DNA of 40,726 nucleotides, taken from UHGV virus genome UHGV-0389734; one strand, 5' to 3'. A model generated the notes under the pieces. It did not search any database. It worked only from the letters and a program-made list of their open reading frames with translations, and was not told the origin of the DNA. This DNA is from a virus. Below are positions 1 to 40,726 of this stretch, piece by piece. Within the stretch, counting starts at the first letter, position 1, and every line of letters begins with the position of its first letter. The position numbers and the translations under genes are program-made.

Positions 1-425
1 TTCGATATTCTCTTGTCAGATACTTCGTTCAGTCCGATCCGCACGGTACGTTCCGGATCAAAGGCAGTTACATATTCCTCAAAGCTCATTGCTCTTTCAG
101 ATTTGTACGCACCCACATTCTCATTTAACAATTCGAAGCTTAAGGACCACGCTGTTGCGGTAACTGTAAATTCATCCTTTTCCACATGGACGATATTCAG
201 GTAGTAGTCTTTTCCGTTATATACAAAGGCTACTTTATTTCCTTCTACAATATACGCCGCATCCTCATGTTTGGAACTTACCGTAAATGTGTAAGTATTT
301 GCTGTCCCCTGCAGATATTCATGGAGTTCATCGTTCCAATAATGCATAGAGTTTCGATGGGTGTTATCCAAAAATGCAAGCACCCTGTCATGTGGATTCA
401 GTACGGCAATTCTGATTTCATTCAT
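1..425 (-). CDS. 5' part of tail-associated protein (Tal-like, distal tail/tip) gene; ORF runs off window start
   Basis: ATG at 425..423 preceded by GGAGG (about 10 nt spacing) and overlapping the Dit stop codon (ATGA). My translation stays open to position 1 (MNEIRIAVLNPHDRVLAFLDNTHRNSMHYWNDELHEYLQGTANTYTFTV...). Position after Dit and the N-terminal sequence style match siphovirus Tal proteins. Confidence 0.6.
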   Translation of the reverse strand, partial: MNEIRIAVLNPHDRVLAFLDNTHRNSMHYWNDELHEYLQGTANTYTFTVSSKHEDAAYIVEGNKVAFVYNGKDYYLNIVHVEKDEFTVTATAWSLSFELLNENVGAYKSERAMSFEEYVTAFDPERTVRIGLNEVSDKRIS

Positions 426-1957
426 TATAAATACGCCTCCCTTATTTTGGCTTTAATCGTTGGCGGAGGACTGCTAAATGCCGAGTAGGAGAACTGGATC
501 TCCGTCTCTCCCGGTGGTACCAGAAAATGCTTACTTCCTCGGATTTCATCTTCCATCCGTTTCATCCCGTTTACATAAACCGCTGTATCATTTCCATCGA
601 TATAGACCACATCTCCGGACTTATACCGATTCGGCACATCTCTGTATTTTTCCACGTTATCTTTGCGGAACCAGATTTTTTTAAGATAGTTATGCGTAAC
701 CAGCTGATTCCCGAGATTCCGGTCTCCCCACTGCCCAATCCATACCTGTATCTTCTCACACGCCATGTCTTTAATCTCCGGGATAGTAAAGTAATAATAC
801 TGACCGTACCAAAAAATCCGTAGCCGGTCACCCTCTTTTAAGAAATCGTTATGCCCGCCACCCATCTTTAAATTAAATGGGTTTCCCTCATAAGCTGTCG
901 GCTGGAAATCCAGTGTCTTGATCTTCTTGTTTTGTGGTGCAAACCAGTCCACATGTGCCGTATTACCAACAGAATCGCTTTTATTTATGGACATAGAGCA
1001 GATCACTTCATTTTTTCCTGTAAGAAACGCAATGGTCTGCGCTCCTGTCTGTCCCATCAATCCAGCCTCGAACCAGTGCTGGGTATAGCAGTAAAAGTTC
1101 TTAGCCCCGCGGCTACCCTCGCTATCTGCAGGCAGGATCATGGTTTTCATTCCACCATTCCAGCTCCCCGTTGTGGCCTGCCCACCCTTTAAAGCCATTA
1201 CGCTGTATCCGGCAACGTCCCGCACTTCCAACGTTCCTTGTGTTGTGTTTTCCGGATTCTGATAGGATGTACCGTGATCATCTTGAAACAGGCTATACCC
1301 CTCCGACAATATCTCTGACGCCTTATAGTCTTCGCCATCTGCTTCTTCGATCTTGCCGAGTTGTATTGCACCGTATTTACTGGCAATCCCGATAAATCCA
1401 TTTTCATGGTTGTGAGTGATATCGTAGCTTACCGGAACGGATTCTGTACCACCGTTTACAATAGTAAGCGTCTGATATCCGCTTTCCTGATGGGCAGTAA
1501 ACGATTTTTCCGCTGCAGAATATTTCCGTGGATCACAACAATAAAAAGTAAATTCGCCTTTTACGTTCAATCTGCCTGGCTCCACATCTCCGACACTTGA
1601 TTTCGTTCCGATAAAATATTTATCCGGTTCATCTGCGAAAATCAGCTTTGCCTGTTCCTTATTTAAGATTCCAGAGAGTTTGTTGAATTTTTCCTGAAAC
1701 TCTCTCGGAGATGTACAAAGCAACTGGTACCCAACTGTAATGCTTCTGGTTGTATCTCGCTTACTCACGTACTCGGAACCATCCACAAGATCAATTTCTC
1801 TCTCCGAAATTTCTGATCCCAAAAGCTCACGACCGGTCACGTACAGAGTCCGATATCCATCAATTAGATTTTCAATATATGTCCCATCAATCTGTAGAGC
1901 CTCACTCGGCAGGGAGCTTTTACTCCCCGCTTGATTTGTATCCACAAACTCATACAT
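425..1957 (-). CDS. distal tail protein (Dit-like phage tail family protein), 510 aa
   Basis: Long minus-strand ORF immediately after the tape measure gene with overlapping start. Position and size fit a Dit with an insertion domain. Confidence 0.6.
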   Translation of the reverse strand: MYEFVDTNQAGSKSSLPSEALQIDGTYIENLIDGYRTLYVTGRELLGSEISEREIDLVDGSEYVSKRDTTRSITVGYQLLCTSPREFQEKFNKLSGILNKEQAKLIFADEPDKYFIGTKSSVGDVEPGRLNVKGEFTFYCCDPRKYSAAEKSFTAHQESGYQTLTIVNGGTESVPVSYDITHNHENGFIGIASKYGAIQLGKIEEADGEDYKASEILSEGYSLFQDDHGTSYQNPENTTQGTLEVRDVAGYSVMALKGGQATTGSWNGGMKTMILPADSEGSRGAKNFYCYTQHWFEAGLMGQTGAQTIAFLTGKNEVICSMSINKSDSVGNTAHVDWFAPQNKKIKTLDFQPTAYEGNPFNLKMGGGHNDFLKEGDRLRIFWYGQYYYFTIPEIKDMACEKIQVWIGQWGDRNLGNQLVTHNYLKKIWFRKDNVEKYRDVPNRYKSGDVVYIDGNDTAVYVNGMKRMEDEIRGSKHFLVPPGETEIQFSYSAFSSPPPTIKAKIREAYL

Positions 1958-4900
1958 GGCTTCTTTCTCCTTTCAGTCTCATCTTCATACTCTCACGTCT
2001 TTCCAGATCTTTCTGTGTAAATTCTGCCGTAACACGCGCTGCTTCTCTGCCGTTATATTCAACCGGCACAACAATTGTGTATGTAGCATTCCGGTTATAG
2101 GAATAATCACCGGAAAGTTCAGGATCTCCGGCACCGGAAAACCGCATTCTCATATCTGTGGATAATGTTGGAATCTCCACAATGTTCTGCGTAGCTTCTG
2201 CAACCTTTCTGGACATCGACTCAATTCCAAGCGCAAATCCTTCGCCTACATAGACACCCAGCCCAGCAAATACTCTTGACGGACTATGGATTTTTGCTTT
2301 TGCCCTGACTGCAGCATCTGCAGCCGCAGCCATTTGCGCTGCAACTGATCTGATATATCCCAAGGTTGACGACATACCATTTGCGAAGCCTAACCCTATG
2401 TTGTATCCGCTACTGTATGCGCCGCTTGCACCGGAAGCCAGGGATGATAATACTGCAGATACAGTTTTGGTTGCGACTGCCTGTGTCGGCTGTAGTCCGT
2501 TCTGTACACCCTCTTTTGCACTGTCCCCAAGTTTCTGTCCAGAGTTTCTCGCTTTTCCTGCGCCGTTGTCAAATGCGCTTACAATAGATTTCACCGCACT
2601 TTTCGCCTTGTTACCAAGCGCATCTAGCCCATCATTTACAATGCTTACAGAATCTTTCATGCTGGTAATGGATTTCTGCGCTGTCTTTGCGTTCTTAGCA
2701 ATGGACTTCATGCTGGAATTTACCGCCAATAATGCTGCTGCCATTGCCAGTGTTCCTGCACTTCCCGCGAGCATCGCCGCACTGAACAACAGCAATCCCG
2801 TGGTAAGCGCAAGACAGCTTGTGCCAGCTGCTAATGCCCCAGCTGAAAATACTAACAACGCTGATCCAAGAGTCAAGACAATAGATGCACCAGTAGATCC
2901 GTTAGATGTCAAAGCTGGTAACGCAAGTACAAATATACTCAATGCTGCAACAGCTGCGATAGCAGATGCGGAAAACGCCATCATAGCCACAGACAGGACA
3001 AGAACTCCGGCACACAATACAAGAACCGCCGCAGATGCAACTAATAATCCAGTTCCTAATACTACTACCGCTGCGCTTACCACCAAAGCTCCTGCGCCAA
3101 ATACAGCAAGTGATGCACCTAGTGCTAAAAGTGAAACGGATACTTGCAATCCATGCTCGGAAATAACTGGGAATAATGTAGATAACAGTGATAAACCTGC
3201 ATAAGCCAATACAGAACCTGCTCCAATAAGACCAAGACCCGATGATACAAGAATAAGTGATACACCTAAAATCATTGCTCCCACTCCGGCAATCATTGCC
3301 ACTGATCCAAAAACAGCAAGGCTGCTAGCTAGTGCCACAAGACTAATTGCATTCTCAAGAGCATTCGCTGCTAACATAGGCAAACAAGAAGCTAATTTCA
3401 TCAACCCTTCTGCGGCTAACAAAGCGCCGGTTCCTAATAACATCATTCCTGCCCCGATAATTAACACGCCAGCTGCCACCACAAGTAATGATGCCGATAC
3501 CAAAGCAAGACCTGCTCCTACGACCATAAGTCCGGCGCCGAGAATAATACTTCCCGCTCCTGCGAGTGTTGCTCCTGCTGCAAAAGCCATCATCGCAAGA
3601 GATAATTGCAAGATTGCCGTAGCGCCCTCTGTGCCGTAAGCTGTCACAATCGGAAGTACCGCAGCTACCACTGCAAGCGCAGCTCCTGCCAGCAATGCTC
3701 CAACTCCAACCAGTAGTGCTGCCGCCCCAAATGCAACCAGTCCGATTGAAGCTGCTGTAAGAGCTGGTCCCACTGCTGCAGCTACAACCATTAAGGCACC
3801 GATTGCCACAATCAGGCCAAACATAACTCCGACAGCTAAAGGTCCTGCATTTGCTAAAGATATAGATGCAGTAGTTAATAACATCATTCCTGCTGCCGCC
3901 ACAAGGACTGCTGCGCCGAAAGCAAGCAAGCCGACAGCTCCTGCGGTCAATGCCGATCCTACCATTTTTGCAACAATCATAAGACCTGCGATTGCCGCTA
4001 CCATACCAACCATCACACCAATTGCAAGTGGTCCCGCACTGGCGAGATTGATCGCTGCGCTGGATAAGACATAAAAAGCGGCGCTCACCATCAATAAACT
4101 CACCCCAAAAGCAATCATCGCTTTTGACATTGCTGCAAGTTTTTTCGTTCCACCGGACATTGTAGATAGCATTTTCATCATTCCGAGCCCGAGACCTGCC
4201 ACAACTACTACAAGTCCTGCGAGTACACCCACCGCCAACGGACCTGAATCCGCCACTGCTTTTGCTCCTTGCGCAAGCAAAAAGAAACCACCACTAATCA
4301 AAGCAACTCCGGCACCCAACATCATGAATGCTTTAGCAGATGCAAGCATTTTCTTGGAACTTGTAGCACTACTTTTACCGACCGCTTCTTGCCCTTTGGA
4401 AATTCCAAACAATTTTCCGGCAATCGTACTAATCCCTGCGCCGGCAAGACCTGCAATCGCACTGGTGAATGCACCTACAAACGGGGCAACACTTTTTGCA
4501 ATCTTAAAGCCTTTATATGCCACGAAAAGCTGCGGGAGATTTGATATTACTTTCGCGATAATCTCGGAATGCTCCTCTAGGAATCCAGCAAAGCTTTTCA
4601 ATGCTCCGCTCGCAGAATCCATTGCACTGCTAAAAGAACTGATGCTTTCCGTGGAGCCAAACGCACCAGTAATCTTTCCGAGATCTTCTCCAATTGCGGA
4701 AAAAGCATCTCCAAAAGCGGTCTTCACTTCTAATGCTTCTGTTTTTAAAACATTCCAGTACCCGCTTGCTTTATCGAGAAATCCAGTTAATTTTCCTGCG
4801 ATTGCATCTCCATCAAGATCTCCAATTTTATTAATTATCCCGTCCAAAGATTTAATCGCTCGACCGGATAAAACATCAAATGACGGTGCCAGCTTATTGC

Positions 4901-5627
4901 TTACTGTTTCGGTCAGACCATCCATTGCCTGATCTACAGTCTTGTACTCTGTAGCAAGCTTCGTAAACGCGTCATTTGTGCCGACTTTTGCGATAGCATC
5001 AAAGAAATCTTCTGTCGCGATTTTTCCGTCCTGCACATTCTGCACCAGCTCCGTGGTAGTCATGCCCATTTCTTTTGCGACTGCCGATATACCTGCCGGA
5101 GTCTGCTCAATCATGAGTTTAAAGTCCGCCCAAGCAACCGTTGGTTTCGCTGCCATCTGTGTAGCCTGCTGGCTTAAAGTCTTCATTGCCTGTTTTGGAT
5201 TCTCAGCTGCCGCCGCAAGCCCTCCGAATCCCTTTACAAGCTTGTTCGTGCTTTTAATACCTACTGCACTCAACTGCGCATAAGTACTCGCCATATCAGA
5301 TGCGCTGTAAATAGTATCTTCTGCAAACTCTTGCAATTCCTTTTTTACAGATGCAATCTCGTCAGCGCCTTTGCCAACTATCGACATGTTTCCGTTAAAT
5401 GTTTTCCATGCAGCACTGGAAGAATTTAATTCCGACACCATACCGCCAATACTGGATGTGACAGCACCAAATGCCTTTTGTCCAATTCCGGCCATGATTC
5501 CAAATCCGATTCCACTTGTGAGCGTGTTTTTTAAATTGCTTACGGTACCCATTGCAGATTTGAAAGCAGACGTAAATCCTCTATCCTGCGCAGATAATAT
5601 TGCCTTTACGGAAAAACTTTCTGCCAT
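1950..5627 (-). CDS. tail tape measure protein, 1225 aa
   Basis: Very long ORF with an Ala/Gly/Leu-rich multi-transmembrane central region and a charged helical N-terminal part. Lies between the tail chaperone ORFs and Dit. Confidence 0.85.
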   Translation of the reverse strand: MAESFSVKAILSAQDRGFTSAFKSAMGTVSNLKNTLTSGIGFGIMAGIGQKAFGAVTSSIGGMVSELNSSSAAWKTFNGNMSIVGKGADEIASVKKELQEFAEDTIYSASDMASTYAQLSAVGIKSTNKLVKGFGGLAAAAENPKQAMKTLSQQATQMAAKPTVAWADFKLMIEQTPAGISAVAKEMGMTTTELVQNVQDGKIATEDFFDAIAKVGTNDAFTKLATEYKTVDQAMDGLTETVSNKLAPSFDVLSGRAIKSLDGIINKIGDLDGDAIAGKLTGFLDKASGYWNVLKTEALEVKTAFGDAFSAIGEDLGKITGAFGSTESISSFSSAMDSASGALKSFAGFLEEHSEIIAKVISNLPQLFVAYKGFKIAKSVAPFVGAFTSAIAGLAGAGISTIAGKLFGISKGQEAVGKSSATSSKKMLASAKAFMMLGAGVALISGGFFLLAQGAKAVADSGPLAVGVLAGLVVVVAGLGLGMMKMLSTMSGGTKKLAAMSKAMIAFGVSLLMVSAAFYVLSSAAINLASAGPLAIGVMVGMVAAIAGLMIVAKMVGSALTAGAVGLLAFGAAVLVAAAGMMLLTTASISLANAGPLAVGVMFGLIVAIGALMVVAAAVGPALTAASIGLVAFGAAALLVGVGALLAGAALAVVAAVLPIVTAYGTEGATAILQLSLAMMAFAAGATLAGAGSIILGAGLMVVGAGLALVSASLLVVAAGVLIIGAGMMLLGTGALLAAEGLMKLASCLPMLAANALENAISLVALASSLAVFGSVAMIAGVGAMILGVSLILVSSGLGLIGAGSVLAYAGLSLLSTLFPVISEHGLQVSVSLLALGASLAVFGAGALVVSAAVVVLGTGLLVASAAVLVLCAGVLVLSVAMMAFSASAIAAVAALSIFVLALPALTSNGSTGASIVLTLGSALLVFSAGALAAGTSCLALTTGLLLFSAAMLAGSAGTLAMAAALLAVNSSMKSIAKNAKTAQKSITSMKDSVSIVNDGLDALGNKAKSAVKSIVSAFDNGAGKARNSGQKLGDSAKEGVQNGLQPTQAVATKTVSAVLSSLASGASGAYSSGYNIGLGFANGMSSTLGYIRSVAAQMAAAADAAVRAKAKIHSPSRVFAGLGVYVGEGFALGIESMSRKVAEATQNIVEIPTLSTDMRMRFSGAGDPELSGDYSYNRNATYTIVVPVEYNGREAARVTAEFTQKDLERRESMKMRLKGERSHV

Positions 5628-5631
5628 GCCA

Positions 5632-5940
5632 TCACTCTCCTTTCATCATTCTGCCGATTATGTCTAATCTTTCATTTTTTTGCTTTCGGTTCCTCACGCA
5701 ATCTACTTCTTTTTCGTAATCAAAGAATTTTCTGAATCTCTGATACACTTGTTTTGTCTTATTCTTTCCGACCTTTTTCTCCGCTTTTACGGCAAGATTT
5801 AAAAACGCCTGCAGATGATTTCGATAGTCCTTATCTACTTCTCTCAACCGTACAGCTTCCATGAGTAAGGTGTATTCCGGAATTGTCAGCCTGTCCACTT
5901 CTTCGAAACTCTTAAATCCCAGATACCGAAAACAATTCAA
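5632..5940 (-). CDS. tail assembly chaperone, frameshift-extension ORF (T-like)
   Basis: ORF with no ATG and no Shine-Dalgarno (track start is TTG). It lies in the -1 frame relative to the upstream chaperone ORF and stays open across that ORF's 3' end. Confidence 0.5.
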   Translation of the reverse strand: MNCFRYLGFKSFEEVDRLTIPEYTLLMEAVRLREVDKDYRNHLQAFLNLAVKAEKKVGKNKTKQVYQRFRKFFDYEKEVDCVRNRKQKNERLDIIGRMMKGE

Positions 5941-5969
5941 AGCTGCTTCTTTGTAGTATTCTTCAAACC

Positions 5970-6380
5970 CTACATCATCAGCTCTCTTTTCCGCGCTTCT
6001 TCCTCTTCCACTCTCTGTTTCTCTTTCTCCACAGCATCCAGAAGTTCCTTCGTTGTCCTCTTCGTAGCATTCGCACTCTTTAAGAAACCCATTACTGTAT
6101 CTGTAAGTTCATCGATATCTGTATTCTCGTCATCGATATAACCATCGAGCAGATCTCTTGTTGCTCTTGGGTTCTGCCCTTTATTCGCAACGTCAAGAAT
6201 ATTCACAAGAGCTTCTGGATCCCCATCCATCAAATTCATAAGCGCGTACCGGAACCCTACATCTTTTTTAACTCCAGGTGCTCCATCTATCGGCACATTT
6301 GTCTGCTTGTTTATCTCTCTCAAAAATCCCATTCCAAAGTTAAACTGGTACACCTGTCCGTTAATTGTTAATTCCATCAT
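5970..6380 (-). CDS. tail assembly chaperone (G-like), 136 aa
   Basis: Between the major tail and tape measure genes. GGAGG RBS directly after the upstream terminator T-run. Confidence 0.6.
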   Translation of the reverse strand: MMELTINGQVYQFNFGMGFLREINKQTNVPIDGAPGVKKDVGFRYALMNLMDGDPEALVNILDVANKGQNPRATRDLLDGYIDDENTDIDELTDTVMGFLKSANATKRTTKELLDAVEKEKQRVEEEEARKRELMM

Positions 6381-6395
6381 TTTTTATTCCTCCAT

Positions 6396-6427
6396 TAAAA
6401 AGAGAGCGGTCTTGCCGCCCTCTATGT
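6396..6427 (-). terminator. Rho-independent terminator after major tail gene
   Basis: Minus-strand AGAGGGCGG-caaga-CCGCTCTCT hairpin (9 bp) followed by TTTTT, directly upstream of the RBS of the chaperone gene. Confidence 0.6.
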
Positions 6428-6502
6428 ACATGATCTATTCTTTTTCTACTTTTGCCTTTCCTACTTTACCTCTGCCAATTAAGGCTACATCGTCAGAGGG
6501 CA

Positions 6503-7030
6503 TTATTCCCCCTCTTTCACGCTGTCCTTAAACACGTAATTCGCGATTTCCTGCTGCTGCGTTGTCACGGTTACATCTCCGCGTTTACCTGATCCGTTGA
6601 TGCCAAAAGTAAGGGATACTTCCACATTCTCATCTGCAGAAGACGTGACCTCAACTTCTGTGAGATATCCTTGGAAATACATTCCCTTAAATTTATTCGG
6701 ACCCGCTTCCGCTGCTTCTTCAAGGTTTACTTCCCAAATTTCAAGAAGTTTATCGGAATCCATAGCATCCTCAAGTTCTGTGATCAATTTATCGCCTTTT
6801 GCCAAAACCGCAGTGGCTGTAATTTCTGTCTCCGCAGCTCCTGGTGTACGGATTGTACCGTCTTTCGTTGCAGTAGAATCTGCATCCTTACTCTTGGTTC
6901 TTCCATTCTCCGTTGTAAACGCAAGATTCTTTGCTGCTTCCTGTTTCGCTTTTTCTGCAAGGCGGTACAAATATACAATTTTCTTGCCGGATACCGCCTC
7001 TGCAAATAACTGTAAACCTGTCTTAAACAT
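6503..7030 (-). CDS. major tail protein (TP901-1-like size, 175 aa) with N-terminal LQLFAE motif
   Basis: Position before the chaperone pair and the size fit. N-terminus MFKTGLQLFAEA shares the LQLFA motif with the scaffold and capsid proteins. Confidence 0.6.
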   Translation of the reverse strand: MFKTGLQLFAEAVSGKKIVYLYRLAEKAKQEAAKNLAFTTENGRTKSKDADSTATKDGTIRTPGAAETEITATAVLAKGDKLITELEDAMDSDKLLEIWEVNLEEAAEAGPNKFKGMYFQGYLTEVEVTSSADENVEVSLTFGINGSGKRGDVTVTTQQQEIANYVFKDSVKEGE

Positions 7031-7044
7031 GCTTTTTCTCCTCT

Positions 7045-7428
7045 CTAACTAAAACTAAATTCTATTTCTAGCAACCCATGTAAAAGAGGCTGCTTTGTTG
7101 TTGTGTCCGGTAAAATTCTTTGATTTACATTCCGGACATCCCATGCAAAATTTTCGGTATGATCCAGTCTTCTGCACACATTTTTAATCGCCAGCAGCAT
7201 TTTTGATACCGTTCCTCTCTGCCTAGGATTGTTGTGCCAGACATGAATTGTCTGATACACATTGCCAAACACAGCTGTTTTATTGGCATCGTCCGTCTGT
7301 TGGCTATCTGCAAGATAAACAAAAGGATACGGCGTACCATCCGGCGGTAAGAAGCCGTCATATACGTCATATCCTAATGCTTTGATCTCTGTAAGTAATT
7401 CTGTAAATAATTCTTGCTGTGGATCCAT
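7045..7428 (-). CDS. head-tail joining / tail completion protein
   Basis: Small ORF in the conserved connector gene block between the head and tail genes. Confidence 0.45.
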   Translation of the reverse strand: MDPQQELFTELLTEIKALGYDVYDGFLPPDGTPYPFVYLADSQQTDDANKTAVFGNVYQTIHVWHNNPRQRGTVSKMLLAIKNVCRRLDHTENFAWDVRNVNQRILPDTTTKQPLLHGLLEIEFSFS

Positions 7429-7431
7429 GTC

Positions 7432-7767
7432 TCACCTCACAAGCTTTTGTAAATCTTTTTCAAACTGCTTCTTCTGCTCCTCAAATGCGGGTTTTAAATA
7501 CGGCTGCGCTTCCATGAATCGTGTTCCGAGTTCCACATATGGAGCATACTCCGCAGTAGGTTCCACAGTCGCAGTCATCCCATTATCTGACAAATCAAGA
7601 CCTATACTCCGCTTCAAAGTCCCGGTATCAACCGGCGCATTTCTCTGTGATTTTGCTTGCATATCAGCTCCGTTTTTTCGGACAACTGTCTTAACTGCAT
7701 TCAGATCCATTCTTTTCTTCAAACCTTTATCCAGCTTTGCGATTCCCTTAAATTTAATTTCTGCCAC
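7432..7767 (-). CDS. HK97 gp10-like head-tail joining protein
   Basis: 111 aa, position in the connector block. N-terminus MAEIKFKGIAKLDKGLKK is typical of the gp10 family. Confidence 0.5.
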   Translation of the reverse strand: MAEIKFKGIAKLDKGLKKRMDLNAVKTVVRKNGADMQAKSQRNAPVDTGTLKRSIGLDLSDNGMTATVEPTAEYAPYVELGTRFMEAQPYLKPAFEEQKKQFEKDLQKLVR

Positions 7768-8068
7768 TTTGCACCTCCGATACTACAAACACATGCTTTG
7801 TCCGCAGTTTTCGTTCAAAATCCACTCTGTATAAGGCGTTTCCTATCCGGATACGATCAAACGGCTTTTTGTAATGCGTCTGCAATTGAATTGTAAGACT
7901 TCCTTGTTTAATGCTGCCATAAATCAGGTTCATCGTTTCTGTTCCGGTATCTGAAACGCTTCCGTACTTCTTCACTTCCGTCACGTGGTCATCTGCGTAA
8001 TCACCAGTATCTGGATTGTACGCTCCATGTTCTACCGTCTGAAAATATACAGCTTTATCATACCTCAT
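7754..8068 (-). CDS. head closure / head-tail adaptor protein
   Basis: 104 aa ORF in the connector block, overlapping its neighbours. Confidence 0.45.
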   Translation of the reverse strand: MRYDKAVYFQTVEHGAYNPDTGDYADDHVTEVKKYGSVSDTGTETMNLIYGSIKQGSLTIQLQTHYKKPFDRIRIGNALYRVDFERKLRTKHVFVVSEVQSGRN

Positions 8069-8391
8069 AGGAATCGCACCCTCCCACGTTTTACCCCGTC
8101 TACAGAGTCAAGATACGCTTGTATTTCGTCCATATAGGCGGAAAAATCATTTTCATTGTACGTAGTACTTTCTCCAGCCACGCTATGTGAGGACATGCCC
8201 TCAGAGCCAATGCGGTTAAACCGGATCACTGCCACATCCGTAACGATATGCTGCATACTCGATGGCACTTCCATGCCACCAAGAAGCAGTTTCAAACGAT
8301 TTCGCACAGATTCCAGAATCAGTAAAAGCTTTTCATCGGAATCCCTATCGGAAACGTCAATTCCCAGAAGAATTTTTAAATCATCCAACAT
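8065..8391 (-). CDS. gp6-like head-tail connector protein
   Basis: 108 aa. N-terminus MLDDLKILLGIDVSDRDSDEKLLLILESV resembles the phage gp6-like connector family. Confidence 0.55.
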   Translation of the reverse strand: MLDDLKILLGIDVSDRDSDEKLLLILESVRNRLKLLLGGMEVPSSMQHIVTDVAVIRFNRIGSEGMSSHSVAGESTTYNENDFSAYMDEIQAYLDSVDGVKRGRVRFL

Positions 8392-8405
8392 TCAATTTCA
8401 ACTCC

Positions 8406-8735
8406 TTACGAATTCGCCATAATCCCCTGTTTTTTCATCTCCGCAAGAATCGCATTGATTTTGTTTTTCAGATCAGTCGCTGTTTCTGTCGACAAATCTG
8501 CAATCAAAGCCATCTGTTTCACACCACCCAGCGTTGTTTTGTTCGCCGCTGGAAGAGTGTAACTTGGTCCCGCAGGTCCCTGTGCGCCCGGATCTCCCTT
8601 GTCTCCTTTCGGTCCTACTGCTCCTGCTGGTCCTGCCGGTCCAACCTGCTCGTTCTTCACGCCCTGCTCTAACTTATTCAGTTTCTCCGCTGTAATAACG
8701 TCTCCATCACTCCATGTTGTTGGTGTATATGCCAT
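8406..8735 (-). CDS. small collagen-like (Gly-X-Y) head-associated protein, 109 aa
   Basis: Contains GPAGPAGAVGPKGDKGDPGAQGPAGP. GGAGG RBS. Sits immediately after the capsid gene and the conserved element E1. Confidence 0.5.
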   Translation of the reverse strand: MAYTPTTWSDGDVITAEKLNKLEQGVKNEQVGPAGPAGAVGPKGDKGDPGAQGPAGPSYTLPAANKTTLGGVKQMALIADLSTETATDLKNKINAILAEMKKQGIMANS

Positions 8736-8825
8736 ATCTACTACCTCCGTTATATTATTTCGCTTTTCCTACTTTTGCCTTTCCGATCTTCCCACTGCCA
8801 ATCAAGGCGGTATTGTCAGTGGGTA

Positions 8826-9749
8826 CTACCCCACCGACACTTTAACTACAGCTTTCTTGTTGTCATTCGGAATAAATTCTCCAGCCTTACCAGCTCCCTG
8901 CAAAGCTACACCGTCAAAATCCTCGGATTCGATCGTTCTCGCTGTGTTAATTCCGGTAAATGCTTTTGCAACGCCGGCAATATAAGCATAGGCACATTCT
9001 TTAGACTGGAATAATTCATCTGGAATCTCTTCTACAAGGAATCCCTTGAACTTCACAACTTCATTGCCATCAATGTTTACAGTGGAGTTTTTAGCAGTTG
9101 TATTCAAAGGATGATCCGAAACGGCATTGTACAGATCGGAGCAAACCTTAATTTTTTTCGTTCCAACTGCTTCGATGTTGTTAAAATACTTAGACAGCTC
9201 ATTAAACAGCTTTAATACATTGTCTTCTGTATAATCAGTAACACTTAAAGTTTTTCCGGAAGATGTGGAAATAAATTTTCCATGCTGCTTATTAAACTGC
9301 TTTGTTTTTGCCCGAGACTGCAGTTCCAAGCGATCTGCTACCGCAACATCAAAATCATTATTTACGGTGTGGCGGTCAATCCCCTCATGGAAATTCCATC
9401 CCCAAGAGTAATTAACCGGTGTGTTAGTGTAAATAATCTCTGTTCTTTCTCCGAAACGGCTAGAATTACCGGTTCCCGTTCCAAAAGCTTTCGTTTTCGT
9501 TTTATCATATCCGGTACCAACCACAACCGGAATGTCTGATGTCTTTACATAAAACGCTGTTTCATTCTCTCTAACACCATCAAGTACCTCAATTTCGCCG
9601 CCGAAAAAATCCGCGAAATAGGACATCTTTTTAAATACTGCCTGCAAAAGACTTTTAAACTCAAGCTGGTAGCTTCTTACCGGCATATCATTATTGTCTC
9701 CTGCCGCAAATAACTGTAACATCATAAATTCTCTGTTCTTCATCTTCAC
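8826..9749 (-). CDS. major capsid protein, 307 aa, with N-terminal MLQLFA propeptide motif
   Basis: Follows the scaffold gene. Size fits. N-terminus MKMKNREFMMLQLFAAG. Confidence 0.7.
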   Translation of the reverse strand: MKMKNREFMMLQLFAAGDNNDMPVRSYQLEFKSLLQAVFKKMSYFADFFGGEIEVLDGVRENETAFYVKTSDIPVVVGTGYDKTKTKAFGTGTGNSSRFGERTEIIYTNTPVNYSWGWNFHEGIDRHTVNNDFDVAVADRLELQSRAKTKQFNKQHGKFISTSSGKTLSVTDYTEDNVLKLFNELSKYFNNIEAVGTKKIKVCSDLYNAVSDHPLNTTAKNSTVNIDGNEVVKFKGFLVEEIPDELFQSKECAYAYIAGVAKAFTGINTARTIESEDFDGVALQGAGKAGEFIPNDNKKAVVKVSVG

Positions 9750-9757
9750 ATTCTCCT

Positions 9758-10333
9758 TTATTTATACTTTGCAAGTCTCTTTTCAAATTCAGACAACTGG
9801 CTTCCTGAGTTCGTCATGGTTTTTGGTGTGGTTCCGGTTGCTCTGGCAATCTCGGCTTTCTTAAGCTGGGATTCCACGATTTTTACAAGCTTATCAATTT
9901 TTGCATTCGTATCATCAGCATCATTCCCTACAACAAAATCAAGAACATCCTGCGTTGCTTCAATTCCTTTTTCTGCAAGAATGCCTGTGGCGCTTCTGCT
10001 AAGCTCAACCTTTGCAGCCTCCTGCTTCAGTTTTTCATTCTCTTTTTGCAACTTCTCGATCTCGTAATTCTGTTTCTGCTCAGCATTCATTTTTGCCAGC
10101 TTTTCTGCCTCTTCCTTAGCTCTCTTTACCGCCTGTTCCTGCTCAGTTTTCCATTTTGCGAATCTTTTGTTTACAATCGCATCCACATCATTGTCTGTGT
10201 ACTTTTTTTCTTCCCCGCTATCATCAGATGTGTTTTCCGGATTAACACTATCTTTCACCGCATCAGGTTCTGCTGTGTGATCTACGGTTTCTTCTGCAAA
10301 TAACTGCAGCATTCTAAACATCCTGCTCTTCAT
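9758..10333 (-). CDS. scaffolding protein, 191 aa
   Basis: Highly charged Lys/Glu-rich coiled-coil protein between the Prp-like protease and the capsid gene. N-terminus MKSRMFRMLQLFAEE. Confidence 0.65.
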   Translation of the reverse strand: MKSRMFRMLQLFAEETVDHTAEPDAVKDSVNPENTSDDSGEEKKYTDNDVDAIVNKRFAKWKTEQEQAVKRAKEEAEKLAKMNAEQKQNYEIEKLQKENEKLKQEAAKVELSRSATGILAEKGIEATQDVLDFVVGNDADDTNAKIDKLVKIVESQLKKAEIARATGTTPKTMTNSGSQLSEFEKRLAKYK

Positions 10334-10415
10334 TTTCTTTACCTCCTAAAAGTTTAATGACATTCTTCATGGTCCTTTCCCCTAGCTTTTTACGCCTTCA
10401 AGACTTGGGCGCGAA

Positions 10416-10703
10416 TTACATAATTGCTACATAATTCGGAAACTCATCGGCAATCAAGCGAATGCCAACAAAAAAGGAATCCACCAGGGTTTTTGACTTC
10501 TCTGATAGATTCCCATGATTTATATCAACCCTTCCGGGAGATATTCTGTATTCTATTTCATCATCCGTTAAGTCTTCAATAGACTGGATCAGCGTCTGCG
10601 TAAGCGCCGTAACGCCAGCACAAACAATGTCTTTTCCAGGTTCTGCGTACCCGGCGTGTCCAGAGATTTCAATTCGCTCTGGTCGGATTCTTACCTCAAT
10701 CAA
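10416..10703 (-). CDS. prp: Prp-like cysteine protease (ribosomal L27 processing protease family, DUF464)
   Basis: 95 aa with the SGHAGYAEPGKDIVCAGVTAL motif (conserved His and Cys of the Prp family). Located just upstream of the scaffold and capsid genes, as in staphylococcal 80alpha-like phages. Confidence 0.7.
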   Translation of the reverse strand: MIEVRIRPERIEISGHAGYAEPGKDIVCAGVTALTQTLIQSIEDLTDDEIEYRISPGRVDINHGNLSEKSKTLVDSFFVGIRLIADEFPNYVAIM

Positions 10704-11017
10704 TCGTTATTGCCCCCTTCGGCGTGAAATAATTGTGGATTATCGCAATGTAGCATATACAACGCATTTCCAAGTTTCTCAACCTGCTTCTCTTCCAGTT
10801 CAATACTGTACATTTCATCAAGTGCATGCAACAATTCATGTACTAAAGTCGATTTTTTCTGTTCTTCTGACGCATCTGCATTCAGGACGATTTTCTCTGG
10901 GAGATACTGGATCAGCCCATACAAATCGCCTTCTTCATCATGTAGATTCTGTTGTTCTTCTACTGTATATTCTTTATATAAAACTTTTACTTTCTCTGGT
11001 ATGCTCATATCATTCAC
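10700..11017 (-). CDS. small HExxH-motif protein, 105 aa
   Basis: HELLH motif (TLVHELLHALDE). Overlaps the Prp gene start by 4 nt. Confidence 0.35.
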   Translation of the reverse strand: MNDMSIPEKVKVLYKEYTVEEQQNLHDEEGDLYGLIQYLPEKIVLNADASEEQKKSTLVHELLHALDEMYSIELEEKQVEKLGNALYMLHCDNPQLFHAEGGNND

Positions 11018-11074
11018 GCTTCCTTCCTTAAAAATAGGTATAAAAATACCACCAGCCCGCTCGACCGATGGTAT

Positions 11075-11251
11075 CTATCTTGGGTTTAAATAACCGTTTT
11101 CATATAAAAATCTTCCTTCTTCAATAGTTAATACCGAAAAGGGATTAGGTATGCTATCATCTTCTTCTACTGGTCCATCATATTTATATTCCGATGGAAC
11201 AAATCCAAGTTTTTCACAAATTCTTTTATATTCTTTTTCCTTCTCCATCAT
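11075..11251 (-). CDS. small hypothetical protein (about 58 aa), absent from the ORF track
   Basis: My translation: MMEKEKEYKRICEKLGFVPSEYKYDGPVEEDDSIPNPFSVLTIEEGRFLYENGYLNPR. GGAGG RBS and ATGA overlap with the stop of the head morphogenesis gene. Confidence 0.4.
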   Translation of the reverse strand: MMEKEKEYKRICEKLGFVPSEYKYDGPVEEDDSIPNPFSVLTIEEGRFLYENGYLNPR

Positions 11252-12768
11252 AACACCTCCAAACAGACCCCCGCATCTACAAACTGCTTCTTTACTTCAT
11301 CAGTATATCCTGTTCTTTCTAAGTTATCAAGTGCAAAATGTGCTAATACTTGATTAAACTTTTCCTCATCAACGAAATATTTATATATTTTTCCATCATG
11401 ACACACTACTACTCCACACTTATATTGCCTGTATAAGCATGCGAGCAAGTCTCCCATACTTGGAACGCTGCTTCCTGGATGATTATGTATTCCAATGATG
11501 GTATACGGCTCTGCATCTTTCAGCATTGCGTCCATTTTCTTATTCGGCTTTGCACGACTTTCAGCATTATAATCCTTATTGATTTCATATTTTCCCGTTT
11601 TTTCATCAATATATGCTAAATCTTCAAACTTTGTTCCTGATCTGTGGAGTAACATATCTTTCGAAAGCTTCCATATATTTCTGTTGACCTTTGTTATATT
11701 GGAAATCTTATCAATTCGTCTTCTGTATTCTGGAGAATTAATGAGCTTTGAATCAACAACTGTATTTTTGTACTTATACTTCGTCTTGCTTTCTTCTTTC
11801 TCTCTCCTATTTTTCCATTCCTCAAAATTCATCCCATGTTTAGAATACCCATCCAACCATTCTCGATACTCTTTATCGTCCATATGTGCTGCTGTACTGC
11901 AATGACAATTAGGATGCATTGGATGCACATTTTCTCCGGGCATCATCTTTGATACCTTGAAATGTTTTCCATCCAAAGCCCGACAAATCGGACAAGCAGT
12001 CGGCTCTGCGATAAACTCATACTCGTCAAATCCGTTGCGGATATAAGACTGTTTCTGCGCTTCCGCCTGCACTCTCGACAACTCTGTTGCCATCAGTCGC
12101 TCTGCATTTTCCCGGCTTACTCCAAACAGTTTGGTAAGGTGTCTTGCCAGTGTTCTTGGGTTCTTGCCCTGTATCAAACCAGTCTGTAATAGCTTCGACA
12201 ATTCAGCTTTCAACATATCTTGATACATCCAAATACGGTCTGAGTATCTCGCATTGCGGAAAGAAGCGTTCACGATCGAGTGCGCCATCTTCGCATTGTT
12301 CTGGATGGATTTTCCAAGGATTCCTGCCTGCCGTTCAAATTCTTCCAGCGTTTTCTCTGTCAGGATCTGGTCAAAATACTTCTGAAGCTCATCAAATCCA
12401 CCGACAAGATGCATTCCGATATTTGCTTTAAGCATTTCCAGTCGATTGATTTTCATCGCTGCGTTATAGAGCCGCATTTCCTCATTGGCTTCCTTAGAGA
12501 AATTCTTATCCTTTACATACTGTTCTGCTTTTCGACTGTATGCATCAATATCCATTTTAGATACCCGCTTTTTTGCCTCTGCGATTGTGATCCCTTCTGC
12601 TTTTGCATATCGTGTGTAAAATCCATTAATCTCCTTCTGGATTTCATCCATCATATTCAGATAGATTCTCTCAATCTCTTTCGCGTATTCAGCTTCATCC
12701 TTGATATTCTTCTTCCGCTGCTCTTCCTCTCTATTCTTCCAGTACGTCCTGCTGCTCATCTGCCGCAC
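11248..12768 (-). CDS. head morphogenesis protein (SPP1 gp7 / Mu F-like) fused to a C-terminal RadC-like JAB domain
   Basis: The CPICRALDGKHFKVSKMMPGENVHPMHPNCHCS motif is typical of the Mu F / gp7 family. The C-terminal roughly 150 aa carry GIHNHPGSSVPSMGDL, resembling the RadC/JAB HNHPSG..PS..D motif. Confidence 0.6.
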   Translation of the reverse strand: MRQMSSRTYWKNREEEQRKKNIKDEAEYAKEIERIYLNMMDEIQKEINGFYTRYAKAEGITIAEAKKRVSKMDIDAYSRKAEQYVKDKNFSKEANEEMRLYNAAMKINRLEMLKANIGMHLVGGFDELQKYFDQILTEKTLEEFERQAGILGKSIQNNAKMAHSIVNASFRNARYSDRIWMYQDMLKAELSKLLQTGLIQGKNPRTLARHLTKLFGVSRENAERLMATELSRVQAEAQKQSYIRNGFDEYEFIAEPTACPICRALDGKHFKVSKMMPGENVHPMHPNCHCSTAAHMDDKEYREWLDGYSKHGMNFEEWKNRREKEESKTKYKYKNTVVDSKLINSPEYRRRIDKISNITKVNRNIWKLSKDMLLHRSGTKFEDLAYIDEKTGKYEINKDYNAESRAKPNKKMDAMLKDAEPYTIIGIHNHPGSSVPSMGDLLACLYRQYKCGVVVCHDGKIYKYFVDEEKFNQVLAHFALDNLERTGYTDEVKKQFVDAGVCLEVL

Positions 12769-14086
12769 CTCCGAACATCCGCTTCTCTACGATTGTTTCC
12801 TGCTTCTTTTCTTCCTCTTTCTCCATTCGATCTATTTCCTCAGTAACGTCCTTAACGATCGAGAGGACCTGCAGCTGCGTTTCCTTGGACACGATACTTT
12901 CAAGCGCCTGTGCTGTCTGCGCTTCCTCCAAGAGATTCTTCGGGATATTCCTACTCATTGTAAAATCAATATCTTTCCATGCGTCCCGATCTGACACATT
13001 CGTTGCAAGAGAGCAAAACAGTTTATACCGTTTCCTCATGGACTTTTCAGCTTTGCGGTCGAACGTCAACGCAAGATTGCTCATAGACTGCAGTTTATAC
13101 GCAAGGGAAGTTCCAGAAGCATTTCCAAAAGATTCATCACTGATGTTCGCTACCATGCTTGTCTGATAAATCAAATCCTCAAGCCGATTCAAAAGATTTT
13201 CCTGTGTTCCGTCTGCCGTAGGTTTGCCAAGAAACTGCACGATAATATCTTTTGCATTGTCTGTACCATAAAGGTTTATAATCCGGTTGTCGCGAATTTT
13301 ATAAACGCCTTCCTCGTCCAGTTCGGCGCCCAGCACTGCAAGATACGCTTCTGCGAAAGAATCTACATCGTTCGCCTTTTCTCCGATCACTCGGTTGTAT
13401 GTTTCTACCATGCCGGCAACTTCTTCATACAGACCGATTCTCTCATCGTTCAGCACGTATTCCACGCAATTGATGCGCCCATAAGGGTTCAGCACGCCCT
13501 CCTGCATCTTTTCTCCATCGAATGGGATTATTTCTGTCCTTGTAAGTATCTCACCATACCTTGCATTATCGTCCTTTTTTCCATATCTCACTGCAAATAG
13601 GGCGCGGCTCTTTACGGTATCATCGTAGACAACAAACAGTTCTTTTGGATTGCAGACTACTGTCTTTGTCTTTGCTTCTTCATCCTGGTAAAAATACTCA
13701 AAAGCATGTCCGTAGATGCAGCACTTCTTCGCCAGCTCGTATTCTTGATCTGAGATATCGTTATCCCGGTCAAATTCAAGGATCGCATCTTTTATTTTTT
13801 CGTCTGGGTGCGATTTTTTAACCGGAATCCCATAAGCGTATCCCAAAAAGGTCTCTGTGATATACCTTGGGAAATTCACTGCCAGTCGGTTATCCGGCTT
13901 CCATGATTCTTTTTCCGGAAGACGGAATACATCATGGAATCCTTTGTATAGATTCTCAAGGTATCTGTACCTTGGTATTCGCTCTTCATGCTTTCTGATG
14001 TATTCGTCTATCAATGTCATATTGATTTCTTTATCAGCGGAACATAAAAGCGGTTCCGGCAATCTGTATGGTCTTTTCCCATTCAT
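12731..14086 (-). CDS. portal protein, 451 aa
   Basis: Immediately downstream of the terminase large subunit. Size and position fit; acidic C-terminus. Confidence 0.7.
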   Translation of the reverse strand: MNGKRPYRLPEPLLCSADKEINMTLIDEYIRKHEERIPRYRYLENLYKGFHDVFRLPEKESWKPDNRLAVNFPRYITETFLGYAYGIPVKKSHPDEKIKDAILEFDRDNDISDQEYELAKKCCIYGHAFEYFYQDEEAKTKTVVCNPKELFVVYDDTVKSRALFAVRYGKKDDNARYGEILTRTEIIPFDGEKMQEGVLNPYGRINCVEYVLNDERIGLYEEVAGMVETYNRVIGEKANDVDSFAEAYLAVLGAELDEEGVYKIRDNRIINLYGTDNAKDIIVQFLGKPTADGTQENLLNRLEDLIYQTSMVANISDESFGNASGTSLAYKLQSMSNLALTFDRKAEKSMRKRYKLFCSLATNVSDRDAWKDIDFTMSRNIPKNLLEEAQTAQALESIVSKETQLQVLSIVKDVTEEIDRMEKEEEKKQETIVEKRMFGGAADEQQDVLEE

Positions 14087-14087
14087 T

Positions 14088-15356
14088 TTATATTCCTCCT
14101 CTAAATGTCTTTAACTTCACTTTGCCTTTTCTCTCCTGCTCAATAGAATATCTGAGCATTGCCATTGCATCATCAAAGAAATTCACTGGCTCATCCGTGA
14201 ATGTGTTCGTTTTCTCATCCTTTTTCCATTTCCACTGCTGGATCTCCTTAATTGTGTTTGTACAGGATGGATGAATGTGGATCGTGTGCTGCTTTAAGTA
14301 GTCAATCTGCGCTTTCACACTGTTTGGCTCTTTCTTGACCGGGCGTGCTCTGTATCCTGCTTTCTGCCACATCTTAATCCTGTCTGGCTCTGCAGAATCA
14401 CAATACATGGTAATTCTCTTCTGGAATTTTCCCTCGGCCAGCTGTATGATCTCGGATGTATCTTTTTCAAATACATACAACTCTCGGCACAAATAGATCT
14501 CTCCGTCTTTAAATCCTACCTCTCCGATACAGTTCGCATGGTTGAATCCAAAATCCTGTGAATTTACCATGTAATCGAATCTTTCTGGGGATGTATCGAA
14601 TTCCTCAACCACATAATTTGTAAGGATAAGACCGCCAGTTTCTCCCCATTCACCGAGTCCATAAATCCGATATCCGTCAGGATCCCGTTCTTTACGCATC
14701 ATCATGCGCCGGTGATATGCTTCGTCTATGAACCGATTCTGCAGGTACGTGGACTGGTGTGTGTATACATCGTCGCTCTTAATGTCAAAATACTTTGCCT
14801 TCAGCCAGTGCGTTGCTGACACTGGATTGAAGCTGAATGTAATCTGGTAATACAAAAATGGATTGAATGACAAGTCACCTCTGAGTCGGTCATCGAGAAT
14901 ATCGACATCCGCTTCATATAGCTCCGTTGCTTCTTCAATCCATATCCATGTTAATTTTCCGACATCAAATGTGATAGACTTAACCTTTTCTCGCTGTCCA
15001 TCGTCTTTCATCCCTCGGAAAATCACTTTATTCCCAGTTACTTTAGATATCAGCTCCATTGGATTGCTTCTGATCTGCCAGAATAATCCAGCCTTATCTC
15101 CGTATATCTTGTATATTGCACTCTTCAACTCCGCATAAGTACTATCTTTGTTTGTTGTGTCTACTTTCCGGACGCACAAGAGATTTGCACCTTTATACTT
15201 TGGATCGCCAAGTTTGATGATAAAATTCTGTGCAATGTTTACCGACTTTCCGGATCCAGCAGAGCCTTTTGCCAGTCGATATCGTTTCTTACACTCATTG
15301 AATTCTTTAAAATTTCTGTTAAATCCAACATTAACTTCCTTCATCTTCATCACCAT
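14088..15356 (-). CDS. terL: terminase large subunit, 422 aa
   Basis: Walker A motif LAKGSAGSGKS near the N-terminus. Follows the small subunit gene. Confidence 0.8.
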   Translation of the reverse strand: MVMKMKEVNVGFNRNFKEFNECKKRYRLAKGSAGSGKSVNIAQNFIIKLGDPKYKGANLLCVRKVDTTNKDSTYAELKSAIYKIYGDKAGLFWQIRSNPMELISKVTGNKVIFRGMKDDGQREKVKSITFDVGKLTWIWIEEATELYEADVDILDDRLRGDLSFNPFLYYQITFSFNPVSATHWLKAKYFDIKSDDVYTHQSTYLQNRFIDEAYHRRMMMRKERDPDGYRIYGLGEWGETGGLILTNYVVEEFDTSPERFDYMVNSQDFGFNHANCIGEVGFKDGEIYLCRELYVFEKDTSEIIQLAEGKFQKRITMYCDSAEPDRIKMWQKAGYRARPVKKEPNSVKAQIDYLKQHTIHIHPSCTNTIKEIQQWKWKKDEKTNTFTDEPVNFFDDAMAMLRYSIEQERKGKVKLKTFRGGI

Positions 15357-15912
15357 AGTCTACTACAATCTTCATGTCCATATCTCCTGCTACATCCAGC
15401 TTGTCATTCCACATACCTAAATGCCTGCCGAGAAGCTCGAGCGCCTTTACCTTGTCGCAGGGCTTCTGTTCCAATCCATCGCGCCCCTTTTTAATCGTTC
15501 CGAGGGCTCGCTGCTGTTCCTCAGTAAGGTTATCTGTAAGCTCCAATTCTACGGTCCGATACAGAATCGGTTCTCCGTCTTCTCCTACAAGTGGAATAAT
15601 ATTTCCATCTACTTCTGCTGTAGCCTGTTTCTCAACTACTTTCGCGTAGTCTGAAGCCTTGGAAAAAGCAATGGCAGCCAATTCCTGTAGCACCATGTCC
15701 TGGGTGATCTCCGTTCGTTTCTGCCGTTCTTCCATTCGTTCTGTGATATATGTTTGAATCCGAGTATTTCCGAGTAATTTTCTTGCTGCTGCATCTGCCG
15801 AACTATCTTTTTTGCAATTCGGATACGCCGCGCGGTAAGCCCGTGTGGCATTTAGATCAATCAAGTACTCATCTGCAAATATTTTCTGTTTTTCTGTCAT
15901 AGGACTCACCAC
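15331..15912 (-). CDS. terS: terminase small subunit, 193 aa
   Basis: N-terminal KQKIFADEYLIDLNATRAYRAAYP motif typical of Terminase_2 family small subunits. Confidence 0.7.
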   Translation of the reverse strand: MVSPMTEKQKIFADEYLIDLNATRAYRAAYPNCKKDSSADAAARKLLGNTRIQTYITERMEERQKRTEITQDMVLQELAAIAFSKASDYAKVVEKQATAEVDGNIIPLVGEDGEPILYRTVELELTDNLTEEQQRALGTIKKGRDGLEQKPCDKVKALELLGRHLGMWNDKLDVAGDMDMKIVVDYGDEDEGS

Positions 15913-15937
15913 CTTTCAATCTGTTAATTTAATACAT

Positions 15938-15962
15938 AGAAAAAGAGACACCGAAGTGCCTC
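15938..15962 (-). terminator. Rho-independent terminator after the DUF2971-like gene
   Basis: Minus strand GAGGCAC-UUCG-GUGUCUC hairpin (7 bp, one G-U pair, UUCG tetraloop) followed by UUUUUCU. Confidence 0.55.
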
Positions 15963-15969
15963 ATTTTCC

Positions 15970-16710
15970 TTACTTTCTTACAGGTATTTCTGAATATACG
16001 ACTATAGTTTCATTTAACCCATAAACTTTTATTGTTTCTTTTATCAAATTCGCAAACCATCCTCCTGCAAACGGGCTAACATACACTGATTCTATAAGTT
16101 CGTTTAAATCGATGCTCACATTTTTTCCAGGCTCTTCACCTGAAAATTCTAGAAATAAAGCTCTAATTTCTTCTTCATAGCTATACGGCTTTATTTTGTA
16201 TACCTCCCTAATAGGGGTTTGCACTTCACAATCCTGGAATTTGTATCCAACTTTTGGAAATGTAACTTCAGTATTTTTGTTTTCAAACGAATCCATATAT
16301 TGCATTGCATATACGTTTATTTTTTTATCGTTTAATGCTTTTTTCAACTTTCCAACTGTTGTTTTTATTGCTACTCCTGATTCTTCATCTGTGTAAATTT
16401 TCCACAAAGCATACGATTCTTGACCGTTAAATTTATTCCAACAATTAGCATACACATTCCTAACAGAATTCAAATGAGACTGGATACCTTTATACCCTTC
16501 TTCAAAGTTTTTATCCCAACCTTTGAAAAAGCCTGCTGGTATTTCTCCTTCATGCGCATCTTCAAAGATTTTTACATTTGTAAAGAAAAGCTTCTTAAAT
16601 ACTAAAAGGCTCATAAATTTACTTAAACTCATATACCTTATAATTTCTTCATCATCGCCCACAGAAAATTTTGCTTCAGTTTCTGACATATCGCCTATAG
16701 TTCTAACCAT
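15970..16710 (-). CDS. DUF2971-like protein, 246 aa (accessory gene)
   Basis: N-terminal IIRYMSLSKFMSLLVFKKLFFTNVKIFEDAHEGE matches the DUF2971 N-terminal pattern. The region is visibly AT-rich compared with its neighbours. Confidence 0.45.
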   Translation of the reverse strand: MVRTIGDMSETEAKFSVGDDEEIIRYMSLSKFMSLLVFKKLFFTNVKIFEDAHEGEIPAGFFKGWDKNFEEGYKGIQSHLNSVRNVYANCWNKFNGQESYALWKIYTDEESGVAIKTTVGKLKKALNDKKINVYAMQYMDSFENKNTEVTFPKVGYKFQDCEVQTPIREVYKIKPYSYEEEIRALFLEFSGEEPGKNVSIDLNELIESVYVSPFAGGWFANLIKETIKVYGLNETIVVYSEIPVRK

Positions 16711-16855
16711 TTCTTTTCCCCATTCATTTGCTTTCCTTTTATTCTACTCCTAAAATAATCAGTATTCAACACATCTTTTAGTACTGCTGCTCGAAATAAT
16801 GGCAACCATATTCATTAACTATATTTCTGAAATACACTGCTCGAACATTTTCTTT

Positions 16856-17637
16856 CTATACTCCTAAAAAGAATTTAAGGAATCTATTTCCATATGGTGT
16901 TATTTTATACCTTTCCCCCCTCGTAATCTTTTTCAATGTCTTTAGTTTAGGATTTTTCTTTCCTTTGGAAAGGTCTTCAATATAACTAGTTATATTACTA
17001 AGATTTTCATTCATGTATTCTTCGTTTCTATTTTGTAAAAGCCCTAGTCGCTCCAGCTTCTCTCTGATTAGACTCGCTTGTGAATCATCTATTTCATGTT
17101 CTCTCATTAAACGATATATATCATCATTTTTTTCTTCATCGACATATGAAAAACTATACAATTTCAGCATTCTTATATCCACTAAGCTTAACTGATCTAA
17201 TGTTTCATAATACATTAGTACTATATCGTCTTTTCCCGAATAGTTTTCAGCTAAATTCATCAAACCATTTACAATAAAACTTATTTTTTCTTCCTGTTTT
17301 GTATTCTGAACAAAATCTGACACAAGTGGGAAAATTTCAGACTTAAATTTTTCTTTTTCCGCATTTTCTAATTTGTTCAACCTTTCATTAAACTTTTCTT
17401 GTCTCTGGCATATATCGTAAATATATTTTTCCCAGTTACGTTCCCATCTCTTTTGTTGATACGCAACCATAATGCCTCCTATTCTTGGCGATATCGCCCC
17501 TACCGCTCCTCCTATTGCTGCTTCCACAACAGTCCCGCGCACCATCTCTCCTACGAGTGCTGGAGCTGCTTCTTCCACCAAAACTTCTCCTATGTACCCC
17601 TTTGTTGCGCTAATAATATCGTGTATCTTTTCAGCCA
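16856..17637 (-). CDS. hypothetical protein with N-terminal Gly/Ala-rich hydrophobic segment and C-terminal coiled coil (about 260 aa)
   Basis: Likely start is ATG at 17637 (MAEKIHDIIS) with GGAGG 8 nt upstream. The longer track ORF (to 17746) would abut the tRNA. The GEMVRGTVVEAAIGGAVGAISPRIGGIMVAY segment is followed by a Lys/Glu-rich helical region. Confidence 0.45.
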
Positions 17638-17748
17638 TAATTGTTTCCTCCATTTTATTCAGTATACTGGAATAATTATACTGTATAAAATAGGCTATAA
17701 CAACCATGGGAAATCTAATCTCGCTACAAGTATCGAAATTATCCACAA

Positions 17749-17822
17749 TCCGGACAACGGGAATCGAACCCGTGACACACAGCTTATAAGGCTGCTGCTC
17801 TAACCGACTGAGCTATGTCCGG
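17749..17822 (-). tRNA. tRNA, anticodon UAU (Ile-type reading AUA), 74 nt, no encoded CCA
   Basis: Hand-folded cloverleaf on the minus strand: acceptor CCGGACA/TGTCCGG, U8, D-arm GCTC-AGTCGGTTA-GAGC, anticodon arm GCAGC-CTTATAA-GCTGT, T-arm ACGGG-TTCGATT-CCCGT, discriminator A. Confidence 0.65.
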
Positions 17823-18020
17823 TAGGATGCCTTTTATTGACATCCTTTACCCTATCCGCACTCGGGTACTGACACTAAATATAGATTGCTGAATCTATTT
17901 TTTGTTTGTTGTCTTTTGCAGATCTGCGGATATCTGCGTTTTGGTACCATTTGCAATGTAAGTCCGGCGTGCACTCCCAGAACAGACCTCAGCTGTGCGG
18001 CCTGTATACTCACATCACAA

Positions 18021-18045
18021 AACCGTGTGCAGGGATCGAACCCGC
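18021..18045 (-). other. tRNA 3'-half-like fragment (T-arm plus acceptor 3' strand) without a foldable 5' half
   Basis: Minus strand GCGGG-TTCGATC-CCTGC followed by ACACGGT. No matching D or anticodon arms could be built. Confidence 0.3.
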
Positions 18046-18190
18046 TTGTCCCAACTGACCACGGCATAGAAACACCGCCAGACAAGAAAGGGGAGAAGTC
18101 CGGCGGTGTTCCGAATGTTTGGAAAGATTGTTTTATAACAATATATAATCGTTCTAGAATAATTATATCATAAGTAAAATGTTAATTGTG

Positions 18191-18610
18191 TTAATCTTTC
18201 AGATATTCGCTAATTATTTGTGAAATTCTTCCTCTGCTATATCCAATGATGTCTGCAACTTCATCCTGCTTCTTACCCTCGAGAAACGATAACTCAAATA
18301 TCTCCTTAATCTCCGGATCATCAATCCCATTTATGTAGTCCTCTACTTCTTTTTGCTCTTTCAGAATCCGCAGCCTGTCCGCTTCTTTTCTTCTGATCTG
18401 ACGTCTTATATTCTCTTCCTCGTAAGGATCATACATTTGTACAGATGTTCTCACTTCGGTGTATGGGAAATCTGCACTGGATCCAGTTACTTTCCCCATA
18501 ACAACAGTTGGTTCCCGTTCGCAAAGTTCTTGTATCCTCTCCTCTATTCGGATTAACCTGTCTTTGTTCGGCTTATACTTTTTTAAAGTTTTCTTGTCCA
18601 CTGGAAACAC
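18191..18610 (-). CDS. late-gene transcriptional activator (sigma-70 region 4-like, ArpU/RinA-type)
   Basis: 139 aa. C-terminal EIFELSFLEGKKQDEVADIIGYSRGRISQI resembles a sigma region 4 helix-turn-helix. Located upstream of the packaging genes. Confidence 0.55.
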   Translation of the reverse strand: MFPVDKKTLKKYKPNKDRLIRIEERIQELCEREPTVVMGKVTGSSADFPYTEVRTSVQMYDPYEEENIRRQIRRKEADRLRILKEQKEVEDYINGIDDPEIKEIFELSFLEGKKQDEVADIIGYSRGRISQIISEYLKD

Positions 18611-18782
18611 TCCCTTTCGTATCTACTCCCCATTTTCTCAAGCAGTCCTCCACAGAGTATGCCTTTCTTTTCATCCATTTCTTGGCGTTCTCTGTCGGCT
18701 CATGCTTAGCCATATCATGTGCATCTATCTTTCGGATGACTCCTGCTGTCTCCTTTCTGCGCTTCATAGTCTCTCTTGTCAT
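18573..18782 (-). CDS. hypothetical protein, 69 aa
   Basis: ORF in the early-gene block; overlaps the downstream gene by 38 nt. Confidence 0.3.
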   Translation of the reverse strand: MTRETMKRRKETAGVIRKIDAHDMAKHEPTENAKKWMKRKAYSVEDCLRKWGVDTKGSVSSGQENFKKV

Positions 18783-18784
18783 TC

Positions 18785-19381
18785 CTACACCACCTCAATT
18801 TCCTCTCCGGTCAGCTCTTCCAACTTCTTCCGCATTTCTTCCACGGTCATTTTCTTCGATTCGGTGCGTTCCCAAATGAGTTCAAGGTTGCTTTTAATAA
18901 ACACATCTTCTATGTGTCTGAGTGATTCCGGAGTAATCCTATAGACTTTAACGATATCTCCTTCTGTATAACCTTTACATTTCAAGTCATCGGCATAACA
19001 GTTCATTTCATTGTATCCACATTTCCTCACTACCTCCTCAGCCAATACAAGATACATGTTGCCATCTCTTTGTTCAACTACCATCCCATCTTCCAAATCT
19101 GCCTTGGTAAATTCTTTGTCCATGTAATCGCTCCATTCTAAAATTTTGTATTCGCGTTCTTTGTAGAAGTCGTAACTTGCGAACTCACCATGTCCTGTAT
19201 AGCATGTTTCACTGAGATGTTTTCCATATTCTGTACATTCTAAATAACTATCTCCATCTCTCCACTTCATCCCATGCTCATGCATTCTCTCGCAAAAATC
19301 TTTCGCTTCTTCCTCGGTCTTACAATGCACCGCAATCTTATTGTCTTTATTTTTAAATTCTTTCCAGTTAAATTTTTTCAT
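18785..19381 (-). CDS. hypothetical protein, 198 aa
   Basis: ORF with Cys/His-rich N-terminal part. Confidence 0.4.
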   Translation of the reverse strand: MKKFNWKEFKNKDNKIAVHCKTEEEAKDFCERMHEHGMKWRDGDSYLECTEYGKHLSETCYTGHGEFASYDFYKEREYKILEWSDYMDKEFTKADLEDGMVVEQRDGNMYLVLAEEVVRKCGYNEMNCYADDLKCKGYTEGDIVKVYRITPESLRHIEDVFIKSNLELIWERTESKKMTVEEMRKKLEELTGEEIEVV

Positions 19382-19393
19382 CTTCCTACCTCA

Positions 19394-19579
19394 CTATCTT
19401 TCGCACAATCCAATCCAAAAAAAAATTACAAGCAACAGTATCGGGAATCCCGCAGCCATCAGGTAATCCGCACCTTCTAGTTTTACATCCTCTTCCAATC
19501 CTGTCATTAAAGTAATCACGGTTCCCAGTACCAATATGTAGTAAAGGGTCAAAAATGCGATTGTGATTAAAATGTCCAT
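19394..19579 (-). CDS. small membrane protein, 61 aa
   Basis: Two hydrophobic helices. Confidence 0.35.
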   Translation of the reverse strand: MDILITIAFLTLYYILVLGTVITLMTGLEEDVKLEGADYLMAAGFPILLLVIFFWIGLCER

Positions 19580-19580
19580 G

Positions 19581-20036
19581 TTATTCCTCCTTGTATGGTT
19601 TTGGAAGTGGCTGCCATGCGAATATTACCCCATCATAAATCCCATAATCGTCATACCAAAGACCATATTCATCCTCTTTTTTAAATCTCATTCTCTTTAC
19701 CGGATATTCTTTATCGTCACACGTTACAAGATATATACCTTCTTTCTTAGGCATATTTTGTTCTGTGTAAGGGATCCAGTCATTGTCTTTCTTGCTGTCT
19801 TCATATCCTTTCTGATACCATTTTCTTCGGCTGTAATCTCCACAGTTTTGAACTTCATCCATGTGGGAACGAATCATATTTCTGCACCATACCAGCTCTT
19901 CATACCGACCTTGTATTCTTCCGGCTTCATAACACTCCTCGCCATCCAGAAAATCATCATCTTCATTGACTGGAATGTTTTTAACCATGTTCACACGTTC
20001 TTCAATTTCCTCTAAAATCTTCTCTAGTACGTTCAT
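19581..20036 (-). CDS. hypothetical protein, possibly DUF551-like, 151 aa
   Basis: C-terminal WIPYTEQNMPKKEGIYLVTCDD pattern resembles the phage DUF551 family. Confidence 0.35.
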   Translation of the reverse strand: MNVLEKILEEIEERVNMVKNIPVNEDDDFLDGEECYEAGRIQGRYEELVWCRNMIRSHMDEVQNCGDYSRRKWYQKGYEDSKKDNDWIPYTEQNMPKKEGIYLVTCDDKEYPVKRMRFKKEDEYGLWYDDYGIYDGVIFAWQPLPKPYKEE

Positions 20037-20221
20037 TCCACATTCTCCTTATCTGCATATTTCTCTACGACATCTATTGCACGGGTCATCCCATAAATAT
20101 AGCTTTCCAGTTCTTCTGCTGTTTTACTGGCTCCGTGTCTTTTCCTTTCTTCCTTCAAGGTTTCGTAGGCGTCATTTTTCATGGATTCGATTTCTTCCAC
20201 GATTTTCTCTAATTCGTTCAT
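20033..20221 (-). CDS. hypothetical protein, 62 aa
   Basis: Acidic helical small ORF translationally coupled to its neighbours. Confidence 0.3.
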   Translation of the reverse strand: MNELEKIVEEIESMKNDAYETLKEERKRHGASKTAEELESYIYGMTRAIDVVEKYADKENVE

Positions 20222-20224
20222 ACT

Positions 20225-20419
20225 TTATCTCTCGCTTTCCAGCGCTTCTTTCAGCACTCTTTCCACTTCTTCCGTTTCTTTTCCCCATGATTCCGCACAT
20301 CTTTTTACACCTTCCGCGTAAGCTGTAAGACTCATTACTAAGTGTTCTTCCGCACTTGCATTTGTCCAAGTTCTGCATTCTCCATTTTTGCGCAATATAG
20401 TTATCATTATTTTCATCAC
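20225..20419 (-). CDS. hypothetical protein, 64 aa
   Basis: Preferred over the overlapping alternative-frame ORF 20172..20378. Confidence 0.3.
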   Translation of the reverse strand: MMKIMITILRKNGECRTWTNASAEEHLVMSLTAYAEGVKRCAESWGKETEEVERVLKEALESER

Positions 20420-20631
20420 TCTACCTCCAACAATCCCGCTTCTATAAATACACCTTCTAATAACTCACTCATTTTATTAGTATCAACGGTAATCGGCTCA
20501 CGCGGAAACTCTTCCTGATTTCCACAGCACGCATACAATTTTGCAATTAAAATATCATATTTTTTCATCACTCCACCTCCAACAGTTCAAAATATTTTTC
20601 CAAATGCTCTTCTGAAATTTGGAATAATAAT

Positions 20632-20850
20632 TTACTTTTCCATCACTTCCTCAAACAGTTTCCTCGGGAGTATCTTGCCACAATCGATACACTGTTTCCT
20701 GCGTCCTGCATAATCTGTAACATCTTCTGTTCCTCCGATCGGTTCGCCGTCAAAATCAAACAGCAACGCCCTATGTACTCTTTCAATCTGGTAATACCCT
20801 CTGTTGGAACCACAAAACGGGCATTTCTTTAATTCTTCCATGTTACTCAC
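20632..20850 (-). CDS. zinc-ribbon protein, Lar-like (restriction alleviation family candidate), 72 aa
   Basis: N-terminal LKKCPFCGS plus C-terminal CIDCGK (four-Cys zinc ribbon). CPFCG near the N-terminus is characteristic of the Lar family. Confidence 0.4.
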   Translation of the reverse strand: MSNMEELKKCPFCGSNRGYYQIERVHRALLFDFDGEPIGGTEDVTDYAGRRKQCIDCGKILPRKLFEEVMEK

Positions 20851-21154
20851 TCCAATCTAATCTCTGTCCACAATGATTGCAGCAATCAGAATCCCAATGA
20901 CAAAACATTTCTATATCTGCCATATTTCCAAACAGTCTTTTGCATCTAGGACACGACGCTTGTCCATTCCAGTTTTCTACTTTCTTCGGCAACTGCTTTT
21001 CCAGTGCTTCGATTGCCACTAGAAATGCATCGACATAATTGTTATAATCACTTCTTTCTCTCGTTTTCTTCGGAAGTGAGCGCAATGTTGCATTGTACGC
21101 ATCTCGCATTTTGTGTATTCTTTCTATCGCTTCTCTAACTTTCTTCACATTCAT
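20843..21154 (-). CDS. Cys-rich zinc-finger protein, 103 aa
   Basis: CPRCKRLFG...CHWDSDCCNHCG. Confidence 0.35.
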   Translation of the reverse strand: MNVKKVREAIERIHKMRDAYNATLRSLPKKTRERSDYNNYVDAFLVAIEALEKQLPKKVENWNGQASCPRCKRLFGNMADIEMFCHWDSDCCNHCGQRLDWSE

Positions 21155-21329
21155 CTAATTTTCCTCCCGTTATTTCCAACCATAAACCACTCCCTCCATC
21201 TTTTTCGTAGAGAAAATCTGTCTCTATACAGCAGGATGCCAACTCATTCATTGTCCTCACGCAATCCTCTGCATCAGCGCATTTGATCGTGTCGCCTTTT
21301 CGCAAGCGTGTTTCTTTCACTTTTGGCAT
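21135..21329 (-). CDS. hypothetical protein, 64 aa
   Basis: Small ORF overlapping its neighbours. Confidence 0.3.
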   Translation of the reverse strand: MPKVKETRLRKGDTIKCADAEDCVRTMNELASCCIETDFLYEKDGGSGLWLEITGGKLDECEES

Positions 21330-21332
21330 TAG

Positions 21333-22217
21333 TCATTCCTCCGCAATAAAGTCTTCTATGCTCATTTGCCCTGGTATGTTTTCGTCTTCCATCCACCAGT
21401 TAAAAACTTCTTCTCCTGTTTTCCACGTATTCTCTTTTCCTCTCCTTGTTCTTTCTTGTAACATTCTTTCAAACGCATGTATGTATAATTTCTTGTATTC
21501 CGGGAAGTCTGCAAATTCTTTGTATCGTTTCTTTCCTGCCATCACGCAACCAATGCACCCCACACGATCATATCCGCACTGGTACAGCTCGCACGTCTCT
21601 ATTTTCTCGGAATTTATATATCCCCAGATATCACTATGCGTCCAATCTATGATAGGATTTACAATCATTTTTTTCTGCTGCATACATAGCTCACTCATCC
21701 GTCTTCGTGCATCGTTATCCTCCATCAGCATTATCTTCGTAAATTTTTCTTTCTCTTTTTGGGTTTGTCCGAGCTTTTCAAACTCTTCCCTTTTCAATCT
21801 GGAAGTACTTTCGTCCCATCTTACTCCGGTTGCGATATACCGGTTTGCACATCCAGTTTCTTTCAGCGTAGAGCAACAATATCTTACCATTCTTGTCGGC
21901 GGCATAAGCTTTTCGGGAATTAAGCTCCACATGCTAATCCGTTTTCCTTTATAGCGTGGTTTTTCTATTTCGCACTTAATTCCATGCAGTTCCAGTTCTC
22001 GGAATACCTCCCGAATATGCCGAACTGTCTGCGGCGCATCTGCCGTTGTATGGCTATTATGTACTTCAAATGGGATTCCGGATCGCTTAAAAATCTCTAA
22101 CATCACATCACTATCTTTTCCTCCGCTATACGTACAAACAAGCGGTCTACCATAGTGATGTAGACTCATTTCACTTGCCATTTTAATTCTTTCGATTGCT
22201 TTTTCCTCTTTATCCAT
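21333..22217 (-). CDS. PP-loop ATP-pyrophosphatase family protein (PAPS reductase-like / DndC-like fold), 294 aa
   Basis: SGGKDS PP-loop motif (VCTYSGGKDSDVMLE) and C-terminal Cys cluster CGYDRVGCIGC. Confidence 0.65.
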   Translation of the reverse strand: MDKEEKAIERIKMASEMSLHHYGRPLVCTYSGGKDSDVMLEIFKRSGIPFEVHNSHTTADAPQTVRHIREVFRELELHGIKCEIEKPRYKGKRISMWSLIPEKLMPPTRMVRYCCSTLKETGCANRYIATGVRWDESTSRLKREEFEKLGQTQKEKEKFTKIMLMEDNDARRRMSELCMQQKKMIVNPIIDWTHSDIWGYINSEKIETCELYQCGYDRVGCIGCVMAGKKRYKEFADFPEYKKLYIHAFERMLQERTRRGKENTWKTGEEVFNWWMEDENIPGQMSIEDFIAEE

Positions 22218-22292
22218 CTTCGCAGAAGCCCGGTATACCCTTGCCCCGGCCGGAGGCTGGCTCCTTTCTATTTTTCGCTTATTTTTTATAGT

Positions 22293-22781
22293 CTACTGTA
22301 AATACCTCCGCATTAATATCCGGTTTGGATTCGACATCGCCCTGTTGAGTCGGCAACTGGTCCGTACCCAGCCTTCGTGAAACTCCATGTAATTTGCAAT
22401 GTTGCCGAAGATATCCTTAACCGAAGTTTCTTGCTTCTTTGACTCAGGCAGCATATCATTGTCTTTTAAAAAGTTTTTAAACGTTTCAATACTCGCATCG
22501 ATCCCGCTTTCTTCTCTTATTGCTGCATAGATGTTCTGGATCGTAAGTCCGTATTCGATCATGTACTTAATTTCTCCCTTGTACGATTCGTATTGTTTTC
22601 TTTTATTTTCCATTTTTCTTAACCACATCCTCTCGTTTGCTATTACCCTCTTTTTCACTTCTTTTCCAGTAATATCCTCAAGTACTCTGCAGATATGCTC
22701 ATCCGTGCATCCGAGCTTTACCATCTCTTCGATCTGGAACTTGTAGGGATCCAGAAAGTGTACTGGTCTACTCATTTTCAA
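22293..22781 (-). CDS. hypothetical protein, 162 aa
   Basis: ORF with a possible helix-turn-helix near the N-terminus. Confidence 0.35.
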   Translation of the reverse strand: MKMSRPVHFLDPYKFQIEEMVKLGCTDEHICRVLEDITGKEVKKRVIANERMWLRKMENKRKQYESYKGEIKYMIEYGLTIQNIYAAIREESGIDASIETFKNFLKDNDMLPESKKQETSVKDIFGNIANYMEFHEGWVRTSCRLNRAMSNPNRILMRRYLQ

Positions 22782-22959
22782 CCTCTCTTTCCAGCCACTC
22801 TTTTTGGCTCTTGTACAAATTCAGGTATTTATCACGGTTTTCTTCGTACAGATCGTTTTCTAAATCCTCATCTATTCTTGTAAGTATCATCTTCACTGCG
22901 GAGATTTCTGGTGTATCCGTTTCTCCTGTTATGTTGTTCAAATGATCATTGTTCGTCAT
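22768..22959 (-). CDS. hypothetical acidic protein, 63 aa
   Basis: Small ORF; its start overlaps the stop of a small basic upstream ORF. Confidence 0.3.
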   Translation of the reverse strand: MTNNDHLNNITGETDTPEISAVKMILTRIDEDLENDLYEENRDKYLNLYKSQKEWLEREVENE

Positions 22960-23085
22960 TTCCCTCTCACCCTATTCTTTCTCTTCCGCTTTGTGCTGCC
23001 GCGCGTAAACGCATCCATATTTCCGTGTCTCAATCCGGTAGACTGTTTCCTATAGACTCTAAAACCGTATCTTTTTCTGTTCATG
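22957..23085 (-). CDS. small highly basic peptide (about 42 aa), absent from the ORF track
   Basis: My translation: MNRKRYGFRVYRKQSTGLRHGNMDAFTRGSTKRKRKNRVRGK. AGGAGG RBS. Confidence 0.3.
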
Positions 23086-23093
23086 TTTGCCTC

Positions 23094-23825
23094 CTAACTG
23101 AAACTTACTTCCGGCTCTTCCTCTGGACATATTTCTCCACCTGCTTCCATTTCGTTTATGATGATTTTCGTTCCCGCTCTTTGTAATCTCAGCAACAGCA
23201 TGTCAAATTCCCCAAGGTATCTCAACGACTTAATGTCTACACATCCCAAACTGTCAAGTGTATACTCTTTCTCAAAATCCCATTTCGATATCGGAATTTC
23301 CATATTCAACTTTTCATCGTGTTCGTTTTCGAAAATGATTACTGCCCTATGCAGGGAGCTCCAAGTAGATCTTTCACACTCTTCTATTAGCATCTCGCAA
23401 CTGACCGATTCGTAGTGTGGTCCATCGTCAAACTCCACTTCCAGACCAGTTGTACTGATCTTCTTTTCGCACATTGCAATCCATGCATCAAACAGATCCG
23501 TGACTTCCATTTCTTTTTCTTCCTGCTTGATTGATAATTCCTTAAAATTTTCCAGAATCTTTTTATTCTCAATGCAAGCATCGGAATTTACGATTTCTGT
23601 AAGCACCGTATCCAACTTTGGAAGGTATTCCGAAAAATCATACTTCTCTATGTACGGCACCATAACTTCGTCTATTTTTTTCTTCAGTGCACTTTCTACT
23701 TTTCCCCATCTAAACGCTGATTCTATTGCCGATTCTATCGATTCCTTAAATTTCTTTTTGAGTATTTCCTTTACTTCTTCCTCGGAGAGACACTCCTGTG
23801 CCATTTTTAATAATTCTTCTTTCAT
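23094..23825 (-). CDS. hypothetical protein, 243 aa (replication module)
   Basis: Acidic ORF downstream of the replisome organizer; no Walker motif. Confidence 0.4.
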   Translation of the reverse strand: MKEELLKMAQECLSEEEVKEILKKKFKESIESAIESAFRWGKVESALKKKIDEVMVPYIEKYDFSEYLPKLDTVLTEIVNSDACIENKKILENFKELSIKQEEKEMEVTDLFDAWIAMCEKKISTTGLEVEFDDGPHYESVSCEMLIEECERSTWSSLHRAVIIFENEHDEKLNMEIPISKWDFEKEYTLDSLGCVDIKSLRYLGEFDMLLLRLQRAGTKIIINEMEAGGEICPEEEPEVSFS

Positions 23826-23836
23826 TTTGCTCCTCC

Positions 23837-24634
23837 TTAATTCGAATTCAACAGCTGCTCTTCCAGAGAGTCCATGTCGTATCCTCTGCGTTCGAAGTTG
23901 TTTAAGTTTCTGCTTACTGGCGGTTTTGCCGTCCTCTCTGGTGGCTGATAATTTTTGTCGAGATAATCTTCATATCCGGTGTTAAAAAAGGTGCTGCCGT
24001 ATTGTGGTTTTCTCCATTCATTTTCTTTTAAATCTTCTTTGTATCGATTTATCGCTCTTTCAAACTGCTCGTAGCCAATATCAAGTAGCCTTTCCTTGCT
24101 CTTTTTACTTACCTGCCCTTTTCCTTTTTTCTCCGGATATTTTTTCCATAATCGCTCAAATAACTCTTCTATCTCTTTTTCTTTCTCTTTTCTCTTTACT
24201 CTATCTCTATTCTCTTTCTCTATCTCTTTCTCTGTGTTACACAATGTTACTGTATCGTTACAATGTAACGCTTTTCGCTCACGATGCGCTCTAACTCGTT
24301 GTGCGGAGTCACTTTCTGACCCTATTGATTCTTGCGTTTCCGTCATTAAATACTCATTATCATCACATAAAATCATAAGTCCTTGCGCAAGCAAAAATTG
24401 AATTGTAACGCCTACATTTTCCGGGTCTTCATCTATCTTCAGCGCCATTTCTTCTACAAAATTCTCTTCGATGCCATCAAAATATAACTTTCCATCATCT
24501 TCCAGACTGTAAAGCTGCATTTTCAGATATATGATCGTGTAAGTATCCCCGCCGGCTATTTTTCTGAGTTTTTTTATTTTTGGCTGACTAAAAAAGTTGT
24601 TTTTCAGTTTTAGCCAGTAATACTTTTTAGCCAT
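23837..24634 (-). CDS. phage replisome organizer (DnaD-like N-terminal domain), 265 aa
   Basis: N-terminus MAKKYYWLKLKNNFFSQPKIKKLRKIAGGDTYTIIYLKMQLYS is typical of the phage replisome organizer N-terminal domain. Internal repeats encode a low-complexity linker. Confidence 0.7.
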   Translation of the reverse strand: MAKKYYWLKLKNNFFSQPKIKKLRKIAGGDTYTIIYLKMQLYSLEDDGKLYFDGIEENFVEEMALKIDEDPENVGVTIQFLLAQGLMILCDDNEYLMTETQESIGSESDSAQRVRAHRERKALHCNDTVTLCNTEKEIEKENRDRVKRKEKEKEIEELFERLWKKYPEKKGKGQVSKKSKERLLDIGYEQFERAINRYKEDLKENEWRKPQYGSTFFNTGYEDYLDKNYQPPERTAKPPVSRNLNNFERRGYDMDSLEEQLLNSN

Positions 24635-24744
24635 AGTTCTTAGAGCCTTTCACTCCTTTCCTCCCGGGATTTCTCCCGGGATATGTATTCAGTGTAGTGT
24701 GACGTACCTGAACATGAACGGGTTACAATTTATAACAAGGCTCT

Positions 24745-25188
24745 CTACCTCATTACCTCTTCAATCCGGACAATGATTGACGGGATTCCACTTGTATACT
24801 CAAACTCATGCGTTGTATTCACGACATGAGCCGGATCATCATTAACAATCACATCGCATTTCTGCAATGCGTCCTCAATCACCTTGTCCGCAAAACTAAA
24901 AACATTCATTCTATCCCGTTTATTGCCTTTTTTCGGCTCTTTAAACATATAGTGCAGAATGATAGGCTTATCTGTTTTAAAACGCTTTAAACCAAGTCTG
25001 ACGGCGTTACAGGCTATCATCTGATACTGTTGCTTCATTCGATTTCCTGCTTTCGGGTTCTTCCCGATCTCATGTATGTAATCATTCAGACCCGGGAAAC
25101 AATGTCCTTTGTAAAATTTCCCTCTGATTTCAAAAATATGATTGTCCATATCGTTCCCTAAATTCCTCTCGTGTATGGTTCTGCTCAT
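24745..25188 (-). CDS. rusA: RusA-like Holliday junction resolvase, 147 aa
   Basis: NVFSFADKVIEDALQKCDVIVNDDPAHVV matches the RusA catalytic Asp region. The start may be the internal Met at 25149. Confidence 0.55.
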   Translation of the reverse strand: MSRTIHERNLGNDMDNHIFEIRGKFYKGHCFPGLNDYIHEIGKNPKAGNRMKQQYQMIACNAVRLGLKRFKTDKPIILHYMFKEPKKGNKRDRMNVFSFADKVIEDALQKCDVIVNDDPAHVVNTTHEFEYTSGIPSIIVRIEEVMR

Positions 25189-25408
25189 AGATTGCCTGCC
25201 CTACCATCTTCGACAGTGCCATGCTTACACCATCTCCATGTATCCTTTTGTGGCAATCACTACATACAGGCAGGAGCAGCTTGTCCTCCGTTCCTTTTTG
25301 CCTTCTTCCTTTTCCACAGATCAGGTGATGCCCCTCGATGTTGTATGGTTTCCCGCAGATCAAGCAAAACTCAACGTATTCCGTAACCACAGTGTCTGAC
25401 TTTTTCAT
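25130..25408 (-). CDS. HNH endonuclease, 92 aa
   Basis: CLICGKPYNIEGHHLICGKG...CSDCHKRIH (HNH with zinc-binding Cys pairs). Confidence 0.7.
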   Translation of the reverse strand: MKKSDTVVTEYVEFCLICGKPYNIEGHHLICGKGRRQKGTEDKLLLPVCSDCHKRIHGDGVSMALSKMVGQAIYEQNHTREEFRERYGQSYF

Positions 25409-26206
25409 CTATACCTCTCCTATCAAATTATCTGGCCAGATTGGTGCTTTTAGTATTTTGGTGTGCTTGCACCAGTCGCAAACTTCACAACGGATTGGAT
25501 CGATTTCTCCATTTTTCAGAGAGAGAATCTTTGACACATTCATCTCCATTCCAGACAAGCAATCATTCATCCATTCCTGCGGGATCTGGATAATCTCGAT
25601 ATCTGGCACTTTCTCCTTGCTGGCTGCTGCAATATAGAACGGCAGTCGCTCCCCTGTATTGATTCTCACGACCTCCTGATAGACAGCAGCCTGTATGTCA
25701 TAGCCCCAAAATCTCACAAAGTCCATCAGCCCCATGTCTTTCGCATAATGCGCTTCTCTAAGGGATTTCATTACTTTCAAATCAACGATACATTTACCGG
25801 GCAAATAGCTATCAAGCTTCACTTTCCATTTCGCTCCAAACAAATCAGCTGTAAAAATTTTCTGCTTCTCTCCACTCATAAACATCATGAATAAAGGGTC
25901 TCTTTCGATTCTATTTATGATTTCTTCTGCTTTTCGGTACTCTGCCTTTAACTCTCCTTTTTTTGTAAATATTTCTGGGTTATGAGCCTTAAACAAATCA
26001 AGCGTTCCCTCGAAATGAGAATCCACATAAGACCCAACCAGAAGTGCTGTTGTTTTCTCCATTTCCCAGTCACCATTCAACTTTGCAAGTGCCTGCTCCT
26101 CGCATCCAACACGCCCAATCGTTCCGCAAAAATCCTTATACTGCGAGACACTGAGATACTCCTGATTCGCTTCTTTACTGTAATAATTTTCCTGTGTTAA
26201 AATCAT
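25409..26206 (-). CDS. YqaJ-like PD-(D/E)XK recombination exonuclease, 265 aa
   Basis: Paired with the RecT gene. DLK..K core and lambda-exonuclease-like length. Confidence 0.6.
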   Translation of the reverse strand: MILTQENYYSKEANQEYLSVSQYKDFCGTIGRVGCEEQALAKLNGDWEMEKTTALLVGSYVDSHFEGTLDLFKAHNPEIFTKKGELKAEYRKAEEIINRIERDPLFMMFMSGEKQKIFTADLFGAKWKVKLDSYLPGKCIVDLKVMKSLREAHYAKDMGLMDFVRFWGYDIQAAVYQEVVRINTGERLPFYIAAASKEKVPDIEIIQIPQEWMNDCLSGMEMNVSKILSLKNGEIDPIRCEVCDWCKHTKILKAPIWPDNLIGEV

Positions 26207-26838
26207 TCAAATACCTCCTCTGCTTCTTGCACTGCAGCTTCAAAATCAAACGGGTTTTCCGCTACTCTTGTATCGCTTTTGGATATGTCCTCTGCTTCAC
26301 CCTCGACATAAACCCCCATAAGAGAATTTGGAGTATATACCCGAGCAAAGAACGCAGCCGCACGATATGCAAGCATCTGCTCCGGCATGGTTTTCCATTT
26401 ACTTCCTGTTTTTTCATACCATTCCTCTTTTTTAGCCATTTCGATCGTCACTGTAGTTCCTTTGATTTTCTCTCCACTATCTTTATATTCTGCTTCAATT
26501 CTGCATCCCCAATTATCTGTATGAGGTGTTCCATCGTACACCGGACGGACATTTTTAAATTCTGTATTCGCCCGGATCATACTCATACAAGCCTGTCCAC
26601 TCCATGTAGGCTTGCCTTTTACAACATACAGATTCTGCATGACCATCATAGGGGATACGCCCATTCGATTCGCCATATCTACTGCAATCGTGCAATCCAT
26701 CGGTTTGCCTTGGTAATTCTGTGGCACCAGCTGCGATGTAGCAAACATTTTTCCGATATCAAAAATCTTTTGAAAACTCTGGCTGTCCGCAAATGGACTC
26801 AATTCGTGTTTTTCCTCTTTTACAATCATTTCTTCCAT
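26203..26838 (-). CDS. recT: RecT-family single-strand annealing protein, 211 aa
   Basis: Resembles RecT, including a C-terminal EQMLAYRAAAFFARVY segment. Start overlaps the exonuclease gene by 4 nt. Confidence 0.6.
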   Translation of the reverse strand: MEEMIVKEEKHELSPFADSQSFQKIFDIGKMFATSQLVPQNYQGKPMDCTIAVDMANRMGVSPMMVMQNLYVVKGKPTWSGQACMSMIRANTEFKNVRPVYDGTPHTDNWGCRIEAEYKDSGEKIKGTTVTIEMAKKEEWYEKTGSKWKTMPEQMLAYRAAAFFARVYTPNSLMGVYVEGEAEDISKSDTRVAENPFDFEAAVQEAEEVFE

Positions 26839-26849
26839 ATCGATTCTCC

Positions 26850-28280
26850 TTATAATTCAATCACTGTCAGATCTTCTTCATCTGTTGTCCTTGTTGCAAT
26901 AAACTGTAATCCTTTATCTTTGCACTTCTGATACAGGTCTGTCCGCATTTTTGTAGACATTTTCTCCACTCCATCAATCAGGATGATCTGCAGTCCATTA
27001 GGCTTCTGAATCGCCACATCGATACACAGATCAAGTTTTTCTCCATCTGATAGATTACTGATTGGGAGTCCGTGAATCAGCGGAACACCGTTTACAACTG
27101 TAAGACCGGAAATCGGAATAGTTGCAGTTTCTAAGATTTCTCCCGGAAGAGACCGTGCCTTTTCGATTTTCTGCGTAAAATCTTCGGATTCTGCTTTTAA
27201 TCGCTCCACTTCGTTCTGTAGATCAACCATTCGACGATATTCATTCAAGTGGGATTTCATCTCTTCCGCATAAGATGCCTGATTCTGCAATTCCGAATAA
27301 TCCTGCACTTCTTTTTCTGACAATTCTTTATACTCTTCTACAGAGCTGTCATATTTCGCAACATTCGCTTCATATTCTTTTACGATCACTTCTGCTTTGT
27401 CCGCTTTTCTCTCTTCCATACCAGCAAGCATTGTTTGATTTTCTCTCAACTGAGCCTGCAGCCTTTCATTTTCTTTCAAAAGACGTTCGCGCTCTGCAGT
27501 AAACGACCTTTCCAATGCGGATAATTTAATCTCTTTATCCGCTTCAAATGATCGGACTTTGTTGTCCCTCTGCTCAATGAATCGCTTTGCTTTCTCAATC
27601 TGTTCATTTTCTTTTCTAATGCGCTCGATTTCCTGATACAGCTGTCCAAGATTTTCATTTTCCCATTTTTCTGCATCGTATCCAGACGGGATAGCATCTG
27701 CGATATCCTCAACAAATGATTTTTTATTCCGAATATCTCTATTCACATCCTGCCGATTCCTGTAATACATGCCGTTTTCCGACTGTATATCATTCAAAAC
27801 TTGTAAAATATTCTGATCGTAAGATACCCAATCTGGAATTTCACCAAACCATTCACGAATTGTCTGCAATGACCAGTCATACTGGATCATATCAAGCAAA
27901 ATTGCATTCTGCTCTTTTTCGGATTTCTCCATAAATTCAACTGGCGACAGCTGCAGTGGAGTAAAAATATCTTTCAAAAATGTTTCCGGACTCCCCACCT
28001 CATGACCGTTCTGCTTCACGCTCTTGTAATCCGCTTGATTCGTTCTTGCCTTCCGATTGATTCTCAATCCGTTATCTGTTTCAATCAGAATTTCCCCCTC
28101 TGTTTCTCCGTTTCTCACAACATACTTGCGATTTGACTTATTTGTAAGTGCGTACCGAATCGCATCAATCACGGAAGATTTGCCTGCTCCATTTGTTCCG
28201 GAAAGCTCTACACTCTTTCCGTCTCCTTCATATTCTGTAATTCCATAAAGATTTTTGATCTTAATTTTCGTAATTTTCAT
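26850..28280 (-). CDS. SMC/RecF-like AAA ATPase, 476 aa
   Basis: Walker A LSGTNGAGKSS, long central coiled coil, C-terminal D-loop region (LIDGVEKMS). Confidence 0.65.
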   Translation of the reverse strand: MKITKIKIKNLYGITEYEGDGKSVELSGTNGAGKSSVIDAIRYALTNKSNRKYVVRNGETEGEILIETDNGLRINRKARTNQADYKSVKQNGHEVGSPETFLKDIFTPLQLSPVEFMEKSEKEQNAILLDMIQYDWSLQTIREWFGEIPDWVSYDQNILQVLNDIQSENGMYYRNRQDVNRDIRNKKSFVEDIADAIPSGYDAEKWENENLGQLYQEIERIRKENEQIEKAKRFIEQRDNKVRSFEADKEIKLSALERSFTAERERLLKENERLQAQLRENQTMLAGMEERKADKAEVIVKEYEANVAKYDSSVEEYKELSEKEVQDYSELQNQASYAEEMKSHLNEYRRMVDLQNEVERLKAESEDFTQKIEKARSLPGEILETATIPISGLTVVNGVPLIHGLPISNLSDGEKLDLCIDVAIQKPNGLQIILIDGVEKMSTKMRTDLYQKCKDKGLQFIATRTTDEEDLTVIEL

Positions 28281-28366
28281 TTACAAACTTCTCCTTTTCG
28301 TCTACAATTTAAATGATTTAATTTCTTGAGTGCTCGAGGGTTGCCGCCCTGTGACAGCACTCATTT

Positions 28367-28555
28367 TTAATACCCAAACACCAACCACCACCCGATCACC
28401 GCCAGCACAAACCCGATCACAGCTGCTGCAACCTTGTGCCAGTAAGGCTTGTCCTCTTCTTCCGGCAGATCTACCGATACGGAGCGGATGTCCCAGCTGT
28501 TTAATGTGTTTGGATACTGGGTGGTGTCGCAGCGGTATGTTCCTTTTATTGTCAC
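28367..28555 (-). CDS. small membrane protein, 62 aa
   Basis: C-terminal transmembrane helix VAAAVIGFVLAVIGWWLVFGY. Confidence 0.35.
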   Translation of the reverse strand: MTIKGTYRCDTTQYPNTLNSWDIRSVSVDLPEEEDKPYWHKVAAAVIGFVLAVIGWWLVFGY

Positions 28556-28559
28556 TTCA

Positions 28560-28790
28560 TCACTCCCTTTCCAATCTTTCTATCACTTCTTCCCGGCTCA
28601 GTCTGAAGAACTCAGCCACTTCGGAAATAGTAGCTTCATAGTGTTTCTTTACTGCCCCGGTCTTCCGCACGACTCCAAATGTCCAGATGTTGTGTCTCAT
28701 GCGGTATCGTACTTCATTAACTGAACAACCGGTAATCTTTGCAATCTCTGCAGTTTTTAATGTTTCTTTTAACGCAATTGCAGTGTTCAT
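28560..28790 (-). CDS. small DNA-binding (HTH) protein, 76 aa
   Basis: AEIAKITGCSVNEVRYRMR helix-turn-helix-like segment. Confidence 0.4.
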   Translation of the reverse strand: MNTAIALKETLKTAEIAKITGCSVNEVRYRMRHNIWTFGVVRKTGAVKKHYEATISEVAEFFRLSREEVIERLERE

Positions 28791-28831
28791 GTTCTCACCT
28801 CACTTATGTATGCAGGTTGGATTGTCGTAAT

Positions 28832-29017
28832 TTATTTCTGGTCTGTTCCAAATCTATCAGCCATCATTTTCACAGCATCCTCGACAAGCTTAATACTCAT
28901 GTTGAACATCCTATCTACCTCGTTTTGAGTAACGCTCATGTATTCCCTTGTAATAATAATGCTTGTAACAGCAGAAACCATGATCGAGCAGATAACGCTT
29001 GCTATTACAATTTCCAT
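28832..29017 (-). CDS. small membrane protein, 61 aa
   Basis: N-terminal hydrophobic helix. Confidence 0.3.
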   Translation of the reverse strand: MEIVIASVICSIMVSAVTSIIITREYMSVTQNEVDRMFNMSIKLVEDAVKMMADRFGTDQK

Positions 29018-29018
29018 G

Positions 29019-29213
29019 TTAGTCCTCCAATTCTACAACCAGCACACCAATAATGGTTCGTATTGTTTTCACAGGTTTTTCCAAAAATTTAGGGTCTTCC
29101 ATCGAAATGCCTCCAGGTTCATATACATTTACTTCCGTCCCCATTCCAGTTTGGTATACAACTCTCACGGGTGCATCTTCTCCAATTACATTTGCCAAGT
29201 CCGCCAACCTCAA
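29019..29213 (-). CDS. hypothetical protein, 64 aa
   Basis: Small ORF in the early region. Confidence 0.3.
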   Translation of the reverse strand: MRLADLANVIGEDAPVRVVYQTGMGTEVNVYEPGGISMEDPKFLEKPVKTIRTIIGVLVVELED

Positions 29214-29410
29214 TCCAGATGGCTTGTCCGCCTTAATAGTTCCAACTTTGATATCGGACGGCTTATCGTCCTTACAACCCGAACATCCATATTTACTGTA
29301 AGTTCTGCGATATCATCTCTCTCTTTCTGTTCTAATTTGTATGATTTCACGCAGTTAAGTTTCTTGCCGTCTAAAAATAATCCATTGTCGATTTTTACGT
29401 TGCTAAACAT
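29210..29410 (-). CDS. hypothetical protein, 66 aa
   Basis: Small ORF coupled to its neighbours. Confidence 0.3.
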   Translation of the reverse strand: MFSNVKIDNGLFLDGKKLNCVKSYKLEQKERDDIAELTVNMDVRVVRTISRPISKLELLRRTSHLD

Positions 29411-29424
29411 TGTCTTTTTCCTCC

Positions 29425-29787
29425 TTATTTAAATTCTGACTGAAGTACTTCTATCTTCGGAATCAGTTCTTCCAGAGATTGACTTATCTCCTGATCAGTA
29501 CTCCGAGAATCCATGTAATAGTCATGAATAGTTGAATACTGTCTTGACATATTCACAACTGAAAATGAAGCAAAAATCACAAAGACAACAAGTGTTACAA
29601 GCAGACAGAGAGTCTTGTGTTTTAGGTTATCTACTTCTGTTTCAAGTCCTTCTACCTCTTTTTTTAACGCATCAAACTCGATTTGATCCATTCTCTGCGA
29701 TTGAGCATTGAACATCTTTCCTGTACGTTTTTCTGCTTCTTGAAATGAATCCATTCCCGGTGTTCCCGGACTTCCACTCCAACACAT
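29425..29787 (-). CDS. membrane-anchored coiled-coil protein, 120 aa
   Basis: AGGAGG RBS; coiled coil followed by a transmembrane helix (LCLLVTLVVFVIFASF). Confidence 0.4.
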   Translation of the reverse strand: MCWSGSPGTPGMDSFQEAEKRTGKMFNAQSQRMDQIEFDALKKEVEGLETEVDNLKHKTLCLLVTLVVFVIFASFSVVNMSRQYSTIHDYYMDSRSTDQEISQSLEELIPKIEVLQSEFK

Positions 29788-29808
29788 TTTCCTTTTCCTC
29801 CTTTTCTC

Positions 29809-30570
29809 CTATGCAACTCCGTATTTAATAGCCAACTCTTTTACGATAGCCGTATATCCCTCAATCAGCTTCTTATCATCAGCGATCACATCCAGATAAT
29901 TCAATTTGTCTCTTCTGGATTTGCAAACACCCTCATCTGCCATTCTTCTACGTTTGTTTGTGAGTCTCTGTTTCACATTCACTCCCATGCGTTTTTCTAA
30001 CAACTGATAGGATTCTGCTCTTACATCTTGATAGGACTTACTGTCTCCGCACTCCATACCGATTTTTCTCAAGATTCTTCCGGTATCTTCTCTCCATGAT
30101 GTTGTATCGATTGCAACGACCTCGCGGATGCTTTCAATCCGTTCTTCCACGTGCTCAAGTTTCTCTGCCTGACGCTTCTGCTCAATTTCCAAGTTAATCA
30201 TGACCTGCAACTGCGGTGAGAGTTCTTGTGTGGCAAGAGACGCCGTTTTGTATTTCTTTTCTACCTGAATGAAATATCTGCGTACTTGCTTTCCTTTTTC
30301 ATTCCGTTCAAGCATTGCCATTTCTTTGGCAGTATCCAGTTTGATGATATGGTCTTTTTTAGTCTGACCGGAAGGTGCCGAAAATTCGGCGGCTTGGAAA
30401 TCTTCATTTTCTACTGCGTCAATATCTAACAATCTCCTATCAATCCACTCTCTATATCTACTTTTAACTCCAAGAACCTCATGCAGTTCTGATCCGTATA
30501 CTACTTTTTCTCCTGTGCTTGTCTCGTATACTGGGACAAGTTCGTTTTCAATTACTGTTAAATTGTTCAC
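29809..30570 (-). CDS. phage antirepressor (Bro-N/ORF6N-type N-terminal domain with KilA-C-like C-terminal region), 253 aa
   Basis: N-terminal NELVPVYETSTGEKVVYGSELHEVLGVKSRYREWI is typical of antirepressor N-terminal domains. Lies next to the cro-like gene. Confidence 0.55.
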   Translation of the reverse strand: MNNLTVIENELVPVYETSTGEKVVYGSELHEVLGVKSRYREWIDRRLLDIDAVENEDFQAAEFSAPSGQTKKDHIIKLDTAKEMAMLERNEKGKQVRRYFIQVEKKYKTASLATQELSPQLQVMINLEIEQKRQAEKLEHVEERIESIREVVAIDTTSWREDTGRILRKIGMECGDSKSYQDVRAESYQLLEKRMGVNVKQRLTNKRRRMADEGVCKSRRDKLNYLDVIADDKKLIEGYTAIVKELAIKYGVA

Positions 30571-30580
30571 TGCTTCTCTC

Positions 30581-30781
30581 CTACTTTAATAATTCATCAA
30601 TAGTGCACCCTAGCACCTTTGCTACTTTGGACAAACTTCTTATTGTTGGACTCACTGTATTCCACTTATAAATACTTCCGGTAGAAACGCCAGCCTGACT
30701 TTCTAATAAATTGATGGAAATTCCTTTTTCTGCCGCTCTCTTAGATACCTTGTCGAAAATATTATTTTCCGTATCAATCAC
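30581..30781 (-). CDS. Cro-like XRE-family HTH regulator, 66 aa (GTG start)
   Basis: HTH ISINLLESQAGVSTGSIYKW. Divergent from the cI-like gene across the operator region. Confidence 0.6.
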   Translation of the reverse strand: MIDTENNIFDKVSKRAAEKGISINLLESQAGVSTGSIYKWNTVSPTIRSLSKVAKVLGCTIDELLK

Positions 30782-30791
30782 TCCTTTCTTT

Positions 30792-30993
30792 TTGATTAAG
30801 TTCTGAAAATATCACAATTTTATATTGACTAAGTTCTGAAAATATTCTATAATCTAGTTGTCAAGCAAAATTACAAAATAAATTCCAGCATTCTTATTAT
30901 CGCAATTTTTTTGCGATTTTTTCAGAACCCTATAATCACATTATACGCGATAATTTCAGAATGTCAAGGACTATTTTGCGATTTTTTCAGAAT
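30792..30993. promoter_or_regulatory. genetic-switch operator array: five palindromic TTC(A/T)GAA cores at 33-bp phasing
   Basis: TTCTGAA at 30801 and 30834; TTCAGAA at 30921, 30954 and 30987. Two 21-bp near-identical repeats at 30792-30812 and 30825-30845, and two 19-bp repeats at 30908-30926 and 30974-30992. Confidence 0.6.
30825..30853 (+). promoter_or_regulatory. sigma70-type promoter (-35 TTGACT, 17-bp spacer, -10 TATAAT) overlapping an operator repeat
   Basis: Perfect consensus hexamers at 30825-30830 and 30848-30853. Confidence 0.5.
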
Positions 30994-31011
30994 TTTGAAA
31001 GGAGTCTACAT

Positions 31012-31434
31012 ATGACACTGAGAGAACGCGTAAAACATCTGTGCAAAGAACATGGAATTTCAATGAATAAATTGGAAAACGAGCTTAATTTTGGAAAAGG
31101 GTACATAAGCAAATTAGGTTCAAGTCAACCAAATGTTAACAAGCTCCAGCAAATCGCTGATTACTTCAGCGTATCGTTGGATTATTTAATGTCTGGAGCA
31201 TCTAATGGTGATAATCCGTCATCACTCACGGTGAAAGATGAGCGCGATATTGCAAAAGATATGGAAAACATCAGAAATAAGTTGAAAAACAATGAAGAAG
31301 GTCCTGCTTCTTATGATGGTCAAGCTATTCCAGAAGAAGATATTGACTTGCTTCTTGGGCAAATCGAGCTGATGATGAGAAGATTAAAACCGATTAACAA
31401 AGAAAAGTACAACCCTAACAAAAATAAAAAGTAG
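31012..31434 (+). CDS. cI-like XRE-family repressor, 140 aa
   Basis: ATG at 31012 with AAAGGAG RBS (the track ORF starts further upstream without an RBS). N-terminal HTH LRERVKHLCKEHGISMNKLENELNFGKGYISKL. Confidence 0.7.
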   Translation: MTLRERVKHLCKEHGISMNKLENELNFGKGYISKLGSSQPNVNKLQQIADYFSVSLDYLMSGASNGDNPSSLTVKDERDIAKDMENIRNKLKNNEEGPASYDGQAIPEEDIDLLLGQIELMMRRLKPINKEKYNPNKNKK

Positions 31435-31878
31435 GTGTATAAATTGAGAACAAACGATATTAAGCGTTTAGTTGAATACTACATAAAGAAATTTAATACA
31501 AGAAATCCTTTTGAACTTGCAAACTGTTTAAATGTCGAAGTTCAATTAGGACCTTTGGGAAGTCGAGCTGGATGCTATATGTTTCTGAAAAATCACAAGT
31601 GCATTTTTCTGAATGAAGATTTGGAAGAACATGAGCTGAATCTTGTAATGGCTCACGAGTTAGCACACTCCATTCTTCACAGAAAAGAAAATTGCTACTT
31701 TATCAGAAACAAGACTCTTCTGTTATCTTCTACCAATGAAATAGAAGCGAATATTTTTGCAGCAGAACTTCTAATACCAGATTCTTTAATCTATGAGAAT
31801 CCGGGCATGACAAAAAGCCAGATTGCAAGGCTGGCCGGATATGATGAAAAGATTATGGATTTTAAAAAATTTAAATGA
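31435..31878 (+). CDS. ImmA/IrrE-family zinc metalloprotease, 147 aa
   Basis: HEXXH motif (AHELAHSILH). Immediately downstream of the repressor, the usual ImmR-ImmA arrangement. Confidence 0.7.
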   Translation: MYKLRTNDIKRLVEYYIKKFNTRNPFELANCLNVEVQLGPLGSRAGCYMFLKNHKCIFLNEDLEEHELNLVMAHELAHSILHRKENCYFIRNKTLLLSSTNEIEANIFAAELLIPDSLIYENPGMTKSQIARLAGYDEKIMDFKKFK

Positions 31879-31939
31879 TATAACCGCTATGGCGTTTATA
31901 TAAACTTAAGTGGTGTGAAGTACAAAAAAGGAGGAAAAT

Positions 31940-32995
31940 ATGGAGTTTATCGAATCTATCAAACAATTTTCGGAACGTGTATCTATGATAAAAGATACTG
32001 TATCCACTGAAGAAGCGACAAAAATGTCTTTAATCGTACCGCTGTTTCAAATACTTGGGTATGATGTATTTAATCCGTTAGAATTTTGTCCGGAATATAT
32101 CGCAGATGTTGGAATTAAAAAAGGGGAAAAGGTCGACTATGCGATTTTGGATAATGGAGAGCCAAGTATTTTAATTGAATGCAAAAGTTGTTCTGAACAG
32201 TTAGATAAACATTCTTCTCAACTTTTCAGATATTTTGGTACATCTCCAGCTAAATTCGGAATTTTAACAAATGGACTGGTATACAGATTTTACACTGACC
32301 TGGAAGAAGCAAACAAGATGGATTTAGTGCCATTTCTTGAAATCAATATGATCAACTTAAAAGATTCTTCTATTAATGAGTTGAGAAAATTCTGCAAAGA
32401 GAATTTTGACAAAGAAAAAATATTCAGCACAGCCGAAGAATTGAAGTATAGCTCTTTGATAAAAGGAGTTTTATCTGCTGAATTTGAAGCACCATCGGAG
32501 GAATTTGTAAGACTTGTGCTTACAAACATATATGACGGACAAAAAAATCAGAGGGTAATCGAAAAATTTACTCCTGTTGTAAAAAGAGCGTTCTCTTCAT
32601 TTGTCAATGAGATTGTCAATAACAAAATATCTTCAGCTCTTACAAAAGACAGCGAGGATGTAAAAAACGAGACTGAAGAACTGCCGGAAGAACCAGTGTC
32701 AAAAATTGTAACTACAGAAGAAGAGATTGAAGCATTTTATATTATAAGGGGAATGCTTGCCGGATCAGTAGATGTTAATGATATTGTTCACAGAGATACA
32801 GAAAGTTATTTCGGCATTTTATATAAAGATAATAATAGAAAGCCTATCTGTAGGATAAATCTCGATAAGAAGAATAAGCAAGTATTCATTCCTGATGAAA
32901 ATAAAAAAATGGAGCGTTTTTACATAGAAACACTAAATGATCTATATAAGTATCGCGATCAGCTGATTGCAGTTGTAAAGCGATATATGGAGTAA
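31940..32995 (+). CDS. standalone HsdR_N-like (type I restriction R-subunit N-terminal PD-(D/E)xK) domain protein, 351 aa
   Basis: ATKMSLIVPLFQILGYDV...KVDYAILDNGEPSILIECKS...GILTNGLVYRFY matches the HsdR_N domain pattern (Asp, Glu-x-Lys, TNG motif). AAGGAGG RBS. Confidence 0.55.
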   Translation: MEFIESIKQFSERVSMIKDTVSTEEATKMSLIVPLFQILGYDVFNPLEFCPEYIADVGIKKGEKVDYAILDNGEPSILIECKSCSEQLDKHSSQLFRYFGTSPAKFGILTNGLVYRFYTDLEEANKMDLVPFLEINMINLKDSSINELRKFCKENFDKEKIFSTAEELKYSSLIKGVLSAEFEAPSEEFVRLVLTNIYDGQKNQRVIEKFTPVVKRAFSSFVNEIVNNKISSALTKDSEDVKNETEELPEEPVSKIVTTEEEIEAFYIIRGMLAGSVDVNDIVHRDTESYFGILYKDNNRKPICRINLDKKNKQVFIPDENKKMERFYIETLNDLYKYRDQLIAVVKRYME

Positions 32996-33044
32996 TATGA
33001 CTGCACTACAAAATAACGAGAAATACAGGAGAAAAGAGGAATTT

Positions 33045-33536
33045 ATGAAAAAGAAAATTGCAACCATGCTGTTGATTGGAACTATGGCGTTGTCCATGAC
33101 AGCGTGTGGCGGAGATAAAGAGCCAGAAAAAGAGAATGCTGCGAAAACAGAGGCTACGGAAAAAGAACCGGAAGTCGAAGTGACATATCAAAGCATTCTC
33201 GATGATTATACAAAGAAGATTGCTGACGCGACTCCGGGACTTGTGGAAGAATATAATAACGAAGCAGCTCCGATTGCCGGAGACTTAAATGCACTTGCTG
33301 AATTATCAAATAGCAAGGTTGAAAAACTGGCCGAGATTTCTAATCAGGGCGTTTCCGAAATGGCTACGCTAATGCAGAAGAATGGGGACGAGTACAGTGT
33401 TTACGAAGAATGGTCATTGAAATTAACTGACGTATACACCCAATACGCAAAGCAGATCACTGACGCATACACTTCTTCCGCTGCCGGCATGAGTACGGAA
33501 GACCTGATGAATTCTCTTGATTCTTTAGGACAATAA
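33045..33536 (+). CDS. lipoprotein (signal peptide plus lipobox), 163 aa
   Basis: ATG at 33045 with AGGAG RBS. MKKKIATMLLIGTMALSMTAC-GG is a signal peptide ending in a lipobox-like Cys. The mature part is acidic and helical. Confidence 0.55.
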   Translation: MKKKIATMLLIGTMALSMTACGGDKEPEKENAAKTEATEKEPEVEVTYQSILDDYTKKIADATPGLVEEYNNEAAPIAGDLNALAELSNSKVEKLAEISNQGVSEMATLMQKNGDEYSVYEEWSLKLTDVYTQYAKQITDAYTSSAAGMSTEDLMNSLDSLGQ

Positions 33537-33698
33537 AATACCGCCCCAGTGCTACCAACACTGAGACGGTCCACATACCCGAAGATATGCAATCTGAAGC
33601 CAAGAATATTGTATCATCTTCGGAGCAGCTACACAATCCAGAACATTCGTTCATGTGCTGGCTGTTATTTTTATACTAAAATTTAAGGAGATGATGAT

Positions 33699-34853
33699 AT
33701 GGCCAAAAGAAAAAAGCATCCTCGTTTGCCCAATGGTTACGGTCAGATACGCTTCCTTGGTAAGAATCGCCGCAATCCTTACGGCGTTTACCCGCCAGCT
33801 AAAGAAGAATACGAAAACGGGCAAATGAAGCCACAGAAAGCAATATGCTATGTTTCTGACTGGATGATCGGCTTTGCAGTTCTTACAGCATACAAAGCCG
33901 GCACCTATACTCCCGGCATGGAAAATGATATCCAGGTGGATGACAAAAAGAATGCGGAGGATTTTATCCAGTCTCTGCTTGCAAATTATAATCAGGTGCA
34001 AGGAATTAAAGCAAAGGAAGAGCCGCAATTAACATTTGCGGAAGTATTTCGTAAATTCAACGTCAAGAAGTTTGGACATGAATACGATGCAAAAAAAGTA
34101 AAACGTACCAGCTTGGAATATACGCTACGCGCAGGATTCAAGAACTCTGCTGCCCTACACAACAGAATTTTCGCAGAGCTTGTTACAGACGATCTGCAGG
34201 AAGTAATGGACGCTTGTCCACTCAGACACGCCAGTATAGAACACATCAAAAATCTATACTACCACATGTACAAGTATGCTATGGCAAATAACCTGTGTAC
34301 AAAAGATTATTCGTCCTATGTCGAAATCACGCAAGATGATGATGATGAACACGGAATTCCATTTACTGATGAAGATTTGAAGAAATTGTGGGAAACAAAA
34401 GAAAATGAAGCGTCTGAGATGATCTTGATCATGTGCTACTCCGGCTTTCGGATATCGGAATATAAGACTTTAGAAGTGAATTTGAAAGAACGTTATTTTT
34501 TCGGTGGAATAAAAACAGATGCTGGGAAAAATAGAACCGTTCCTATTTATTCGGGTATTTTTGACCTTGTGAAACACCGGATGAAAACACATGGAGCGCT
34601 CCTGCCTGACAAAATCGATATATTCCGGGACAAGATGTATACTCAACTGTCCACACTTGGAATTGAAAAGCATACTCCGCATGATTGCCGGCACACATTT
34701 TCAAAATTGTGCGAAAAATATAAAGTCGCGGAGAATGATCGAAAAAGAATGCTTGGACATAAGATAGGTGATATCACGAATGACACCTATGGCCACCGAA
34801 CACTGGAAGATTTAAGAAAAGAGATTGAAAAAATAGAAATGGATTTGTTGTAA
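33699..34853 (+). CDS. int: tyrosine site-specific integrase, 384 aa
   Basis: AAGGAG RBS. C-terminal catalytic HDCRHTFSKL ... LGH ... Y signature. Confidence 0.8.
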   Translation: MAKRKKHPRLPNGYGQIRFLGKNRRNPYGVYPPAKEEYENGQMKPQKAICYVSDWMIGFAVLTAYKAGTYTPGMENDIQVDDKKNAEDFIQSLLANYNQVQGIKAKEEPQLTFAEVFRKFNVKKFGHEYDAKKVKRTSLEYTLRAGFKNSAALHNRIFAELVTDDLQEVMDACPLRHASIEHIKNLYYHMYKYAMANNLCTKDYSSYVEITQDDDDEHGIPFTDEDLKKLWETKENEASEMILIMCYSGFRISEYKTLEVNLKERYFFGGIKTDAGKNRTVPIYSGIFDLVKHRMKTHGALLPDKIDIFRDKMYTQLSTLGIEKHTPHDCRHTFSKLCEKYKVAENDRKRMLGHKIGDITNDTYGHRTLEDLRKEIEKIEMDLL

Positions 34854-35135
34854 GTGTGTTGTAAACGGTTCGATTATTCTACTCAAAAATCATTTCTTTC
34901 AGATTGCATTTTATGCGCCAGAAAGCCCGTGGTTGACACGTTTTTTGAAGTTTTTGTGTCAACCACAGGAATCTTTGAAAATCCTTAAACATTAGGAAAT
35001 CTTAAAGTTTCTGAACGGTTTTACGGGCTTTGTCGGCATTTTTGTTGTAAGTGTGTTGTAAATAGAATGTTTTTATTCAATAAGATTGATACAATATTCA
35101 TCCCCTCAGAGAGCTGATCTCCGAGGGGATTTTTA
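34844..35135. other. attP-like region between the int and endolysin genes
   Basis: Perfect 22-bp direct repeat TTTGTTGTAAGTGTGTTGTAAA at 34844-34865 and 35041-35062. 11-bp inverted repeat GTGGTTGACAC/GTGTCAACCAC at 34929-34939 and 34956-34966. 9-bp inverted repeat AAAGCCCGT/ACGGGCTTT. Confidence 0.5.
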
Positions 35136-35136
35136 T
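35101..35136. terminator. hairpin plus T-run terminator between the endolysin and int transcription units (bidirectional-looking)
   Basis: CCCCTCAGAG-agctgat-CTCCGAGGGG followed by ATTTTTATT on the plus strand; A-run on the other side. Confidence 0.5.
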
Positions 35137-35942
35137 TAAATAGATGTGGTCTCTTTACTGTAAATTACCGACATGAGCCTTGCATACCATGGCGCTTTAG
35201 GACTCCACTTGTAACACGGAATGTCCTTACCATTGTTGTCCTTGTAAATCTTCTGGATGATTTTTAATTCGTCTGGATGACCCAATGTTATTACTTTTTG
35301 ACCGTCAAAATAATACACTGCACCTTTTCCCTCTACTGTAAATAAACATTTCATCTCTTCTTCTCCTTCCTGTTCGATTCCTGTATTCTGGTTATTTTTT
35401 TGTTCGCTGCATGCAGACGCTCTACTGTCAATCGCCTTTGCAATCAGCTCCGCAATTCCTTTTGTACCTAAATTTCGATATCTGGCCACATCACCTGTGC
35501 CAGTGCAGAATAATGTCTCCACGATCATGCCAGGCATATTAGATACATTCAGATCATGGTATCCCGAACTGTACTTTACACCACGGTTAGCAAATCCTTT
35601 ATTTGCGAAATTCTGGCAGATATTGCTTGCGATCGTGTTCATTGTCTGGTTAGATGCATCGTATAACCACACCTCTGTACCGCCAGCTGATTCCGCTCCT
35701 GCCGCATTCATGTGCAAGGTGACATAGATATCGCACCCCGCACTATTCGCCTTATTTGTTCCGTCAGATAACTCGCTGGACACATTGGATGCATTGGAAT
35801 TACAATCAACCACAGTATGACCGACTGCCTGTAGCATTGGTACAAGCTCATTGTAGATCTTCCGTACTTCTGCCTGCTCATCGATCAGACCGATTGCACC
35901 TTTACAATTTGGGGAATGCCCTCCCCTTAAGCCAATTTTCAT
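35136..35942 (-). CDS. endolysin: N-acetylmuramoyl-L-alanine amidase (Amidase_3/CwlA-like) with C-terminal binding domain, 268 aa
   Basis: MKIGLRGGHSPNCKGAIGL ... DIYVTLHMNAAG is typical of Amidase_3. Lies downstream of the holin gene. Confidence 0.75.
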   Translation of the reverse strand: MKIGLRGGHSPNCKGAIGLIDEQAEVRKIYNELVPMLQAVGHTVVDCNSNASNVSSELSDGTNKANSAGCDIYVTLHMNAAGAESAGGTEVWLYDASNQTMNTIASNICQNFANKGFANRGVKYSSGYHDLNVSNMPGMIVETLFCTGTGDVARYRNLGTKGIAELIAKAIDSRASACSEQKNNQNTGIEQEGEEEMKCLFTVEGKGAVYYFDGQKVITLGHPDELKIIQKIYKDNNGKDIPCYKWSPKAPWYARLMSVIYSKETTSI

Positions 35943-36028
35943 TCTTTCTCTTCCTCCTGCTCTTCTGTTTCAAATGCTTTTTCCAGTTCCTCTGCGGATA
36001 CTCTGCCAAATTCGTTCTGTTCGCTCAT
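35940..36028 (-). CDS. 29-aa acidic micro-ORF translationally coupled to the endolysin gene (speculative)
   Basis: GGAGG RBS 7 nt before ATG. My translation MSEQNEFGRVSAEELEKAFETEEQEEEKE. Its stop overlaps the endolysin ATG (ATGA). Confidence 0.25.
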
Positions 36029-36071
36029 GTTCTCACCTCCTTGTGCGATGTCGCACAATAAAAGAGGACGA

Positions 36072-36524
36072 TTACTCGCCCTCCTGCTCCTGTGATTTAT
36101 TTGTTAAAACATCCAGTGCTTTTTTTAACGCTTCCGGATATTTCACGCCCATAATTCCAACATTTTCCAAAATCGAGATACCCTCATTTGCTATAAATGC
36201 CAGTACCACGGCTGTACGGATGTAGTCTACGCCGAGAGTAACATCCAGCCGATATGCAATAAGTACGATCAGTAGGGATACACCTTTTCTGCACAGACCT
36301 TTCCACGCAGAGTAACTACTTAGCGCACCGTTCTCCGATTTGTTGCTCTTTTTCCAGAAGGCAGCGATCAGCAATCCAAGAACAAAGTCTACACCCATAA
36401 AAATAAGTAATGTAGTCAAGTCCTCGGACCATCCTCCGATCAGATTTACGAAACCTCCTGCAATAGCTCCGAATACCATGCATAAAAACGCTTTTACATT
36501 TGCCAACTGCTCCATTTTCTTCAT
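36072..36524 (-). CDS. holin, 150 aa
   Basis: Three to four transmembrane helices and a charged C-terminus. Immediately upstream of the endolysin gene. Confidence 0.65.
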   Translation of the reverse strand: MKKMEQLANVKAFLCMVFGAIAGGFVNLIGGWSEDLTTLLIFMGVDFVLGLLIAAFWKKSNKSENGALSSYSAWKGLCRKGVSLLIVLIAYRLDVTLGVDYIRTAVVLAFIANEGISILENVGIMGVKYPEALKKALDVLTNKSQEQEGE

Positions 36525-36606
36525 ATCCTCACTTTCCTTTCTGTTTTTAAAGTATAAAAATAAGACCGTGAGGGTCTTGCTCTTATCTCCATATTTGCTC
36601 CTTTAA

Positions 36607-39600
36607 TCAATCATCTGTAATCCACGTGAACGTTGCGTGACGTTCTGTCCATGCGGCATTCTCCACATAAATCTTGATCCCCCCATCTTTTCCTATGCCG
36701 TATCTTCCCGTTCCAAATATGTTAGGTCCTGAAACTTCACTATAGGGAGCAAAGAAATCCATAACCGGTCGATATCCTACTGGAATTTTCACTTCGTTGA
36801 ATGGCCCGTATTCGCCACTTCCCGGAAATTGTGCAATCATTGTGATCTTGCATGTTACCATACATCCTCTTCTTTTTAGTTCTATACGGATGTTATTAGC
36901 GGAGTTTGCACTTGTATATGGACCTTTCACGGTACCGGAATCGTAAGAGATAGATTTTGTAAGCTGCTTAATTGTCCTAATAAGCCATATGCTATCTCCA
37001 TTTATGTTTGTCACCGAAAAGTCACGCATCTCCTCATCTCCGCGAATAGAGCATACCATAGATCCATTCGCGATATCATCTGCCATGCTACTGCCGCCGG
37101 AATAAAATTCTAATCCAGAGTAGTTTAATCGACTCCCCCAGTACCTAGACGCTGTAAACGATCTTACCATGTCAATATTCTCTTTTTTTACAAAAACGGA
37201 AATTGTACCGTCACTGCTTTTAGACACGATCTCTCCGGTGTCTACATTTATGTAAAAGTGTCCACCCTTACTCTTAATAAGTCCGGCTGTTACAGTTCCA
37301 AGGTTGGCAACGATCGCACTGAGCGTTTGCACGTCCAGATTCTCGACTGCGATATAATGGATCACCCACCTACTTCCATCCCACCGCTTGATCGGCTGAC
37401 CGGATGCTGTCTGCCATAACTGGCCAACTTTAGGATTTGACGGAGCCGTAGAAGATACAATTATGCCACTTGGTCCTGTTGCTCCTGTAGCACCGGTCGC
37501 TCCCTTATCACCATATGCTCCGATGATACATGGTGCTGATTGATACGTGCTACCATTTGTATAGGTAACAACTTCATAATTCCACAGATATTTTTTTGAC
37601 GCCGTTATTGCTTGTACAGTTGTAGTCCATCCTGATGTGGACGCCGACACACCGCTTCCGCTTGCCGTTGCAAGATAATAATTCGTGATAGACTTTATTC
37701 CGTTTCCAGTTACCCCTTGTGGTCCCGTTGCACCAGTTGCCCCCTGCGGTCCTTTCGGGCCAGTCGCTCCTTGTGGCCCCTGGGGACCTGTTGCACCTGC
37801 ATTCCCTTGAGGTCCTTGTGGACCGGTAGCTCCTGTTGCTCCTTTGTCTCCGTATATCCCGATTATTTTTGGTGTAGTGGTCGCTGTCGTATTATCTGTA
37901 AACGTAAATTTTTCATAGTTCCACAAGTATTTATTTGTTGCTGTCATCGTCGGAACTGATGTACTCCAACCGCTTGACGCTGTTGTAATTCCTATTTTTG
38001 CGGAAGAAATCAAATAATATTCTGTAATAGTTTTTATCCCTCTTCCTGATGTCCCCGCCGGCCCTTGTGGTCCATTATCACCTTGAGGTCCCGTTGCTCC
38101 CTGCGCGCCCTGTTTCGATTTCGAAACCGTAAACCGTCTTGTGATAGAATTTCCGTTGTATGTTACTTTAATGTCAACCCATCCGTTATCCGTAGATAGA
38201 GCGGATACCTTGTAAGTACGTGTACTTAAATCCCATGTACCAGCAATTCCGGAAGATTTTGTTACGGTGTAAGTAGCGACTTCTGAAACGTCCTGTGCGC
38301 CGTTGTAAACCTGCACTTTTGTAGAGCAATCTATAAAGTTTCCACCGTTTCCGTTTGTGTCTGTTGCTACTGTTTGGGAATCGTTGGACAATGTTACTAC
38401 TAAAGTTTCTATGTCCTCAGGAGCGGGAGACCAGTCTGTGGCTTTATTACCCTTTTCAAGTTTGATATTTCGAATTCTCCATTTTTTACCCACTTCATTA
38501 TTTGATAACATGAAATCTATTTTTCCATTTAAAGATGTAGATGGATATTTTAATTTCAATGAATATTTTGCAGGCGTTTTGTTAATTGTTTGATTTTGAT
38601 CTGGAGTACCAAAATCTGTTTCTAACACAGCAGTTTCAGCAACAGTGTCTACCAGATACGCTTCGTAACTCACTATGTATTCAACATTTTTTTCTGGTAT
38701 AAATTCTTGAACAAATCCAGACCATGTCCCACCAATCGTAACTTCACACCATCCATTAACCATCTGGAGAGATTTTGTATTACTACCTTTAATCCAATGG
38801 TTAAAAGTATTAAACCCTGTGTTTAATAGTAAATTCCTACCGCCAATCTCCAAATTATCCACATCCGTAAGCACAACAACACTCTGCGTATCCAAAGCAT
38901 TTATAGTCCCGTCTGCGCTGTAAAGCGTGCAACGGAGTATTTTCGCAGTTGCAGTCGGTGTATACTCCTTTGCACTTTCGTTCGCAGATGAGGTGTATTT
39001 CACGGAGTATGATGTTCCGTTGGTTGACTCTTCGATTTTAAATCTACCATTATATGGTATCCTTGTCGCACTGTCTCCATCTCGATAAAACGACCGGAAT
39101 GTTATTTTAGATGGTGTTAAAGCTCCGTCTGCACCTTTTTTAATAGCGGTATCGGACGCTTCCAGGATGTAGCTTCTTGAGTTTGTTCCGTCTTTTCCAT
39201 TTTCGCCTTTGATCTTTGTCCATGTATATTTCGTAGCATCTGTACTATCTGCCTGTGTATAATCTGTATACTGCCCGATATAGAGCTTATTTGTACCATC
39301 CGTGGTGGAAAATCCCGTCTTGCCATCTGCACTGTTTGCGTAGGCGATATGTAGATACGGGGTCTTTCCATCCGCTCCCGGCTTTCCGGGTGTTCCGTTT
39401 TCCCCGTTTGCGCCTTTGATCTTGCTCCATGCGTATTTTGTTGGGTCTGTGCTGTCGTTCGGAATAAAATCGACATACATTCCGATATATTCCCGATTAC
39501 TGTCAGAAACAGAAAAATCTTTAGACCCATCTGCGCTGTTTGCATAAGCAATGTGGGTGTACTGTGTTTTTCCGTCCTTCCCATCTTTTCCCGGGATTCC

Positions 39601-40726
39601 CTGATCCCCTTTTGGACCCTGTATACCATCCAATCCCGGAGCGCCTTGTGGACCCGGAGGTCCCTGTTCTCCTTTATCGCCTTTCTCGCCCTGAGGACCC
39701 TGTTCCCCGTCTTTTCCATCGGATACATCCGTAACCGTTACTTCTTCAAATCCCCTTAGGACTCCCTCTGTATCCCTTGCTTCAAATTTGTAGACCGCCT
39801 TGCTCTCCACATCCAAAGCTCGAACTTTTATGGCCCGACCGGCATAAATATGATTTCCATCCTTAAACCATCGAATTGTGAAATTGTCTGTCCGATCTAC
39901 CCCATTATCTATTACATTGGCAGTCAAGTTGGTAAAGCCTTCATTATTTTTAAATACAATTCCGTTATCCGTAGAGATACTGCTGGTGTAAATCTTTGTT
40001 TTGTTAATCAGATCCTCTACTTTCTGCAGCAAATCTTCAGAGATTTCCGACTGTAGCTCTTTAAAATTGGTAAAGACTGTCTTGTTTGCTTGCGGATTCG
40101 TGAAACTGCGAACCTGCTCCGATACTCTTGCACTCAAGTATAAGGTAGGAACGTACTCCTCATCTTCGATCTCCACGGTATCTCCGATAGCGGTATCAAA
40201 GTATCCCGTCACATCATAAGTCACGACCGGTTCAGATGCTGTTCTCAAGTCCGATAGCGCCATACTGTACAGTTTGTCTTTGTTATCCGTATCGTAGGAT
40301 TTTGGCATAAAGATGTATCCATCTTCCTTGTTTATCAGGTTTGATGGAAATCTGTCCCTTGCCTGCGGCGCCCGGATATCTGGACCTTGTGTATAAAACT
40401 CTACTACGCCGTTCTCATCCAGCTCTTCTTTCTCAATTCCCTGTATAGTCAGTCCATCCTTTCCTGTTGGACGGATACCGGTGTACAGATTTTCGATACT
40501 GGATTCCTTCCGGATGCCGGTAACATTTTTCCCGTACCGCAGTTTGATATCTCCCCGGAACTCCCCAACTCCCGTGTTATTGTCTGAGTGTTCCCGATAC
40601 ACGTTCATTACAATTTCTTTCAGTGAATAATCATCATTTAACACAGTCTGGAACTCAATCTCCGCATCGAATACATTCGCCACGGAAAAAAGACGGGATA
40701 ACACTGTCGCATCACCCGTCCATTCG
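36607..40726 (-). CDS. tail-associated/tail fibre protein with collagen-like repeats; 3' 4.1 kb of the gene, N-terminus beyond window end
   Basis: Frame open upstream of the GTG at 40704 to the window end. Three Gly-X-Y tracts (e.g. [22 protein letters not shown]). Two internally duplicated modules ([12 protein letters not shown]... twice; [10 protein letters not shown].../[10 protein letters not shown]... twice). Followed by the holin and lysin genes. Confidence 0.7.

What the first reader, a model, noticed from the sequence alone, without database searches (positions are those of the whole stretch)
1..40726. Window behaves as a circularly permuted complete phage genome: the Tal gene is split across the ends in frame, and int and lysin are adjacent
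The gene order is: Tal-holin-lysin, then attP-like region and int, then lysogeny genes, early genes, packaging, head, tail and Dit, ending in the Tal 5' end. An integrated prophage would instead have int and lysis genes at opposite ends. The Tal 5' fragment runs off position 1 with two leftover nucleotides. Adding base 40726 gives a codon (AAC) that continues exactly in the frame of the Tal ORF at 36607-40726 (...[21 protein letters not shown]...). That is consistent with a junction at 40726/1 in a 40,726-bp circular or excised genome.
Basis: partly seen in the sequence, partly recalled or inferred. Interest (0 to 1): 0.55.

Follow-up and report, generated by a model that had tools for sequence, protein, structure and literature searches.

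The report
Complete circular gut phage genome

Summary
Observation confirmed and interpretation supported. Joining base 40726 to base 1 gives one 1,514-aa minus-strand ORF (425..1 + 40726..36607). It has a single terminal stop, and the other two frames are closed across the junction. The junction is seamless. An independent contig (Logan ERR8081807_276) is 100% identical over 12,968 bp that run through it and encodes the identical 1,514-aa protein. Nine further contigs align across it without gaps. Int (33699-34853, +) and endolysin (35136-35942, -) converge on an intact attP. I mapped its crossover core to GAAATCTTAAAG (34996-35007) from attR contigs (int + M. gnavus pnp side; one is 100% identical to window 23699-35007) and attL contigs (lysin + PAP2 side). 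The predicted empty attB occurs exactly in 40 gut metagenome contigs, where the two host flanks abut. All modules of a temperate siphovirus are present and no host DNA is. The nearest characterised relatives are the R. gnavus phages phiRgPS_6 and its kin, with the same synteny and a 95% identical integrase. Packaging genes are SPP1-like (Terminase_3 TerL, SPP1-type portal, Mu F), so headful packaging is inferred. The "Tal" has the hub fold of tail-associated lysins but no detectable lysin domain. This is a new member of a known kind, of low interest.

The parts
1..425 (-). 5' part of the tail-tip (Tal-type) gene: ATG at 425..423, codons 1-141 plus two bases of codon 142
   Evidence: PHROG matches start at residue 5-6; homologues start at their residue 1
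36607..40726 (-). 3' part of the same gene: third base of codon 142 through the stop. It has collagen-like G-X-Y runs and duplicated modules. The joined product is 1,514 aa.
   Evidence: identical to the 1,514-aa gene product called on L012
425..1957 (-). distal tail protein Dit (510 aa); its stop overlaps the Tal ATG
   Evidence: phrog_202 E 2.5e-107; Sipho_tail, SPP1_Dit
1950..5627 (-). tape measure protein (1,225 aa)
5632..6380 (-). tail assembly chaperone pair (136 aa and 102 aa), probably a G/GT frameshift pair
   Evidence: both halves hit phrog_441, at profile positions 1-124 and 129-219
6503..8735 (-). major tail protein, tail terminator, tail completion protein, minor head protein, head-tail adaptor, head-fibre-like protein
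8826..12768 (-). major head protein, scaffold, two small peptidase-like genes, Mu F-like minor head protein
12731..15912 (-). SPP1-type portal (451 aa), TerL with Terminase_3 + 3C (422 aa), TerS with Terminase_2 (193 aa)
15970..17746 (-). two low-GC cargo genes (246 aa DUF2971; 296 aa with a weak Abi_alpha hit)
17749..17822 (-). tRNA-Ile (anticodon TAT)
   Evidence: a tRNA-Ile is also annotated in phiRgPS_6
18191..30781 (-). early and middle genes: sigma-r4/RinA-like regulator, PAPS-reductase-like protein, replisome organiser, RusA, exonuclease, RecT, AAA ATPase, anti-repressor, Cro-like HTH
30961..33536 (+). lysogeny module: HTH repressor, M78 metalloprotease, HSDR_N/PD-(D/E)XK-like nuclease, 179-aa protein with a weak Sie-like hit
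33699..34853 (+). tyrosine integrase (384 aa), 95% identical to phiRgPS_6 gp19
34844..35062 (.). attP: a 22-bp perfect direct repeat TTTGTTGTAAGTGTGTTGTAAA in each arm (34844-34865 and 35041-35062), an inverted repeat at 34926-34969, and the crossover core
34996..35007 (.). att core GAAATCTTAAAG, the only stretch shared by attP, attL, attR and attB
35136..35942 (-). endolysin (Amidase_3, 268 aa)
36072..36524 (-). holin (Phage_holin_4_1, 150 aa)

Best explanation
The window is one full turn of the 40,726-bp genome of a temperate siphovirus of Mediterraneibacter (Ruminococcus) gnavus, in its non-integrated (attP) configuration. It is written linearly with an arbitrary break inside the tail-tip gene. 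Shown: the two ends are contiguous in nature and restore one 1,514-aa gene. The int-lysin spacer carries attP. The same phage DNA also occurs integrated, with the circle opened at the 12-bp core GAAATCTTAAAG, so that lysin and int become the two prophage ends beside the host PAP2 and pnp sides. Inferred: the tyrosine integrase recombines attP with the intergenic attB, and the 22-bp repeats, one in each arm, probably serve as arm-type binding sites. After induction the circle replicates and is packaged by an SPP1-like headful machinery. That would give circularly permuted, terminally redundant virion DNA, which assembles as a circle with no fixed ends. This is why the break point has no biological meaning.
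For: Single ORF with only one open frame across the junction. Homology runs continuously through residue 142. 100% identity over 12,968 bp across the junction in Logan ERR8081807_276, with an identical Tal product. Gap-free alignment of a 1,200-nt junction probe in contigs from nine other samples and in GenBank phage records. attR: L002 is 100.000% identical to window 23699-35007 and then switches to host DNA. attL: L013, L015 and L016 match the window from the lysin down to 34996 and then switch to host DNA. attL and attR contigs come from the same samples twice (ERZ27315510, SRR34992800). The host flank proteins are exact M. gnavus PNPase and PAP2 sequences. The reconstructed empty attB is found exactly in 40 gut metagenome contigs, with both flanks abutting. 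Module content is complete and there are no host genes. Synteny matches the circular 37.8-kb phage phiRgPS_6, whose experimentally mapped attP lies in the same alignment columns (PMC10072058). Packaging genes are Terminase_3 TerL, SPP1-type portal and Mu F.
Against: No reads are available, so the physical form (excised circle, concatemer, permuted virion DNA or tandem prophage) is not determined. The 100%-identical Logan contig could come from the same or a related sample as the window, though it is a different contig with different ends. Headful packaging rests on family resemblance only: the nearest solved TerL matches at E 3e-7, and no pac site was located. Binding of integrase to the 22-bp arm repeats is untested. 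Exact-match scans of GTDB representative genomes for attB or attR found nothing, so the host is named from flank proteins, not from a reference genome hit.
Confidence: 0.93

Rival explanations
1. The circle is an assembly collapse of two tandemly integrated prophage copies (attL-phage-attP-phage-attR), not of free phage DNA.
For: A tandem array regenerates attP between the copies and would assemble identically. Adjacent prophages do occur in M. gnavus chromosomes, for example a lysin abutting another element's serine recombinase in L034.
Against: No attL or attR branch was retrieved from sample ERR8081807, whose contig carries attP, although this was not searched exhaustively. The sequence conclusions (complete genome, intact Tal, real attP) would be the same either way.
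Confidence: 0.05
2. The ends of the window are real physical ends (cos or a fixed pac terminus) or a misassembly, and the in-frame join is coincidental.
For: An in-frame join alone has a chance probability of about 1 in 3.
Against: Contigs from ten independent samples and eight GenBank records are collinear and gap-free across the junction. The join lies inside a conserved protein block and inside a confidently folded hub domain (pLDDT above 90 around residue 142 in the 97%-identical proxy). Genome termini inside an essential tail gene are not known for this kind of phage (established knowledge).
Confidence: 0.01
3. The window is an integrated prophage cut out of a bacterial contig and rotated by an annotation pipeline.
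For: The same phage does occur integrated (L002).
Against: An integrated copy has attL and attR with host sequence on the far side of the core. The window instead has the P arm and the P' arm joined at a single core, identical to the contig L007. No host gene is present in the window.
Confidence: 0.01

Closest known systems
Ruminococcus gnavus temperate siphoviruses phiRgPS_6, phiRM10, phiRgIBDN1, phiRg519T2, phiRg507T2_2/_3 (Buttimer et al., Gut Microbes 2023, PMC10072058) and RG-TP1
   Same: Same host species. Same gene order: TerS-TerL-portal-head-tail-TMP-Dit-'tail fiber' of ~1,515 aa-holin (150 aa)-endolysin (268 aa)-attP-int (384 aa)-lysogeny-early genes-tRNA-Ile. The integrase is 95% identical. 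The attP arms are 93% identical, including both 22-bp repeats and the hairpin. Parts of the early region are 86-93% identical in DNA. The records are circular.
   Different: The window is 40.7 kb against 36.5-37.8 kb. The packaging and head module differs: Terminase_3 TerL of 422 aa with an SPP1-type portal here, against a 594-aa terminase annotated as bIL285-like there. Dit and Tal are only ~68% identical in DNA. The att core differs: GAAATCTTAAAG here, against the published 21-bp tcttaagcatttttaagattt, which is absent from all attB loci fetched.
Uncultured human faecal phage contigs MT835606.1 and MT836489.1 (GenBank, unannotated)
   Same: These are the closest database DNA. MT835606.1 is 93.6% identical over 51% of window 1-25000, with TerL 98.6% identical. 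MT836489.1 is 95.7% identical across the junction.
   Different: They are fragments of 25.5 and 10.1 kb, not complete genomes, and they are not identical.
Tal / tail hub proteins of Gram-positive siphoviruses (NF5 Tal 9m7n, 80alpha 6v8i chain AE, Listeria prophage gp18 3gs9, lactococcal p2 ORF16 2x53) and Mu gp44 / T4 gp27
   Same: Encoded directly after Dit. The N-terminal ~390 residues have the same fold: Foldseek E 4.5e-19 to 6e-10 on the model of P0087, which is 97% identical to the window protein over residues 1-485. The C-terminal extension is long and variable.
   Different: No peptidoglycan-hydrolase domain was detected. The C-terminus carries collagen-like repeats and duplicated modules resembling those of receptor-binding proteins. 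The Pfam Prophage_tail hit is below the curated cut-off (29.2 against 31.3 bits).
SPP1-like headful (pac) packaging systems
   Same: Terminase_2 TerS, Terminase_3 TerL, SPP1 Gp6-like portal (E 2e-104) and a Mu F / gp7-like minor head protein, in the SPP1 order.
   Different: No pac site, terminal redundancy or permutation was measured. The resemblance is by family only.

Membership tests
Complete circular (non-integrated) temperate phage genome | The two ends of the linear record are contiguous, with no missing or duplicated bases | tested here: met
   100% identity over 12,968 bp across the join; 0 gaps in 12 loci; no terminal repeat
Complete circular (non-integrated) temperate phage genome | Intact attP, with P arm, core and P' arm joined, next to int | tested here: met
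   The window matches attR contigs up to 35007 and attL contigs from 34996. The position matches the experimentally mapped attP of phiRgPS_6 (PMC10072058).
Complete circular (non-integrated) temperate phage genome | A matching attB exists unoccupied in the host, and attL/attR exist in lysogens | tested here: met
   The 29-mer attB is exact in 40 metagenome contigs with both flanks abutting. attL and attR occur in the same samples. Flank proteins are exact M. gnavus sequences.
Complete circular (non-integrated) temperate phage genome | All essential modules present and no host genes | tested here: met
   Lysogeny, replication/recombination, packaging, head, tail and lysis modules are all annotated
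Complete circular (non-integrated) temperate phage genome | Sequencing reads span the junction, with even coverage | not testable with these tools
   No reads available
Tal (tail-associated lysin) / gp27-like tail hub | gp27/gp44-like hub fold in the N-terminal ~380 aa | tested here: met
   The AF2 model of P0087 (97% identical over 1-485) has pLDDT above 90 over most of 1-480. The Foldseek top hit is NF5 Tal 9m7n_A at E 4.5e-19, followed by 6v8i_AE, 3gs9, 1wru and 2x53.
Tal (tail-associated lysin) / gp27-like tail hub | Gene directly downstream of Dit and upstream of the lysis cassette | tested here: met
   The Dit stop overlaps the Tal ATG at 425; the holin follows at 36524
Tal (tail-associated lysin) / gp27-like tail hub | A cell-wall-degrading (lysin) domain | tested here: not met
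   No peptidase, amidase or lysozyme family appears among the Pfam, PHROG or PDB sequence hits; only Collagen, weak Prophage_tail and BppU-like_C. The name 'Tal' therefore applies only structurally.
Tyrosine integrase with lambda-type attP | Phage_integrase catalytic domain | tested here: met
   PF00589 at 31.7 bits against a cut-off of 27.1, residues 224-367; phrog_1 E 5.8e-25
Tyrosine integrase with lambda-type attP | Short core identity shared by attP and attB | tested here: met
   12-bp GAAATCTTAAAG
Tyrosine integrase with lambda-type attP | Arm-type binding sites in the P and P' arms | tested here: inconclusive
   A 22-bp perfect direct repeat lies on each side of the core. None is expected by chance (mean 0.01), and both copies are conserved in phiRgPS_6. 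Binding was not tested.
Headful (pac) packaging, SPP1-like | Terminase_3-type TerL with SPP1-type portal and gp7/Mu F protein | tested here: met
   the nearest solved TerL is 4ife/4idh at E 3e-7
Headful (pac) packaging, SPP1-like | Terminally redundant, circularly permuted virion DNA | not testable with these tools
   Needs virion DNA reads or restriction mapping

The most novel reading that the evidence does not exclude
The integrase is 95% identical to that of phiRgPS_6 and the attP arms are 93% identical, yet the two phages differ almost only in the ~40 bp around the core and use different core sequences. This pair, and the many M. gnavus prophages carrying the identical integrase, could be a natural example of retargeting a tyrosine integrase to a new attB by swapping the core, with only a handful of Int substitutions (clustered at residues 184-196 and 288-304).
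Probability: 0.3. Interest if true: 0.35.

Novelty: new member of a known kind. Interest (0 to 1): 0.12.

Why it matters
The practical value is for annotation. The record should be treated as circular and complete. The tail-tip gene should be joined across the origin, not called as two truncated genes, and the genome could be re-originated at terS. The work also gives this phage a precisely mapped attP, attB, attL and attR and a confident host, M. gnavus, a species studied for its link with inflammatory bowel disease. It shows that the same phage occurs both integrated and free or replicating in human gut samples. None of this changes what is known about temperate phage biology.

Tried and rejected
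(1) Exact scans of the GTDB representative genomes found nothing, for the reconstructed attB 29-mer and for a shorter core-plus-right-flank 23-mer. The species representative presumably differs by a SNP. The host was named instead from exact flank proteins, and the empty attB was found in metagenomes.

I used P0087, which is 97% identical over residues 1-485, as a proxy.

(3) A sequence search of the PDB with the full Tal returned only collagen-repeat hits and the 80alpha upper fibre. The fold search was needed to reach Tal and hub structures.

(4) The consensus terminator and promoter scan of the attP region gave nothing above the shuffled background.

It is rejected: the tRNA is 17 kb from attP, and attB is intergenic and contains no tRNA.

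(6) I considered the 22-bp direct repeats as a duplicated att core (an attL/attR-like pair inside the window). This is rejected: the crossover maps between them, at 34996-35007, and both repeats stay with the phage arms in attL and attR.

(7) I looked for a slippery heptamer for the chaperone frameshift by eye and identified no convincing site.
Full report
**1. The observation**

Most genes lie on the minus strand. The minus-strand ATG at 425..423 overlaps the stop codon of the upstream 510-aa gene and opens a frame that runs off base 1 with two bases left over. The window's other end (36607..40726, minus strand) is an ORF open at its 5' side.

Joining 40726 to 1 gives 4,545 nt, which is 1,514 codons plus one stop. 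The junction codon is AAC (Asn142), in the context [14 protein letters not shown]. The other two frames across the join are closed by many stops, and there is no terminal direct repeat.

**2. The join is real**

Three kinds of evidence show that the join is real.

- **Profile homology.** PHROG families 588, 6468 and 6253 (tail fibre / minor tail) each match as a single stretch from residue ~5 to residues 481-616, straight through residue 142.
- **Homologous proteins.**
  - Hundreds of database proteins are 98-99% identical to residues 1-477 at 100% coverage. One of them is named 'phage tail protein [Mediterraneibacter gnavus]'.
  - That protein, P0087, aligns without gaps over residues 1-485.
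  - More than 1,000 clusters at 50% identity share the same ~485-aa N-terminal module starting at their residue 1, with total lengths from 559 to 1,964 aa.
  - The junction lies in one of the module's best conserved blocks.
- **Independent DNA.**
  - The Logan contig ERR8081807_276 is 100.000% identical to the window over 12,968 bp that run 31886..40726 and then 1..4127. The Tal gene called on it is 1,514 aa and identical to my joined ORF.
  - A 1,200-nt probe centred on the junction aligns full length with zero gaps in contigs from nine other samples at 94-96%.
  - A 1,354-nt probe does the same in GenBank MT836489.1 (95.7%) and in seven isolated R. gnavus phages (~68%), where it covers the 'tail protein' and 'tail fiber protein' genes.

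**3. What the genome is**

Read on the minus strand from the join, the gene order is as follows.

| Module | Genes |
|---|---|
| Lysis | Tal, holin (Phage_holin_4_1), endolysin (Amidase_3) |
| Integration | a 282-bp spacer, then a convergent tyrosine integrase |
| Lysogeny | 179-aa protein, HSDR_N-type nuclease-like protein, M78 protease, HTH repressor |
| Early genes | divergent Cro-like gene, anti-repressor, AAA ATPase, RecT, exonuclease, RusA, replisome organiser, PAPS-reductase-like protein, sigma-r4/RinA-like regulator |
| tRNA and cargo | tRNA-Ile(TAT), two low-GC cargo genes |
| Packaging and head | TerS, TerL, SPP1-type portal, Mu F-like protein, scaffold, major head protein |
| Connectors and tail | connectors, major tail protein, chaperone pair, tape measure, Dit |

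After Dit the order returns to Tal. There are no host genes.

The order matches the circular 37.8-kb Ruminococcus phage phiRgPS_6 gene for gene from the tape measure protein to the integrase. That phage has a 1,516-aa 'tail fiber', a 150-aa holin, a 268-aa endolysin, a 384-aa integrase and a tRNA-Ile.

**4. attP and the two forms of the phage**

Contigs that encode the identical integrase fall into two classes.

- **attP class.** L007 continues from int into lysin, holin, Tal, Dit and the tape measure, exactly like the window.
- **attR class.** Nine contigs match the window downstream of int and then switch, all at the same base, to host genes: a 57-aa ORF, pnp, rpsO, a fucosidase and an ABC transporter. 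Identity runs through 35007. L002 is 100.000% identical to window 23699-35007 and diverges immediately after, so it is this same phage integrated.

Contigs that encode the identical endolysin likewise include the attP form (L012) and three attL contigs. In the attL contigs, sequence downstream of the lysin matches the window down to 34996 and then switches to other host genes: PAP2 phosphatase, LPG synthase, CDP-alcohol phosphatidyltransferase and PS decarboxylase.

- **The core.** The only stretch shared by attL, attR and attP is GAAATCTTAAAG (34996-35007).
- **Same samples.** Both attL and attR contigs come from samples ERZ27315510 and SRR34992800.
- **Host.** The flanking PNPase and PAP2 proteins are exact matches to M. 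gnavus proteins.
- **Empty attB.**
  - I built the predicted empty site from the attL host side, the core and the attR host side: CTTTAAGAAATCTTAAAGATTAGAGAGCC.
  - It occurs exactly in 40 human-gut metagenome contigs.
  - In the eight I examined, the two 3-kb host flanks abut at the core at 99.4-99.8% identity.

The full set attP x attB -> attL + attR is therefore documented by sequence, and the window carries the attP configuration.

**5. Anatomy of attP**

A 22-bp perfect direct repeat, TTTGTTGTAAGTGTGTTGTAAA, lies once in each arm. The first copy (34844-34865) overlaps the int stop codon. The second (35041-35062) lies 34 bp to the right of the core. With up to three mismatches allowed the window holds only these two copies, against 0.01 expected by chance.

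A 14-bp inverted repeat sits in the P arm at 34926-34969.

Aligned with phiRgPS_6, the arms are 93% identical, including both repeats and the hairpin. Differences are concentrated in the ~40 columns around the core. The published, experimentally determined attP of phiRgPS_6 (tcttaagcatttttaagattt, 19654-19674) falls in the same columns as the core mapped here (PMC10072058). The integrases are 95% identical.

That the repeats are arm-type integrase sites is an inference.

**6. How it works (best explanation)**

Shown: the genome closes on itself, attP is intact, and integration opens the circle at the core, so that lysin and int become the prophage ends while Tal stays intact in both forms.

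Inferred: the integrase catalyses the exchange. After induction the genome is packaged by a headful mechanism. The basis is TerS Terminase_2, TerL Terminase_3 + 3C, an SPP1 Gp6-like portal (E 2e-104) and a Mu F / gp7-like protein. The nearest solved TerL is 4ife/4idh at E 3e-7; from my own knowledge this is the large terminase of the headful phage Sf6.

Headful virion DNA is circularly permuted and assembles as a circle with an arbitrary break. A break in the middle of a conserved domain of an essential gene has no biological meaning.

**7. Rivals**

- **Tandem prophage dimer.** This would give the same assembly and cannot be excluded without reads. It would not change the sequence conclusions.
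- **Real ends or a misjoin inside Tal.** Both are excluded.
- **A rotated integrated prophage.** This is excluded because both arms are joined at one core with no host sequence.
- **A caution.** int-lysin adjacency alone would not have been proof. In M. gnavus chromosomes a lysis cassette can abut the recombinase of a neighbouring element, for example in L034.

**8. Is it 'Tal'?**

The AF2 model of P0087 has a mean pLDDT of 83, and above 90 over most of residues 1-480. Foldseek against the PDB gives these hits:

- phage NF5 tail-associated lysin (9m7n_A, E 4.5e-19);
- the 80alpha baseplate chain 6v8i_AE;
- Listeria prophage gp18 (3gs9);
- Mu gp44 (1wru);
- lactococcal p2 (2x53);
- T4, VgrG and contractile-injection-system hubs.

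The fold and the position after Dit meet the definition of a siphovirus tail hub. No lysin domain was found: Pfam gives only Collagen, a sub-threshold Prophage_tail hit and a sub-threshold BppU-like_C hit. The C-terminal ~1,000 aa look like a modular, exchangeable receptor-binding extension. Homologues with an almost identical N-module are 663 or 789 aa long.

**9. Novelty and verdict**

No INPHARED record covers the genome. The best, MT835606.1, is 93.6% identical over 51% of the first 25 kb. The phage belongs to a very large mosaic family of M. gnavus prophages; its holin alone is listed in 3,075 blocks of the contig collection. Its closest isolated relatives were described in 2023 (PMC10072058), and a 2026 study adds 29 more R. 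gnavus phages and notes that Dit and tail-fibre genes are shared across clusters (PMC13435783).

It is a new member of a known kind. The finding is correct and useful for annotation but not surprising: interest 0.12.

The only mildly novel angle is the conserved integrase and arms paired with a different core. This may be a natural case of att-site retargeting.

Noticed in passing
window 5632-6380 (minus strand): The two tail assembly chaperone ORFs (136 aa and 102 aa) hit the same PHROG profile (phrog_441, 257 positions), at positions 1-124 and 129-219. This suggests the usual G/GT programmed frameshift product. I could not pick out a convincing slippery site by eye.
   Followed up: partly
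window 36607-39300 (Tal residues ~478-1240): The Tal C-terminal extension has four collagen-like G-X-Y runs and two pairs of tandemly duplicated modules ([12 protein letters not shown]... twice; GIK(T/S)IT(E/N)YYL... twice). Relatives with a 98-99% identical N-terminal 477 aa carry entirely different, shorter C-termini (663 or 789 aa), so the receptor-binding part appears to be swapped as a cassette. Several metagenome contigs end inside this gene, which suggests it often breaks assemblies.
   Followed up: partly
window 34985-35030 versus L001 (phiRgPS_6) 19640-19690: The integrase is 95% identical and the attP arms 93% identical to phiRgPS_6, but the core region differs and the published phiRgPS_6 core is absent from all attB loci fetched. 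The Int substitutions cluster at residues ~184-196 and 288-304. This may be att-site retargeting by core swap.
   Followed up: partly
window 15970-17746 (minus strand): Two genes lie between the tRNA-Ile and terS in the lowest-GC stretch of the genome (0.35): a 246-aa DUF2971 protein and a 296-aa protein with a weak, sub-threshold Abi_alpha hit. They sit where phiRgPS_6 carries different genes and may be moron or defence cargo.
   Followed up: no
window 31940-33536 (plus strand): The lysogeny module carries a 351-aa protein with a type I restriction HSDR_N / PD-(D/E)XK-like N-terminal domain (phrog_4225 'endonuclease', E 2.5e-146) and a 179-aa protein with a weak Sie-like hit. These are candidate prophage-encoded superinfection or defence functions, transcribed with the repressor.
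   Followed up: no
window 17749-17822 (minus strand); L002: The phage carries tRNA-Ile with anticodon TAT, and a tRNA-Ile is also annotated in phiRgPS_6. By coordinate arithmetic, the integrated-form contig behind L002 (68,121 bp) starts at about window position 17708, right beside this tRNA. The tRNA may therefore break assemblies as a repeat.
   Followed up: no
window 21333-22217 (minus strand): A PAPS-reductase-domain protein (PF01507, E 1.8e-22) lies among the early genes. In phages such proteins are often linked to DNA modification, but its role here is unknown.
   Followed up: no
L003 (ERZ28660620 scaffold_66) 1-11310: A different prophage (ERF/SSB/DnaG-primase early genes, HNH in place of the HSDR_N gene) carries the identical 384-aa integrase and the same attR. 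It shares only ~1.5 kb (99.7%) with the window at the int end. The int-attP cassette therefore moves between otherwise unrelated M. gnavus phages.
   Followed up: partly
L037 8720-9002: A contig with an empty attB at 1893-1921 has, 7 kb away, a 283-bp stretch 92.6% identical to the window's int 3' end and P arm (window ~34713-34995). A related int/att element may sit at a nearby second site in that strain.
   Followed up: no
L034 (GCA_964272075.1 chromosome) 6583-9174: In an M. gnavus chromosome a 268-aa Amidase_3 endolysin is followed directly by a convergent serine recombinase and a lysogeny module. So lysin-integrase adjacency can also arise inside chromosomes, from neighbouring elements or from phages with a serine integrase, and is not by itself proof of an excised form.
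   Followed up: no

Follow-up and report, generated by a model that had tools for sequence, protein, structure and literature searches.

The window, by which we mean the whole stretch of 40,726 nucleotides of viral DNA analysed here, contains two minus-strand genes, gene 1 and gene 2, placed between a tRNA-Ile gene and the small terminase gene terS (Table 1). The arrangement is as given in a preliminary description of this DNA, whose coordinates are exact for gene 1 and one base off at the upper coordinate of gene 2 (17637, the ATG being at 17638). The two genes form an AT-rich block, as had likewise been stated: GC content is 0.329 at positions 15920–17741 compared to 0.417 in the rest of the window, and GC3 amounts to 0.26 and 0.30 in the two block genes compared to 0.36–0.47 in the neighbouring genes. 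Over a length of 1.8 kb the block has the lowest GC within the window, tied by the lysogeny module. Phage phiRgPS_6 has a counterpart of the gene upstream of the tRNA, annotated there as an activator of the RinA family. An Rfam scan of positions 15300–18700 retrieved the tRNA and nothing else.

Each gene of the block is preceded by its own promoter-like site. Both hexamers of the gene-1 site are kept in the related locus L025, and locus L027 has TTGAAG/TAGAAT. The UUCG terminator that had been noticed ahead of terS was found as a stem-loop followed by a T-run, reading from 15962 to 15938.

Table 1. Features of the two-gene block and its surroundings, in window coordinates
Feature	Position	Strand	Remark
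RinA-like late transcription activator gene	18191..18610	-	Pfam Sigma70_r4, 3.5e-07; upstream landmark of the slot
tRNA-Ile(tat)	17749..17822	-	ARAGORN; Rfam tRNA 74 bits; bounds the cargo slot upstream by its 3' end
Gene-2 cassette, ~950 bp	16791..17741	-	absent from phages with gene 1 alone
Sigma-70-like promoter, gene 2 (TTGTTA, 17 nt, TATAAT)	17675..17703	-	consensus match 10/12 only
Gene 2, 260 aa	16856..17638	-	ORF; ATG at 17638 after GGAGGA ribosome-binding site
Two CTGCTCGAA copies	16787-16795, 16837-16845	.	at the joint of the gene-1 and gene-2 cassettes
Gene-1 cassette: promoter-like site, gene 1, terminator	15920..16790	-	absent from MT835606
Sigma-70-like promoter, gene 1 (TTGAAT, 17 nt, TAGAAT)	16741..16769	-	consensus match 9/12 only
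Gene 1, 246 aa	15970..16710	-	ORF
Intrinsic terminator, 7-bp stem, UUCG loop, T-run	15938..15962	-	GAGGCAC-UUCG-GUGUCUC; between gene 1 and terS
terS (Terminase_2)	15331..15912	-	Pfam 2.9e-34; downstream boundary of the slot

Family and fold assignments of the two products

Gene 1 matches the Pfam family DUF2971 (PF11185) with 29.4 bits at a cutoff of 22, over profile positions 1–88 of 89. The family named for it in the preliminary description is thus retained, and its placement at the N-terminus is corrected since the match spans residues 102–183. The PADLOC model PDLC04993 of the PDC-S31 type is matched nearly end to end (9.4e-23; residues 19–237 on profile positions 13–229 of 245), and the single-gene architecture of PDC-S31 fits gene 1, for which no recurrent neighbour or conserved partner was found across 83 loci. 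The product is predicted to adopt an ADP-ribosyltransferase (ART) fold near DarT-type enzymes (DarT/Tpt1-like). Among 38 sequences of the gene-1 family, E179, E181 and Y106 are invariant and Y100 is conserved in at least 90%; the ExE stands at the start of a predicted strand (181–188). For the DUF2971 family, a Tyr conserved in motif II and an ExE in motif III have been described (PMC12522546), and the Tyr and ExE of gene 1 appear to represent these ART motifs II and III, as assigned by position, without superposition. A sequence search of the PDB with the gene-1 family profile gave nothing significant. Most relatives of gene 1 are found on chromosomes or plasmids, the carriers being Bacteroidota, Proteobacteria, Bacillota and haloarchaea, with a single match among 50,697 phage records. 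Gene 1 is understood to encode a DUF2971 protein that stands alone, is of PADLOC type PDC-S31 and has a predicted DarT-like ART fold.

Gene 2 falls under the cutoff of the Pfam family Abi_alpha (PF14337; 22.1 bits at a cutoff of 29), which it matches over profile positions 5–194 of 196, and it matches phrog_11520 at 5e-47. Abi_alpha is the sole Pfam family recurring among the gene-2 relatives, of which 19 out of 34 close ones and 32 out of 101 distant ones match it (E ≤ 1e-3, best 1e-8), and a homologue of 56% identity carries the NR label DUF4393. The homologues from Enterococcus phage EH-TP1 (gp36; 30% identity over the full length, 1e-32) and phage Tuc2009 (orf29) were considered as a bridge from gene 2 to AbiAlpha and were dismissed, for despite clear homology to gene 2 neither of them matches Pfam Abi_alpha. 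With gene 2 itself below the cutoff and these phage relatives unmatched, gene 2 is linked only remotely to the AbiAlpha protein that has been tested. A third word-index protein search, with the profile, stayed within the same clade, an exhaustive search returned 394 representative clusters, none of them annotated, and a PDB sequence search with the family profile gave nothing significant. Gene 2 is therefore best described, at the level of sequence, as a divergent and remote relative of AbiAlpha/DUF4393.

From N- to C-terminus, gene 2 comprises a hydrophobic segment rich in Gly, a core of helices and a domain resembling a winged helix. The Gly/Ala-rich segment noted earlier is present. It is no clear membrane helix: over 19 residues the Kyte-Doolittle mean reaches at most 1.4, where 1.6 is customary for transmembrane helices, the segment includes Arg and Pro, and the model has a pLDDT below 50 at residues 37–54. 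The idea of gene 2 as a membrane protein was dropped for these reasons. The profile searches that had been proposed for both proteins place gene 1 above the cutoff for DUF2971 and match it to PDC-S31, and they place gene 2 beneath the cutoff for Abi_alpha. Gene 1 belongs to a family associated with abortive infection or defence, and gene 2 is related to one, in agreement with the kind of product initially suspected.

A variable slot and two separate cassettes

Phage MT835606 has an identical terS protein (97.6% identity of the terS DNA) and lacks the whole block, carrying ~120 nt in place of positions 15919–17742; homology resumes at 15919. At the other end, homology with the relatives stops at 17742, by the 3' end of tRNA-Ile, and the tRNA position is taken in relatives by an Asn, Lys, Trp or Thr tRNA. 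Across 26 related phages the gap between activator and terS varies from 142 to 2970 nt. Three other small genes occupy the position of the slot in phiRgPS_6, and the slot cargo of related phages includes NACHT-SNaCT7, AbiN-like and SLATT_5 proteins. The earlier proposal of an accessory insertion site is supported by the replacement of the block in MT835606 and by the variable slot contents in the 26 phages. As judged from these comparisons, the segment from the tRNA (after the RinA-like activator) to terS represents a variable cargo site of a temperate Ruminococcus gnavus-type gut siphophage.

Within the slot, homology breaks at distinct points (17742; 16790 or 16844; 15919). In loci L025, L027 and L028 it skips from window position 17742 to 16790, and the region 16790–15300, with the gene-1 cassette, is contiguously homologous to L025 (92%) and L027 (88%), both without gene 2. 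Locus L033, from a phage with a different terminase, matches window positions 17941–16844 at 87% identity. Close relatives either lack both genes or possess just one of them, be it gene 1 or gene 2. Gene-1 homologues of 95% and 77% identity stand alone between activator/tRNA and terS, in the same slot, with no gene 2; a phage whose terminase is different has a solitary gene-2 homologue of 88% identity, and gene-2 relatives without gene 1 occur at 21 viral loci. Altogether 110 loci have a relative of gene 1 (83 loci) or gene 2 (29 loci), and the two are found together in 2 of them, L039 and L040, which represent the same phage (99.8% identity); outside this phage, co-occurrence is zero among the 83 and 29 loci. 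Both genes are absent from the 80 terS-related loci inspected. The preliminary description had spoken of a two-gene module and had named homologues that are never co-localised as speaking against it, and this is essentially what the co-occurrence check returned: co-localised homologues are confined to copies of this one phage, and in close relatives either gene is found by itself. Collectively, the sequence evidence argues for a block of two separately acquired single-gene cassettes, and for no new two-gene system.

The gap with a repeated motif, also reported before, is a spacer of 145 bp with exactly two copies of CTGCTCGAA. When the whole window was shuffled, at least two copies arose in just 5 of 100 shuffles. 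A role of CTGCTCGAA as operator was considered and set aside: there are two copies only, they are restricted to this phage and to L039, a copy of it, other relatives being without, and each coincides with a homology breakpoint (the end of L033 homology at 16844; the start in gene-1-only phages at 16790). A recombination scar, or chance, is a more probable explanation of the pair than a regulatory function.

Proposed function and alternatives

We consider it probable that the block consists of two unrelated defence-type single-gene cargo cassettes, acquired separately and now adjacent in a hypervariable slot, with the defence function predicted from family relationships. In the mechanism that we favour, gene 1 would be made in the lysogen, presumably from its own promoter-like site. 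Upon infection by another phage, the enzyme would use NAD+ to ADP-ribosylate nucleic acid in the manner of DarT; alternatively, its target could be an essential protein. By analogy to what is proposed for the lactococcal protein Aristaios, the modification would stop replication and the infection would be aborted. A free DarT-like toxin without antitoxin would need some mechanism of control, which counts against such a role of gene 1. Gene 2, if expressed in the lysogen, might desynchronise the lysis of competitor-infected cells, as extrapolated from the AbiAlpha protein ef2833, and the effect may run through the conserved Gly-rich hydrophobic segment.

A different possibility is a role of both genes in the lytic cycle of the phage itself, gene 1 as a host-takeover ART, for which T4 Alt, ModA and ModB provide precedent, and gene 2 as a DNA-binding or lysis-timing factor of the late region. 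Both genes share the orientation of the late operon and lie between late activator and terS, and the C-terminus of gene 2 is winged-helix-like. Moreover, gene-2 relatives adjoin terS in many unrelated phages (Tuc2009, EH-TP1, IME197 and many IMG/VR phages), which makes a role in late functions conceivable. We nevertheless deem this explanation unlikely, given that near-identical phages manage without either gene, that a terminator sets the block apart from terS, that gene-1 relatives are mostly located on chromosomes and plasmids, and that the sole tested relative of gene 2, ef2833, acts from a prophage against another phage. Cargo for lysogenic conversion of another kind, or selfish addiction elements, devoid of an anti-phage role (e.g., gene 1 as an ADP-ribosylating toxin against competitors or the host, a role proposed for Legionella DUF2971 'effectors') would be consistent with the low GC and patchy distribution of both genes. 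It would also accord with the literature, in which ~18% of the DUF2971 proteins are predicted effectors. Yet the other cargo known from this slot belongs to defence-associated families, the DUF2971 protein Aristaios has an anti-phage phenotype, and the N-terminus of gene 1 has no strongly hydrophobic stretch (best 19-residue Kyte-Doolittle mean 1.11, a measure of hydropathy only); this explanation thus seems to us rather improbable.

The pair might finally constitute one cooperative system, with gene 2 as, for example, a winged-helix sensor, regulator or antitoxin for gene 1 as the ART effector. Adjacency on the same strand, a single terminator after gene 1, recovery of the pair from two independent samples of this phage and a toxin-type fold of gene 1 with no recognisable antitoxin would all suit such a system. 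It was rejected on the co-occurrence counts and the separate cassette boundaries: homologues of each gene occur without the other, none co-occur outside this phage among the 83 and 29 loci, and each gene has a promoter-like site to itself. The genomic comparison leaves the cooperative reading largely refuted, and we assign it very little probability.

Returning to separately acquired defence cargo, the locus has importance because nature provides, on a small scale, the variants for testing the PDC-S31 and AbiAlpha-like clades: phages with an empty slot, with only gene 1, with only gene 2 and with both. A broader proposition, which we put forward tentatively and hold to be somewhat less than an even chance, is that the ~250-aa PDC-S31 clade of DUF2971 represents a self-controlled DarT-like ADP-ribosyltransferase of nucleic acid that serves, antitoxin-free, for abortive infection against phages, and that the tRNA-to-terS slot is a defence hotspot of gut Lachnospiraceae siphophages in which recombination at the tRNA exchanges single-gene systems (gene 1, AbiAlpha-like, NACHT, AbiN-like, SLATT). 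If the defence reading is true, a temperate phage of Ruminococcus gnavus, a gut commensal and pathobiont, would equip its host with two distinct genes for abortive infection, and patterns of phage resistance in gut Lachnospiraceae could be explained in part.

Relation to known systems

The locus reveals no new kind of system, both genes being further examples of described kinds. The block had been suggested to be undescribed; DUF2971, however, is a family of predicted DarT-like ARTs that has in Aristaios a tested single-gene member and in PADLOC the candidate model PDC-S31, and gene 2 is related to AbiAlpha/DUF4393. Aristaios (pUCCL641_199) is a single-gene abortive-infection system with DUF2971 from a lactococcal plasmid. 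Likened by description, it shares with gene 1 the DUF2971 family, a predicted ART fold and the stand-alone location on a mobile element. It differs in its 316 aa and plasmid location from the 246-aa, phage-borne gene 1, and tblastn against plasmids (PLSDB) revealed no Lactococcus among the matches listed (25 rows and 10 named genera, with a further 17 genera outside the listing). The PDC entries of PADLOC are 'phage defence candidates', and because PDC-S31 is a candidate model, membership of gene 1 is silent on function. From DarT, the ssDNA ADP-ribosyltransferase of DarTG, gene 1 differs in several respects: sequence identity is just 11–14%, the motif I position has Arg/Lys-Tyr in gene 1 and His in DarT, and the neighbours of gene 1 are gene 2 and terS, so that the macrodomain antitoxin DarG is missing next to it.

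AbiAlpha, carried by a prophage, makes infected cells lyse prematurely, a phenotype known solely for ef2833 (Enterococcus faecalis V583 prophage 6; PF14337, ex-DUF4393), and in phiNM1 lysogens the most abundant prophage protein is a DUF4393 protein. Gene 2 resembles AbiAlpha, by family profile and description, as a single gene for an all-helical protein of ~260–270 aa carried by a temperate siphophage of Firmicutes. It differs in belonging to a distinct clade (phrog_11520, mainly Clostridia gut phages), some members of which, as seen with EH-TP1 and Tuc2009, are without a Pfam match, and in its score below the family cutoff. Temperate phages and satellites, P2 and P4 among them, have defence hotspots in which conserved flanks enclose a fixed slot for exchangeable, AT-rich cargo of defence type. 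The slot described here has such flanks and cargo in common with them, and it is distinct in its location between a tRNA, after a RinA-like activator, and terS in siphophages of Lachnospiraceae.

Anatomy of the AT-rich block

The window is the genome of a temperate siphophage, kin to Ruminococcus (Mediterraneibacter) gnavus phages such as phiRgPS_6. Its minus strand carries, in order, a RinA-like activator gene, non-coding sequence, tRNA-Ile, gene 2 (AbiAlpha/DUF4393-like), a spacer, gene 1 (DUF2971), a terminator, terS, terL and the portal gene. The two minus-strand genes that the preliminary description placed between tRNA and terS are present, with gene 1 keeping its limits; the ORF of gene 2 is equally real, its proposed limit at 17637 being one base out of frame. 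The AT-richness ascribed to the block is borne out by a GC content of 0.329 (15920-17741) against 0.417 in the remainder of the window, and by GC3 values of 0.26 and 0.30 in its two genes, where neighbouring genes have 0.36-0.47; no other 1.8-kb stretch of the window has a lower GC content, and the lysogeny module equals it. The UUCG-tetraloop terminator and the repeated motif in the gap, both noticed earlier, were located as well. Promoter-like sites upstream of each gene are suggestive only, because the scan of the region returned 14 such sites against 10.6 expected. A second AT-rich block, of GC about 0.33, lies within the lysogeny module and may be a second cargo slot.

Features of the window and of related phage loci (L numbers)
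Feature	Location	Strand	Remarks
RinA-like activator	18191-18610	-	Sigma70_r4
Conserved non-coding sequence			~370 nt, between RinA-like activator and tRNA-Ile(tat)
tRNA-Ile(tat)	17749-17822	-	
Promoter-like site, gene 2	17703-17675	-	10/12 consensus match
Gene 2	16856-17638	-	260 aa; ATG at 17638 preceded by GGAGGA
Spacer, gene 2 to gene 1			145 bp
CTGCTCGAA repeat	16787-16795 and 16837-16845		two copies
Promoter-like site, gene 1	16769-16741	-	9/12 consensus match
Gene 1	15970-16710	-	246 aa
Hairpin terminator after gene 1	15962-15938	-	GAGGCAC-UUCG-GUGUCUC + T-run
Second AT-rich block	30600-33536	+	HTH repressor; ImmA/IrrE M78 peptidase; 351-aa HSDR_N-domain protein (5e-17); 179-aa orphan
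Integrase	33699-34853		adjoins second AT-rich block
Slot cargo: NACHT protein	L191 613-2610		665 aa, SNaCT7 domain; Pfam 1.7e-20
Slot cargo: AbiN-like protein	L134 4373-4975		PADLOC 8e-11
Slot cargo: SLATT_5 two-TM effector protein	L181 719-1315		Pfam 7e-14; PADLOC RTasSLATT 2e-20
Inverted repeat GGACTACTGCA/TGCAGTAGTCC	L025 5840-5945; L027 5870-5950; L001 about 3950-4045		

Separate occurrence of the two genes

Gene 1 and gene 2 are not one system. The phage MT835606 (L001) has ~120 nt in place of window 15919-17742, its terS protein being identical and its terL 98.6% identical. Two phages with a gene-1 homologue (L025, 95% identity; L027, 77%) show activator, tRNA, gene 1 and terS without gene 2, and their homology skips from window 17742 to 16790. 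In L033 the tRNA is followed by a gene-2 homologue (88% identity) and then by two unrelated small genes, homology stopping at 16844, and the terminase is a different one (Terminase_4/TerL_ATPase). No gene-1 relative lay within 6 kb of a gene-2 relative in 21 IMG/VR loci, and neither gene was found in 80 phages with related terS (51-99% identity). Among all loci fetched, 83 with a gene-1 and 29 with a gene-2 relative, the only two that hold both are L039 and L040, the same phage as the window from two other samples (99.8% identity over 2474 nt); the gene-2 HMM may overlook very distant Abi_alpha proteins, yet neighbour clustering still gave no recurrent partner. With co-occurrence limited to copies of one phage and each gene found alone in relatives, the proposed two-gene module has to be given up.

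A variable slot bounded by a tRNA

In the 26 related phages with both landmarks located, the distance from RinA-like gene to terS ranges over 142-2970 nt; many have only the tRNA in the slot, others between one and five unrelated ORFs. Slot cargo comprises NACHT, AbiN-like and SLATT_5 proteins together with several unannotated ones whose hydrophobic stretches give them, by eye, a membrane-associated look; in more distant phages, gene-2 relatives likewise lie between late activator and terS. The bounding tRNA varies among otherwise homologous phages (the window, L001, L025, L027, L033 and L039), with Ile(tat), Asn(gtt), Lys(ttt), Trp(cca) and Thr(cgt) represented. Given this variable length and cargo and the changing tRNA, the slot acts as a hotspot for cargo in which defence-type genes are over-represented; the window holds two cassettes there in tandem. 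In L039, homology begins inside the tRNA, at window 17773; the tRNA is cut short there and none is predicted. This incomplete tRNA and the changing tRNA identity suggest that cargo is exchanged at the tRNA, by recombination within tRNA genes.

Upstream, between RinA-like gene and tRNA-Ile, lies a non-coding stretch (17823-18135, minus strand) that related phages share at 76-91% conservation and whose predicted fold far outscores those of shuffled sequences (z -6.2). Within it are a terminator-like hairpin (CACCGCCGGAC...GTCTGGCGGTG + UUUCU) and a remnant resembling a tRNA T-arm, at a position where an intact tRNA-Ala(cgc) stands in L025 and L027; the stretch has no Rfam match. Phages with an empty slot or gene 1 only carry an inverted repeat directly after the tRNA (GGACTACTGCA, ~70 nt, TGCAGTAGTCC), of which the window keeps only the downstream arm, altered (GCAGCAGTAC, ~16781-16790), at the gene-2/gene-1 joint. 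In the closest relative, L001, a 441-aa opposite-strand ORF (4620-5945, + strand of the locus) lies between tRNA region and RinA-like gene, with no counterpart in the window.

Family membership and probable function

Gene 1 passes the Pfam DUF2971 cutoff (29.4 bits; cutoff 22) and matches phrog_34615 (1.4e-23) and, nearly end to end, PADLOC PDC-S31 (9.4e-23), whose status is 'phage defence candidate' only. Its AlphaFold model is confident (pLDDT 91.5, pTM 0.88), and across 38 aligned relatives (Bacillota, Bacteroidota, Proteobacteria) the invariant residues are D51, E54, W91, E98, W103, Y106, K172, E179, E181, R183, S212, P213 and S240. These results agree with the assignment of DUF2971 to the ART superfamily beside DarT and AbiGi, with a conserved Tyr and ExE (2025 survey), and with the abortive-infection phenotype of Aristaios, a single-gene DUF2971 system (lactococcal plasmid study). 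Neighbour clustering across 83 loci revealed no recurrent neighbour of gene-1 relatives; gene 1 therefore stands alone, without a DarG-like antitoxin.

The best Pfam match of gene 2 is Abi_alpha (PF14337, formerly DUF4393), at 22.1 bits under the cutoff of 29, with nearly the full profile aligned; phrog_11520 matches at 4.9e-47. Many homologues at 55-63% identity have a precomputed PF14337 match, one of them bearing the name DUF4393 in NR. In separate scans of each relative, Abi_alpha was matched at E<=1e-3 (best 1e-8) by 19 of 34 close and 32 of 101 distant ones, and no other family recurs among them. The clade is sizeable (394 representative clusters in an exhaustive profile search) and includes Enterococcus phage EH-TP1 gp36 (30% identity, full length, 1e-32). 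The link to AbiAlpha is remote, because EH-TP1 gp36 and Tuc2009 orf29, both clear homologues, do not match the Pfam model. The hydrophobic segment of gene 2 does not reach a transmembrane-helix score. AbiAlpha itself is a single-gene system, ef2833 of E. faecalis V583 prophage 6, with a promoter of its own; it aborts podophage Idefix infections via premature lysis and is found widely among the prophages of Gram-positive bacteria. In phiNM1 lysogens of S. aureus, a DUF4393 protein exceeds all other prophage proteins in abundance. DUF4393-domain proteins are also reported to be strongly enriched among the targets of programmed DNA inversion (odds ratio 23; PMC9881135), which hints at variable specificity within the family.

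Gene 1 would most likely act as an infection-triggered, NAD+-dependent ADP-ribosyltransferase on nucleic acid, halting replication, and gene 2 would most likely disturb lysis timing as AbiAlpha, one remote relative, does. Service in the phage's own lytic cycle is unlikely, for both genes are dispensable in near-identical phages and gene 1 is distributed mostly outside phages: its relatives are mainly chromosomal or plasmid-borne (72 genome loci and 252 plasmid records, haloarchaeal ones included), with a single one among 50,697 phage records. Other conversion or addiction functions seem less probable still, and cooperation of the two genes as a pair is highly improbable.

Separate defence functions remain our preferred reading. 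Since phages with neither gene, either, or both exist, the locus offers a natural test set for two clades of known Abi-type families in gut phages. The preliminary view of an undescribed defence module is partly supported: the block is defence-like accessory cargo, neither undescribed nor a module; gene 1 is a further member of a known Abi-type family and gene 2 probably so.

Follow-up and report, generated by a model that had tools for sequence, protein, structure and literature searches.

The window analysed here, a stretch of 40,726 nucleotides of viral DNA (UHGV virus genome UHGV-0389734), represents a prophage of a gut bacterium. Its genetic switch region (30785-30995) was located between a cro-like gene on the - strand (30581-30781) and a cI-like gene on the + strand. 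The region contained operator-like repeats, with TTTTGCGATTTTTTCAGAA present twice and AAGTTCTGAAAATAT present twice in inverted orientation, together with two near-consensus promoters on the + strand (30825-30853) and the - strand (30967-30940), both identified as consensus matches only. Judged from the sequence, these repeats and promoters would serve as the operators and the lysogenic promoter. The cI-like gene, encoding an HTH repressor of 140 aa (Pfam HTH_19/HTH_3), was placed at 31012-31434 on the + strand according to the gene call on metagenome contig L102; the mechanical ORF begins at 30961. It was followed on the same strand by a gene for an ImmA/IrrE-type M78 metalloprotease (31435-31878; Pfam Peptidase_M78, E=1.1e-15), the anti-repressor protease partner of cI. 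A tyrosine integrase gene (33699-34853, + strand; Pfam Phage_integrase), with 93% nucleotide identity to phiRgPS_6 gp19, closed the module.

Two ORFs on the + strand, 31940-32995 and 32997-33536, were confirmed between the metalloprotease and the integrase. The first encoded a solitary HsdR_N/RecB-type PD-(D/E)xK endonuclease-family protein of 351 aa (PHROG 4225), and the second encoded a lipoprotein of 163 aa, the gene for which almost certainly occupies 33045-33536. An earlier note on this DNA had placed the nuclease between an ImmA-cI pair and the integrase; the placement was correct, and only the order within the pair had to be reversed, the cI-like HTH gene coming first and ImmA second. 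The nuclease gene was preceded by a strong ribosome-binding site (GGAGG at 31930-31934, five nucleotides ahead of the ATG), and in a sequence scan the interval from ImmA to the nuclease gene showed no terminator on the + strand. A G+C-rich stem-loop of 14 bp (33540-33570) lay 3' of the lipoprotein gene. Since its T-run was on the - strand only, it was not a canonical + strand terminator. This layout suggests that in lysogens the nuclease and lipoprotein genes probably share a transcript with the repressor.

Nucleotide comparison with phiRgPS_6 indicated that homology ended at 31942 and restarted at 33024, and the nuclease gene is an insertion relative to that phage. The same slot was occupied by a DUF5067 lipoprotein in phiRgPS_6, by a DUF4429-SHOCT protein in phiRg519T2, and by gp21, with an Ltp domain (E=9.6e-51), in phiRgIBDN1. 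The proposal that this is a position where phages carry host-protective cargo was supported in two ways. In the sibling R. gnavus phage phiRgIBDN1, precisely this slot is taken by a genuine Ltp-domain exclusion lipoprotein (PMC10072058), and the nuclease family itself recurred immediately behind the repressor in phages from four different phyla.

The nuclease was examined by profile search. Pfam HSDR_N (PF04313) matched residues 23-125 of the 351-aa protein with E=5.4e-17 (62.7 bits, above the gathering cut-off of 25.1), and HSDR_N_2 matched with E=5e-8 (33.4 bits versus a cut-off of 25), which confirmed the HsdR_N-type domain that had been recognised from the letters alone. The nuclease domain comprised residues 1-136 (31940-32347, + strand). 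The motifs read earlier as D...ECK...TNG were found at D66, E80-C81-K82, and T110-N111-G112, with the catalytic codons at 32135-32137 (D66), 32177-32179 (E80), and 32183-32185 (K82) on the + strand, and a QxxxY motif was encoded further downstream (Q94 at 32219-32221 and Y98 at 32231-32233, + strand). Across 133 representatives with 39-54% identity, D66, K82, and Y98 were invariant, and E24, E25, K28, E80, and Q94 were kept in at least 90%; in 11 phage proteins, D66, E80, K82, Q94, and Y98 were all invariant. The catalytic residues D66/E80-x-K82/Q94xxxY98 were thus conserved in distant homologues, and since the full set (D, ExK, QxxxY) was invariant or nearly so in 133 diverse members, catalysis appears to be under selection. 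The absence of helicase or partner domains also held, as the Pfam scan of the 351-aa protein returned no other domain, with no ResIII, DEAD, or Helicase_C match, and the family was ~350 aa throughout. A PDB sequence search with the single protein and with the 133-sequence profile found no relative, HsdR included.

The protein was built of the nuclease domain followed by a helical spacer, then an acidic linker, and finally a C-terminal alpha-beta5-alpha domain of ~95 aa. In the AlphaFold2 model the middle region (residues 142-234; 32363-32641, + strand) was all-helical, with helices at residues 142-149, 158-183, 187-194, and 204-234, and it had no family match in Pfam. The linker (residues 233-254; 32636-32701, + strand) was acidic, variable in length with gaps in the alignments, and predicted to be disordered (pLDDT <50). 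The model had a pTM of 0.51, leaving the arrangement of the domains relative to each other uncertain. The C-terminal domain (residues 260-350; 32717-32989, + strand) was family-specific, with conserved residues T259, E262, D286, Y290, and R305. The C-terminal part had been described as having no recognisable family. This was true for Pfam, where 58 C-domain sequences scanned at E<=1 gave nothing recurrent, but not for the protein as a whole, which matched PHROG 4225 from end to end. A Foldseek search of the BFVD viral structures found no match to the domain at E<=0.001, and when other architectures among phage records were searched, the domain was seen solely within this nuclease family. Its likeness to YdhG-like/frataxin proteins, YjbR (MmcQ/YjbR), and the C-terminal 'double-wing' of phage T4 MotA was at the level of fold only; identities to YdhG, YjbR, and the MotA C-terminal domain were 8-10% with no profile-level relation, implying neither homology nor DNA binding. 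None of the known folds for reading modified bases (SRA, EVE/PUA, Mrr-N winged helix, or DUF3427) was detected.

The nuclease ORF and its family are far beyond chance. The PHROG 4225 ('endonuclease') match was full-length (E=2.5e-146, residues 1-350 to profile positions 2-355 of 357). One database contained more than 7,990 scored homologues, and a second yielded 5,649 clusters at 50% identity, with at least 1,233 such clusters at E<1e-30, nearly all of them ~350 aa long with matches over the full length. The family was present in at least 562 species, including gut commensals, oral pathogens, streptococci, and enterococci, and members were also found on plasmids, among them Borrelia plasmids of 21-32 kb. 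The distribution was sporadic, in the manner of an accessory gene. Among complete E. coli genomes, 190 of the 5,426 examined (3.5%) carried a member (the native homologue being WP_000061477.1) in an islet adjoining hicAB. Five of ten long relatives were fused to a TerD stress-response domain; in one of the relatives (P0269) TerD was C-terminal and the match to the 351-aa protein stopped at residue 246. The protein is therefore not the odd stand-alone fragment it had seemed but belongs, as a typical member, to a very large and already catalogued family whose length is fixed. A truncated or pseudogenised hsdR was likewise rejected, because the length of the family is fixed and no remnants of the motor were found. 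In PADLOC-DB 2.0 there was no significant system match; the only weak match was to the nuclease part of the type IIG models (REase_MTase_IIG), with E=0.0037 for the 351-aa protein and 2.7e-7 for the E. coli homologue. Literature on HsdR_N with prophage or repressor, COG4748, HSDR_N/PF04313/DUF450, solitary and prophage nucleases, recent large defence-discovery papers, and TerD was surveyed, and it contained catalogue-level mentions and no functional experiments on any family member.

The genomic context of the family was determined from annotated phages and from a related-locus search built on an 11-phage alignment. In nine of ten annotated phages, from four phyla, the nuclease gene closely followed the repressor and preceded the integrase. 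This position on the repressor strand, with or without ImmA, was found in Streptococcus IPP25, Acetoanaerobium, Corynebacterium Juicebox, Fusobacterium FNU_1P, Klebsiella KpF5, Enterococcus EG-TP1, Lacticaseibacillus P7.1, Clostridium CWou-2020a, and Terrisporobacter phages. Among 80 genomic loci, a same-strand HTH gene was present within 1.5 kb upstream in 22 and a recombinase within 4 kb downstream in 22, with both present in 17. No hsdM or hsdS was found in the lysogeny module of the window or among the commonest families two genes to each side at the 80 loci, and a methyltransferase domain was present in just 2 of 138 downstream neighbours. For the majority of Bacteroidota copies the chromosomal neighbourhood looked ordinary, lacking prophage markers and any defence gene that predominated. 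Scattered defence neighbours (SoFic, mREase_IV, PbeA, PD-Lambda-3, and mad) occurred at non-prophage loci, and as the raw count has no matched control, these hits are suggestive only. The hicAB toxin-antitoxin genes adjoined the nuclease gene in E. coli and in a Porphyromonas phage.

The real start of the lipoprotein gene was almost certainly the ATG at 33045, and gene calls on metagenome contigs likewise gave a product of 163 aa. By sequence inspection, residues 1-20 formed a signal peptide (MKKKIATMLLIGTMALSMTA) immediately followed by the lipidated Cys at residue 21, with the lipobox M-T-A-C encoded at 33096-33107. The signal peptide and lipobox proposed earlier were thus verified, and the homologues had the same features: all began with MKKK, and their lipoboxes were ITAC, LSAC, and LTAC. 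Among the homologues with a lipobox were proteins of a Dorea phage and of Enterococcus phage SEsuP-1. The mature part contained a conserved helical domain (approximately residues 48-147; 33186-33485, + strand) that was common to prophage proteins of Dorea, Enterococcus (where LysM was also present), and Lactococcus (TM-anchored), and in the homologues examined it was always encoded between repressor and integrase. No Pfam family was found for the lipoprotein, and PHROG 8545 ('Sie-like') gave a weak, near-full-length match (E=1.3e-4). The comparison with Ltp-type proteins did not extend to family membership, which was rejected since the lipoprotein, unlike the sibling gp21, had no match to the Ltp repeat domain (PF07553).

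Taking these results together, we favour on balance a model in which the window's phage, a temperate phage of Ruminococcus (Mediterraneibacter) gnavus, carries, in the variable slot that separates repressor/ImmA from integrase, two lysogenic-conversion (moron) genes independent of each other, the first an active, DNA-cutting guard against phage and the second an exclusion lipoprotein. This putative defence role for both is well motivated by their position. The first product would be a catalytically active HsdR/RecB-type PD-(D/E)xK endonuclease that stands alone, and its N-terminal domain is predicted to cut DNA. The helical spacer and the flexible acidic linker would tether it to the small alpha/beta C-terminal domain, which may supply the choice of target, either by binding DNA or by sensing a feature of the invader. 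Because there is no methyltransferase partner, the nuclease is most likely a methyltransferase-independent, restriction-like guard, and it would protect the lysogen by attacking incoming foreign (phage) DNA. Counting against this model are the absence of the family from PADLOC and the unremarkable surroundings of most Bacteroidota copies. The lipoprotein would be anchored at the surface and, by analogy with the Ltp lipoprotein that fills this slot in the sibling phage, its helical domain most likely works on the outer side of the membrane in superinfection exclusion. A broader proposal, which we regard as possible but doubtful, is that the nuclease is an unrecognised single-gene anti-phage immune nuclease distributed across most bacterial phyla and hard-wired to the repressor operon by temperate phages from four or more phyla, with the C-domain, which TerD joins or substitutes in some relatives, being a new invader sensor or reader of a DNA feature and the mechanism being distinct from type I-IV restriction.

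Several alternatives were considered. An abortive-infection or toxin-type nuclease, inactive until a phage cue is received through the C-terminal domain (or TerD in the fused relatives) and then killing or arresting the lysogen by indiscriminate DNA degradation, is unlikely. Such a mechanism would be consistent with the lack of a methyltransferase and of a recognisable sequence- or modification-reading domain, with the TerD fusions in half of the ten long relatives, with the hicAB neighbours in E. coli and the Porphyromonas phage, and with a position resembling that of other prophage abortive systems such as lambda rexAB and BstA. However, no conserved antitoxin-like or inhibitor partner adjoined the gene, and no computational feature tells this mechanism apart from direct restriction. 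It is less probable still that the nuclease serves the phage itself, in recombination or repair, in DNA processing at induction or excision, or in early degradation of host or competitor DNA. The location in the regulatory and integration module beside ImmA and integrase would fit such a function, but the gene belongs to the lysogenic strand and not to the early operon of the lytic strand, and the early region already contains a separate PDDEXK recombination nuclease (DUF3799, 25409-26206). The family is also common outside prophages, on chromosomes and plasmids. Moreover, the close relative phiRgPS_6 forms lysogens without the nuclease gene (PMC10072058), so the nuclease is dispensable.

That the two genes constitute one defence or exclusion system, as the earlier note had supposed in describing them as a candidate pair, is highly improbable. 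The genes were adjacent on the same strand, with a gap of 49 nucleotides to the real lipoprotein start, and both were present on every contig with the exact nuclease sequence. However, each gene occurred without the other. Lipoprotein homologues with 91% and 60% identity were encoded between the repressor and a recombinase where no HsdR_N gene was present, and the lipoprotein domain of the Dorea, Enterococcus, and Lactococcus phages had no HsdR_N neighbour. Conversely, the gene downstream of the nuclease was different in each of 10 phages examined, and in an 83%-identical relative it encoded a bPH_1 protein. One product is cytoplasmic and the other exported. Since its homologues fill the slot without the nuclease and the nuclease elsewhere precedes other genes, the lipoprotein is an independent cargo gene, and an obligate gene pair was rejected. 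Finally, although the protein has only the nuclease domain in common with HsdR and the motor is absent, it is scarcely credible that it is a catalytically irrelevant HsdR_N-like decoy or regulator, for example one that interferes with host type I complexes or only binds DNA, given that the catalytic set is near-invariant in 133 members and that the nuclease domain of EcoR124I is not known to make the methylase contacts.

If the nuclease is protective as we propose, a family of thousands would gain a defence function in place of the designation 'type I restriction endonuclease / hypothetical', a function overlooked by current defence finders such as PADLOC. This would help to explain the limits on host range of gut phages, including the R. 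gnavus phages considered for microbiome engineering. The combination of an HsdR-type cutter with a small C-domain and no methylase poses the question of how self is discriminated from non-self, which the native E. coli homologue makes directly testable. The lipoprotein, in turn, extends the set of candidate exclusion factors by one more un-annotated surface domain.

The nuclease shares with the HsdR N-terminal endonuclease domain (HSDR_N; structures 3h1t and 2w00, EcoR124I) the same D...ExK and RecB-type QxxxY motifs, and its D-14-E-x-K-12-Q spacing appears to match that of the EcoR124I residues D151/E165/K167/Q179/Y183. In contrast to HsdR, it has neither the SF2 translocase/helicase nor the C-terminal HsdM-contact domain, is encoded with no hsdM/hsdS nearby, and measures ~350 aa instead of ~1,000 aa. 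For these reasons the NCBI family label, "type I restriction endonuclease", overstates the relationship. In the single-chain type IIG/IIL restriction-modification enzymes (BpuSI, 3s1s; DrdV, 7lo5), an N-terminal cutter is also tethered to a separate recognition module, whereas the nuclease described here lacks methyltransferase and target-recognition domains and has the tethered 95-aa alpha-beta5-alpha domain instead. With solitary, type IV-like restriction endonucleases such as Mrr it shares the absence of a cognate methylase, and a 47%-identical relative was labelled 'predicted type IV restriction endonuclease' by JGI, but it has no domain of a known modified-base-reading type. Lambda RexAB and BstA are prophage defence or abortive genes downstream of the repressor; the nuclease has the same repressor-proximal position and probably the same expression in lysogens, with no sequence relation. 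Ltp of Streptococcus thermophilus phage TP-J34 is a superinfection-exclusion lipoprotein, as summarised in PMC11514479. The window's lipoprotein lacks the Ltp repeats and has a different, un-annotated helical domain as its mature part, whereas both are prophage lipoproteins with a signal peptide and lipobox that are encoded between repressor and integrase.

The 351-aa gene (31940-32995, +) lies within a compact lysogeny operon on the + strand (30.9-34.9 kb), and together with its neighbour it represents a prophage-borne solitary nuclease and an exclusion-type lipoprotein. The operon comprises a cI-like HTH repressor (31012-31434, +), an ImmA/IrrE M78 metalloprotease (31435-31878, +), the 351-aa ORF, the lipoprotein gene (33045-33536, +, by its real start; the mechanical ORF begins at 32997) and a tyrosine integrase (33699-34853, +), with a divergent cro-like HTH gene and an AntA antirepressor on the opposite strand. 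GGAGG precedes the ATG of the 351-aa gene by five nt, and no + strand terminator was found between ImmA and this gene. In the cI/cro intergenic region (30785-30995), TTCTGAAAA/TTTTCAGAA occurred in five operator-like copies, of which two were perfect 19-nt repeats. Two near-consensus promoters of this region (+, 30825-30853; -, 30967-30940) pointed towards each other instead of diverging, so that the two transcripts would overlap. The window was related to isolated temperate siphoviruses of Ruminococcus (Mediterraneibacter) gnavus (phiRgPS_6, phiRgIBDN1 and others), with ~92% nt identity covering 74% of 28.0-40.7 kb. The exact 351-aa protein was encoded on at least 24 metagenome contigs, and in the three long enough to reach the integrase side, a host PNPase gene adjoined the same module, as it does in integrated prophage copies. 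A perfect 22-nt direct repeat, TTTGTTGTAAGTGTGTTGTAAA, overlapped the integrase stop codon (34844-34865) and recurred 197 nt downstream, ahead of the endolysin gene (35041-35062). Both copies were also present in phiRgPS_6 and are candidates for the attP core or integrase arm sites.

The earlier note had read the 351-aa product as an HsdR_N-type nuclease lacking helicase or other partner domains, and its coordinates and sequence motifs were correct. The Pfam HSDR_N profile matched residues 23-125 (E=5.4e-17), while motor domains, hsdM and hsdS were all absent. In alignments of 11 phage proteins (35-55% identity) and 133 cluster representatives (39-54% identity), D66, K82, Y98, T110 and G112 were invariant, and E24, E25, K28, E80 and Q94 were retained in at least 90%. 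We take these residues to be the D...ExK catalytic triad together with the QxxxY motif that RecB-family nucleases and HsdR typically carry. Since the active site is conserved, the alignments argue for a working nuclease. In the structure model, the rest of the protein was divided into a helical region (residues 142-234), a disordered acidic linker (residues 233-254) and a compact C-terminal domain (residues 260-350). Modelled alone from 58 diverse sequences, the C-domain was predicted very confidently (pLDDT 94.6, pTM 0.86) to have an alpha-beta5-alpha topology. No Pfam family and, by profile, no PDB relative was found for it, it was none of the known modified-base readers, and among phage records it was confined to this nuclease family. 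The proposal that the C-terminal part has no recognisable family thus held for Pfam, but over its entire length the protein matched PHROG 4225 ('endonuclease'; E=2.5e-146). Among ten unusually long relatives, five were fused to TerD (tellurite/stress-response), N-terminally in P0174, P0248, P0253 and P0304 and C-terminally in P0269. Because the match of P0269 to the window protein stops at residue 246 and TerD follows, the site after the helical region hints at a swappable sensor or recognition position.

The order in phiRgPS_6 is cI, ImmA, lipoprotein gp20 and integrase, with the nuclease gene absent; homology to this phage ended at window 31942, restarted at 33024, spanning the RBS and signal peptide of the lipoprotein, and again from 33532. 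The nuclease gene is cargo. The interval between repressor/ImmA and integrase encodes an Ltp-domain exclusion lipoprotein (gp21, PF07553 E=9.6e-51) in phiRgIBDN1, a DUF5067 lipoprotein (gp20) in phiRgPS_6 and a DUF4429-SHOCT protein (gp22) in phiRg519T2 (PMC10072058). The 163-aa lipoprotein of the window carried the signal peptide and lipobox that had been recognised from sequence, its leader (MKKKIATMLLIGTMALSMTA|C) being of the standard Gram-positive type. Its first ~40 residues were common to gp20 and the mature part diverged. At the nucleotide level, window 33024-33166 and 5375-5518 of the extracted phiRgPS_6 locus (RBS, signal peptide and linker) were 81% identical. Because this part is shared while the mature domains are unrelated, the sequences indicate that domains have been swapped behind a shared export leader in this phage group. 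The ~100-aa helical mature domain had no Pfam family and belonged to a small family of ~150 proteins. Its relatives came from phages of Dorea (a lipoprotein), Enterococcus (a lipoprotein with a LysM tail) and Lactococcus (a membrane-anchored protein), and all three were encoded between repressor and integrase. PHROG 8545 'Sie-like' gave a weak, nearly full-length match to the lipoprotein (E=1.3e-4).

The two genes had been proposed as a defence or exclusion pair. This was rejected, as homologues of each occurred without the other: lipoprotein homologues (91% and 60% identity) lay between repressor and recombinase without an HsdR_N gene, and an 83%-identical nuclease, which the contig collection contained in 131 blocks, was followed by a bPH_1 protein instead of the lipoprotein. 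The observation itself was confirmed and its interpretation partly supported, the pairing excepted. The two genes are best read as independent morons that occupy a hot-spot for host-protective cargo. Of ten annotated phages, nine had the nuclease homologue on the repressor strand, directly downstream of the repressor gene (whether or not an ImmA-type protease was also present) and ahead of the integrase; the hosts were Streptococcus, Enterococcus, Lacticaseibacillus, Clostridium, Terrisporobacter, Acetoanaerobium, Fusobacterium, Corynebacterium and Klebsiella. The exception, from a Porphyromonas phage, adjoined hicAB and an anti-CRISPR candidate. No downstream gene was common to the ten. We scored 80 genomic loci for a same-strand HTH gene within 1.5 kb upstream (22 loci) and a recombinase within 4 kb downstream (22 loci); 17 had both. 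Such prophage-type loci were almost all from Bacillota, and Bacteroidota copies were mostly in non-prophage surroundings. Near non-prophage copies, defence genes were scattered (SoFic, methyl-directed REases, PbeA, PD-Lambda-3 and mad), as counts without a matched control. The E. coli homologue occupied a small islet near aldB, adjoining hicAB. The hicA/hicB toxin-antitoxin pair was directly beside the homologue both there (strain 2012C-4221 chromosome, 6995-8074 of the extracted locus) and in the Porphyromonas gingivalis phage (3244-5071 of its locus).

We infer a defence role for the nuclease. In the favoured reading, it would attack incoming DNA in a restriction-like, methyltransferase-independent manner, with target choice supplied by the C-domain; the sequence data do not separate this from an abortive-infection mode. 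It is less likely that the nuclease serves DNA transactions of the phage itself, because close relatives manage without the gene, the phage already has a separate recombination nuclease and the family thrives outside prophages. The nuclease is a good experimental target: its repressor-proximal placement recurs across phyla, its C-domain is unannotated and an E. coli homologue exists.

A 246-aa DUF2971 protein (15970-16710, -), encoded in the lowest-GC stretch (0.316 at 16-17 kb), matched the PADLOC candidate single-gene defence system PDC-S31 (E=9.4e-23), and the next gene (16856-17746, -) had a weak Abi_alpha match below the cut-off (E=2e-4). The 15970-17746 stretch appears to be a further candidate region for defence morons in this phage. 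A PAPS-reductase-domain protein (21333-22217, -; Pfam E=1.8e-22) resembled BrxP/DndC (PADLOC E=9e-20) and may serve in phage DNA modification or anti-restriction; either function would be relevant should DNA modification be what the nuclease recognises.

The 351-aa protein as an HsdR fragment was also rejected, since it belongs to a fixed-length family aligned end to end. There were 5,649 matches among 1.84 billion cluster representatives, including 1,233 with E<1e-30, and nearly all of these were 340-390 aa with full-length alignment. The family was carried by at least 562 species representatives, by 190 of 5,426 complete E. coli genomes and by plasmids. On Borrelia/Borreliella plasmids of 21-32 kb (H78, H79 and 19 other records), homologues of ~31-33% identity spanned query residues 1-292 only and were annotated 'type I restriction endonuclease'. 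The family is missing from PADLOC 2.0, and no experimental study of it was found in the searchable literature. The family itself is already catalogued: its product name at NCBI is 'type I restriction endonuclease', and one relative is labelled 'predicted type IV restriction endonuclease' by JGI. Compared with type I restriction, however, the 351-aa family stands apart, having none of the defining features of that system, neither motor domains nor hsdM or hsdS.
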